A DNA stretch of 64,000 nucleotides, from positions 62,001 to 126,000 of the forward strand of contig CT868072.1 in NCBI GenBank assembly GCA_000165425.1, read 5' to 3'. Under the pieces are notes generated by a model. The model was not told where the DNA came from. It searched no databases and worked only from the letters and a program-made list of their open reading frames with translations. A program made the translations under genes and the position numbers. How positions within the stretch are numbered: the stretch's first letter is position 1; every line of letters starts with the position of its first letter. This DNA is from Paramecium tetraurelia. Lineage: Eukaryota. This document shows positions 1-64,000 of the stretch, piece after piece.

Positions 1-2351
1 AAATCCAGTCAATAAAAATCTCATATCTTTGTTATCTTAAAGATGTTCTATAGCTTTAAATTCTCCACTTTCAACCTGTTCTTTAATTTCCAATTTCTTT
101 TATCTCAAAAGCATTTTCAACTCTTCTTTAGTGAAATCTTTGTATTTGGCTGATGGATCATTACTAGGAGGTAAATTGTCCACATTCATATCAATAGTAT
201 AAAGACTAACTGGGATGTTGGAACCCTTGACACAAACTCTGTCAATGTGTCTGATATATTCTTGGAATTCAGGTGAGAAATGCTCATAAAGTGATTCAGA
301 AATCAAAATGGGCACACCATATTGTTTAGTAGCTGCTTCTAGTCTTGATGCCATATTCACATTGGGACTCAAGTAAGAAGCATCAATTTTATAGTTGGAT
401 CCAATGGCTCCTTCGATTCCCCATCCCATGTGGAGTCCAAACCCTATCTTGACCTTGTAATTGTCCATTCTCGCTTAAAGTCTTTTATCTTGTCTGTAAG
501 CGAGGATCTTGGGTTCTCTGTTTATTTTGCATTGAATCTTCATAAACGAGATCAAGGCACAATCAGACAAGGTTGAAATATATCTATGATTAGAATAATC
601 AATTACTATTTGTCATGCCAAATTACATTGTCATCTTCAAAAGAATATGTTTCTGGTCTAGTTTTCCACACCAATAAAAATGCATCGCCAATATTCTTGT
701 TTGCTGCTCCCATGTATCTATCGACCATGGTGTGTACAATGTCTCCAATATTATTCACAAACACCATGACATCCTCTTAAAGTACTTCGGTTGCATCAGT
801 GAAATTTCTGATATCACAAAATCCATAGATAGCTACTTTTTTTATTCCAGGCAACATGGGATCGACATCTCCTTACTTTTTCATATTTATTCTAATAATT
901 TCAGTACCAGCATCACCAAATCCTAAGGCAAGCAATGTTCCAATTTTAACAATTGTATTTTCAATCTTAACTGTTTCATTTGAGTTTTCATTCTGTATCA
1001 CAGCCATTTCTGTAACAATTTAAGGATCATTGGCTATTTTATTAATTTTTTCAATCATTCTTTCCAAGGGTCTCAATGCCAAATCATTAGAATCCTTTGA
1101 AAACATCATAGCTCCAAAAGTCAAGACTATGCTCACAAAGATAGTTCTGATAATTGATAAGATACTTGTCATCACAGCTGCTTATCTTGTACTCAAGATA
1201 CCCACAACATCAGGGTTGTCCTTGCTAAAAGAATATAATTTATTAAAATACTCGAAAGACGCAATGGCAGCATCAGGTAGATTAGTAGTTTTGATGAGAG
1301 TGTCATAATCTAAGGTGTATGCACCGACATCCTACTCGTCAGTTCTTAAATTTGGATAGTCATCATTCTAATAAATGGGGAAATCCTCATAATTGTAAAG
1401 GGGACTAGTGAACAACACAATGTAATTATCGATTCCACTATGATCAATGATAATTTATGAGTATGCATTTTTAACATCTTCATATGTTGAGGCTTCTGAT
1501 TCAGCAAGTTTTACAAATTATTAAGATTACATCAACATACTTGTTGGAGGAGACACAAAGTAATCCACAGAAAACAAGGGAATTAAAAACAATAAAGCCA
1601 AGACCACTATAATGACCTTCTTAGTAGTTGAATCTGATAGCATTTTTGAAACCTTCGATTCTTTAGTTTCTAGTTCCTCACCTTATCCAGGATTTTGTTA
1701 TTCAACTCTATCTTATAATTGTGGTTCCACTGCATTAGTCTTTCTTTTCTATCTTCTTTGTGAAAGCAATTTTTAAACTTTATCTTCGTCATCCTTGTTA
1801 GCAGATTTATAAACTTTAACCAACCTTATCAACCTCACCAACCTAACTACTCTACCCGCCTTAGTTCCCACTCTAGATGCTCTTCCTGCTCTTGCCAGGC
1901 CTGCTGTGTTTTTAGCTTAACCTCCAGCTCCACTCAATCCAACAGCCTAATTGAAAAGACTAATATCAAGCAATAAAGAAATTGTTGAAATTGTATCAAG
2001 CCAGAAGAAGAAGGACAGAAAGTATCCCTCTTTAACTATTACTGACAGTATGATTTCTGTAGAAAACATTATCTAAACCCATTAATAAAACTGTTTTTAC
2101 CAAACATGTAATGTTCAATGCATCAAAAACTATGTCTGCGCTTAACCGAAAAGCAGCAACTCTTACATCATCTCCAAAAAGAGCATACAGAGTCAGAATG
2201 TTGATTATTACTTAAAATAGGGTACTCTCCAGAATTATTTCAAAGATTGATGCACGATGAGAACTAGACTTATACACTTTTAGATTTACTTCTTTTCCAT
2301 TGTCTGTTGAAAGATGTCCACATCTGGTGGTGCTTGTGCCTAATCAGTCAT
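1..2351 (-). CDS. Ion-channel/adenylyl cyclase fusion protein (3' end runs off the window)
   Basis: Starts MTDQAQAPPD, with two short introns near the 5' end. It has TM segments, an S4-like RAGRVVRLVRLIRLVKVYK and a pore-like LLALGFGDAG. Class III cyclase motifs: GFCDIRNFTDATE, NKNIGDAFLLVW, GFGLHMGWGIEGAIGS..KIDASYLSPNVNMASRLEA. Confidence 0.93.
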
Positions 2352-3030
2352 ATTTAATTTTATATTTAATATTAACTTTATTATTCACATTCTTTTCTCC
2401 TTATCTCATCAATTCCCCATGCTAATTCAAATAACAATCTCACACAAAATATGCCTCATCCAATATTCCTGCCATTCTTGATTCTAGCACCTCACTAATC
2501 GTATATCTAGGGTATTAATACAACTTATTAATCATCACTTATCCGCCCTACCCACTAGACCGAGACAAGTACTGGTACATACTGATACATATTGACATAT
2601 ACTTGATTAGATTTAAGAACTAAAGATTTTAAATTCTATATTATTCACAATATAATTTAAGAAATATTTCATGCATTTTGATTTGCAGGAAAAAACGCAT
2701 AAAATTTAATATAATCCATTTTCTATTAAATCATCCCATTGAATTATAAATCTCATTATTATTGTCTTGATATTCTTAATAAACACCCTTTTATTCGTTT
2801 CCCATCTTCAATTCAATTTAAAGCTGGAAATCTAAGGTATTGTGTACTTTATCACAAATAATTTTTACAGGTTTGAATTTATTTCAAATAATTTAATTAT
2901 AATTAATAAGGTTTCTGTAATGAAATACAATTAGTTGCTAATAAGTTTAGCATGACTTGGGAAGATGCAATTTAATAAAGATATTAATAATATATTGATG
3001 AATAATATCATTTTCCCATTTATTGTTTTA

Positions 3031-4120
3031 TCATTATTATTTAATTCTTAAACGACTTGAATTGCCTCCTTCCCATTTGATTCCAAAACTATATTCATCA
3101 AGTTATGCAATTTCAAATTTATTGTTGTGAACTTTCGACCATGTATTCTTTGAATTACTGAATTTTTGATTTGATGTAGTCTAAGATTTTTTTATGCTGC
3201 CGGTCACTTATATTGGGTGATGGTATTAGTAGGTAATGAATTCTCCTGATGGATCGAAGTAAAGAGTCATATTCTTTAAAGTTACTACGGAATCCTTGAC
3301 TTATTAAATTCTAAAGTTTAATGAATCTCTTTTACCTTTATTCAACAGGAAGTCCAACTTATTGACTAGCTGCTACTGCTGGCTACAGTGCCTGAACTGG
3401 CTAAAGGTTTTAAAGGTTTGGTTAAGGATCATTTTAACTATTAAGAACTATTGATTAATATTTACAATCTAGGTTGCTATTGAATTGGGCTTTAGATTGG
3501 ATTACTATTGAGTTTATTTTGATTTTATGGATTATTTTGAATTATTTGTTAAGATGTTGTAAGTACCAAATTCAAAAAGGGATAATTCATAAAACTTCCA
3601 AGATATTAGTTTTGATCATCAGTCAATTGATTTCCTTCATGATCATATAGAATATTTGTTTCAACTGTCAGACCGTATTATAATCCCAATTAGATAACAT
3701 ACTTTTATACATTTCTATAATTACTTATCCAATACTTAGGTTTGGATCAGCATATTCCTAAGCTATTTATCTATTTTCACCGAAATCTGCTACAAAAGTG
3801 TTAACAGGTACACCTTGACCAGCAACAGGTACACCTTAACCAGCAACAGGATTCTAAAGTTCATTTTAAACAACATTTTAATCACCCCCTACCATTATAA
3901 ATAATTAAGCATTTGCATCATATATTGATTTTAGATCAACGGCAGGATCCAAGTACCCCTATTGACCATCTTGTAATTAAAATCCAATTTAAACATTTTA
4001 ACCCTAAAACCCTTAACTCAAATAATCAAACATTTCCTTTGCCTTAGCTGATTAATCATTTGTTTAAAATGGTATAGGTAACTCCATCTCAAAATTTCCA
4101 GCATAAAGTAGAAAATTCAT
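3031..4120 (-). CDS. Hypothetical protein, possible ubiquitin-like segments and Q/N-rich linker
   Basis: Reads MNFLLYAGNFEMELPIP...RLRIKQQ-TGA in code 6 with two short introns (23 and 25 nt). The segment DPNLSIGQYVIQLGLQYGLTVETNILYDHEGNQLTDDQNQYL looks UBL-like by eye. Confidence 0.65.
3803..3850. repeat. 21-bp coding tandem repeat (about 2.3 copies; PVAGQGV)
   Basis: aacaggtacaccttgaccagc / aacaggtacaccttaaccagc / aacagg. Confidence 0.9.
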
Positions 4121-4574
4121 CTATATGATAAATTTATTAATGTTTTCATGTGCCTTTTGTTTTGATTTATCGATCGATTGCTAATTCTATTAATCGAAAA
4201 AATCAATTATATTTATTCATAAACAATTACGATGAATACGATTGGGATGTTAAAATTAGTCTTAAAGGAAGAATTTTAAAGCAGCTCTTCGATTCAGATG
4301 GAAAAATACTTAAAGAAAGAGATTATTAATTTATGGTCAACTATTTGGATTAAATATTGCATAATAATTGATATAATATTTAATAAAATATAAATTCTTT
4401 TCCGCATATCTGAGAAACGAGAGATGATATGCTCTCCCTCAGGTTCATCTACAATTAGAATTAAGAAAATCTATATTTTAATTAATAACAAATTATGAAT
4501 AAAGTTTTTATTGGATTTTCTGAAATACAAAAAAGGCAAATAATATATGAGATTAATGTTGGATTGATATGAAA

Positions 4575-5391
4575 TCAATTTTTAATTTTCTATTTGATTT
4601 ACATTTGACTATGACATCTGCTTTTAATATTTTTCTTGCTGTCAATTTTCGAGGAATTAGCGAGACTGAACTATTTCCTATCTGATGTTTTAGTTTGTTG
4701 ATATGAGAGACTCAATAGATAATCGAATATAGAACAGCATTTTTAGATAGGGCTAGTTTTTTGTTTTGATAATTTTTTGAAGTTTAACATACTATTTAAG
4801 ACTAAGATATTTTGTGTTTTAAAATACCCTATTTGTTCTCCACAATTCCGGTTTAACATCTCTTGTGGGATGGCTTTTTATCTGAAGATTTTTTGAGTTG
4901 GACACTTGAGATAAGAACATTCTATTTATTGACATTAATGGTAGATTGTTTTAATTTTTAAGTTGTATTTTTTGACTTTTCTAATCTAATTGGGGATGTA
5001 TTTTTGGTGAATAAATCGATAGCATTCATGGATCTGCGACGTTAGAACATTTGTGGTTCAATGATGAGTTAACTCTAAAGTGTTGGAAGGTAGATAATAA
5101 CATAAATTTTTACTTCATTCAATTAAAATTGATGTTGACTTCTATCAGTAAGTAAACTCAATTCATGAGATTCAATTAAGAGATTCGAGAAGTCGTAACT
5201 AAATGTTTTCTTTTAACATTTTGAACATTGAATCCAATATTTGTTTTATAATTAGCTTTTGATACAAATAGGATAAACAAATACCTTTATTGTAATTGCT
5301 TATTTTTATTTGTGCATTTGAGACAGATGTGATGAGAGCAAATCAATTGAATCAACGCTGTATTTTTCAAGCAAAGTTGACATGTTTGCAT
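4575..5391 (-). CDS. N-terminal RING-finger (C3HC4-like) protein
   Basis: MQTCQLCLKNTALIQLICSHHICLKC...WIQCSKCQK, followed by a low-complexity basic tail ending KIKN-TGA. Confidence 0.75.
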
Positions 5392-5457
5392 TTATTTGTA
5401 ATAATTTCTTTTTATAAATACATAAATGATTATTTGTAATGTACTTAAATTATAAAC

Positions 5458-5964
5458 TCATTTCTTAGCTGGAGCTTTCTTTTAGGCTTATGGCTTATCT
5501 GCAGCAGCAGCAGCGGCAGCAGCTTTTTGGGCAGCCACGACTTAGGCGTTGACAGTGAAGATGTATTGTTTGGAGTTTTAATCACCGACTGGAACCAATA
5601 AACCTGATTTTGTGAAGTGTCTGATGCATCTTCTGGCTAAAGAACTAGATTTATGATTAGGGAAGCATAATTACCCATTTACTTTGAATTTATCTGACAC
5701 TGTTGAGACTGTGACCAATGCACCCATTTTTGGCAATTGAGTCTCGATTTATTTATAGGATGCTTAATCTAAAAATACGGCGTTGTTCAACTTATCCTTT
5801 GCTCTGCCCTTGGTCCATTTCTATTGTGCATAATCAATATGGATGTAATACCTTCTTTGTTTAATTACTTCTTTGTGATGCAGCTTTAGAAATCTAATCC
5901 TTGGTTTTCTTTTAACCTTAAGTTGGTTGTTTTCCCTATTGAATATTAAGAGAAGTATTACCAT
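5458..5964 (-). CDS. RPS25: 40S ribosomal protein S25 (eS25)
   Basis: KKKWTKGRAKDKLNNAVFLD..VTVSTVSDKFKVNGSLARRCIRHF, with an Ala-rich tail. Three short introns, the first immediately after the ATG. Confidence 0.96.
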
Positions 5965-6012
5965 GATTTCAAATCTTTAATAAAAATTTTGAAAAAAATT
6001 TAATATCAATTA

Positions 6013-6443
6013 ATGCAGCAATAAGTCACCACAGTCCACACAGATAAATTCAAAGCCATTGGTCCCTATTCGGCTGGTAAAATCGTTGCTCCAACTGCCA
6101 ATCTAGTCTATTTGTCAGGTCAATTGGGTATCGTTCCAGAGGTAAATACTTAAAAATCTATATATAATAGACAGGAAATCTGATTTCCGAAGATGTGGCA
6201 GAATAAGCAACCCAAGCTATGACCAATGTGGGAATCTTGTTGGAAGCATCCAAGTCTAGCTATAAGAATGTCGTCAAATGCATTGTTTATCTGGTCGATA
6301 TGGCTGACTTTGCAAAGGTCAACGAAGCCTATGCCAAATTCTTTGATGGAGATTACCCAGCCAGAGTTTGCATTGCAGTCAAATAATTACCCAAAGGTGG
6401 TTTAGTGGAAGTCGAAGTCATTGCGGTTTAGGATACAGAATGA
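6013..6443 (+). CDS. ridA: RidA/YjgF/UK114 family imine deaminase
   Basis: AIGPYSAG..VYLSGQLG..VVKCIVYLVDMADFAKVNEAYAKFF..PARVCIAVKQLPKGGLVEVEVIA; one intron. Confidence 0.95.
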
Positions 6444-6695
6444 TCAAGAATATATTGCATAAAAAATTGTATAAAAAGGATATTAGTTTAAATAATATTA
6501 GTTAAACTAAAGACTTTTCTATTCTTATTGGCCTAACCCTATTGGGATATCAAATTATTAAGAAACAGAGGCGGTTCATCACTTATCAAAAAAAGACACA
6601 AATAAAAAATGAATATTCCTTATGATTTATCCCTTTCAGATTTATAAACCAGATTTTCGTGTTATCTATATGATATTTTTTAATAAAATAAATTA

Positions 6696-8493
6696 ATGAT
6701 GAAAGGAAGTTAATAAAGTGTTCTCTTGAAAGAGTTAAAAGAAATTCCTATATATTCTGATAACTGGTTTTGGAAACTTCGAATGAGAAATCAAGCACTG
6801 CTTTAATTTTCGATTATTTTTGTCCTAATGCTAGGAGTGGTTTTAGGAATTTATTTAGTCAATATGGCAATAATTGTTCCACTTTTAGAATAATCTTCAT
6901 TCGAGATTTATAATAGTAATGCAAAACATACATTGCAAAGTCATTTAAGAAGCTATGACGGCATTCTTAATGGAATTTTTAATATAAGTAATATTTTAAA
7001 TTAATTAAGATATTCACTAATTGGAGATACTCCATTAAATTTATACTTAGTCATACAGAAACTTAGAAAAATAGGATAATATTACATTGGATTATAGAGC
7101 GCATATGAATTATGCAGGTACAAATTAAATGCCTCAAATACTTGTAAATTAGCCATCTGGTTCTTTGCAAAAGACACATTCATTTATGTGTTACACGAAC
7201 AAAACCAACATAACATATCCAATGGACAAGGTTACCTTAATAAATTTAAAGATTTAAGAAACAATGTATCCTATAGGTCACATATTGGATGCAACCAAAT
7301 TAAACATCAAATCTCTTTTCTACGTAGGGACCCTAGAGGAACCCTAGGTATACTTCTCATATCCTTGCACCAATTTTAAATAAGCTATTTATGGCTTAAA
7401 CATTCCGAAACGACCCTGGTTTTTAAAAGGAATAAGTATTTATAATCAATCAAATTTCAGTGATTACGATTATTAATTTACTGATCCCTTTCTTTGTAAC
7501 TTAATTATAATAATATTTATATAGAATTCACCAAAGACAAAATCGAAGTAACCTTGGTCATGCCTTTGCTTGATAAAGATCTTAATTTGAAAGGAGTCAT
7601 GGCTTCAGATTTAGGAACAGATCTCAACAGGTTTGTAGTTAGAACTGATCAGAATGTCCATATGGTCCTATTGGCCAATGACAAGGGTTTGCTCATTTAT
7701 CACAGTTACAATGTTAGTTTATCTCTCCTTCCAATTTATATCTTCAATACATCACTAACAGGATTTACAATGGATGACTGGACTTCGATAAAAGGTACCA
7801 AATAGAGCAATTGCTCATCGTATCCTAAGAATTCGAGTTTGATTTGCCGTTACAATAGTGTGTATGATAAGGATCTGGTGATTACAATTCACGAAATCAA
7901 GAAATTCAATTATCTCTTTATGATGTAAGTAGTTAACTTCAATCTAGTTAAGATTCCATGACACCAATGACTATACTGATTATCAAGTTAAATCAACCAA
8001 GGAGATGTTGAACAAACTTTAAACGGATGCAATTCAATTTCTGCAAATCGCCATAGGAATATTCCTTGCAGCCATGTTTATCGCCATCTGCATCCTTATT
8101 TTAATCTTTTATCCCATTTAGAACATCATCGACAATTGTCATTATATCATGGGTATAAAGAATAAATAAAATGTGCATAAGAATATTCTACTAACCAAAT
8201 TCTTTATCCCCTTTTTGAATCCTCAATTATAGATGCTCTATTTAGCCTACACCAATTTGGTGAAAAGGTTTTTGTCCTTGTCGCAATCAAAAGGGACTCT
8301 TTGTAAAACCTTAGAGGCATTGCAATATCCCAAAAAGATCAAATAGAAGGCTCATCTTTCTCTAAATCGATACTTGAAGAAATGCCTAAACCTAATAGAA
8401 ACAAACAAAATGGTATACATGGCTCCATTTCACCTTCCATCTTAGTTAATGGGAAGATTTGTTGAGAAGTTGCTAATGACATTCTACTAATGA
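6696..8493 (+). CDS. Two-TM membrane protein with extracellular Cache-like domain
   Basis: N-terminal TM (FSIIFVLMLGVVLGIYLV), Cache-like KRPWF..TDPF..LVMPLLDKDLNLKGVMASDL..VLLANDKGLLIYH, a second TM near 8040-8110, a short cytosolic tail, and several introns. Confidence 0.75.
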
Positions 8494-8516
8494 TAATAAT
8501 TATATGATAATAATTT

Positions 8517-9605
8517 TCATGAAGATGCTGCTGGTTGTTCTTCAATTAAAGGTTGATATTAATCCAACTATTGTTATTGCTATTACTATTATTATTATTG
8601 TAGTTATTATTATTGTTAATCACCGCCTAAATAGGTATTAACAACTTCAGTTCCATATTTCTTTTAAACTATTTGTTTTGTTCCATTGCCAATAGAACTT
8701 CCTACTTAACATAGGGCTGTGCCTAATCCTGAAAGAGCAGTGCCTGCTGCATCCCAAGTAGCTGAAGTCAATTGTTTGCTCTACTTCAAAACTAAGAATA
8801 GATATTATATTCTATTTACTATTGTTCTATGAGTTATCTATTTTCTGTCCTAATTCATTGGTCAATTCTTTGGTCTTTGCTGCCACTGGCTTAAATAATT
8901 AACCCAGATAGGTTCCAGTAACATCAAACACTTCACTAACCTTTTCTTTGGTTGACTAAAATTTGGTCTTTGTATTTGGATCAACTTAAACTTCTTAGCC
9001 TGGCTAAATTTTATCATTCAAATATTGAGTCCCTTTGTTTATTCCTGTTGCCATCACGGTGCCCAAGAACAAGAATCCCTTCTTTAGATAGCTAGAGATG
9101 AATAGAATAATGAAATTTACTCTCCTCCCTTGACAATGTAGGATGCAGCATCATTAGGATTATCCAAAGGGTTGGTAGCGATGTCTTTGGAATGCAGTTC
9201 AATGGTGTCTTTGAATTGCTATATTTGCATAGCCTAATCAAATGGGACCATGGACACAACTGTGTTTAAGGCTGCGTGGAATACATTCAATAAGTCACTT
9301 TGTGGAATAAAGATTCCATTTAAACCTAAAACATATTTTGGTTTTCACTGGTTACCTTGGTCTATGTGAGGGAATATAAGTGTCAATCCAGATTCAGATT
9401 GTATGTATACGAAAGGAGTGCCAGGAACAATGTTCTGACAGAATTTCTCAATAGTAATGAAATGGGTTTTTGAATCTTAAAATTAGGCCAACTTTACAGT
9501 GCCTTAGAAAACCTTAGTTCTGGAGTTTTGTATCAATCTGAAGAATTGAGCATTTTCTGCAATCGAAACCACTTGTGCCATTTCTCTAGGTTGTTCTTCT
9601 TGCAT
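8517..9605 (-). CDS. Spartin/senescence-domain-like protein
   Basis: AASYIVKGG..YLKKGFLFLGTVMATGINKG..ATWDAAGTALSGLGTALCQVGSSIGNGTKQIVQKKYGTEV resembles the senescence domain. The poly-Q tail is encoded by TAA/TAG/CAA. Confidence 0.75.
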
Positions 9606-9637
9606 ATTTAATATTTAAAATAATAGATACGTGTAAA

Positions 9638-10355
9638 ATGAGAATTATAGCAATGTACCTCCTGAAATACCATCCTGAAAATCCTCTGTTCGTTTCCTAG
9701 AATTATGAGTTGTCGTTTGTGAAGTATAGATTCGGCATAATATTTTGATAGTTGGTTTTAGCGTCCATTCTTTAAAGAAACTCTCAATTTCGGAGCAAGA
9801 ACATGTGCAGCGTATTCCATATAGTTTATAACTTTAATAGACGAGCAAAACCTGGTACCAGATGTGCAGTCACTAACCAAGAGGCTCATGCGGTGTCCTA
9901 TATATGCATTGACAAAAATAATCTAGCAGCTCTTGTTATTGCAGATGATTAATACCCTGAAAAAGTAGCATTTATGGTTATTCAAAACATGTACTAAGAA
10001 TACTATCGCCAATACAATTCCATGTTCTTGGACACCATAGTCGGTATTCATCATATTTTATCATTTTTACAGCTGATCAAAACTTAAATATTCCAAAATT
10101 CGAAGAATTCATCAAACTCTATCAAGATCCAAAGGAGGTTGACAAATTACTCAAGATTGAGAATACTCTTAATGAGGTTACTATGATAGTGCATTAGTCT
10201 CTTGATGATGTAGGTCTCTTCTATAAAATTAGCTTTTAAAAAGAGGAGAGACATTGGAATCATTGATGGCCAAATCGAAAGACATGAGTAGTGTGAGTTT
10301 GGACTTCTACAAAAATGCTAAAAAAACAAATAACAAATGTTGTAGTTTGTATTGA
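9638..10355 (+). CDS. YKT6: Longin R-SNARE Ykt6
   Basis: Longin YELSFVNWFQRPFFKETLNF..VIADDQYPEKVAF, then YQDPKEVDKLLKIE..LLKRGETLESLMAKSKDMS, and a C-terminal CCaaX (KCCSLY-TGA). Confidence 0.94.
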
Positions 10356-10400
10356 ATGACAATTTATATCTATATTGAATTTTTAATATCTATATTGATC

Positions 10401-10791
10401 TCATAATGCTGCAGCCTGTGAAGCCATTTCCTTTGCCTTGGCTTCGTTATTGCCCAAGAATGTTGATATTTGCTTGCCTTTATGGAATAAATACACAGCT
10501 GGAATTCCTTAACTCTAAAATACTTCATTTAAGTCCTTACTGCATATGTGGATGAAATCTGTTGTAATTCCTCAATGTCAACGTTGACCACTGCCAATTC
10601 CCATTTTCCTTGGCCTTCTTCGTGAAACTTGTGGAGTTTGGGTTTTAACACCTTGCATGGTCCACACCTAAGAGTATAAGCGATTTAAAATACCAATCAG
10701 CATAGAAATCGACAATGACAGGCTTTGGATTGTTAAGCACGAGTGCATCCCAATCATTTTGTGTCTTGACTGCTAGAGTATGATCTTACAT
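10401..10791 (-). CDS. Thioredoxin
   Basis: PVIVDFYADW|CGPCKVLKP (active site split by a 26-nt intron) and cis-Pro motif GIPAVYLF. Confidence 0.94.
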
Positions 10792-10906
10792 TTGAACAAT
10801 AAAAAAATTAATATTTTTCACACTTTATTTTTATTAGCATTTAAAGTCCTCAATGATTAAAACAAAAACAAATCTCAAACAATTTTAATTAAAAATACAT
10901 ATGTTC

Positions 10907-12185
10907 TCATTCTCCAGAATATTCTAAATTCTTATTGTCCGTAACAAATATTTTGAATAGGTCAGATATTTAAAAAATAGAGACCACTCTTTATTCGTTA
11001 TCCAAACACACCAAACTACCTCGAGGGGATAATAACAGATTTTCGACAACCTATAAATATTATTAGTTCCAAATACTTGCTTAATGGTTTGATTAAAGGT
11101 GAATTACTATTTGTTTCTGATGTAATAGGCCAAATATTTAGAATCTTCGGTTTTGATCAGTGATAAAAACTTCTCAGCTGTAGATGCTAACTATTTAATA
11201 GGATATTATATCATTTACTATATCGAACATCTAATATTTCAAAATAAATACGAAATCTCGTCTATCAATCAACCCCAAATATTTATTGTTCTTATCTACA
11301 ATGGCTATGGTATTCCTTTTGTAAATGTAAATTAATTTATAAAATAGACTATTAATACTATTCAAAGTGATACTCATAAACAGGTATATCTGCTGGTAGA
11401 GTGAATTGTAATTTTGTAACTTCCTCCTTAAAATACTCCATCTGCAATTCATGCTATTCATAATGAACATTCGTTGTTTTATTTTAGTGCTTCTTCAAAG
11501 CAAAATACTAGCTAAACCCCTTCACGAGGAAACTAAGGATGTCTTTCTGTTGAATGATTCCAGAGACCATTTTCGATTCCTTCTCTATCACAATGATTCT
11601 GGTAATGTTTTCGGTAATAAATTTTTGGCACACATCGTTCAAATTTTCATCCAATTCTGCTTTTATCAGACAATTCTAATGCAGATTCTCACCAACACTG
11701 TTAAACCAAGTCTTGATGGAAATATTCTTGAAGTCTTGTAATAATTGATTGAATTAATCGATTGTCAATCTCCCATATATGGTTCTCTTGATTGGCGAAT
11801 AAGACTCGTCTTCATTCTCCATTTCAATAATGGCTGCTATATTATTAGTCGTCCAAACTATCTAAAAATAGATTTATAGTAAATTACTATTCGGAATATC
11901 ATACAGAACATTGTAATAGCATTTCAAAACTGACTTGATGAGATCTGTCTAGGTAAACACTCCGTCGTAGTTAGCTATCTCCTGATTCCAAAACAAAACC
12001 TCGTCAACATGGGAGTCAATAAATATCTTGAAAGTATCAAAAAGAGACAATGTCATATCAACAACAGAAACCTGATTGTTTATCGATAAACAATCATAAA
12101 CACTACTATCGCGCAAGAAGTAAGTCAAAGTGGTCACATATTCTTCCTTTAACAAGTCTTCTTTGCTGGGCTGACTACGTTTCAT
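10907..12185 (-). CDS. CBS-domain protein (AMPK/SNF4 gamma-like)
   Basis: FLRDSSVYDCLSINNQVSVVDMTLSLFDTF..YDGVFTQTDLI, RNTIAIVDKNNKYLGLIDRRDF and VVSIFQISDLF; ends YSGE-TGA. Confidence 0.82.
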
Positions 12186-12370
12186 ATTAAAATATATTTA
12201 TTATTGTAATCAATGTGCAAAGTTCACATTTTTCTTACGTAATATTAATAAATTAAACATGTGCTTAGTTTAAACTATTATTTGAATTATTAATCAATCA
12301 TTAGGATATCTTGGATTAATCGAGAGAATGCAATCGCATATGTGTATTTTAGTTTATATAATTTAATAAA

Positions 12371-12927
12371 ATGCTAGAGAGTCTTAAGAAATCAGCCATT
12401 AATCTTCTCATATCCTAGGATGACTAAGCCTAATTTTATGAATACAAATACTTTATTGGGTAATTCAATCCCAAGAATGATCAAGATAAGTGAATAATAT
12501 TATTTGCACATAAGGAGTTTGTGATCAAAATCCAATAGCGTTATTTCACTTATCAATGTGCTGGATTATGCTTTGCCGCTTATATCATGTTTGCCTATCG
12601 AAGAATGTTGAGTGGTGGTGTACTATCTCCACTTACCAAGATCACCGTAGATCTAACCCTATTATCAGCCTCCCTATTGTAGTATTTGATTCATAATAAA
12701 GTCTATCATCCAAAATAGGAGTCACTTCTGTCATGAGGGATCTAGTGCCTTTGCGTAAGAAATTGCTAAATGAACCAGATGTTGATTATTTGAGACATCT
12801 TCTTAGTAAATATAAGAAGTTTGATTTTTACAAAGAGAACGAATTCACATTATATCATGATGTGTTGACAACATCTGAATTCAAGGAATGGAAGGAGTTA
12901 CACAAATTTGATGTAACCAAATTCTGA
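12371..12927 (+). CDS. Small two-TM hypothetical protein; the best frame contains an in-frame TGA at 12491
   Basis: MLESLKKSAINLL..NDQDK*IILFAHKEF..CAGLCFAAYIMFAY..LTLLSASLF|LSSKIGVTSVMRDLVPLRKK..DVTKF-TGA. The exon structure is ambiguous. Confidence 0.6.
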
Positions 12928-13328
12928 GTATATAAAAGAATGAATTATTAATCATTTGATTTCTTTCCTTAATAAATTCTGTTATTGCTAACTCTTAGAT
13001 TCTCCAAATGACTGAGTTCCTACTTCATCAAACATTCACTAAATTTTTAATGAATGGTGGGAATATTAAAATAATTAAGTGATATTTCGTGGAAATAATT
13101 TAAATGTCTTACAATATAAAATTATTATTGAGTACCAATTAAATTGATTAATTCATCTGATTTTAATGTTAGTTTATCCAAAAAATCGCTTAAACACATA
13201 CATGATTGACATTTTTATTGAAATATTACTTTATATATGTATGATTAATCAATTAGTAAAGATTTATCAATTCATATTCAAATCATTCTAGATCTCAAAT
13301 TAGCTAATTTAAATTATTAAACATAAAA

Positions 13329-14970
13329 ATGGGTGTTTGTTAAACCAAAGTTAAGAAAACCACAGAAAATCCAAAAAAAAAGCTTAATAATAAAATTGAA
13401 AGAGTCTAAACTGAATTTACTGCTACTTAAGAAACAGGATCAAAAAATCCAGGACTTTTGTAATTAAATAGCTATAACGTAATCAACTCACCTTAATCCT
13501 CTGGATATGTGATACCAAGAAACCAATAAACTAAAACAGGATAAGTAAAGTTAAGTGGATTCACATAAAACACTCCGCAAACAGGACAAATCAGCATCCT
13601 TGAGATGAACGCTTCTAAAAAATATTCCATAATTAAGAAACGTTATTTGGACGATGTAATAAATATATTGAATTATTTTTAGTAGAAAAGTATATTGTCC
13701 AATAATAAGACTGGAATAATAGTTGAAATGGAAACCTATTTAAAAGAAGATAAAGAGTCATCAGAATACGTACTATGGATATCGAAAGCCTAATTGGTAT
13801 AGATAACTCATTAATAACATAGGATCATCCTAATCTCAATCGTATCCTTGAAATATACCAAGATTAAAATTCTTATCAGGTCATTTATGAATTTTTTGAT
13901 GGGAAATCATTGTCAGAACTAGTATCTGAAGACAATCGACTTCCCGTAGTTTAAATTAATCAGATTATGACCTAAATAATCTCTATTGTATCTTACTTAC
14001 ATTCTCTAAATCTCGTTCATGGAAATCTGACTCTTGACTCATTCTAATTTAAAAGAAATCAAAATGAAATCTCAATCAAATTAATTGATCTAAAAAGAGT
14101 TAAAATCAAAGAACCAGAATCTCTAAATCTGTTAAATTTCACATCTCCAGAATGCTTGGCTCATTTCACTAATTACACAACTGCAAGGGATGTTTGGGCT
14201 ATTGGTGTTATATGCTATTCTCTTGCCTAAGGTCATTTGCCGTATACAATACCTCCAAATACTGATTAAATTTCAGCCATTCAACTAATCAAATAAACTG
14301 AGATTCATTTTTAAGATAATGATCAGCCAATTGCTCAGTTTATTCAGAAAATGTTAGTCCATAACCTAAAAAACAGAGCCACCTTGAACTAATTGAAATA
14401 GGATGAATTCTTAAAGCAGAATAATCAGAAATAACTTCTTTCACAAGAAATCCTATTAAAAAATACATAATTCGCAAAGCCTTGTTGTTTCCTATAAGAA
14501 ATTATACTAGGCTATTTTTTGTAAGAATTCAACTGGGAACAATATCTTTAAATCCAAAAACTATTTTCAGAAGGAGATTCAGACATGGATGGCTATTTAA
14601 GTAAATAGGAATTATCAAATCTGTATAAACAGTATCTCAATGTGACAAATCCAGAAGAATTGGTAGAGTAAGTATTTTAAAACTATGGTATTAATAAAGA
14701 AGAAGGAGTTAGTATCTAATAGTTCTAGTGTCTAACTGCTAGTAGAGATATACTATTAACCGATAGCAATATTGAAATAGGATTCTAGATCTTCTCAAAT
14801 GGCAGAAAGGAAATCAATCTCAGAGGATTAAAAAAACACTTAAATTCTGATTCCGAACAATTGGTTGATGAATTCAATCGTATGACGAATGAAGAAAAAA
14901 TTGTATAAATTTTATCTTATTTTAGTTGAATCTCAAGTAATTTCACAAGTTAATTCAATTGATTATTTGA
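13329..14970 (+). CDS. CDPK-like pseudokinase with EF-hands (copy A)
   Basis: MGVCQ start, DHPNLNRILEIY, catalytic loop HGNLTLDSF, IKLIDLK, SPE..RDVWAIG, EF-hand DSDMDGYLSKQE; three short introns. Confidence 0.88.
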
Positions 14971-15812
14971 CATATTAATTAATCATATTAAGTTATTAAA
15001 TAAATTTATTTTCTATTAAATGATGCAAGCTATTCATTATTACATTAAAATTGAAAATTTCATAATTCATCCATTTAGGATTACCTTCACTCAAAATTTA
15101 TAAGTGAATGTATATTTTAGATATTTTTTTAAGTTTAAAATTATAAATTTATTGAGTTGAGGATTAAATTGCAAAGGATAATTATATAGATTATAACCAA
15201 ATTTTCAAATGTAGAAGGAATATTGAGAAAAGATAAAATAGTATGGAGCATCGATTGCATTGAAAGGAAATACTTATGAATTCTACTAATAATTAAATCT
15301 ATGAAAAAATTGAGGGTTTTAGTTTAAAATCTTTAATTTAAATTTGAAAACAAAAGATTAAGCAATTAAAAGGTTTTTCTAATTTCTTGAATATAAATTC
15401 AATTCTCAGGACTAATTTAGAATAATTCCTAAATTTACGCTTTTTAGCTGGACATTAATCAAAATCAAGAGTAAATAAGAAATATCACATCCATTTAGTG
15501 GTGCAATCTTTTTGTAGTCAGAATAATAATTTAAACACTCTAAATGGGTTAAATAATTTAAATTCTAATCCTTCCTTACTGAAGACAAATTCAGTATTTA
15601 TTTTTATCCAAATGAGTAGCTGCTCACTAAAATGTTGATTTTTCTAATAGTTTAACATAAAATTAATTCAATCTTATCTAAAATAGAAATCAATTAATAC
15701 TATTTTTCATAATAGTTTACCCTCTATTTGATTATCTTGACAATATTTTCATTTATATAATAAGTCCTCTTAAAACTAATTATAATTGAGATTATTTATT
15801 ATAAAAAAATTA

Positions 15813-17289
15813 ATGGAAATAAATAGAAACGATGTGATAAAGTTGATTTTATAATTTTTACAGGAGAATGGATTCAAAAAATCGCAAGAGGAATTGCAAA
15901 AAGAAAGTGGAATCTGTTTAAATTTGGTTGATTCGAAATAAAATCTTAAGAAAGACATCATAGATGGTAATGAATTATTTGAATCATTTAGGAAAATGGG
16001 ACTAAGTGCTGAATTAGATTAAGTTGTTCAATTTTACGGGTGATACATTATTAGATCTTTACGAATTGATAGTCTAAGAGTTAGTGGAAGTAAATGAGAC
16101 ACAATCAGCGCATTAATTTTTTCTTCAAATGATTGTTCCAAGTCTGCAGGAATACAAAGAGAGACTCCTAAAATTGGATTACTTAATAAGAAAACCTGGT
16201 AAATTGAGTATGAATGAGATTTACAATGATAATTTGAGTAAGGAATAAAGAAGAAGCAAGGTGGCTGATAGAGTGATTAGTGAATGCATAGAGGCTCCGG
16301 CTTGTAGATTGTTGGAATTGATTGGTGATAGTTTAAGACATTTAAATGCGAATAAAATAATCACGAATAACAAATATGACTTATTTATGGGTTTAGGATA
16401 GTCAGAGCAAAAAGTGACTCAAATTAGTAGAATAGAGAAGGTAATTAAATATTCAGAGAAGATGAGAGTTAATTGTGCGACATTTACTCCTGATGGACAA
16501 AACCTTATTACAGGATCTATAGATGGAATTATTGAGGTTTGGGATCCCACTAAATACTCAGTCAGAAATGATATAGAATATTAAGTGAACGATCAATATA
16601 TGATGCATAATAATTGCATAATTAATTTAAGTGCTAATAATGAATTGCTAGTTAGTTTGGATAATAATGGATAAGTAAAAGTTTGGAAATTGAAGACTGG
16701 TAAGTGTCTAAAGATAATTGAAAGTACACATCCTAAATAAATTGCAAGTGTGTTATTAGGTAAGGATCCTTAATAGATCTTCATTGCATCTGATTACATC
16801 TAATTATTCGCACTTAAGAGTGGAATCACTTAGAAATAGTATAGGGGACATAGTGGATTGATTTAATCAATGTTCTAGAGTTCAGAAGGTTCCAGAATAT
16901 ACAGTGGTGCTTTGGATCAATATTTTAAAGTGTGGGATACTCATTCTGGAGAATAGATTTACAGTCTGAAATTAGAGACAGCATTGGAGAAGATATTTTA
17001 CATTCAAGGATCTGTTCTGTTATGCCCAAGAGGAAAATAAATGGTTTTATTGAATAGCAATTTCTAAGAGGTTAAGAGATATCATTCTGAATCTGAATTG
17101 ATTAGTTGCGTGGCTTAAGGTGATTTTGCTTATGGTTTAGGATAGGGGTAATTATATAGTTATGAGGTTAAATCAGGAATTGGGTTGAAACTACTTAAAT
17201 TGCCAAGTGAGAATATGCAAGATATATGCATAGGACAGAATGTAATATTTTGCTATTCACAGAATGGTCATCTAATATTTATACAATGA
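15813..17289 (+). CDS. SMU1: SMU1-like spliceosomal WD40 protein (LisH/CTLH + WD40)
   Basis: MEINRNDVIKLILQFLQEN..LNLVDS..DIIDG|KWDQVL, APACRLLELIGDSL, and FTPDGQNLITGSIDGIIEVWD..RNDIEYQVNDQYMMH. Confidence 0.88.
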
Positions 17290-17997
17290 GTTAAAATTAA
17301 AATATTTGTTAATTAAATATGTCAACCAATCGAAACAATAGTTCAAGTCCTAGAGACTAATTGAGAGTATCTTCATTATCTTAAGAAAAGGAAGACACAC
17401 TTGAAAGCATTTGAGGATGATTATAATTAAACATGAATTGTCTTAAATTTTATAATTTTGGATAGATAATAATAGGGTATTACAGAAAATGGTGTAAATC
17501 CTGGAAATTTGGTCTACTTTGTTGAATCAAACGATAATTGGATTAGAGTGTTACAAATAGATTCATAAATAATGGAGGAATCATAGTTGTAATTTGTGTC
17601 TTGACTTATTTGTTTAATGTTTAGTTTAAGGGGTTTTTAAATTAATTTATTGATTTTTTACTATGAATATTTTATCAAATTTTATATATAAACTATTAAA
17701 CTTAAAATAACATATTGATTACAATTATGAGAGATTAAGTTGTGATCCTGTACAATTATATATGGAATTGAGATTAAATAATGAATGAGGTATTTCTATT
17801 TTGGTGCACTGAAATGTGAAAAGGGTTGTCAGTTAAACTATAACTTAAATAGAGAAAGTAGCTTTGTAAAGAACTATTTTTGGTTATTGTATTGATTATA
17901 GGTTTAGTATTAAAAGAAACAAATATTCAGTTTTATCAAATAAATTTTTTACTATATTAGTGTTGTTTTCGATATCAATCTATAATTAATTATAAAA

Positions 17998-19579
17998 ATG
18001 GGGCCTTGTTAATCTTAATCTAAATTGAAATCAAGAAAAGATTTGCAACAACCAACATTAATCAGAAAAACCGATCAAGTACTCACAAATAACAACCCTT
18101 CACTAAATCTTCCAAGCTTTTCCCCTAACCAAGAGGTTAATAGCGAGCCTTATGACGACACTAAAAAAAACTTGTCCCAACTAAAAGTGTATAGGTTTTC
18201 ATACAAGCAGTTTTACAGTGAAATCACTTAAGGAAACATGAGATGTAAGTTTTTGTGTTTATATAATAAAGTGTAGTTGAATTAGAAGTTGGTTCAGCAT
18301 AATCTAACAGGTAAAATCAGAGTAGTTGAACAATACGAAAGAAATTAATAAAATGAAGAGTTCATCAGCCAATTGAAGAGATATCCCCTGGTATTACATA
18401 AACCTTATCGTTCTATAGGACAACCCTCGGATCGTAACTGTGCACGAATTGTTCATCGTTGAGGAATACTACCATCTGATTGTCGATTATTGCAGCGGAG
18501 GACAACTCTCCAATTACTACGTTGACAAATCCATCATCCCATTCACTGAAGCTGAAATAGCCTCGATCATCTATCAAGCTGCAGAATCTCTTCGATATTT
18601 GGAACAGATTGGATTGACACATGGCTTCCTGGATTTAAATAGTTTCTCCAGAGTCGATATGTCACATCATTTTCAAATCAAACTTAGCGACATAAGGGGT
18701 CTATTTGTAAAGCCGAACTTGAATAGACATAATGTTTTCAGTCTTCCACCTGAAGCCTGCATTAAAAAAGACTAAAGTGAATTCGATCACCAGAGAGATC
18801 TTTGGAGTTTGGGAGTGATGGCATATTAGATGATATGTGGATATCCTCCCTTTGAAGGAAATACAATTGAATCAGTGAAATCGTAAATTAAAAAGATGGC
18901 TGCCCAATATAACAATTTTCAATTCGATAGAGTATCCAAATTATGTAGACAACTGATTCAAAGAGTGTTGGTGCCTGCTAAATAGAGAATATCGCTGTAA
19001 GCCTTTATGAATGATCAATGGTTCAAGATCAGAACCAAGTAAAATGATCAAAATCTTTTAACGAAACTTTAGTAAAATAAGGTCAAAGTTTCAGAACTCT
19101 AACAGTTGTTTTTGATATTCATAATTAAGAACATTTGCTCAGCTGATTAACAATAACTCTATACGGAATTTGCCAATTTGGATGAAAATCAAGATGGACA
19201 ATTAACCAAAGATGAGATTCTCAGAGTGTATTCGAATCGGTTTGATTCAAAGGCAGATGCGAAGTTGTTCATTGAAAACATTTTCAAAATAGCTGATGTC
19301 GATAAAAGTGGTACAATAGATTTCGGAGAATTTCTGGTAGCCATTACTGATAAATCTGGATTACTGACTGAAGAAAATCTTAAAACAACATTTAAGATGG
19401 TTGCATCAAGCAATGGTAAATTGACCACATAAAAACTCAGATTTCATTTCAACACTTCAGTCTCCAAATTAGATAAATTGTTTTTAGAAAACTTTAATAA
19501 TCCATAAGTAATTTATAAATATAAAAATTAGAATGTTGGGTATTCGGAATTTGAAGCACTGATGAAATAGTTATTGTGA
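17998..19579 (+). CDS. CDPK-like pseudokinase with EF-hands (copy B)
   Basis: MGPCQ start, QHNLTGKIRVVE, HGFLDLNSF, IKLSDIR, PPE..RDLWSLG..GYPPFEG; EF-hands DENQDGQLTKDE and DVDKSGTIDFGE. Confidence 0.9.
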
Positions 19580-19723
19580 TTTATACCTATATATTTATAT
19601 ACAATTATTCGAGTTGATTTATTGCCAACTGCATTCTCTTTTAATGAATAATTGCTCTTTATAATTATGAATTCCAGAATCATTGAATGATTAGTCTAAT
19701 ATTTTAAAGAAAAAATAAACAAA

Positions 19724-22553
19724 ATGGATCCCTATTAATAAATCACACCTATGTTCATTAAATAATGCTTATTGACAAGTGAGAGTTACAATCAAGCTAA
19801 GATAATCAAATAGGCTGTGAAAGACAATAAAGAGTAGTTATTTTAAACAATATGCATCACAATTTCAGAAGTTTTGGTTTTGAATCCAGTTAATGACCCG
19901 AATCCTCCCATGGCTAAACTATAAGCTGTAAAGGTATGTTTTAGATCTATCTTTGTAGTTGAGCAAAGATTTATTTGATATTTTTAATAAGAGTTTTGTA
20001 CATCTATTTGAAATACATGCTATATAATAATTTATATACTATGTAGAATTTGGAGATCCAAAAGACTCAAACAGAGGAAGCACAATCTTTGGATAAAACT
20101 CAGGTAATTAATTATTGATAATTCAGAAACATAAATTAAAAATATTGGAAAGTCCCTTGTATAATTTACTTCAGAATGCATTATTGCTTGGGCTTTGTTT
20201 TTTCCTAAAACCCCCTCAGGTTAAACCACTAAATTTGTATAGATTTATCAAAGTATGCAAAGTAAAGGATATAAAATATCTGGCTGGAATTATTATAAAG
20301 AAAACTTTGTAAGAAGTAATCAAGCAATAATCTAAGGTGAATAAATTGTTTAAATGCCAGTTGATGAAAATGGTGTCATTCTCAAAAGATAACTCTATTT
20401 TATTAAAGGATGTTAATAGATTTTAGATTATATGAGAAATATTTGCATCAATAATGAATAATGGGTACCTGATATGTTTAAACAATATTAAAACGAAATT
20501 ATAGCTAAAAATAAAGATGTGTAAAAATAGATTGATGATCTAAGATCCATAAAGAGGGAGGATCTAGTAAAATAAGTTACTGAATAGGCTATAATATTTG
20601 AATCTTTAGAAAAAGATCTATTGTCACTTACTAGTGAGAATTATATGGAATTTAGAGAAAAATATACCAAAAATAAGGATAATGAAGCACAAAATTAAGT
20701 TGCAGTATAGAAGTAAATAATATAGAAAACAGAATTACATCAACCATCAGGTGTTAATACTATTGAAATTTAATAACCGATTATAGTGAATGATGATTCT
20801 AAAGCATAATATCTCTAACTTGAACAAGAAAAATAACAAATTTAAGAAAAACTTTCTAATGCTCAAAAGGAGTTTAATGAATATAAAATAAACTCTTAAA
20901 AAGTGTTTTAATAATTAAAAGACTAATATGATTTAGAGATTAAAAGTAATGAAATCGAAAGACAAAAACAATATTAAGAAAAATAAAACTTAATGAATTA
21001 AATTGAAAAATTAAAGGCATAATTAAATAATGGGATTGAATAATAAAATAATTTGATGATAGGTTAATTAAAAAGAGATATTGAAAACTTAAAATAAGAG
21101 AAAGAATTAAAAATTTTTAATTTCCAATAAGAAATAAATTAATATTAATAAAAAGCTACTGAATTTGAAACTATCCAATAAAATCTTACACTTTAATTGA
21201 ATTTATACAATTCTTAAATACTAAAAATGCAAAATGAATATTAGATTCTAAAAGAGAATTAATAAAAGGAAAAATAAGAATTTTAAAAACAGATACTTGA
21301 GTCTCGTTAAAAAGAAGAAGATATGTAAAAATAACTGATAATTAAAGAAGAAGAAATGTAAAAATAACTGATAATTAAAGAAGAAAACTACAATAAATTG
21401 TACTTAAATTATTAAGCACTTAAAAAAGAAAATGAGAAATAGAAATGTATAATTTAAATTGAAATCTAGATGAGATTTAATAGAATTTATAACAAAAATA
21501 AATATCAAAAGATATTAAGCCCAAGTAGTTATAGACATTTCCATTTCCTGCCTTCTTCCAACATTTTCCTTAAATCCAAAAGTTTACGAGCGAAGAGGTG
21601 CCTTACAGATAGAAACCTATTAGTAATGAAAACTTAGAGCTCATTTTCCCTTATTTAAGCCCTCAGGATTATTTTAATTAGAAACCACAAAAAACTCGAA
21701 AAGGAAAGGAAATATATTTAGGTTAAGACATTAACAATTTTTCATATTTAAGCGAAAAAAACTTAATTTTCTTCAAACGGAGATGCTCAGGAACTTAAGG
21801 TATTTTGAATGTATCTTCTGAATTGGAATTTGGTTTGTCCTATTTGACTCAAGAATCATAAAACAAAGTTTATTTCACTTATGGTTTGTATATCAAAAAT
21901 TAATAAATAGCAAAGTAAAATTTGAAAGTTGAATTTTTAGAAATTGAAAGTAACTATTTATGCTATTTAGAATTCTAACAATTTTAAGCTTCTTCTGATG
22001 TATTTTCAAAATAATTAATTGAAAATTAAATTGAATTAATAGAGATATTAATAGAATCAAAAGTTATTCATCTCTAAGTCTTGACATTGTAAATTACTCT
22101 TTTTGAAACAAAATCATTCTAAATATCCATTCCTATTTGCATTTGTTAATAAATAATTTACGCTGATACCAATTTAGATAAATTTAAAAAAGAATGGAAA
22201 TAAAAGAATACTAACATAGTCAGAACAGCTTAACTCAAGCTAAACAAATATGTTAGGAAAGATATTTAAAGCATTCTAAAGTTGATACCAAAATCAATTA
22301 TATTGAATTTCAATAGAATTCAAGATTTTGAATAGGGCATAGCTGCAGTAAAATTTGGAGGCATTGGGAAGTTTAAAGATATTTCATTCTTAATAAAAGT
22401 ATAAATTGTAATTGATATTGTTTTCAGTTTGAAATTTAGCCAAACAATACATTTTTCATTTACCTATCTTGTCAATCTGCGCATACTAATAAAAAGGACA
22501 AAATTGAGTAAATATTAAAAGGGTATGCCTTTATATTGTAGTCGAATAGTTGA
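19724..22553 (+). CDS. Large protein: VHS/ENTH-like N-terminus, coiled coil, alpha-adaptin-ear-like C-terminus
   Basis: Helical N-terminus (PMAKLQAVK|LSKDLFD..LLQNALLAW), a long E/K/Q coiled coil, and C-terminal FKRRCSGTQGILNVSSELEFGL..ISIPICICQQIIYADTNLDKFKKEWKQ. Several introns; domain calls are by eye. Confidence 0.7.
21311..21385. repeat. 33-bp coding tandem duplication (KEEDMQKQLII/KEEEMQKQLII)
   Basis: aaagaagaagatatgtaaaaataactgataatt is repeated with one mismatch, plus a partial third copy. Confidence 0.9.
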
Positions 22554-22740
22554 TATTCTTGATTAATAATTTATTATGATAAATTTAGAAACACATTTGT
22601 TTACTTAAATTATATTAAAAATATAAATTCAATATATTAGCAATATTACAAAAATATAGGGCAATTGGGTCGATGGGGAAGGAGTTTATTATAATTTGTG
22701 ATATAATAAATTAAAACGGATACGATATGGTATTAAAAAA

Positions 22741-23636
22741 TCAACTAAAAATAGAATGAGGTAGAAGAGCATTAAAAAAGTCTAACGGAAATTTAGATTT
22801 TCCATTTCTCGGAATGACTAATTTATTAGGCTACCTTGCATTGATTTTAGAGTTCCCTATTCTATTATGTTCGGCGAATTTTTTTTTTAAATCTTAAGTA
22901 GACAAACAAAGCAAATCTAAAATTCTTTCTTTGGTTTCTTGAGTTAAGGCAGGCATTTCTTTATTTTTCATATTTTATTTGGTTTCCAAGAAGAATTAAC
23001 TATCTTCTTCTAGTTCGATATAGTTTTCTGTTTTCTTTTCAATTTTCTTTATGCCACTAACAATTTTATCTCCCAATATGGATTCAAATTTATCCCTTGG
23101 TTCTGTTGGAATTGATTATTTATGAAGACGAAATAAAATATCTTGAGACTCATCTTGTTTAGAAATGGAATGAGTGGCAATTTCATTGGGCTCTGTTTTC
23201 ATTTTAGTTAAGGGAGTAAAATTTTTTCTTCTATCAGTTCGAAGCTTGATATTATTGATATGTTGACTCTTCTGTTTCTTTGTAGGTATAATATTAGAGG
23301 TTTAATCGTCAGATTTGATTCTTCTGGTGGTTGGTAATTTGTACACTGAGAAATCGTTGATAATTTTATATTTTGATATGGATCCATCGTGCAATGGAGA
23401 ATTGAGAGTAGGAATACGTTTATTCGGGTTAATGCGATGTCTTCATATGTATAATAGAGTTACAAATCTTTGAATTGGGTGGGAGAGTGCAAGGGCTGAG
23501 CAATAATTGGAGTTTTCCTTCGAACTCCTTAACTGTTCGAAGGGGTTTCCTCTTTATTGAGAAAACTAATCTTATTTGTTGAGTGACGAGATGAAAGATT
23601 AGGAGGTCTTATGAAATAGGGTTGTTGTTGTCTCAT
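22741..23636 (-). CDS. Hypothetical basic low-complexity protein
   Basis: MRQQQPYFIRPPNLSSRHS..GKSKFPLDFFNALLPHSIFS-TGA with at least one short intron. Confidence 0.7.
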
Positions 23637-23664
23637 TTATTTTACAAATAAATAAAATATAATA

Positions 23665-25459
23665 ATGAGATTTCTAATAGTAAATGGATTCAATGCTTCT
23701 ACATCTTGTGCTAAAGTGTTTGACTATTTTAGGAATAACATTTAGAATGTATATAATTATATTTAGTTTTAGATGATATCAAAATAACGAGAAGTAGCAG
23801 ATACAGAGTGTGAGTATCATTTTCGAGATCGCCATTCTTTAGATGATTTTCTGTATGAGCCCGAGACAAGTTTAATCAGAATGGAATATGGGTTGAAATT
23901 TAATTCTATTGATATTGTCTTCATTATAGCTTCCCCAAATTCAAGACCTTGGAATCCAAATATGAGGAAGGTATAAATACTATATGAATAAGATAATCAC
24001 TTTGATTAGAATGTGTTTGAAGACCAAGAAGCTATTATTCTGTACTTCATTTGGTGCACAGGCTATAGCTTACCTTTGTTCAACAAATTTTTCAGTTGTA
24101 ACTAGTTTATTTTTGACCCAAGCATGCTTCCATTACTAACAATCATGGGGAAGGTTGCAAATTGGTGGATTTTCCAAAATATACACTGTAAGCATTGAAA
24201 AATGGCCCTAATGAATACTTCTTGGATTCCACCACTGGCGATCTTTACTTTTACTGTAAAATAACTGATGAGTGGTTACCGAAAGCCAACATAGGATTGC
24301 ACAATAGAAGAGATGCCATGGAGTATCAGTCGATTGGCAAATACATTGTCAAATCACCGACCTATAAACCTAAATAGAACATGTTGGAAAATCAAAGTGA
24401 AATGATGTGTTTAATCAAAAAATAATTTTTGCATCACTGGTTATTTAGAGGAGTTGCCATGGAGTTTGGCATCACCTCTTATAATTAATGGGATATCCAT
24501 GCAATCACGTTTACCAACCCAGACAAAGTAGTTATTGAGGTTATTTAGAAATTCAACTCGTTGGCAGAGCATAATTTAAGAGGACCCTTAATCATTGAGA
24601 GTGACAATATAATAGCAACGATGTTCGAGTTGGAACCCAAATAGAAGGATACTGTAAAAATATTGCAGAATTTTATTGACAATGCTGTGAAAATGATTAG
24701 ATTCAACAACAATTATAACCTTATTAGCATCACCAATGAGAAGTACTTTTCAGGAAATAAGGGATTAGACAATATTGAGTTAGTGTTTTAATAGAAAAAG
24801 AAGGTGGGCAATTTGAATCCTGAAGATTTGTTAAAAAGATAATAGAAGAATTTTATGCATGAATATAGGAAATTACTGAACACAGCCATCTAAGAAACAG
24901 AAAGAGATAAGATATTTCATGTTGGATTCTCGGTCAAAAAGGATAGATTACCAGAGTATTACCTTATTAATATAGTTTTGTATAGCAAAATAATATCCAG
25001 GAGAAGAATTATAAAGTGGTGAGACGAAAATCATTTCAAATGAAAAAGGCTCACTTCTTAAGGCAACAGAGTTAGATTAATGTGGGAGGAGATGATGATG
25101 AGTAGATGAGGGATTTGTTAGAGGAGGCTCCCAGAAAGCCTTTGCCATTCCAACGTGTCGTAACGACTGCCAACAACAGTAAACGGATAACCTCAAAAAA
25201 AAATTCAAATCCTAAGACACCAAATACTATTGAAAATTAAGACAATGAATTCCAAGAGTTTGAAATCAAGATGATCAATAATGGGTCTGTTAGAAAAATG
25301 CTACATCCTTCACTAGATGAAGAATTCTTAGGATCAAATAAGATATGGGTTCCAGGATTCCTTTCGAAGGATAAAAGCAAGAACAATCACATCATTCACA
25401 GTCAGAGAGGCTAACACAATCAGAATAACAGATTTCACACTGATTCACTTGTCGGTTGA
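23665..25459 (+). CDS. Hypothetical protein with class I glutamine-amidotransferase-like N-terminal region
   Basis: MRFLIVNGF..IDIVFIIASPNSRPWN..LIRMCLKTKKLLFCTSFGAQAIAYLC; three short introns; ends DSLVG-TGA. Confidence 0.7.
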
Positions 25460-25496
25460 TAAGAATAATTATTCAAATATAAATTATTTTATTTTT

Positions 25497-27425
<1,929 letters not shown>

Positions 27426-27584
27426 TTATCTAAATTTATATCATATTATCATTCATTTTTAGTTTTCAATTGAATATAAATTATACTCTTTTTTTGATCT
27501 TATTATGATTAAATCAAGTCTCAATTATATGTTTATATAATAATAATAAATATGAAAATAAATATTCAAATTGCAATTAGTATT

Positions 27585-29230
27585 TCAGAGGGCATCAAAC
27601 ATCAATTGTTAAAATTAATTGAAATTTATCTAATAATTATAAATTATTATTACTTAATTATTTTCATAAACAGAAAATTGCTATTTCAACTATTGTTTTT
27701 TGTTGTGGTATAATGTACAAATTTTCGATAATGAAATGAAGCCTTCCACATCTGATAGTATTTTAAATGTCTCTTTAAGATTGTCTTCAGTAATTAATGT
27801 CTCTTTATTTATAACTCCAATCAAAAACTCTTAGAAATCAATTTCCCCATTTTTATTGATATCAATCCCTTTAAATACAGCATCTACATGTTCCTTAACT
27901 TCTTGGATACTACTGAAATGTTTGATGTAAGCGATTGTTAGATCTTGCTTACTGATCTTGCCATCATGATTAACATCGAATTGCCCAAAAAGTTGATAAA
28001 GGATCTATTCTTAATCGGCTGAAAAAGTGGATATCATAAATTACAAGAAGCAACACTAAAGAAAACTCAATTAATGATTATTTTCTAATTGCTTAACTAT
28101 TAACTTCTATTCTTCATACTGAGTCTCTATATTGTGTTTTAGCCAATGATCATTTAAAACTTAATTCAAATTAATTCTTTTGGCAGGATCAAATTTGAAG
28201 AATCTTTTGATGATATCTACAGATTCAGGTGGCAAACATTGTGAATTTAAATCTTCTTGCACCGAATAATTCATAATCTCCTCAAATACTTCCTCTTTAT
28301 TATTGCCTTTAAAAGGGAATTCCCCAGTCAGCATTTAGTAGAATATTACTCCTATGCTCCACACATCCCTTGCAGGAGTATAATCTTCAGGAAATTTGAT
28401 AGCCTCAGGGGACATATATAGAAAGATATCTTTTTCAGAAATATATGATTTTAAGTAAATAGGTTTAAAATCGACTAATTTAATAAAATTAGAGTTTGAT
28501 TGATTACATTTCTAAAAAGAAGCCAGTGTTAATCCCCCATGATTGACTTCGTATTAATGAAGATGCTTGACAATTTCAATCATCTGTTTCAGAATCAATG
28601 CTGCTTACTATTGAGTGTAAACACATTTATGTAGGTGTTGGGACAAAAGAGGTCCATTGCAGAAATCATGAATTATTTGATAATTATTACTATCCTAGAA
28701 GATTTCGAAAATTCTTGTTAAATTAGGATGGTACTAAAAATATATCATATATTTTGTACCAATTAAGTTTTGACTATTGACTCAATGAGCTAAATTCCTT
28801 GGTCTGTTTTTTTAATCATCTCAGCCACCATTATTCTACCACTGAGATTATGTTAGACTACTACAATGTGATCTAACTATTTAATTCGATAACAAAATTG
28901 GTCTTTGCTTAGCATAGTGTAATGTTTTGAGAATTGGGCATTCTTAATCGATACCCAAGTTTTGAGGGTTCCACGAAACCCTGCATTTTCGACTATTTAA
29001 TCTGCCCATACCATATGCTTTACTTAACGAGTAGAAGGAGTTGCAGCAAACTTAGACAATACTTACTTTGGTGAGGAAGCAGTTGGCTTTATGCTTTTGA
29101 TGCTTCTTTCAGACCTAACCTATCTTTGAATATCAAGAGAGTAATCATTTTGAAGAGTCTATTTTGTTTGTTGTTCCCCATGTTCTTTAATTTGAACATT
29201 CTTTTGTCGTTTAGCTGAACAGATTCCCAT
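27585..29230 (-). CDS. CDPK-like pseudokinase with EF-hands (copy C)
   Basis: MGICS start, QHNLSGRIMVAE, YHPNLTRIFEIF, HGGLTLASF, IKLVDFK, SPE..RDVWSIG; EF-hands DVNHDGKISKQD and DINKNGEIDFQE. Confidence 0.9.
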
Positions 29231-29576
29231 ATTTAAATTTTTATTTTTTGTTTGATGTGATCAGTTTATTTAAGAAACTTGTATACTTAATTACTGTATA
29301 AATATATTTTATCAAATTAAGAAGAGAATTTAGAGTATTTTCTATATTAATTTACAATTTTCACTTTATGTGTTTCCTGGATATCAAATTAAATTAATGA
29401 AGAATTTGCGAGAAAGGAAGAATATTAAAATTGACTAAAGTAGAATTTCAGGGACAGGAATTCCATAATGATATCATTAAGTTAGTTTAAATGTCTTAGA
29501 TTTTGATTGGTTTGTAATGATACATAACTATTTATTTGTATGTATTTGGTATTATAATAGGTGATATTTTAATTAA

Positions 29577-32500
29577 ATGAACGTAGAAGAGTTAAAGGAA
29601 GCTATTAAAAGAATTGGGCAGTGTTAATAAGAGTAAGCTGAATACACTAATAATAGGTCTTAATATGAGTTGGATATTGTGTGGCAGCAAATCCAGCACC
29701 CTGTTGGATTCGATTTATTGTTTCAATGTGCAAAGAACGTAATCGAATTCAGACAATACACACTGTTTTGGAAAGTAAGTACCATCTTATTATGAATAGT
29801 CTGCGAATAAAATCTTGATGCACATAGTGAAGTTGTGTTTAAATAATCAGGATTAATTGAAAGCCTGGGAGACACTGCGTCTAACCATAGATCCAGATAA
29901 ACATTTTTACAAATGCCATGAGTTAGTATAGATGGATGAGGATCAGGTATTAGAATCCAAAAGATTTTTAGTTTTCGCACTAGGAATTCTCTTAATAGGA
30001 GTTTTGTGCTAATCTATAGGAAGGATAAGATGTGGATGCATTATATGAGGATGAAAAGGGCAATGTGATAGGATGGTGTAGGGCAAATATCGTGAAGATT
30101 AATGAGAAATATGTGTGGGTTAAGTGGCATGAAAATGATGAAAAGAGAAAGATTGCTCGATATTCAATGGATTTGGCGCCGTATAAAAGTCAAGTGACAG
30201 ATGAAGAGTGGCAATGGAGACATTCCCTTAATGCTGGCGATATAATAGATTGTTTCGATAATCGTGTATGGTAGAATGCTACAATTGTTACTGCTTTGAA
30301 TGAAGAAGATAAGGAGTATGTCGTTGGATTTAGAGTGTATGATGAGAAGGGCAATTAGTATGACTCATAAAGCAGGAGATTCTTTGGTTGGAATCAATAA
30401 TATGACGAAAGAATCAAGGCAGTGAGTCCAAGAATTCAGAAAAGAAATGTATTTTCAAGAGGACAGCCCTCTAATCCTCATTGTCAAGAGGAAAATATCC
30501 ATGATTGCAATGATTTCCTCTATCCAAACACGGATTATGCAGTGCCTCGATTTTAGACCAAATAGGCTAGGAGATCAATTGTTATTTGCGAAATGATCAA
30601 TGAATTCGGACGTGCTGGGTTATTTTAACACATCTTAGATTAGATTCTCAATAAATGCACCATTGATTTCTTACATAGTTATATGGTAGTGTTGAATAAT
30701 TTCCATGAAATGTTACATAGAGAATTTGTTTCGGCATACGTTCCCTAATTGTTTGAAGCAGTCCAAAATAATATTTTGTTATCAGCTGATAACAATCTTA
30801 GAAACTTTTCATCCTAAAAGATAACTGATATTTTACAAGCATTGAACAATTTATTGAAAAGAGTGTATGCATTGCAAAAAAGATAGGAAATGATAGATAG
30901 ATTGGATTTGGATATAGCGTATAAGTGTTTTACCAGTGACTTTTTAGAGAGAAAGATTTAAGGTTTGAAGGCTATTTAGGAGGTGATAAAGAAGTCAAAG
31001 GATCAATATAATCAATACGGAATGTAGGAATGGTAGAAACAAGCAACTACTTAAATGATATTGGAATGGTTGAATGAGAAGAAGATCTTTGAGAGTCTGT
31101 ATGTTGGGTCTGGAAATTCGCATTTAGTATAGAGAAGTGCAGAATTCTTTAAGTTTTTAATAGAGGAAAAAATGATCAGTATTAATAATTTCAAGGACAT
31201 ATGGAATAGTTTGGATAAGGCTGAATATGAACATAAGTTAGCTATCTTTAAGTTATTCAAAGACGTTTCAAATTCGTTAGAGAAGGAGTGGTTAGATTTC
31301 TTGACTGATGCTGTGTGCACTAAGGATCCTAAGGATGTCACTAAGGATGATTTAGAGTTGCTGCTGGATATAATAAAGATGAATTTTAGATATAAAGATG
31401 AATATATCTAGAAGTGTTGCAATTACTATTGGACAATGTTGAAGAGCGGATAATTGAACTAGACAATGTAGGAATAATACATATCATATTACATTGATTA
31501 AGTCACTTAATATGAAATGAGACCACACAAAGGAGCTTAGATTAGTATGATTGGGGAAAGTATTGTGAATGGAGAATAAGTGAATGTAGGTTTGAGAGTG
31601 TTGATCAAATTGATAGAGAAACTGGATATCTAGCCAGCAGCTTGGGAATAATACACTAGAAATGTGGCTTTGACAGACTTGGAAAGTAAATTCAAAATAG
31701 TGGAGGAGATAATCAAATCTATTCCTGAATTGAAGAAGTAGAAGGATTATTTGGAGGAAATCAAGGTTAGAATGCAATTCATCTAATTCTTCTATCAGAA
31801 CATAAATACTTATGAATACAGATTAACTTTCAAGATAATTTCAAGCATATGGGAATAATTGGTTTGTTAATCATCAAATCAACAGGAGAAGGATCTTGTG
31901 TATAAGTGGTTTAGTGCCTTATCGACTTAGGATGGTCAATCTCAATTAACATCGATGGTGGCTATTTAAGATCTCAAGGCCTTCTTCAATGAGAAGATGA
32001 CAAATGACCTAATTCAGTTGACTGAAGAAGGATTTAATTGTTTTAAGACAGTAATGACAGCAATAAATAAATAAGATGATAACAGTTTTGGTCTTGATGT
32101 ATTGTGGCAAATGATTTTGGAAACTGAAAATGAAAAGGTCTCATAATCTGCAATAGATTATTATCTTTAATTTGAAAGCACATTAGATGTGTTATTCAAT
32201 AAATTACAAGAGAATAGAAACAATGATCAGAAATTACACAGATGTTTGCTGGTATTGGAAGGATTCATAGATCAAAGTGAGGTCAATGGAGTAGGCAATT
32301 TGAAGAGTTTAAATGCTTTATCACAAGGAGAAGAATTGTAAATTTAGGTTTCATATGAACATGGAAATTAAAAGAAGTTTACTATTAAAATTAATGATAA
32401 CCAAACTATTATTGAGTTGAGATTGGCAATAAGCAAAGTCATTAAATAATAATGGGATTCCATTGGATTGAATAGTTTGAAAGGAGAAATTAAGTTTACA

Positions 32501-35500
32501 GAAAATGGAAAAATGATCAAAGATTTAAGATTAAAAAAGGGAGAAATCATAATGGTTTTCAGAAAGTAAGTTAAAGAAATACAAGAGGCTAGTCTCTTAG
32601 ATGGAGATGTGTTATCAGAGGGTGCAAAATAAGTATTTGGAGAGATCTTTAGTGAATATTCTACTGATGGTAAAATGAGTAAGGAAGATTGCACTCGATT
32701 TGTTACTGGATGTACAGGCAATCCTTGTAGTATTGATGATGCCAATATCCAAAGAACATTCGAATAATATGATAAAGACAAAGATTCCATTCTGACTTTG
32801 AGTGATTTCTTCGACTTTTACACTGATTCTGCAAGGACCAAGAAATCAACAGTCTGGCTCAATCTCCAAACCTTACATTACAGAAATGATCTAATCAGAG
32901 GAGATAGAGTACCCCTACCCTAAGTCAATGCTTAGTTATTGCCCAGAGGATAGATTGTGTAGAATCAAAGATATTTGGATTTGCTCTTTGAACTTTTACA
33001 GAATTCTAGTATTGAAGTTTAAGAGAAGACTTGGTATTTATTGAGGAGGTTGCCTCCCTCCCCTTAATTGATTAAATAGATGCTCACCTTTGAGAACATC
33101 TAATAACCAACTGATTGGGATCAGATCTTAGTTAGCAGTCATTACAGATTACTTTACAGTCTATATATCATTGAGTTTCTGATGAATCAACATGACTCGA
33201 ATAATTTGTAAGCATTGATAGATGATCAAGAGATTTTGGTGTTAAAGGATAAATGGATGAGCAAGTTTTTACAACTTGGAGGATTTGATAAATTATTGCA
33301 ATTCTTTAAATAATATTAAGGTAGAAGTGTGAGTACATTGCCTCAAATCGAAAAAGAAATCTTGTCATTTCTTTTAAAAACATTCCAAAATTATGTTATT
33401 GCTGCTTGTGCCTCTAATGTACCTAATTTGTACAAGGCATCAAGGGGTATTCAAATCATCAAACCTTTGGATCAAGTGTTACTCGATATTAGATAATCTG
33501 AGGATCCTGAGGAGTTTAAATTACTGGTGCAAAAATTGAAAGAGAGTCGTCTTGGTGATAGTATAACTGAGAAGATCGAGAAATTCATTGGTGTTTTAAT
33601 CAACTTGATTTAAGAATTGCTTAAGAGTAATGAATTAGAATAGGAAGATAGATAGATTATTGAACATAGTGTTATAGTAATAATCGTAATCTTATTGCAT
33701 AATTAAGAATTACTTACAAGTAGCATAGAAAATGTCGAGTTCATTAATATTTTCTTCAGTGGAATCTTTACTGATAAATCTGATACTGTACGTAACTTAT
33801 TTAGTAGAGCAATACTAGTGCTTTGTCATGAAAGTCAGAAACGAAACAATCAACCTACCAAAATTATATTATAACAATTGATTTCCATGTAAAATCAATA
33901 AGCCAATTCATCCTAATATTATGAATTATTAAGTCAATTGATCGACAGTGCCTTTGAGAGTGAAGACTCTTAATAATTCATTGATTATCAACAATTGGCA
34001 TAATAAGTGATTGATGGTTTGGTTAATCATAAAAGTGTAGAGACAAGATAAAAGTCAACGGTTGTTGATAAGGTCCTTGTTGGTCTATTGAACCTATTGA
34101 CCAAATTGTACAAATTCATTAAGTAGCCAATCCATGAAATCATATTTAACGATTGCTTGTTTAGTCTTTAAGAGGAGAAGGAGGTGAAATGCAAATCGAG
34201 TGAAAGTAGATAAGCTGCATTCAAATTGCTTTACTAATTATCTTATCAGTAGAATAATTGCGAGAACATTCTTTTAAATATGTAATAGTTGAGTTAGAAG
34301 ATCCCAGTTATCAATAGGTGGAATTACATACCTTCAAGCGATATGAGAAGTTCCTTTGGCTACTGCGGAATAAGAAACCTTAGATGCATTTGCTATATGA
34401 ATGCCATGCTTCAACAGTTTTATATGACCATTCCTTTTAGATATGGTATCCTATAAGCTGATGACGGCAAAGAACCTGATCTTTAATAAAGCAAGACAGG
34501 ATTTTAGTTTGACGACAATGTTCTTCATCAATTACAATAAATGTTTAGTTATCTTGAGTTATCTGATCGAGTTGATTATAATCCCTAGGAGTTTTGTGCA
34601 GCATTCAAAGATTATGCAGGAGAACCAGTCAACATTTTCATTCAATAGGATGCTCAGGAATTTTTGAATATGATTTTTGATAAGCTGGAGAATCTCCTTA
34701 AGAATACAATCTATAAGAATATTTTAGATGGAGTTTTTGGAGGCAAAACCTGTACCTAAATTGAATGTCAGAATTGTAAGGCAATAAAGAACAAGGATGA
34801 GATATTTTATAATTTGTCTGTTCCTATTAAGAATCTCAAAAATCTATAAGAATGTTTCGATAAGTTCGTGTAAGGTGAAATCATCTCAGATTTTAAATGC
34901 GAGAGTTGCAATTAAAAGGTTGAAGTCAGTAAGAGATAATTGTTAGCTTAATTACCAAATGTTTTGATATTACATTTATAAAGAATTGTATTCAATTTGG
35001 ATACATTCATGAATGAAAAAATTAACTCTCGTCTAGAATTCCCAATTAATTTGGATTTAGCATAGTATACTATAAATTAAGATTAATGTACCTAATATAA
35101 GTTGGTTGGCATAGTAGTTCATTTGGGAACTGCTGACGTAGGACATTATTTTAGTTATATTGATATCAAAACTCAAAATTAATGGTTAGAATTCAATGAT
35201 CATAAAATTAAGGAATTCAAATTAAAATAAATGGAGAATGAATGCTTTGGTGGTCAATCTAATTTAGAATACAACGATAATGATGTTTGGGGGAACGGTT
35301 TTAGAGAGAACTCTTAAAATGCTTATATGCTGATTTATGAAAAGGTTGAAAAGGACAAAATTCAATTAGAATTCAACTCTTAAGAGGAATTACAGTTATC
35401 ATTGTCCAAATTTGAGAATTACACTATTCAACCAAATAATGTACTATTAGTAGATTATAATTCATTCCAACCGCATATTCCTAGTCAATATCATAAGAAG

Positions 35501-37603
35501 GTGAACAGTGATAATCAATAGTTTTTATTAGAAAGGAATCTTTTCAATCAAGAATTCATGAAATTCATATTGGAGATAAGTAACTTTGCGAATAGTGATA
35601 ATGCAACTGTGATAATAGAAATTCTCATTCGATTTAACTATGATTTATTGGCTCGTGCCTATGATAATTCTATTTCAGAACAATTTAACACAAAGATCTT
35701 GCAACTGATTCAGTAATATCCCAATAGCAACTATCTAGATTTGATATACTTTGGAAAACAAGCCAAAGTATTAGATCTCTTGCTGGTTTGCCCAGAATCT
35801 AGAACTCGTAAATACTTCGGGAAATTGTTAGCAACTTTATTCAATCAAGCAATTCAAATTCAAGGGGAAATCACAGAAAAGATTTCTGAGGGATTAGATC
35901 AATTATTCCTTATGATATAAGATCAAGTACCTAAGAATTGGACACGCTTTGATTAATATTTCTAATTTTGGCTAGACTTCATTCAGGAAGGTAAAGTCTA
36001 GATTTCATATTGTTTGAAGAAAGAAATGATTTTGTACATGATTGATTTCATTCTGGATAAGAGCAGTCCCTTGTAGTTATATGAAAAGAAGACTCAAATG
36101 GGAAATGCCTACTTTCCAATCAATTGTTAAATCCCTATGCAAATTATAAGCACTCTACTTTAATAAAATCATAAACTCACTCTCCAAGAGAAGAAATTGC
36201 TTTATTCACCTAAATTTTATGACAAGGCTCTTAAAAGTACAAAAATTGAAGAACTAACTCCAATCATACTTAAATTTGCTTATAACAATCGATATTTTTC
36301 AGAAATAATATCAGGATGTATTATGAGAGGTCTTGGAAATGGGGATATTGATGAGTTCAAAAACTATCTCTAAATGGCCAAACCATTCTTGTTAATCAAA
36401 GACAATCTATAAATTGAACGTTTGGAATGGCTAGTAGGAATCCCCTCATCGAAATAGAAGGACTCAACTAAGGTTTATGATAGTCAACTTACAGAGTATC
36501 CACAATTTGGACTTTTTGGATTGACCAGTTTAGAAGAAGATTACTGGACATTTGCTAGTCCTTTGGGATGGTAAAATAGTCTCTTTGATAATTTCTGTTC
36601 TCACAGGACCATTAAGAATTTGGATAATCAATGTTTGTTAATCCTTAAACTACTATTAATGATTAGTCTCGAATGTGAGACCTGTTATGATTATGTCTCC
36701 AAACTGCCTTGTGTTAATTATCAATATGTAATTATTCGTTTTCATTTTAATAGAAATAAATGGAGGAAATCTTCAGAGCATTCATTGAAACCTACATCAT
36801 AGATACAAAACGATTCTATTCCCCATTTCCTCGAAAACAAGAAACCGAGGAGGTGAAGGGCTACTTGGATTAATATTTTACCAAAGTGTCACAGATTCAT
36901 AATGAATTCTAACCTCAATTTGATTATATCATTGGAAAGACAGTAGAGATGAATAAAGTTAGAAAAACCTATTTCCTGTACAATCCTAACACAAAGGAAG
37001 AAACATAGATAGATGAAGGATCTGAGGGTTTCCCAGAAATCAAACAGTAGATCGAAGAAGGTAATTTGCAAAAGGTACTTACAATGGAAGTAATTAATAC
37101 GTTAATAATTCATATAGGAAAAGATATATAAAACAAATGTGTGCGATAATCTACCTAATGGAACTACCAATGAGTCCTTACCTTAATAATACGTTAAAGG
37201 AACCTAAATTCTTACTTATTCTGTGGATCCCAATTGTTAAGCTGCCAACTTCCTCTAATCCAATGCCTGGAGTGCTGAGAGTGACGAAAAAGCCACAGTA
37301 AGTAATCCAAGAATTGCTGATACGGTTAAATAGATTTAGATTCAGAATCACACAAATAGAAATTTACATGTGATCTTAGAAATCAAAGGTGAACCTAATC
37401 CTTGCCATTACATTCCCAAATCCAAAATACAATCACTTATGAGCTCTAAGAGTTCGACTACAATGTTCACAGCCATTAAAAACAACTGTAATTAGGAATT
37501 CCCACCACTTTAATTGACATTAGTGTATAAAAAATAAGAGCCGAGACAAGACTCTTACCTATATTTATCGTCTTAAGAAGAAATGAATTTGGAATTATTA
37601 TGA
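29577..37603 (+). CDS. Large ubiquitin-specific protease (USP9X/USP24/USP34-like, peptidase C19)
   Basis: Cys box GIRNLRCICYMNAMLQQ (about 34367), QQDAQEF, His box GIVVHLGTADVGHYFSYI..WLEFND, and LERKIQGLK in the helical region. It also has Tudor/chromo-barrel-like, UBL-like and EF-hand segments. One frame is kept from about 29982 to 36727. Confidence 0.92.
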
Positions 37604-37753
37604 TATATCTATAAAAATATATATACAACATTTATTCTTAAATTCATTATCATTCAAAATACTAAATCCAATTAAAAATCCCAGAGCAACTCATGCAGAA
37701 AAATAGATATATATATATATATGAATTTCGTTTGTTTAATTAAATACAAAAGT

Positions 37754-37866
37754 GGGGGGGTCTTTCGACCTCTAAAAATTTATGTAAGTCACCGGTATGA
37801 GCCCAACCCACGGTAATCTTTAGTAAAAGGCGAAAAATTAGCACGTTATAGGGTGAGCTCGGTGAT
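37754..37866 (-). ncRNA. U5: U5 spliceosomal snRNA
   Basis: The minus strand reads ATCACCGAGCTCACCC..TAATTTTTCGCCTTTTACTAAAGATTACCGTGGGTTGGGCTC..GGTGA..AAATTTTTAG-AGGTCGAAAGACC. This gives invariant loop I GCCUUUUAC, pairing stem arms, an Sm site and a terminal GAAA-tetraloop hairpin. Confidence 0.96.
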
Positions 37867-37921
37867 GAATGACTTATATATTAATTTTAATTTACTTAAA
37901 TATCAAATCCAATTTTCTCTT

Positions 37922-37932
37922 TTTATGGGTTT
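37922..37932 (-). promoter_or_regulatory. Putative snRNA upstream sequence element (AAACCCATAAA)
   Basis: Lies about 56-66 nt upstream of the inferred U5 5' end and matches the ACCCATAAA-type element known upstream of ciliate small-RNA genes. Confidence 0.7.
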
Positions 37933-38678
37933 TAATTTTCCATTAAAATAATTTTAAATTAAAATATTTCTTCCCTCCCTTTCTTTGGGTTTACAATCAT
38001 TGAAATTATGCCAACCATATATCACACTTTCCTTATTACTTGTAAGAAGAGAGTCTAAATCTGTTGCTTAGAGACTTTTACCTTAAAGTGATATCAAAAC
38101 TATTAATTGATAATTATAAATGGATTAAGAATCAAGATGGAATTTAATTTCCTTTATTTATATTTAGTTGCTTTGAAATGTCATATTAATAGACATCTCA
38201 TTTTGATTGGGTGTTCCTTAACATTTTTAATTCTGAAGTAATAATAAATCTACTCTGTTTTAGAATTAGTTTTCCCTTTCTATCTGTAGGTTTCCTTTCC
38301 TTATTGACTGTTCACTTCTATAGATAATTGATATGATAAAAAGAAGAAAATATAAGACTCAAATTTCCCTTTTGATATGTGTTTTTTGATTTTATAATTC
38401 TGATCGTCAACATCAATAATTACTCATGAGGTCCATTTTAAAATCCAGTATTCTAGTATTATTATCAATTAACACTATAGATATTTCATCCTATCATAAA
38501 TAATGATTGAATGGGTAAATGAAAGTATAAATAATTAATCAATTCTAGTTGGTAGGAGTAACATTGAAATTAACTTAATCTCATAGATTGACATGCTATA
38601 ATTAGAATCGAAGAGAGATGCAGATTAGTAATTTGTAATTTCATATAATTTACATTTTAATAATTTTAACAGTTAGTT

Positions 38679-39973
38679 ATGAACAAGGCTTTTCAAAGAA
38701 GTAATGATTAATAACAATAATAGAGCATTCAGACAATAGTATTCTCAAAGGCAAAACACAGCATAACACTCAACAACGAAGTCCATTGAGTACAAAAGAA
38801 AATGATATCAAATTTAAATATCCTGAAGTTCTTCGTCGAAAAGAATCCAAACCTTTGTAAGTACAAACCAATTAATCAGACATGAGATCTCCAAGTGCAT
38901 AATCTACATAATCTCCAATTAATAGTAATAATTGAATATATTCATAAGAGAGCATTCTCATTACTCATAGATCTCAATCAATGTTTTAAGATGCATAATA
39001 CATTGATTATATTATCACAAACAAAGAAGTGAATCAATTTCTTAAAAAACACTTCCTACATGAACATATGCATACAAATAGTTCCAGAAATACAAATACT
39101 AAATTGATTTGTGATTCTTGGGATAAAGTGCCTGTAACCTACTTTATTAAAGCTCTATTTAATGAGTATCCTGAAATCATAGAGGATCATCATTTAAATG
39201 AAAAATTGAACATAAAATTGAAAACTCTCATAAAAGATTTGATATCTGAAGATGGACAAGTCTTATCATTGAATAAACTATAAATCCATACTCGTCATTT
39301 AGGATTGCTGGGATTGTTGCTGACTGCTCTCAGAGACATTCAAGATGCACCTACTGTCAATCATAATACTCCTCATAATTAATCTATCTCACATGAATAG
39401 GAAATCTCTACTACTTAATAACAATAACAATAGAAGTTTCATAAGATGGCTTCAGATATGGCATAATCAGCTGAAAATAGAATTAATGAATTGGTTAATC
39501 TGAAATTGCAATAATTCACAGTCAAACAAAAAGAATTAGAAAAATAGATTTAATAATTGAAATAGAAGGCAACTGAAAACTTTGATCTGTTCTAACATGA
39601 AGCCAAAAACAAATAAGTGATCAACAATCTAACCTAATAATTACAATAAAAAGATCAAATAATTGCAGATCTAGAATAAAAACTCATTAAGAAATGGATG
39701 AACTCATCAATCGAAGAAGAAATGCATGCGAATAAGATTACCTAGCCAAAAGCATCTCCAATCAAAATTTAGAGTCCAAGCCAATCTCCCTTTTAATGAT
39801 AGCAACCAATATTTGTAAAGAATGATTAGTAACTTATGTACTGTGTGGGACTTAGGTTGTATTAATGAAGATTACAGATTTGCTTAGATTATAACAGCCT
39901 AAGAAAATAATTAAATGCCTTACTAACATTTTCAATTAATTCCCATTATAAAGACAATTCCTGGCTTCAATGA
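38679..39973 (+). CDS. Hypothetical coiled-coil protein
   Basis: MNKAFQR|..CDSWDKVPVTYFIKALFNEYPE..YCVGLRLYQ..DNSWLQ-TGA; open in code 6 after one 23-nt intron. Confidence 0.75.
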
Positions 39974-40031
39974 TTTTATTTTTAAATCACAAAACAACAA
40001 TCACATCATCACTAATTTTATTTAGAATTGC

Positions 40032-40943
40032 ATGAATAATGATAACAACATCATTTTGGATTTGTATTATGAAATTATCACTCTACTTCCAAATTTAAAA
40101 ATTAGCGATCAGGATTAATATTTAATAAATATAATGTAATTGTTTCTAAAATTAACAGTTACAATTTTGTAGATCAAAACTGTATTCAACATTAATAAAC
40201 TAAAAGAATGGGGAACCATCAAGAGACAACTTACTGAATAACAGAACTAATTTGTTAAGAATCTAATTAATCAGATAGTCTAAATTAATCAATACAGTAT
40301 CAAGTAAGTACCTCAATCCAAATTATGGAGTCAACAATAAATTTATCATGATCAATTTGTCTCAGAATTTAACAATAGACTAATTGAGAATCAAGTAATC
40401 AATAACATCTTACGAAAACAACTGAGTCAGATACATAATAAATAGAATACAAGGTTGTCTCTTATCATTAGGATTATTCAGTGCTTTTATTATAATGATG
40501 TTGAAGAATTAATTGGTCTCATGTAATCAATCCAAGGGGAAACAGATATAGACATCTATCTATCTAAACTAATCTTAGATTGCGATTGCATCAACCTAAT
40601 ATTGTTTCCTAGTTTGTTCAATCCCAAATTTGTTCTTAAATCAATTACTAACTTACTTTAATTTAAGTGTCCTGGACAATTCTACTTATTGTATACGAAG
40701 TAAGTGTGTTAAATTAGGAATATCGATCTATTGATCGACTTATTAACTAAAATGCATAACTCTATGAATTCAGATGTTGTTGTTAAATTATGGGATGTGC
40801 TTGGAGCTATTGCTAAGAGCGCAACCTTAAAGGAATGTAAAGAAGGTCTCTAATTTGTAATAAGATTATATTCAAATTCTCATCAAGCAACAATATTACA
40901 TAATATATAATAAGTATAAAAAAATTTAGCAATCCCAATCTGA
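40032..40943 (+). CDS. Hypothetical helical protein
   Basis: MNNDNNIILDLYYEIITLLP..VVKLWDVLGAIAKSATLKECKEGL..LAIPI-TGA, with a probable short intron near 40700. Confidence 0.6.
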
Positions 40944-40982
40944 TTTTTTATTTTCAAATAATATTAAATAAATTAAATTAAA

Positions 40983-42117
40983 ATGAATATTTTGAATTAA
41001 CACTAAAATGCATTTCCACATCTCTTGCCTATCATTGATAGCATGAGAGTTTACTAAGAAATGAAATTGTGGAAGCAGCTGAGTGATTAATTGTTGGTCT
41101 ACATCAAGGATCCTCAAGTCAATCAAGGAACCCATTTGAAAGATCTTTTTGAGGGCTTTGTCAAGAAGTTTTATTAGGAAATTGATGAAATGAAATTAGT
41201 GCGTATTCTCATTAAGACTGCAGAATAATATGGAGATTTCCAGAGCAGAATTGATTTCCTCAAATAATTCAAATTGGATGAACAACCTCAATTAGTCATT
41301 GAAATTTTGATTGCCTTCTTCAAGTTGTAGTAGGGACAACTATAAGAAGTTGATGAATTACTAAAACAATACAAGCAAAAAAGTGAAAAATTACAAGAAG
41401 TCGATCCACTTGTATATTCCATGCTCTACTATTTGGCATACAATTTCTACAAAATCAAGAATGTCTATGAAGAATTCTATGTGAATGCCCTTCAATATCT
41501 TGCATACACAAATGATTAAGACATGTTGCAAGAACAAAAGGTACAACTCTCATATGAGATGGCTCTTGCAGTTTTGATTTCACCAAACATCTATAATTTC
41601 AGTGAATTGTTGCAACAACCAGTGTTAGTTAGCTTAAAAGAAAGTGCCCAATACACTTGGGTCTATCAATTGTTGGATATCTTCAATAGGGGCAGTGTGA
41701 GGGAATTGAATAATTTCTAATGGAATGAGGAGAGAAAAAGAGTTATTCCCAATTTCCAAGTTTTGAATGAAAAAATTAGAATAATGGCATTTCTTGAATT
41801 AGCATTCTCTTTGCCTAAAAATAACAGGGTTTGCACTTTCGAGGAATTGTCTTAAGTGTCAGAGTTACCCTTAAGTGACATCGAAAGATTGGTAATGAGA
41901 ACCATTAGTAAGGGGTTGGTCAAAGGCAGAATCAATTAAGTAATGCTATTGTATTAATAAATTTTAGGTAAAACAAACTATTACAATTTCCTATGTTGTT
42001 CCAAGAGTTTTGACTTTGGATAAAATTGAGATTATTAATAAGAAATTCGGTAATTGGGAGAAATCATTGAATGTCTTTCTTAAAGAAGTTGAAGATGTGA
42101 GGAAGACATTTAATTGA
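40983..42117 (+). CDS. RPN9: 26S proteasome lid subunit Rpn9/PSMD13 (PCI domain)
   Basis: MKLWKQLS, FYVNALQYLAY, AVLISPNIYNFSELLQQPVL and NEKIRIMAFLEL..ERLVMRTISKGLVKGRINQ|VKQTITISYVVPRVL. Confidence 0.93.
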
Positions 42118-42223
42118 TATATATAAATGTATAAAATCAATTAATTATTCACAAAAAGTATATTTTTTGATAGATTTAATCATTAATATTTGATAGACCA
42201 CACATATTAGATGACACATACAA

Positions 42224-42903
42224 TCATAATGAATTAGAATGAATGAAAATATGGTTGCAATCACTTAATTTAATAGACTCAAATTCTAAATTTTGGTTTA
42301 TGTGAAGACTTCTTTTTCAAAGAGATATCTATGTTTTCTTTGTCGTGACCAGGTTCTTATACTGAATAACTAATGTTTCTTAATGGTTATTTGGTTATTA
42401 ATTCTATAGAGTAATTTTGTTTCTTCTTTAGAGGAGTGTATGTCGAAAATTAATCACTAACATTATTTGAGACTTATTTTAATTTTACTTTAAGATCTTC
42501 ATTTGAAACATTCAATTAATTTATGGTGATTTAATTTTCTGAATGGATCATTTTTAGAGTGGATATTTCTTGTGTGTAGTTATCCAATTTTTTAGAAAGA
42601 AATCTTTCAAATTAGGACAATTAAGTGTTGATTTTAGATATTATTTGATTTTAATCCAATTTTAATGCTATTTCATGAATAACCCATTAGCATAACTATT
42701 TATATTCGATGAGAATAGACTCTATAAGATTCCCACAGTGATAGGATTTTTTGGAAAGACAATTTAATTGAGAACCACCTCTAAAAAGTAGAAAATCAAA
42801 TATACTTGTAAGGTACTCTCATAGGAGTGATTGATTATTCAGATTTGCAAAAAGCTCTGCAATTATTTGATATGCTGGAAATACTAGAAATAGTTGATTT
42901 CAT
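42224..42903 (-). CDS. Hypothetical basic low-complexity protein
   Basis: MKSTISSISSISNNCRAFCKSEQSITPMRVPY|..HIFIHSNSL-TGA with a 25-nt intron; no recognisable domain. Confidence 0.55.
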
Positions 42904-43220
42904 ATTATTCGTTAAAATAATTAATAAAAATAAATAAAAAAATAGCTTAAGACAATTATAATTAAGAACTTTAATGAATTTTACATTGAATAAACTTCCA
43001 TTCCCAATATCGATACATTTTTAGACATTCTTATAATTTAGAATCTATAATAAGTAATTTACTAAATTATATTGGTATAACTAAATGGAACTTGAATGAT
43101 CTCGATATTGAAAATTGTAGTAGAATAACAAACTATTTCTGTTGAAATCCTTATCCATTTAAGGAATAAATTCTGTAAATTATAAGATTTTAATAATAAT
43201 TTTTATAACTAAATTTGATT

Positions 43221-44123
43221 ATGGCAGCATCTTTGCATATTTAATTTTATCTAGATAAACTGATGAAAATTGATCATGATTTAGGAGGAACAGCTGCAGC
43301 TTGTATATAATACTTATATATTTCAATAGAGAAAAAGACAGGAGATGATTTTATTAGTTTAAAAGATTCAATCCATAACTTGCTGTTTAAGTTGAGATCG
43401 AAGATCGAAGAGAAACACAAATATGCTAATGTTTAAAGAAATCAAGATGCTATAAAATTGGACATTGAAATAAGAGATCTAATCACTGATATTGAAAGAT
43501 TGTTAGATAGGCTGAATGAGGCTTTGAGAAAATAATCTAAAGATAAAAAGGTATTACAAACTCATAAAAGTTAAGAAATACCCCGAGTAGAACATCCAAG
43601 CTAAACAAAAGGCTTATTCAAATTACAGATAATAACTTTATGACTTATAATAATTGCTAGATCCAAATGCAGTCTTTGATTAATAGTAAACCAACAATAG
43701 TGTAGAAACAGTCAGTACATTGAAGATGAAATTGATGGATCAAGATGGTAGAAAGCCTCCCCCATCATAATAGATGAGTTAAGAAGAGAAGGATGCCATC
43801 TAAAGATGGAAATAGAATGATGAGTTAATGGATAAATAACTTGATAATCTTGTAGATGGTACTTAAAAATGGAAGGAGAATGCAATGGCGATTGGTGGAG
43901 TATAATTCTGAATTGATTTTTATAGAAAATTGATCATACAAGTAAATAAATTGACCATTTGACTGTTAAAGTGGATGAAACTAATGCAGAATTATACAAA
44001 TAGAATAGCTAGTTGAAGAAGATTGTCGAAAAGTACAGACAACCAAATAAGTTCTGTTTGGACATGGTTCTAGTATTCATACTAATTGGATTATGTGGTG
44101 TAATCTATGTAATCCTAAAATGA
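43221..44123 (+). CDS. Qc-SNARE, SYP7/syntaxin-71-like
   Basis: SNARE motif NDELMDKQLDNLVDGTQKWKENAMAIGG|KIDHTSKQIDHLTVKVDETNAELYKQNSQLKK and C-terminal anchor NKFCLDMVLVFILIGLCGVIYVILK-TGA. Confidence 0.85.
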
Positions 44124-44289
44124 ATGTATCAATACATGAACAATTCATAATTATAACAAATTAAATAATAAAATTAATAATTATAATAAATATTAATACT
44201 GATAAATTCAAAATTAGATAATAATATCATTTTAATAATACTATACTATTAATAAGCAAGTAATCAACATCTTCTTTTTGATATGATAT

Positions 44290-44842
44290 TACATTTACAC
44301 TAAATAATCAGCATTATTTGATATTATTTATTTCACCTACATGTTATAGCATGAACCCCATACCCATGAGTTACTACTAAGATGTGTTTTTTTGAGAAAT
44401 GCTCTCTCATGCGTTTATAATCTTCTGAGAACCTCTCAAAAAAATCTTAAATTGATTCAGGATATTATTGGATCACTTCCTCATAAGGTTCATTCAATAA
44501 TGGATATTATTCAAAGATGTGCATATAAATTGAAGAATGTTTATAATAATGAAGATCTGACAATTTATCTTTATCAAACCAGTCCTATCTAAAAAATTCT
44601 CCTAATTCTTTTGCTATATATCATTTACACACATCTCAAATATGGTTATGTAACTAAAACCATATTCTCGATTGATTGCTTATTAATTTTATGAAGATTT
44701 TTACTAATTTCAAAATCTTCCTTATATATTTCCCTGTCTTTTTTGCCTAGGTTTATCCATTTAAAGATAAATGGGGATCAAATTTAAAAACAATTCTTTA
44801 CTTTTTAGCATTTGTGCTATCATCTGCCCTTTCACCATGTCA
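44290..44842 (-). pseudogene. Histidine phosphatase (PGAM-superfamily) pseudogene
   Basis: Motifs *HGERADD, DPHLSLNGQTQAKKTG, VTQPYLRCVQ, YPES and ILVVTHGYGV occur in order. There is a TGA or lost splice acceptor directly before HGE, no start codon, and a frameshift near 44615-44625. Confidence 0.8.
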
Positions 44843-45338
44843 ATTATTATTTTTATAAATTTAATTATATATACGCTAAATTTTTAATGAAAATATAACA
44901 ATAATATTGATAATAATTATGTGTTTTTAACTTCAATCATTTCTTTTAAGAGATATCCAATAAAATAAATTGTATAATTATTATTAATTATCATATAAAA
45001 CTATGATAAACTATCATCCACTATAAATTCTTCAAATTCTTCTACAGATTGTTGGTAATAATATTTAACTTTAAATTAATATTAATTATTTTAACATCTG
45101 AATAGGCATGAATACAAATCATAATGAAGTATTGTTTAAAATATTTTCTATTGTAGTTTTGAACTTATTATTATAATATATAAATAGAATTAGAAATGGA
45201 ATAAATAACTTTGTTTTTATTATAATCTAAATATTTTCTTATTTCATTAGGTATATTTGATTGATTGTGATTCTTAAGGACAAGGCATAATTCCATTTAA
45301 TAAATAACTATTATATTTAAATAAGACTAATCATTCCG

Positions 45339-45843
45339 TCAATTTCTTTTGATAATTGTATCAAATTGCTTTTATATTTCTTTTTCTAATTCCGGTGTAT
45401 ATTCAACATTGATATTGCATTTTTTCAAGAACTCCTATGTTGTGCAGCCTACAAATTCGCAAGCAAAGGATGCTAACATTAGATTAGATAGATGTTCTAA
45501 GCCCAAGTCATCTGCAAGTTTTAATATGGTTTGTCTTTCAATTGGAGTAATTGATTTTAAGAAATTGCATTCTATCTCATTCAAATAGGTCTCTATTTTC
45601 CCATTGGGCACAGGCTTTGGGATGATTGAAATCTCAGAAGTTAACAATTTTTGTAGAAAATCGACGACTTTGATAACAATAACACTTTCCACTTTAAAAT
45701 TGAAAATTGTTTTATTTCTAGAGTTTTCTAGGAAAATAAATTTAGATTTTTTTACCTTGAATTTGGGAATTAGTTTTACTAAACTTCTATAAAATTGGAA
45801 CTGGAATGTTAACTTATTTATCATCTAAAGTATTGATGATCAT
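45339..45843 (-). CDS. Divergent Skp1-like (POZ + dimerisation) protein
   Basis: MIINTLDDKQVNIP..FKVESVIVIKVVDFL..ILKLADDLGLEHLSNLMLASFACEFVGCTTQEFLKKCNINVEYTPELEKEI; one 28-nt intron. Confidence 0.78.
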
Positions 45844-46012
45844 TTTGACAAAATAATTTAATATAATAATTATAATTATAATTAAACCAAGCTTATCTTG
45901 GTGAAACACCATGGACAGTAAGACTTTGTTATACTAACCAATCGTATGAAGAGTATTTTGATATCATTCTATTATAATCTAATATGCTATCAATAAATTA
46001 TTAAAATCAAGA

Positions 46013-47570
46013 ATGGGGTCTTGTACTTAGAAACTGAAAAAGGCTAACTAAGAAAATCTCCAAAGAAAGCATATGCAAAAAACTTTGTAGGTTTAGCATT
46101 CAAAAAATCAATCAATCCAAACTCAAGAATCTGTTCAAGAGAAAAAAAAGAAGGATAAGTTTTTGTAAACTGATTAATCTCTTAACATCCATAATTTCAT
46201 TCTGATTTAAACATGTAAATTGTCTAAAGTCTATTCCATTGTTTCCAACAACATTAAGGATAATTAAGTTTAAACCCAAAATAAGTCATACATTGAAAAT
46301 ATGCAGATCATATAGAATAATCTGACTGGGAGAATTAGAGTAATGGAGACACTAAAATTGGACGAGAAATAAACTAAACAATACATGGATAATATTATAG
46401 CAAATCCTTTAGTATTTTTAATATAAAGAATATTAGTCACATCCTAACATCGCACAAACACATGAGATGTATTAGGACGATGAAACTATCCATATAATTC
46501 ATGACTATTGCAGTGGAGGACGATTAAGTACCCTATTTGTAAAACTGGGCCAGGGGATAAGTGAGCATATAGCTTTGAAGATATTGGTATAGATGATAGA
46601 ATCCTTGAATTACCTTCACATGAAAGGATTCAATCATGGTCATTTGACACAAAATAGTTTTTCAAGAACAGATGAATCAGAGAACTATTTTATTAAACTC
46701 ACTGATATAAAACCAATTTACTTAAAGCCTTAGGTTACGTTTGAGCAATTATAGTTTTTTGCTCCTGAAGTAATTGATAACGATTAGGATTATTCAATTG
46801 CTAGAGATGTTTGGTCAATAGGCATCATATTTTATAAGCTTCTAACTGGAAATCTTCCTTATTCATCAACTTAATCGAGTAAATTGAAATAAGAAATACG
46901 AAAGGGTATTCTCTAATTTAGTGATTTATAATTTGATAAAGTGTCCACCAGGGCTAAGGAATTATTAAGTAAACTACTCTCCTTTAATCCATCAATAAGA
47001 TCTGATCTTAATTAAATCATCAAATCACCAATGTATAGAAAATTAGTATCTCAAACTAAACAAATTAGCCAATAATCTGTAAATGCCTTGACGAATATTA
47101 AACCAGCCAATGTTATATAATCATTGTTCTTATAATTTTTGGTTAGTTAATTTTGCCAAAACTAATAAAATGAAATTTATTAAATGTTTAATAAATACGA
47201 TCAAAATGGAGATGCTAAATTAAATAGGACTGAAATATGTGAACTTTTATATTAGTAACTTAGATCTAAAGAGTAAGCACAAAAACATGTTGATTTGATA
47301 TTTTAAGCAATCGATACAGATCATAATGGTACCATTGATTGTGATGAATTCATTAGATGCATTGTAGACAGACAGGCATTGATCACTACTCCTAATCTTA
47401 AGGCGATATTCAAAATATTGTCTAATGGCAAAGGATCAATTCACAAAAAACGATTTATGCAATGTTTCTAGGTTGATTAAAAATAAACTGATGAGATGTT
47501 TGCTTCCATCACCAAATCAAAGAGAATCACTTTCAAAGTATTTTCCAAAACCATGATGGAACTTGTATGA
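46013..47570 (+). CDS. CDPK-like pseudokinase with EF-hands (copy D)
   Basis: MGSCT start, NNLTGRIRVME, SHPNIAQ, HGHLTQNSF, IKLTDIK, APE..RDVWSIG; EF-hands DQNGDAKLNRTE and DTDHNGTIDCDE. Confidence 0.9.
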
Positions 47571-47616
47571 GTGATATAAGTATTTCATACTAATTTTGAT
47601 ATATTATTTTATTTAT

Positions 47617-48361
47617 ATGGAAGAACCTTTAATTTAGAATGAGGAAATTGAATCAAAAATTCCAAATGAAAAAGTCATGACAAGACTCATCAAAGGCGAG
47701 TTTAGGTTTGAGAGAAGACAGTACATATTTTTAAACGTTAATACTGTGAATTTAGTAAGAGAATGCAGTAAGTAATTAGGTGTTAACTATTTATAACCTG
47801 ATTGGTCCTATCAATATTGAAGCCCAGAAATCTTTAATCTTTTATGAGGATACTAGAGTACCTTTAAATGATCAGGACTTCACTTTGATGAATTTATTAA
47901 ATGCCTTGATTGTAGTTCATCTCTTGAGAATCTTCACTTGTTTATTGGGTTTCTTCAGTGTTTCATAGGTAATCGAATGTATTGAATGGTGTAGAAATCC
48001 GGTAAAATTATGACTTATTTTATGATTATGTCTACAGTGTGTGTGCTTTGTAGAGGAATCATATCCTTATTGATTGTGCTAAATTATACAGCAATAAAAG
48101 ATACTTGTAATTTGATTTTTGGAGGTGGAACTGATGACATCGGTTCATTAATGGCAATGTAATTTTTAGTTGTACTTATACTTTTTGTAATTGCAGAAAT
48201 ATTGCTTGCTTTGATCTCATTAATATAATGTTCAAAAACTAAGGAGGAATATAGAAGTACAACTAATCTATGATATCTTAGTTTGGATTAAGCATAAGGA
48301 GAAAATGATGAAGAATTATGAATTGTGCTATGAAGTCGCCATTTGTTAATTAGATGAATGA
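47617..48361 (+). CDS. Small multi-pass membrane protein
   Basis: MEEPLIQNEEIESK.. with about four hydrophobic segments and several short introns; ends ICQLDE-TGA. Confidence 0.7.
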
Positions 48362-48752
48362 TTATTAAATATCTGTAACATTCAATTTCACATATTATAA
48401 ATTTATATAGATTTTAATCATTTAAATCCATAAAATGACATTTGATTTGCATTCGTATTTACTATTTCTTAAGGCATAGTAAGGGAATAACAGAAACATC
48501 ATGTACAGATTCTCACCAGTAGACATTTAAGTTTAAAACGATATTTTTGATTTCGTTATGTTTATGTAAGAGATTAGAATTAATTATAACCATAAGTTGA
48601 ATCATCATTAAATAAGCAAAAGTGGGTTGCATTTTACCAAGAAGTAAAATATTTTGCATTTGAGTTATTTTCTACAAATTACTACTTATGAAATAACGCA
48701 CAACATTTATTATCTGATAATAATTAAATAAACTCAATAATATATATTCGTT

Positions 48753-50288
48753 ATGGGTAATTGCAGCACCAAAAAGAAAGTCAAAAAAGATGTAGAAGTA
48801 CTTGTATCTACATAAGGACCCGAGGAAAAACCTAGAATTGATAGAAAATAATAAAAGTCTTACACATTTACTCCTATTCTTGCTAGATCACTTTTACCGG
48901 ACACAGTTAATGAGTCCGTTATTTCAATACGTTCCACCAAAAAATTTATTGATTCATCGAAATAACAAATCTAAATTCGAGCTGGACTCTTGAGAGTTTA
49001 TACCATATTAGGAGCCAAACCAGACTCTTATTTAGAAAAATTGGATGATAAACAAATAAGGATAGTCCAACACAATATAAGTGGAATTAAAAAGAGAGTA
49101 GAAACAATCAATAAATTTGATACTTCTACACAGAATTTTATTCTCAAAATCTAAAAAACCAGATTAGTATTTAAATATATAACATTAGTAAAATGATTAT
49201 ATCTGTCCAATAACTAATATTTATGAAGACTCTGATAAATACTACCTGTTATCCGACTATTGTAGTGGTGGCAGTTTAGCTGCATTAAAGGGAAAGTTAT
49301 AGGATAGTTAAGTGACTATCCTATTAAACTAGATGGTCACAGCCATTTCTTATTTGCATTCCAAAAAGATGGTTCATGGTAAGTTGTCTTTGGATAGTTT
49401 TCATTTATTAAGTGATTTAAATAGTTTATTTTGTAAGATGGTTGATGCAAACAGTTTATTTTATGGGAAAGAGTAGGTTAAGATAGAACCATCATTAGAA
49501 GATTACGCAGATGATGTCTATGCTTTAGGGACGATCGGTTATTAATTATTGACTGGTTTAATTCCTTATTAGATTAAAAACTATAAATAATAAGAAGATG
49601 GAGAAAATGAACTCATCTTATATTTTAGTGAAGGAACTTCAACTACTTTAAAATCAATACTGAAGAAAATGTTAGACAAGAATAGAAGTGAGAGAATTAC
49701 TTTGGAAGAAGTTAAAAGATAATTATCTAAAAATGATATGAGACATAAGTACTCGGATTTCTTAATAAAGCCTTTGTATTATTTATCAAAATGTAAACAA
49801 AGGAATTATTTTCACGTTGTAATTCTGGCTTTTATGCTGAACAAATTCAATTAGGAAGAAGAATGCATTTTATAGAAAATCTTCAATGATGCAGACCTTG
49901 ATTAAGATGGATTATTGATGAAAGACGACATCATTCGATTATATAAATCTATAGTTGAGTATGAGACTATAAATGTCGATATTCAACAATTATTTTAAAA
50001 ATTAGATGTAAAAAACAAAGAAGCATTAGATATAAAGGAGTTTATATCAGCAGCATTAAACCTCGATGAGTTATTGTCGTAAACATATTTAGAGGCCTGC
50101 TTTAAATATTTATAGAATCAAAGAGGGCAAATTACATGCAATAGTGTCAAAAAACATATTGAGATTAACGAATAATTGTTCAATTCGACTTTAGAGGACA
50201 TCAATGGGCAATTCAAGGTAATAAATCAATAGATATTTCTTAGGTAAATTATACTGAATTTACTGAGATAATGAGATAATTATAATGA
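48753..50288 (+). CDS. CDPK-like pseudokinase with degenerate EF-hands (copy E)
   Basis: MGNCS start, QHNISGIKKRVE, YYLLSDYCSGGSL, HGKLSLDSF, CKMVDAN, no APE, DDVYALG; EF-like DLDQDGLLMKDD and DVKNKEALDIKE. Confidence 0.85.
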
Positions 50289-50561
50289 TTCAAAGTATGG
50301 ATTATAATAGAGTTTATATTTGATTAATATTACTTTATATACATTAATATTATGGTTTTTTTATGTAGATATTTAGTTAAACAGTTAATTATAATTTATT
50401 TGGACTGTAATTTCTGAAGGATGCTACTTAAATAAGACTGAATTTTGGAATTCTACTTATTTACCACATTTAATATGGCTTTTTGATTGAGTAGATTAGA
50501 AATCCTCTAAATAGAAAGAGAAGTTACTTTTAGATGAAAATTGATAAATAAAAATCGATAA

Positions 50562-50784
50562 TCAATCGTCTGATTGCTTTCTTTGATCTTGAGTGAATCT
50601 TCTTTACATAATAGGATTAAGTTTTATTTGGAATACATCCTTTTTATTTTCTTGGGGAGTAGTTTTTCTAAATTAGATCAGTTTATTACTAAGAATTGAT
50701 TCCATTTGGTCCTTTATCTTTATCAGCCTAGTCGGCATATAATGCATCCTATCTTTTGCTTTGTTTTTACTAAACACAGCCCAT
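50562..50784 (-). CDS. Small putatively N-acylated protein (about 66 aa)
   Basis: MGCVQQKQSKRQ..|..KDVFQIKLNPIMQRRFTQDQRKQSDD-TGA using a 22-nt intron. Confidence 0.6.
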
Positions 50785-51048
50785 TTTATTTGGCTTGTTT
50801 ATTTATATATAAATGAATGATAAATCTTATAGTCATTAATATAATAACCTATTATTATTTTAATTATTTTCAAGCAATTTAATGTTTTAGGTTTATGCAA
50901 CAGCCATTTGAAATAAATGCGAAATTTCATCATCGCCATACTGATATTTGGAGATGATGACCTCAAACATAATAGTTTAAGGGTGATTAGCCAGATACAT
51001 AGAAGTTAAAATATATATATCTGATTAATATATTATATTATTTAAATA

Positions 51049-51300
51049 ATGAATGAACGATTGGACACACAAGATTAAACTGACACCAGTATTTTAGGTA
51101 AGGATAAGAAATCAATACGGAGAAATCGTTTAAGATTGGATAAATTTAATCATCCTATCATTAAGGGTGTAAAAGGGAAGAGAATCGTCTTTAGAGATGC
51201 AATAGAAGGAAGAAATTTATGTGATGTTTATTTGGTTTAGAGGTACATTGAAAAGAAAGAATAAAATATGAAATGCAGATGCGCATGTTCAATCTAGTGA
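51049..51300 (+). CDS. Small putatively prenylated protein (83 aa) with RVxF-like motif
   Basis: MNERLDTQDQ..RLDKFNHPIIKGVKGKRIVFRDAIEGRNLCDVYLV..KCRCACSIQ-TGA; intronless. Confidence 0.75.
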
Positions 51301-51430
51301 ATTCTAAATCCGGTTCTTAATGCATGGATGATTTTAGTTAATAATTAATTATAATAATACTAATAATTATTGATTTTAAATTTTCATATGAATTTAAAAA
51401 AAATGATGATGATGTATTTGAAATATTAAT

Positions 51431-53416
51431 TCATTTTTTAATAGCCTACATGTTCTGAAGGAATTCCTTACATCGATTGATTAACACGCTATTATTAGCA
51501 CCTAATTAAGACTAAGTTCTTTGATGATTAACTATTGTTTATTTGCTTCTTTAATCAGAAATGCCCTTTTGCATTAAATAAGTCTGATAGTTCATGCTCA
51601 TTGCTATTTTGAATATGTGGAATATTTACTTTTTTAATGCATCTATTATTATTATGGCTAAGGGATATTAGATTGGGTGGAGATATTATGATCCCCTAAG
51701 AAACTATTTTCTTTGGAGATTTTCTTACCATAATTGAAACTAGAGTTGGCTTTATCAGAGGGAATATAAAAAGATGTGCTTGTACCACTGGTAGGCATTT
51801 TTGCACTGATTCTCTTCTACGCAACAGCAGCATTATTGTTCTGTAGTTATTAGGGTATTTAAGATTTCAGTTGATTTGAAGAGGCCTAATTTAAAGTAGC
51901 ATAAACACTAACAGAGGGAGGTCTCTATTGTTGAGTTGTGATCTAAGGTTTTTGATTGGGTTAAGTCCAAGGAGACATAATTTATTTTTTGGAAATTGAA
52001 TTATCACGTTCTATTTTATTGATTGAAATGTCGACGACATTTTTAGATTTTTAGTTTTCTTTGTTCATTTCTTTACATAATTGGCCACTAATAAATTCCT
52101 TGCTCATATTGACACTTTATTATTATTATTATCCTAAATAATCTTTACTACAATTTGACAAGTATTCTTTCAGGTAATTTTGTGAAACATGTTGTTAAAC
52201 ATTAGGATCTTGCTATTTAATTATAGGTTATTCACTAGGAAGAGTAGAATTAGATGGAGCATTAGGTTTTTTAGATGCATGTTAAAAACTTTAAGTTCTT
52301 TTTCTTTCTTATTGATTTTGATCAGTGCTTTTGAATTAGTTCTCAAATTTATTCTCATATTTGGTTTCATATTTCTTACTAATTTCTAAGTACAAAGCCT
52401 CTCTATACTCTTTGATACTAAATTTCTTGTTATCATCCATAGAGATGATAATTGGATTTGTAGTGCTCTCTTGATTATCATGATGGAATGCACCTACATA
52501 TGGATGTCTCAAGGCTTCTTCTACAGAGATCCTTTGTGAAGGATTGAATGAAAGCAATCTTCTAATCAAATCCAATGCTTGAGGAGTGGCTTTTGGAAAA
52601 TAGTTTGTAAATCCAATTCTCTAGCCTTTAGGAATATTGTTGACGATTTGAGAGGCCAAGGGTGCTTAGACACTTTCCAATTCAGAGGTGGTTGGTCTGC
52701 CTATGACTTCAAGAACCCTTTCGATTTGATTGAGTGTGGAACTACCAGGGAAGATAGGTTTGCCATTAATCATTTCTCCCAGGATGCAACCAACTGACCA
52801 CATGTCTACAGCTTTGGTATATTGGGTGGATCCAAGGAGAATTTCAGGAGCTCGATACCAGCGAGTTGCTACATACTCAGTCAGAATGGAAGTTTCATCG
52901 ATTTGATTTAGTAGACTTCTAGCTAGGCCGAAGTCTGCAACTTTGACATTACATTCTGCATCGAGTAACACGTTTGATGGTTTAAGATCTCTATGTATGA
53001 TTTCAGCAGAGTGAATGTATTTTAATGCTTTGAGTATTTAATAGATAATATATCTGAAATTAAAGTTTAAGATTATACCTCTAGTGTATTTCTTCGAGGA
53101 TTCCTCCTCTAATTACAGCATGGAGGTCTGTTTCCATGAAATCGAAAACAATATACAGATCTTTGTTATTATCTGCTCGATGAATATTGGTCATTCGAAT
53201 AACATTGTCGTGGAGCATCTCCTGTAAAAACATGACTTCTCGAAATGTGCGTTGTGCATCAGTGGCATTATGAAATGCATCAAATACTTTTTTGAGTGCT
53301 ACAGTTTATTTTGTTTTTCGATCTATGGCTTTCCAGACTACTCCATATGCTCCTTTCCCCATTTTCTGTAATACTTCATACTTCTGCATTATGTGGGACT
53401 CGATTTCTTCGGTCAT
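51431..53416 (-). CDS. MAP kinase, ERK7/8 (MAPK15)-like
   Basis: [77 protein letters not shown], with a long Q-rich tail. Confidence 0.95.
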
Positions 53417-53445
53417 TTTAAAAAAATTAACTGTTAAAAATAATT

Positions 53446-54282
53446 ATGAAGAAACATAAATCCTACATCAATTACGAAGACATTATTGATAAACCTACTC
53501 CATTGATCAATATGTAATAATCATTTAATCTTAACGTGAATGTCAAATAACTCAAATAATAATAATCATCTCCACATATCCCTCTCATTAATCCTAAGAA
53601 ACCTTATCTTCAATCCAGAACCAATAATCGAAATAGTCTCCCAGTCATACGCTCTGCTATGCAATCACAAATTATGGACAGAGATACCCAATTTAATCAA
53701 AAGGAGCATGAAAAATTAAAAACTGATTATGAAAACCTTAAAATTGAGTATTCTAAGTAAGAATCGCTTGTCTAGCAATTGATGAATGAGAATGGCCTAT
53801 TGAAGAGTCTCAATGCTGACCTTAAAAATTAGGTTGATGATCTTAAAATCAATATCAAAAGGTATCAATAGAATGATGAAGCTGCTTACTAATAATATCT
53901 CTCAAATTAATAAGAGTTAATTATAAAAGAATTAAAATCGAAGATTAATTAATTGTCTGAGAAATTGATTCTTAAAGAAAAACAAGAGAGCCAACCAGCC
54001 AATTATCTTCTTTACGTGAATGAGATTCAAAGTTTGTGTCTGGATCTAAAGAGGCACTTGGAATGCAAGTACTGCGGAAAGGAATTGAAAGATCCAGTAA
54101 CACTAATTCCATGTGCTCATTCGTATTGCAAAGGATGTAGAAAGGGTTATTCCAATGATTGTTTTTTGTGTGGTAAAGAACTAAAATTAGAGGCGGTGTA
54201 TCTAAATTAATTTATGATTGACATGATGGCATTATATAAACGAAATATTGGACTCATTGAATAGTTGAAAAATAATTTATGA
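53446..54282 (+). CDS. Coiled-coil protein with C-terminal RING finger
   Basis: Coiled coil followed by LECKYCGKELKDPVTLIPCAHSYCKGCRKGYSNDCFLCGK; ends KNNL-TGA. Confidence 0.85.
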
Positions 54283-54581
54283 ATTAATAATCAAAGAACA
54301 AGTCTCTCTATTCCAAAAATATTATTCCTAAACACAATGAGCCCCAAGATATCGAGCATTGTCGATAGGCAATCAAGTAAATCATTGGCAATAGTGATGC
54401 TTCTCGCAATCAAGCATATCATAAGTCTGCCGAAAACCATCACCAACAGCCTTAACTGAAGAAAAACTTACACTCTACAGTGCAACAGTATAATGAAAAT
54501 GTCGGCAAGATGTTTACATCCTCTAAGTATGGTGTCGCATACATGTAGAAAAAGGTCATGCATAATATTGATTAACTATGA
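54279..54581 (+). CDS. Hypothetical 100-aa protein whose ATG overlaps the upstream stop (ATGA)
   Basis: MNQQSKNKSLYSKNIIPKHNEPQDIEHCRQAIKQ..VMHNIDQL-TGA. The stretch is visibly more GC-rich than the non-coding DNA downstream. Confidence 0.55.
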
Positions 54582-55197
54582 TATATTTGATCCACATTAT
54601 AACTTTTCTGTTATTACCAACAATTATCTCACTCTCCTTTTTTGGAAGATTACCTTTAAATTTTTCCAGAATGATTTGGTATCAATTTAAATTTTGATAC
54701 ATATTTAAAGTCGATCATTAATAATACAATTAAGTATTCATCATTTATTCTTAATTTTATTTATTCCCCCATCGATAAATTTAATTAAAAAGTATTAAAG
54801 AATGTTACAAATCCTTTTTGAAGAAAATTGATAGTATAAATATACGCTGTAAAGATATTTAAATATGTCAAACAATCGATTACCAATGTTATTTTATTGT
54901 TGTCATCCATTTCAAACTATTTATGTTATTTCTTATATATATAAAAATCTTTTTTATTATAATAATATTGATATATAGAAATAACATAAATAAGCATAAA
55001 TTTTAGATTCCCTCATTTTTCTATCCAAATACCACTATGTGATATTTAATAATAATAAATTTCTAAAATATATTTAGAAATACTTTTTTAATACATAATA
55101 GTAAATATGAATCTAATTATATAAAGTTAATTAGATATATTAATATATATAATGTTATAATAATAAATTTTATATTATGTTGAATATGTTATAATTT

Positions 55198-58100
55198 TCA
55201 CACTTCAATCATCTCAAAGAAAATATTCGTTGCTGGATTAACAAATATTTTCACTAAAATTGTTTACAAAAGTCCAGTTGCACCTGATAAACTCAATTGC
55301 ACTGCCTTGAAAACAATTAATAATTTAATTGGGTCTGATACACAATGAGTGTTTAGGAATCCCATAATGAAGTTAAGACCCCACATATTTGATCTACTAA
55401 TATCACCACCAGAATCGCTTGCTTCTAAGGCCATGGCTATTAGGATGAAGTAAATTAACAATGTAGTTAAGCCTATGAATATTCCCCATCCTATTTGTCT
55501 AACCACAAACACTTTGTGTGGCATCAAGAACAGTATTACAAACATTTCAAAGTTAGACAATATAGCCGAGAAAATACTGAATATAACTGATTGTAAAGGT
55601 TCCAAGGGCACTTAGAAGAAGATGTTTATGTAGCAAGTGTTAAGTATGGTCATGTATAACACACAGAATCTGATGGGACGAGGCAATCTTCTTTCAAAAA
55701 TTAAAAAGATGCATAACAATTTATGGAATAGAGCCATAAACAATAGTACATTGGCAAGGGTGAACTTAAGTTGACATCCACTTTCTAAGAACTTCTTTCG
55801 TTTGTAATCTCTATGCCATTATTGAACTATTTGTTCTTTGATTTCATAAGTTGGTTCTGGCTCTTCTTAGAGATTTTCCTCTTCATTTGAAACATCTAAA
55901 AGATCTTTATCCTTCTCTTTTTCTTTTTCTTTCGCTTTATCAGTATGTTTACTCTTATTTCTCTTTCTCCTTCTCATTGTTGATTTTTTCTTTTGTTTAG
56001 GTTCAATGATTTCAGATTAACCAGCTTCTTTGACATCCTTTTCAAATGAGTCCTCTTAATTATTTTGAGCAGGTTGATTGACATCAGTGACTTTGATGGC
56101 ACTAAGTGCACATCCATCATCATCTTAAAGTTGAGGTAAATCATTTGATTGTAATTCCTGACAGAAGGGTGGTGTCATATTATCTCTTCTATTGAGGATA
56201 GGTGACTCTTTCAATTCTGGATGAAGTTCATACTATTAGCTATCACCCATATCATATTGAAGTGGTTAATCAGCATAGAGTTATTGCTGTTGTTTTTGTT
56301 CTTATTATTGGAATTGCTTTTCTAATTCTAGATTGAATTATTCTAGATCAGCAATACTCTCTGATTTGAATTATTATTATTATTAATCTTATAAGATTTA
56401 AGATTATTATTGTGACTATGATTTCTATTGCTATGATTATGATTTCTATTGTTATGATTATTATTATTGTTATTATTGATTTGAAACATTCTTAGATTTA
56501 ATGGTTGCAATAGACACAGAAGATTTGGAAAATTCAGGTTCCAATTATTTGAAGTATTTAGCTATTTCAGGTTCCTTTTGCTTTTCTCCTGGTTTCACAT
56601 CCAAAATGTTTTCAGGAACTTCATAGATACTTTCCATGTTGTCACTATTTTCACTATCTTCTTCATCATAGACTACTTAATTAGGTGGTTTATCAGAATC
56701 ATCAGAATCAGATCTATAAGTAGGCTCACTTTAAAGTGGAGGATTGGCATTTTATTCACCTTTGATTTCATCCATCTATCTAATCTTCATCAATTCTTCT
56801 GGTTCGATATCAGGTTGAACCATCTTAATATCCACTGGAGCTTCCTCTTATAATGGGAACTAGACACTGGTGTTGATTTGTCTCTCAGGATTATCTTGTT
56901 ATTCCTCAAGTTGCTTTTATTACTCCTATTCTAATCTTAGTTATTCTTCATATTCTTATTACAGTTTCTACTCTATTTCCTTTTGCTTTTCCATTTTCAA
57001 TTTTTGTTATTCTGATCTCTTGGATTGGTTTTCTTCAGCCTTGATTCTAATATATTCTGATTCAACAAAATGAGGAGCCAATAATTTCTTCTCATAATCT
57101 TCCCTATCCTTTTTGAATCCATATCTGACTGAAAACACTAAAGCAATAGTCATAATGGCTAAAGCATAAACAATGACTGATTTGTAGAAAGGGAAGTTGA
57201 GTAAGGCTAATAAAGCTTCCATGGAGAATGCCTTAGCGAATTTATCAAATGCTAGAGCATCTGCAATAGCATCACCAACTGAAGTAGGAGATAGTTCTTC
57301 GCATTAGCAAGTGACAGTAACAGCTCCAGTTGCATCAACCAGTGTAACAGATTTACAGTTTCCTCCTCCTGCACTCCAACTTCCATCAGCACCTTTTCCA
57401 ATACAAAATATGGCTTAAGATTCTGGTTCTTCATCTAACTCATATAAATCCTAATAATATTGCATGTTTCTTCTGCCATACAGTCTTCTGAGTCTTCTTA
57501 ATCTTGCTGCTTTTTTGGCTGCGGTGACTCCAAAGGACATAGGTATTGGTTATTTGGGAACAATGACTGATCCATTGGCTAATTTTGGTTCAATGTTTTA
57601 GACAGATGCTGGTACAGATCTACTTGGGAAGGAATCGTCAGTTGCATAAGGATTGTTATTGAATTCAGCTTAATTGTAAGTAACAGTTGAGATAGAAGTG
57701 TCATCAGATGCTGAGGATTCATCATCATCGCTGATTTTGATATCCTTCTTTACTTTAGTGGGATCTGCTCCTGCCAAATATTCAGCCATCTTAGAAGGAG
57801 TAGCAATAGATGATTTCATAGAGAATGATCCACCTGAGAATACTTTAGGAGGTGCATTGGGATCAGCAGTCTATGTTAAACCAAATTTAACAGATTCTTG
57901 GACTTTAAACATTTTTGCATTATTCTCCTTCATTTTTTACCAAGCTTCATCAGCATCACTTGTTGAATTACTGTCAGTTGAATTAGTTGAATTGGTTGAT
58001 GCAGTTGTACTGGTTGAATCTATAGAATCCATTTAATTCTATCCAGCTGCCAATAGTCCATTTAATAACCCAGCAGTTCTCATGATGTCATTTTGGAGAT

Positions 58101-61100
58101 TCTCTTTTATTCTAAACGATTTGAAGTCGACATTGCCATTCTCAATATCTCCTTGAAGATCACTGACTCCATTGGTACTGGCTGAAACAATACTATCTGC
58201 TTTATCTAATTCAGCATCCATATTTGCAGAACTCATACTCAATTAGATATCTTCATCATTCATTAGTTCTTCAATGGATTTGGTCAGAGCACTCTTAGTA
58301 GCAACACTGACATCTTGGGATTGCAATTCTTTGAGTGATGCCAAAATATTTTGTTTGAGTGTGACTAATTTAGACTACTCTGCGTTGACAATAGCTGTTT
58401 CATTAGTATCTTGATCAGAAGTTGGGTTATCGATAGTGATATCCTTGACACCAACAGCAAGAAGGTTAAGTAAATTAATTTACTCTGGGATTGTCAAAGT
58501 TGTTCTGTTCTAATAAAGCAAGATAAATCTATCTGTTGCAGCCACAATTTCTGCTAATTATCTTGATCTGAAGAAATAGGGTAATGGGGAGTACTTATCC
58601 TCTTATGATTCTCTCTTTTTCAAAAACTCAGCAACCTAAAGTTTATGTCTAAGATCTGCTTTATTCAATCCGACTACAACTGATGATGTAAGGTTTGTTA
58701 AGGCTCCCAAAGAATCTGATACTGATGCCATCAGAACTATGAATGGTTGAGTTACAGCTGAATCACTCAAAGGATTTGGTAGAATAGTATTCAATTCATC
58801 GTCTATTGAGTAATCAAGTAATAGAATCTGATTTAGTGAAGCAGCCTTCAAAATGTCATTGTCGTATTGAGTGGGAGAGTAGTAGAGTGTAAACTTATAA
58901 GTGAATGGTGAATCGCTATCTTCACAATCAACCACTTTTATAGTGAATTAGGTATCAAAGGAAAGCCCACTAGTAGGAGATACCTTTATTTTACAGTTAC
59001 GAGGTGGCAAATTGATATTAATAAGTAATGTAGTTGTGGAAGGCATGAAGAATTGAGGATTGTAAACAGATGCCCTGAATCCTAATTAAGCAAGATCAGT
59101 TAAATCATAGAAACTATCCCAGAACTTTATAGTTATTGAGGTGAAGTAGAATCTTAATGTTGCCACTACATTGAAATCATATACTATTGCACCACCATAG
59201 TACAGACTATCTGGATTCTTCGTGGGATATAAGAATTTAATGCTGATTTCTTAATTCATGTTAACTCTCTTTGAAGTCAAATATTCAGGTCTCTTGAGTT
59301 CTAAAACTGGGATGTCTAATTCCACAATTACAATAACTGCCTAAGCAACCTCAAACAATTCACCTTTGGTACCATTCAAGTAGAAATTATAGGCATTATA
59401 AGGCACTAATCTTTTTGCTGGAACAAATTGAGAGGTGGTTCTATTAAGTGGAATTTCTTCATCGTACACATCTGAACATGGTAGATTAGTATTTAGATTC
59501 ACACATTTCCATACCAACTCAATTCCTACACTCTAATCTGTTTTAATATTGGGATCCTTTGCCCATCCATTCACTCTCAAAGGTACAGCATATCCATTCA
59601 TTCTATTTCCTCCTTCAATTTCAACTTATAATCCTTAATTCAATAGTGTAATATCAACTGTGTAATTTGCTGAAATTGGTTTGGTTGTTAGAGTAGCTAC
59701 CAAAGTTACTTGATATTAGAAACCACCTTTTCCTGAATAAGGAGGGATGTCTAGTTGAACAAATTGAACATCTGGAGCTTTTACACCTGTAAGAGCAGTG
59801 GTATCCTATAGAAGATATGATTCAACAGTTCCCTTCTTAGCTTTATTTGACATCCACTCATAACTGATTGTTGATGCTATAATTTCTGTAGTTCCAGATA
59901 GACAACTTTAATGAATGATTGTACCCACTAATTTGATTCTTGCATTTGTGTAATACACATGTGGGGCTAGTTCTTCAATTGATACAAATGGTGATTCATA
60001 AGTAGTAGTTGAAACCTAGTAATCTGAACTGAACTCTGTATTCAAGAAATTGGTGAATGTGTATTTAAATACATACTTTGAGTATTCAGATAATAACAAA
60101 GGTGGAATTTCAATTTTACTACTCTTGGCGGCATTTGCAGTGTCAAATAAACCTTAGATTCTTCCTCTGACACTAGAGTTTTCTGGTTCAATTGAGACTA
60201 TTGACCATGATTTCATATTCAACCCTCTACCACCATCATTGAATATTTAACTTGGGAAGAATATGATCTTGCTGCATAAATTGCTATATTATGGGCCTGT
60301 AAATTTAACATAGGCAGCAGCAGGAGCATCTGGACCATTAATTTTGGCTGCCAAGAAGTTTGTGTAAAATATTCCTTAACAATCCTTCCTACCTATTACT
60401 GATTTCAGATTTAATGTGAGTAAGCCACCTATTAAAAATTAAGCATTATTTCCAAAGACTATTAATGCCTACTTCTAATTATTAGGATCCACATTACATA
60501 AAGGTTTTCCACTTCCTAACTTAGCAAAGTCATCATCGTTGAATAATTTCTGACATACATCTCTGCTAGGTATAGTTGGGTCATTGATTCCTTTTATTGA
60601 GATTATTCCACCCAGATTTATTGTCATGGAATCTAAACTATCCTTCATCTTAATATAAGGCACTCCATACTCGCAGGTTCCACATTCAGAGTATCCATGT
60701 TATCTTCTATCAATACCTGTAGTTGGACAATTACAAATCTTTACAATATCTGGGCCTTCTCTATTACCAGCACAGGTTAAACAACCATTTTTATCACAAG
60801 TAACACATTACAGATCACATTTTTAACACTTATCATTGACATCATCATCGAAGTAACCTGAGTCACATGTGCATTGTTCAGTAAGTATCCTATCACCTCT
60901 ACAAGTTAAACAATTGGAACTTGAACTAGTACAGCTTGTGCATTTAAAGTCACATTGAGGACAGTTTGTAGATTTGCCATCCTCAAAAAGTCCATTTGAG
61001 CATAAACATAATTTATAAATTGGATTATCTGGTAATATTGTTGAATATCTATTTCCTTTACAAGTAATGCAGTAATTGGCTTTGACTGCACAAGTTGAGC

Positions 61101-64000
61101 AAGTAGGATCACATATTGAACACATTTCCTTTTGAGCAGATGAGTCTTCGTACTTTCCAGCTGGGCAAACACAACTTTAACCAACTCTGTCTCCTTTGCA
61201 GGTTATACAAACATCACTTTTTCTTTGACAAGTTGCACATTGCCAAGCACATGGTTAACAAACAGCATTCTTATTGTCTTCATCATCAAAGTAACCAGGA
61301 GGACATGAACAAAATGGTGCATCTTGATTCCTATTAGCCGCACATTTCAAACAATTTATGAAAGCTTCTTTGCATGTAGAACATTTATAATAGCATTATT
61401 CGCAATCAGCAGTATGCGAATCTATCAAATATCCATTTGGACAATCACATTATGGTACTGTAAGTCTATTTGATGGGCAGCCTCCAGTACAATTATTACT
61501 TTTTGTTTAACAACTGTTGCATTGAATTGAACATTCTTGGCATATCAATGAATCGGGATCTCCATATTTATGATTTCCACAATCTTAAATACATTTTCCA
61601 TTTAGTAAATATGTCTATATATCAGTATTAGTTTGTTTCTGTGGACATGATAAACAACTAGTCTCTTTATCATCTGTACATGTTAGACATGATGTGTGAC
61701 AATCTTGACATTAGAATGTGGAAGGATTAAGGAATGATCTAACAGGACATTCAATATAACAAGTATTTTTATTTGGATAGAAATAGAGATCAGTAGGACA
61801 AGAAGTACATTGATTTGATTCCTTTCCAGTACAATTAAAGCAGAATTTATCACAATTTGTACAAACATTACCATTTTTAAAGTATTCATCTGGACAACCA
61901 GTTTAACAAGTGTCTTTATATAAATAGTATCCATCCGCACATGCAATACATTAAGTGGATTTAACACCATCACATTTAGAACATCCTTAATAACACTTTT
62001 CACATTTTTGATTGGAATCATTTGAGAAATACCCAGTAGAACACTCCTTAACACATTAACCAGTAGCAGAAAGATAAGTTGTTGAATAGCAACTGCTACA
62101 GTTAGTATCCAAAACTCCAAAGCAAGTCTTACAAGTTGCATTGCAAATCAAACAAATATTACCATTAATGCTATCTGCATATGCGTAAGAACCAGCTTAG
62201 CATGTGATTCTACAAACATCATTTTCCATATATCTAATTTATGTAGCACCTGTTTTTGGATGAGTAACTGTTCCACATTTGGTACAATCCAAACTTGTAG
62301 AATCTAAGCAAGTCTTACAGGTCCAATCGCAATTTGAGCATTAATATGAATCTAAGTTATTATATTTTCCATCGGGACATATCTTGTAACATTGTACATT
62401 TTTCAAGACCTTATTAGTATCATAAGTCTAGTCAATAAAGTAATCAGTATCGCATTTAAGGCATTTTGTAGATCCTAATAATTTTTCATCATACACACAA
62501 TTTTAACAATTAGGTACACATCCAACACAAATAGGTTGAGTAGCATGCTTAATATATTTCTCTGGACATGTACTAACACAATAAGAATCATCAACTCTCA
62601 AAGCAATATCTGAACAGGATGGACAAATTGTTGAATTATCATTACAAGTTTTGCATAATCTATTACAAAGAACACACGAGTTATTTTCTACAAAATATCC
62701 ATCTTAACAATTATTTAAGCATCTTGAATTGGACAAAATTAAATGATTACAAGATCTACAAGCGGTAGGTTAATCATTCAAACAAGTAGAGCAAGAACTA
62801 TCACAAGTATCAAACAAGCAAACAGAACTTTAAATATCAGGTGAATAGAATTCTCCACATTGTTATTCACATGTCCAATCATATACTCCGGTATCTGCAT
62901 TTAATGAAACCTTCAAGAAATAATCAGTTTCACAACTCAAGCATTGATTGTTATCTGGACCAGTGCATGTAATACATGAAGAATTACAGCTTTAACAATT
63001 TTTCTGAGTTGAATCAAAGTAATATCCAGAGGCACAATAATTATAGCAATTGTCTTCGAACAAGAAGAATTTAGAAGTATCACAAGCATTGCAAGTTGTA
63101 CCATCAATACATGTCAAACAATTTTCCATACACTTATCACAAGAGTGTGTAGTTTCATTCTAGAAGTACCCTTCAATACAAGAGATCAAACATTAAGAGT
63201 TAAATAGGAAAAGCTTATCGCTGCAACTTAAACATTAATTTGTGGAAGGACCACTGCATGTATTGCATGACAAATTACATTGGTTACATTGATCAACATT
63301 TAAATAATAACCATCTATACAGGTATCACTGCATATTCCCCCCATAAACATTAAAGTTCCACTGCATGTCAAACAATCATTCTCTTCAGGGCCTTAACAA
63401 GTTAAACATGTAGTATGACAAAGCTTGCATTTGTTGTCCACAGTGTCAGGATAGTAAGATGTATTACAATTTTGTAAGCATTTACCACTTGAATCACTCT
63501 CCTAAAGTTTTTGAAGATATAGTTCAAGGGAACAAGAAGTACATTCTTAAATATCATTTCCAATGCATTATACACAAGTGTAATGGCAAGAAACGCAAAC
63601 TTAATCAACGACCACATAACCGTCATTACAACTATCTAAACATTCCCTGTCTTATTTAACCAAAGGAGCTGAACACTCAGTACAATCTGTTGCATTTGGT
63701 CCATCACATTCTTTACATCTTGAATTACATTTGATACAAGATGAGGTGACAGAATATAAATAGGTACCTGAAGGACATCCAGATGAGCAAGTTCCTTCAA
63801 AGAGATAAAACCCTGTAAAGCAGGCTAAACATTAATTGCTTAAGTTTCCTTCACAACTTCTGCATGATACATGGCATTTATCACAAACCATAATTGAATT
63901 ATTTCTGTAAGTTAACGGTGGACATTTAGACACACAATTATAAGAAAGTAGATCTGATACAATATCACCATATAATTGTTAATCTGTTGAAGTTCCATCT
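55198..64000 (-). CDS. Giant membrane protein with furin-like Cys-rich repeats, REJ-like region, GPS motif and multiple TMs (5' end outside the window)
   Basis: All checked segments from 63999 to the TGA at 55198 share one frame. Tandem CxxxCxxC..CxxC repeats span about 60660-64000. There is a REJ-like INLPPRNCKIKVSPTSGLSFDTQFTI..DSDSPFTYKF, a GPS-like motif near 57280-57405, a TM near 57140-57200, a Q/E-rich loop and C-terminal TMs. Confidence 0.88.

Follow-up and report, generated by a model that had tools for sequence, protein, structure and literature searches.

Five CDPK-like pseudokinase genes of Paramecium tetraurelia as candidate Ca2+-gated binding proteins

What might a cell do with proteins that are built like Ca2+-dependent protein kinases (CDPKs) and lack residues needed for catalysis? 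The question is raised by the window analysed here, 64,000 nucleotides of macronuclear DNA from Paramecium tetraurelia (read by code 6), in which a first-pass annotation, made from the letters alone, had noticed five pseudokinase-like genes. This observation is confirmed; the interpretation attached to it, that of a family retained as non-catalytic Ca2+-responsive membrane proteins, is partly supported. For exocytosis under Ca2+ control and for ciliary reversal, Paramecium is a classic model organism; its kinome is very large. On balance, we lean towards the view that the five genes encode Paramecium-specific pseudokinases of single origin, derived from CDPKs, which would act by Ca2+-gated, membrane-anchored binding and not by phosphorylation.

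Gene models and body plan

The first gene, g1 (13329..14970, + strand), has exons 13329-13655, 13683-13796, 13823-14902 and 14926-14970, with introns of 27, 26 and 23 nt, and its product of 521 aa begins with MGVCQT. The exons of g2 (17998..19579, +) are 17998-18244, 18272-18390, 18419-19507 and 19532-19579, with introns of 27, 28 and 24 nt; the product has 500 aa and the N-terminus MGPCQS. On the opposite strand lies g3 (27585..29230, -), with exons 29230-28760, 28733-27654 and 27629-27585, introns of 26 and 24 nt and a product of 531 aa that starts MGICSA. A single intron of 25 nt divides g4 (46013..47570, +) into exons 46013-46411 and 46437-47570, encoding 510 aa from MGSCTQ on. Finally, g5 (48753..50288, +) consists of exons 48753-49166, 49189-50217 and 50244-50288, separated by introns of 22 and 26 nt, and encodes 495 aa with the N-terminus MGNCST. 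The models of g1, g2 and g4 equal, letter for letter, the public P. tetraurelia proteins P0178 (521 aa), P0187 (500 aa) and P0001 (510 aa). The g3 model is 64% identical to the 532-aa P0017 over 531 aa, with one gap column. That of g5, built from the open frame and GTA..TAG introns, is 82.4% identical to P. primaurelia P0021 (496 aa) over 495 aa, also with one gap column.

All introns (3, 3, 2, 1 and 2 in g1 to g5) are short, 22-28 nt, and of GTA..AG type, and every gene has one at the same site after helix C. After removal of introns, none of the five frames contains an internal TGA under code 6, whereas each of the five alternative frames has 5-24; at the TGA frequency of the window, 500 open codons would be expected by chance with a probability of about 9e-6. 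The first-pass annotation, exact in all five start codons, had called the frames open. This holds under code 6 once introns are removed, but none is a single frame, each gene being split by 1-3 introns. The copies do not form a tandem array; unrelated genes stand between them. In other species the local cluster is found again, on shared contigs.

One body plan is common to all five products: MG-x-C and a polybasic N-terminus, a kinase fold, a junction helix and a calmodulin-like domain. Pfam Pkinase (PF00069) matched the C-lobe/tail exon of every gene (E 4e-17 to 9e-30, above the gathering score), spanning only profile positions ~56 to 263, and EF-hand_7 matched in the same exon, again in all five. 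A Pfam search of the first (N-lobe) exons gave no match in any of them. The best 18 matches among solved structures were all CDPKs (top 3igo, E 2e-35), the closest solved relatives being apicomplexan CDPKs. The kinase fold joined to a calmodulin-like part, as read in the first pass, is thus borne out. An AlphaFold2 model of g4 (pLDDT 79.9, pTM 0.79) superposes ~480 columns on the Ca2+-bound or activated CDPKs 4ysj, 3lij and 3hx4 with TM 0.72-0.75; its activated-like pose is a prediction and no evidence of a state.

Domain order and fold are those of canonical CDPKs (apicomplexan CDPK1/3, e.g. 3igo, 3hx4, 3lij; plant CPKs), with which the family shares an acylatable N-terminus, a CAMK-type kinase domain, a junction helix and a four-helix-loop-helix calmodulin-like domain. 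Missing, in contrast to canonical CDPKs, are the glycine loop, beta3 Lys, the Arg-Asp of HRD, the catalytic-loop Lys/Asn, the Gly of DFG, and the Ca2+ ligands of EF3 and EF4. Judged by these residues, g1-g5 would not be enzymes of the CDPK family, though derived from it.

The degenerate active site

Residue by residue, in alignment to active CDPKs, the glycine-rich loop is absent from all five genes and the position of beta3 Lys is taken by Glu, as the annotated absence of GxGxxG and of the VAIK Lys had implied. HRD has become H-G-x in every copy, so that Arg and Asp are gone and His is kept; the catalytic-loop Lys is replaced by Thr, Asp or Ser, and the Asn always by Ser. The loop HGxLxxxSF, proposed as the substitute for HRDLKPEN, was found in all five genes, its annotated positions being exact: HGNLTLDSF in g1 (14018..14044, +), HGFLDLNSF in g2 (18620..18646, +), HGGLTLASF in g3 (28515..28541, -, read from 28541), HGHLTQNSF in g4 (46635..46661, +) and HGKLSLDSF in g5 (49375..49401, +). 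The beta3 Glu lies within 13713-13733, 18310-18330, 28820-28840, 46328-46348 and 49083-49103 in g1 to g5, respectively. DFG reads DLK (within 14084-14101), DIR (18686-18703), DFK (28458-28475), DIK (46701-46718) and DAN (49441-49458), Gly being replaced by Lys, Arg or Asn. DFG had been listed among the losses; its F/G part is indeed changed in all five, but the Asp is kept in all five and was wrongly counted. Likewise, DVWxxG of helix alphaF, described as kept, is retained in g1-g4 but reads DVYALG in g5. This is the most degenerate copy, with a shortened activation segment, no APE, DAN and loss of the Trp of DVW. Kinome surveys, as quoted in 10.1101/168187, call pseudokinases those kinases in which the VAIK Lys, HRD Asp or DFG Asp is lost; two of these three, the Lys and the HRD Asp, are lost in each of the five genes.

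The same pattern extends to the family. Among 49 family rows, which are not independent, the HRD position has Asp in none and Gly for Arg in 46, the beta3 position has Glu in 38 and Lys in only 3, and DFG has Gly in none and the Asp in 42. In 36 active comparators, 79 columns reach a conservation of 85% or more; 17 family representatives retain 32 of them. Among those lost are G/G/G/V of the G-loop, A and K of beta3, E of alphaC, the catalytic-loop R-D-K-N and the F-G of DFG. We conclude with some firmness, from the residues, that catalysis has been lost in g1-g5; ATP binding has probably been lost as well.

A different possibility is that these proteins are unconventional enzymes, either kinases with displaced catalytic residues, of which WNK and CASK are examples, or proteins with another nucleotide-dependent activity. 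The kept DFG Asp (in all five genes besides the 42 family rows), the HRD His, the APE Glu and the subdomain XI Arg, all retained in the family, would fit this, as would the Lys still standing at beta3 in 3 of 49 rows. However, the glycine loop is gone, an acidic Glu occupies beta3 in 38 of the 49, and the Mg-binding Asn is Ser. The position of the catalytic Asp holds N, F, G, H, K and others across family lineages, and since its residue differs by lineage, no substitute base is conserved. Columns conserved specifically in the family include Q101, N103, G201, S207, F208 and K230, and no Lys or Asp that could act as a conserved alternative was seen in such columns. Because DFG Asp, APE Glu and HRD His are kept, some room is left for an unusual activity, but little, and we hold such enzymes to be improbable.

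Origin, retention and expression

If the active site decayed once, the genes should form one clade; if each copy came from a different active CDPK, they should be scattered. In a tree of 94 rows, the five genes and 31 relatives (36 family rows) fall on one side of a branch with SH-aLRT 100. A repeat tree of 91 rows, from which six catalytic motif blocks and three long-branch rows were left out, recovered the family branch again with SH-aLRT 100. In both trees the clade stands apart from active CDPKs, and other degenerate CDPK-like sequences (17-18 rows) are scattered among the active ones. Of the 15 family representatives with names, one is from P. bursaria and the other 14 are from the aurelia complex, so that all belong to Paramecium. 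A single origin of the degenerate active site, which the first-pass annotation had assumed, is therefore supported by these trees, with or without catalytic columns, and the intron that all five genes share after helix C agrees with it. Long-branch attraction could have drawn fast-evolving sequences into the clade, and the comparators may lack its true active sister in Paramecium.

Retention can be judged from close homologues. Those of g1 are 521 aa long in six of six cases, at 68-79% identity, and those of g2 500 aa in five of five, at 85-89%. For g4, six further Paramecium proteins are 77-91% identical, five of them with 510 aa and one with 508 aa, so that 6 of the 7 members of the set are equally long. 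Within orthologue sets, identity is generally higher in the calmodulin-like lobes (77-93%) than in the pseudokinase domain (73-86%), with the exception of the EF3-4 lobe of g2 (84%). Ranked by conservation, the EF1-2 lobe comes first in the g2 set; in the sets of g1 and g4 it follows the EF3-4 lobe, and there the N-tail is the least conserved part (~64-65%).

RNA of g1, g2 and g3 was examined in two oligo-dT runs. The genes g2 and g3 are transcribed and spliced: raw depth is 1-8 for g2 and 0.2-1.9 for g3, both on the correct strand, and RNA-type contigs lack the 24-nt intron of g2 at 19508 (in contigs of two runs) and both introns of g3 (26 nt at 28734, 24 nt at 27630). Almost silent is g1, with a depth of 0-0.06. 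The first-pass annotation had taken lack of expression as a mark of decaying genes; g2 and g3 are free of this mark, and g1 was almost without RNA in the two runs.

One may thus ask whether some copies, at least g1 and g5, are decaying and functionless. The near absence of g1 RNA from both runs, the losses in g5 (part of the activation segment, APE, the Trp of DVW) and the mutual identity of the paralogues, only 22-32%, would agree with decay. It would hardly have left 495-531 codons with no in-frame stop and all splice sites intact in every copy, nor the constant 521 aa of the six g1 homologues, nor a g5 that is 82% identical to its P. primaurelia counterpart with one gap column. We therefore regard decay as highly improbable. 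Retention of the family by selection, as claimed in the first pass, is supported by conserved lengths, 68-91% identity among orthologues and duplicates of the aurelia complex, and the spliced RNA of g2 and g3.

Ca2+ module, membrane seat and possible mode of action

In a pattern scan, EF1 is canonical in all five genes, EF2 in three (g2, g3, g4), and EF3 and EF4 in none; all five thus lack the four functional EF-hands that define CDPKs. Every canonical ligand position is held in each EF1 loop: 14576-14611 in g1 (+), 19181-19216 in g2 (+), 27942-27977 in g3 (-), 47199-47234 in g4 (+) and 49894-49929 in g5 (+). The EF2 loop is canonical at 19295-19330 (g2, +), 27828-27863 (g3, -) and 47313-47348 (g4, +), and degenerate at 14687-14722 (g1, +) and 50005-50040 (g5, +). 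Presumed Ca2+ sensing would plausibly be limited to the N-lobe EF pair, because EF3 and EF4 are dead in all five. With one canonical loop left in g1 and g5, some copies may sense Ca2+ weakly or not at all.

The N-termini carry MG-x-C, as reported in the first pass, in all five genes (and in 47 of 49 family rows), followed by a basic patch of 5-8 Lys/Arg in residues 5-25. The PROSITE-type myristoylation pattern fits three of the five; g2 deviates by Pro after Gly, and g4 by Gln at the Ser/Thr position. Lipid anchoring is a motif prediction.

We suggest the following model. Myristoylated Gly2, palmitoylated Cys4 and the Lys/Arg patch would seat the protein at a membrane. Ca2+ would bind the surviving EF1 and EF2, and the loaded calmodulin-like domain would then shift relative to the dead kinase domain, in the manner of CDPK activation. 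Such a movement would expose or hide a binding surface. The output would be Ca2+-gated binding. The protein would serve as a scaffold, as a decoy or as an allosteric partner, and active CDPKs or substrates of these are examples of what it might act on.

A more detailed version of the model, possible but tentative, is that the Ca2+-driven domain swing of CDPKs was kept without the enzyme, giving the Paramecium cortex a set of binding modules that are anchored by lipid and gated by Ca2+. A new charge pair, formed by beta3 Glu and Lys/Arg at DFG+2, would keep the empty ATP cleft closed. Such a pair is found in 9 of ~16 lineages, and its polarity is reversed (Arg/Lys with Glu) in 2. Diversified paralogues would couple Ca2+ signals to distinct partners, at exocytosis sites, cilia or alveolar sacs.

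The same architecture might also work with no Ca2+ at all. The calmodulin-like domain would then be permanently docked, and the proteins would be structural pseudokinases, constitutive membrane scaffolds or adaptors. Degeneration of EF3 and EF4 in all five genes and of EF2 in two points this way; the EF3-4 lobe, though degenerate, shows 78-89% conservation inside the orthologue sets, in keeping with a structural role, and the predicted g4 model has one fixed, activated-like pose. Against it stand the complete canonical ligands of EF1 in all five genes and of EF2 in g2, g3 and g4, and the high conservation of the EF1-2 lobe (77-93%), first in the g2 set and second in those of g1 and g4. We consider Ca2+ independence rather unlikely.

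Several known systems are close to the family. Plant CDPK-related kinases (CRKs) are CDPK derivatives with a partly degenerated Ca2+ module; they kept an active kinase and lost EF-hands. They present the reverse case, since g1-g5 combine a dead kinase with a surviving N-lobe EF pair. A functional analogue of the proposed mechanism is mammalian CaMKv (CaM-kinase-like vesicle-associated), a CAMK-group pseudokinase linked to signalling by Ca2+/calmodulin; palmitoylation regulates its binding to membranes (PMC9371321). Unlike g1-g5, it is without a fused calmodulin-like domain, of unrelated origin and confined to animals. Pseudokinases of this kind are already catalogued in ciliates: the Stentor kinome preprint 10.1101/168187 predicts 42 of 308 Stentor CDPKs to be pseudokinases and quotes ~22% pseudokinases for the Paramecium and Tetrahymena kinomes. 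These are bulk counts by K/D/D loss, and the passages considered here contain neither the HGxLxxxSF subfamily nor its single origin, synteny or half-dead calmodulin-like domain. In the literature found on ciliate CDPK pseudokinases, which consists of bulk catalogues, there was no description of the subfamily. Conserved, clustered and restricted to one genus, a clade in which the Ca2+ module has outlived the enzyme would suit testing of the CDPK switch separately from phosphorylation. Public records label several of the family proteins "Calcium-dependent protein kinase", a name that the family sequence does not support and that inflates counts of active CDPKs.

Gene structure and reading frame

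The window is AT-rich (GC 0.26-0.34), and ciliate code 6 fits its reading. Long ORFs are interrupted by frame changes at the loci of all five genes resembling calcium-dependent protein kinases (CDPKs), here g1 to g5; on translation, short GTA..(T/A)AG introns account for these interruptions. Gene models were settled with the help of RNA-type contigs and public proteins (P numbers). On the forward strand, g1 consists of exons 13329-13655, 13683-13796, 13823-14902 and 14926-14970 (introns of 27, 26 and 23 nt; 521 aa, equal to P0178) and g2 of exons 17998-18244, 18272-18390, 18419-19507 and 19532-19579 (introns of 27, 28 and 24 nt; 500 aa, equal to P0187). The only gene on the reverse strand is g3, with exons 29230-28760, 28733-27654 and 27629-27585 (531 aa); its introns of 26 nt at 28734 and 24 nt at 27630 are both absent from the RNA-type contigs, as is the 24-nt intron of g2 at 19508. 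The forward-strand gene g4 has exons 46013-46411 and 46437-47570, separated by 25 nt (510 aa, equal to P0001), and a P. tetraurelia macronuclear protein of 510 aa is 100% identical to its product. Finally, g5 comprises exons 48753-49166, 49189-50217 and 50244-50288, also on the forward strand (introns of 22 and 26 nt; 495 aa; 82.4% identity to P0021 with one gap column).

Both g1 and g2 contain 27-nt in-frame introns. The g2 introns at 18245 and 18391 are absent among the RNA-contig gaps listed and were placed through the letter-for-letter identity of g2 with P0187. For g1, a 26-nt intron was preferred to one of 53 nt because it restores helix C. One intron position, just past helix C and ahead of the x-H-P-N strand, is common to all five genes; an N-lobe intron occurs in g1 and g2, and the 3'-terminal introns of g1, g2, g3 and g5 lie inside the fourth EF-hand.

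Internal TGA codons are absent from every coding frame and number 5-24 in each of the five alternative frames, and at the window TGA frequency of 0.023 the probability of 500 open codons is about 9e-6. The openness is therefore non-trivial despite the single stop codon. The five starts (MGVC, MGPC, MGIC, MGSC and MGNC) and the five HGxLxxxSF loops, which stand in place of HRDLKPEN of active kinases, lie exactly where the first-pass annotation had put them.

Catalytic losses and the retained CDPK architecture

Pfam assigns a Pkinase domain, matched from about profile position 56 to 263, and a pair of EF-hands to the main exon of every one of the five genes; the first exons gave no Pfam match (0/5). 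At E 1e-10 or better, 316 distinct sequences of solved structures match. CDPKs fill the first 18 ranks, headed by Cryptosporidium CDPK1 (3igo, E 2e-35), and alignment to a solved CDPK sets HGHLTQNSF opposite HRDLKPENI and D-I-K opposite D-F-G.

The active sites were compared by alignment with a plant CDPK and by a 133-row motif table, and the two agree for all five genes. In each of them the glycine loop is missing and the beta3 Lys is replaced by Glu. In the catalytic loop, Arg of HRD has become Gly, the catalytic Asp has become N, F, G, H or K, Lys has become T, D or S, and Asn has become Ser. The DFG position reads DLK, DIR, DFK, DIK or DAN. Translation with code 6 and alignment to CDPKs thus bear out the catalytic losses described in the first-pass annotation, except for the implied loss of the DFG Asp, which both comparisons find retained in every gene. 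APE, SPE or PPE is present in four genes and lost in g5; DVWxxG is kept in g1-g4 and reads DVYALG in g5.

Features of the whole family, i.e. the five genes and their relatives with a degenerate loop, were counted in 49 rows that are related and hence not independent. An MG-x-C start is found in 47/49, Gly at the HRD Arg in 46/49 and Asp at the catalytic position in 0/49; beta3 carries Glu in 38/49 and Lys in 3/49. The DFG Asp is present in 42/49, the DFG Gly in none of the 49, and Lys or Arg occupies DFG+2 in 38/49. Among 79 columns conserved to at least 85% in 36 active comparators, 32 are held by 17 family representatives. The held columns are structural (HPN, G160, L163, H194, H200, K220, D223, PE, D257, W259, G262, P274 and R321) or are EF1 and EF2 ligands; the lost ones include nucleotide- and phosphate-handling columns and the ligands of EF3 and EF4. 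Because the glycine loop is gone, an acidic residue occupies the place of the phosphate-binding Lys and the catalytic-base position is unconserved, family proteins would be expected neither to bind ATP productively nor to phosphorylate. They might instead be enzymes of an unconventional kind, working with a different set of residues; the retained DFG Asp could be read in that direction, the unconserved catalytic-base position in the opposite one, and we hold this to be improbable.

Of about 16 lineages, a small number of independent cases for statistics, 9 combine beta3 Glu with Lys or Arg at DFG+2, and two further family proteins, P0033 and P0032, have the charge pair with reversed polarity. 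Judged from sequence, such a pair could keep the empty cleft shut.

An AlphaFold2 model of P0001 (g4), built on a 68-row alignment, reached pLDDT 79.9 and pTM 0.79, with residues 1-58 and 80-93 disordered. Foldseek superimposed it on the Ca2+-bound or activated CDPKs 4ysj, 3lij, 3hx4 and 3igo over about 480 columns (TM 0.69-0.75, rmsd 4-5 A); with the autoinhibited 3i7c, 3hzt and 4rgj, the match was local only (TM 0.38-0.44, rmsd about 24 A). As modeled, g4 shows the entire CDPK architecture retained; the activated-like pose is a prediction only.

Of the four loops in the calmodulin-like domain, EF1 has the canonical form in all five genes and EF2 in g2, g3 and g4; EF3 and EF4 are degenerate in all five. 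We propose the following mechanism. Firstly, the MG-x-C start, together with 5-8 Lys/Arg within residues 5-25, should put the proteins on a membrane. Secondly, Ca2+ sensitivity should persist in the EF1-2 lobe and the conserved junction. The calmodulin-like domain would thereby be shifted relative to the dead kinase domain, and the output would be binding and not phosphorylation. Alternatively, the proteins may be scaffolds that work independently of Ca2+. The degenerate EF3 and EF4 would suit such scaffolds and the canonical EF1 loops would not; we consider them rather unlikely. For the Ca2+-gated membrane switch we see about an even chance, and a conserved pseudokinase clade is very probable; the two stated jointly we judge slightly better than even. 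The first-pass annotation, which had proposed a single ancestral loss of activity and retention as non-catalytic, Ca2+-responsive membrane proteins, is upheld in its observations after the corrections given here and supported in part in its interpretation.

Origin, relatives and retention of the family

A family profile run against 1.84 billion representative proteins gave 458,279 matches at E 0.001 or better, of which the best 150 were examined; 128 of these, 380-700 residues long, served for the motif comparison. Among the best 150 of 458,279 matches there is a distinct top tier with the degenerate loop and an MG-x-C start (P0001 to P0007, P0017, P0018, P0019, P0021, P0024, P0026, P0029, P0030, P0033, P0034, P0038, P0047, P0048 and P0165); P0032 belongs to it as well, without that start. 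Ranked beneath it are CDPK-like proteins of the canonical form, which carry GxGxxG, K, HRDLKPEN and DFG. Named family representatives are from P. tetraurelia, pentaurelia, primaurelia, octaurelia or sonneborni in 14 of 15 cases and from P. bursaria in one, and the best 150 of 458,279 matches include no ciliate other than Paramecium in the top tier.

Single and multiple origins were weighed by a quick IQ-TREE tree of 94 rows (5 from the window, 31 other family members, 40 active comparators and 18 other degenerate CDPK-like proteins). A branch of length 0.61 (SH-aLRT 100) separates all 36 family rows from the rest, and the family is again one group (SH-aLRT 100) in a second tree from which the long-branch rows P0011, P0012 and P0013 and six blocks of catalytic motifs had been removed. 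Both trees come from a short search with no bootstrap, few of the comparators carry a name, the g1 and g2 rows contained 9 intron-encoded residues, and mutual attraction of fast-evolving rows is possible. The intron after helix C shared by all five genes is an independent character and points in the same direction. The 18 degenerate proteins from outside the family are interspersed with active ones, requiring 13 changes, which implies repeated independent losses outside the clade. Such other loops among the best 150 matches (P0052, P0057, P0060, P0063, P0069, P0105, P0124, P0150 and others) read, for example, HLNINPDNV, HCNLKPESL or HKNIKPENL.

CDPK pseudokinases of ciliates are known as a kind. 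The Stentor kinome preprint (10.1101/168187) predicts 42 of 308 Stentor CDPKs to be pseudokinases and cites about 22% pseudokinases in the kinomes of Paramecium and Tetrahymena; the Ichthyophthirius genome paper reports CDPK expansion and likely pseudokinases. CaMKv is described in PMC9371321 as a CAMK-family pseudokinase under palmitoylation control. No description of the HGxLxxxSF subfamily was found in the full-text literature searched, and Bemm et al. 2009 (FEBS Lett, Paramecium kinome) or its supplements may list the genes. Within the literature searched, the HGxLxxxSF clade is an undescribed member of this kind with clear defining features. UniRef names P0003-P0005, P0007, P0017, P0018, P0029, P0030 and others "Calcium-dependent protein kinase", in spite of their missing catalytic Lys and Asp; on family proteins this label misleads, and the annotation error propagates.

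Retention was assessed at protein level throughout. There are six Paramecium relatives of g4 (77-91% identity; five of 510 aa, one of 508 aa), six relatives of g1 (68-79%; all 521 aa, as g1 itself) and four of g2 (85-89%; all 500 aa, as g2 itself), with two further g2 relatives at 66-67%. In the homologue sets of g1, g2 and g4, mean pairwise identity is generally highest in the calmodulin-like lobes (77-93%), the EF3-4 lobe of g2 being the sole exception (84%); the pseudokinase domain follows (73-86%), and the N-tail, at about 64-65%, ranks last for g1 and g4 and stands at 87% for g2. Among themselves, g1-g5 share 22-32% identity.

Expression was followed over 13000-29500, the stretch that holds g1-g3, with the raw reads of two oligo-dT runs and with two sets of RNA-type contigs. 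RNA depth is 1-8 on g2 and 0.2-1.9 on g3. For these genes and the neighboring WD40 gene (depth 7-13), first mates lie on the opposite strand, which fits a stranded library. In oligo-dT runs where g2 reaches 8 and the WD40 neighbor 13, g1 has a depth of 0-0.06. Given this near-silence and yet a constant length in 6/6 homologues, stage-specific expression of g1 is possible. Decay of the genes, which silence of this kind might otherwise suggest, is highly improbable beside the open frames and conserved lengths. We conclude that g1-g5 are CDPK derivatives of single origin, intact and conserved, which have lost their catalytic machinery and at least some of which are expressed.

Counterparts of g1, g2, g4 and g5 all lie on one 370,142-base contig of P. 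pentaurelia, and those of g1, g2 and g4 on one 378,733-base contig of P. sonneborni. A second P. tetraurelia contig (405,512 bases) carries more distant copies of g1 (69%) and g4 (77%) together with P0024. From this co-location, and from the history of Paramecium genomes, the cluster would be older than at least the latest whole-genome duplication. A tandem array is ruled out, with WD40, deubiquitinase, proteasome-subunit and other genes between the copies. Because unrelated genes are interposed, the arrangement is an old, dispersed local cluster.

Neighboring genes

Within the window, g1-g5 match only one another and, weakly, one other kinase, an ordinary active-looking one of MAPK type just downstream of g5 (51598-53190, reverse strand; T-E-Y activation motif, Pkinase E 1e-48). 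Between g3 and g4, a single forward-strand frame of 2,312 codons (29918-36856) encodes a USP9X/UBP24-type deubiquitinase (UCH E 1e-51, ARM repeat). The reverse-strand frame at 552-2066, with no Pfam match at E 1e-5 or better, has regularly spaced Arg/Lys resembling a voltage-sensor helix, followed by a class III nucleotide cyclase-like motif; channel-cyclase fusions are known in Paramecium. A giant reverse-strand open frame (55198-63999, more than 2,900 codons) continues past the window end. Its many cysteine-rich furin-like repeats, REJ domain (E 9e-20) and C-terminal hydrophobic region make a very large membrane protein, of surface or receptor-like type, the probable product.

At its start, the forward-strand frame at 26304-27425 encodes the end of a kinase domain, its final 40 or so residues (Pkinase positions 222-263), and then continues into a tail rich in Gln. 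This frame is probably the terminal exon of a kinase gene that has several exons and begins near 24300-25500, a region of high RNA depth. RNA of the two runs differs from the window at 25620 (A>G, 5/5 and 7/9 reads) and 25629 (T>A, same counts), which could be a strain difference or editing.
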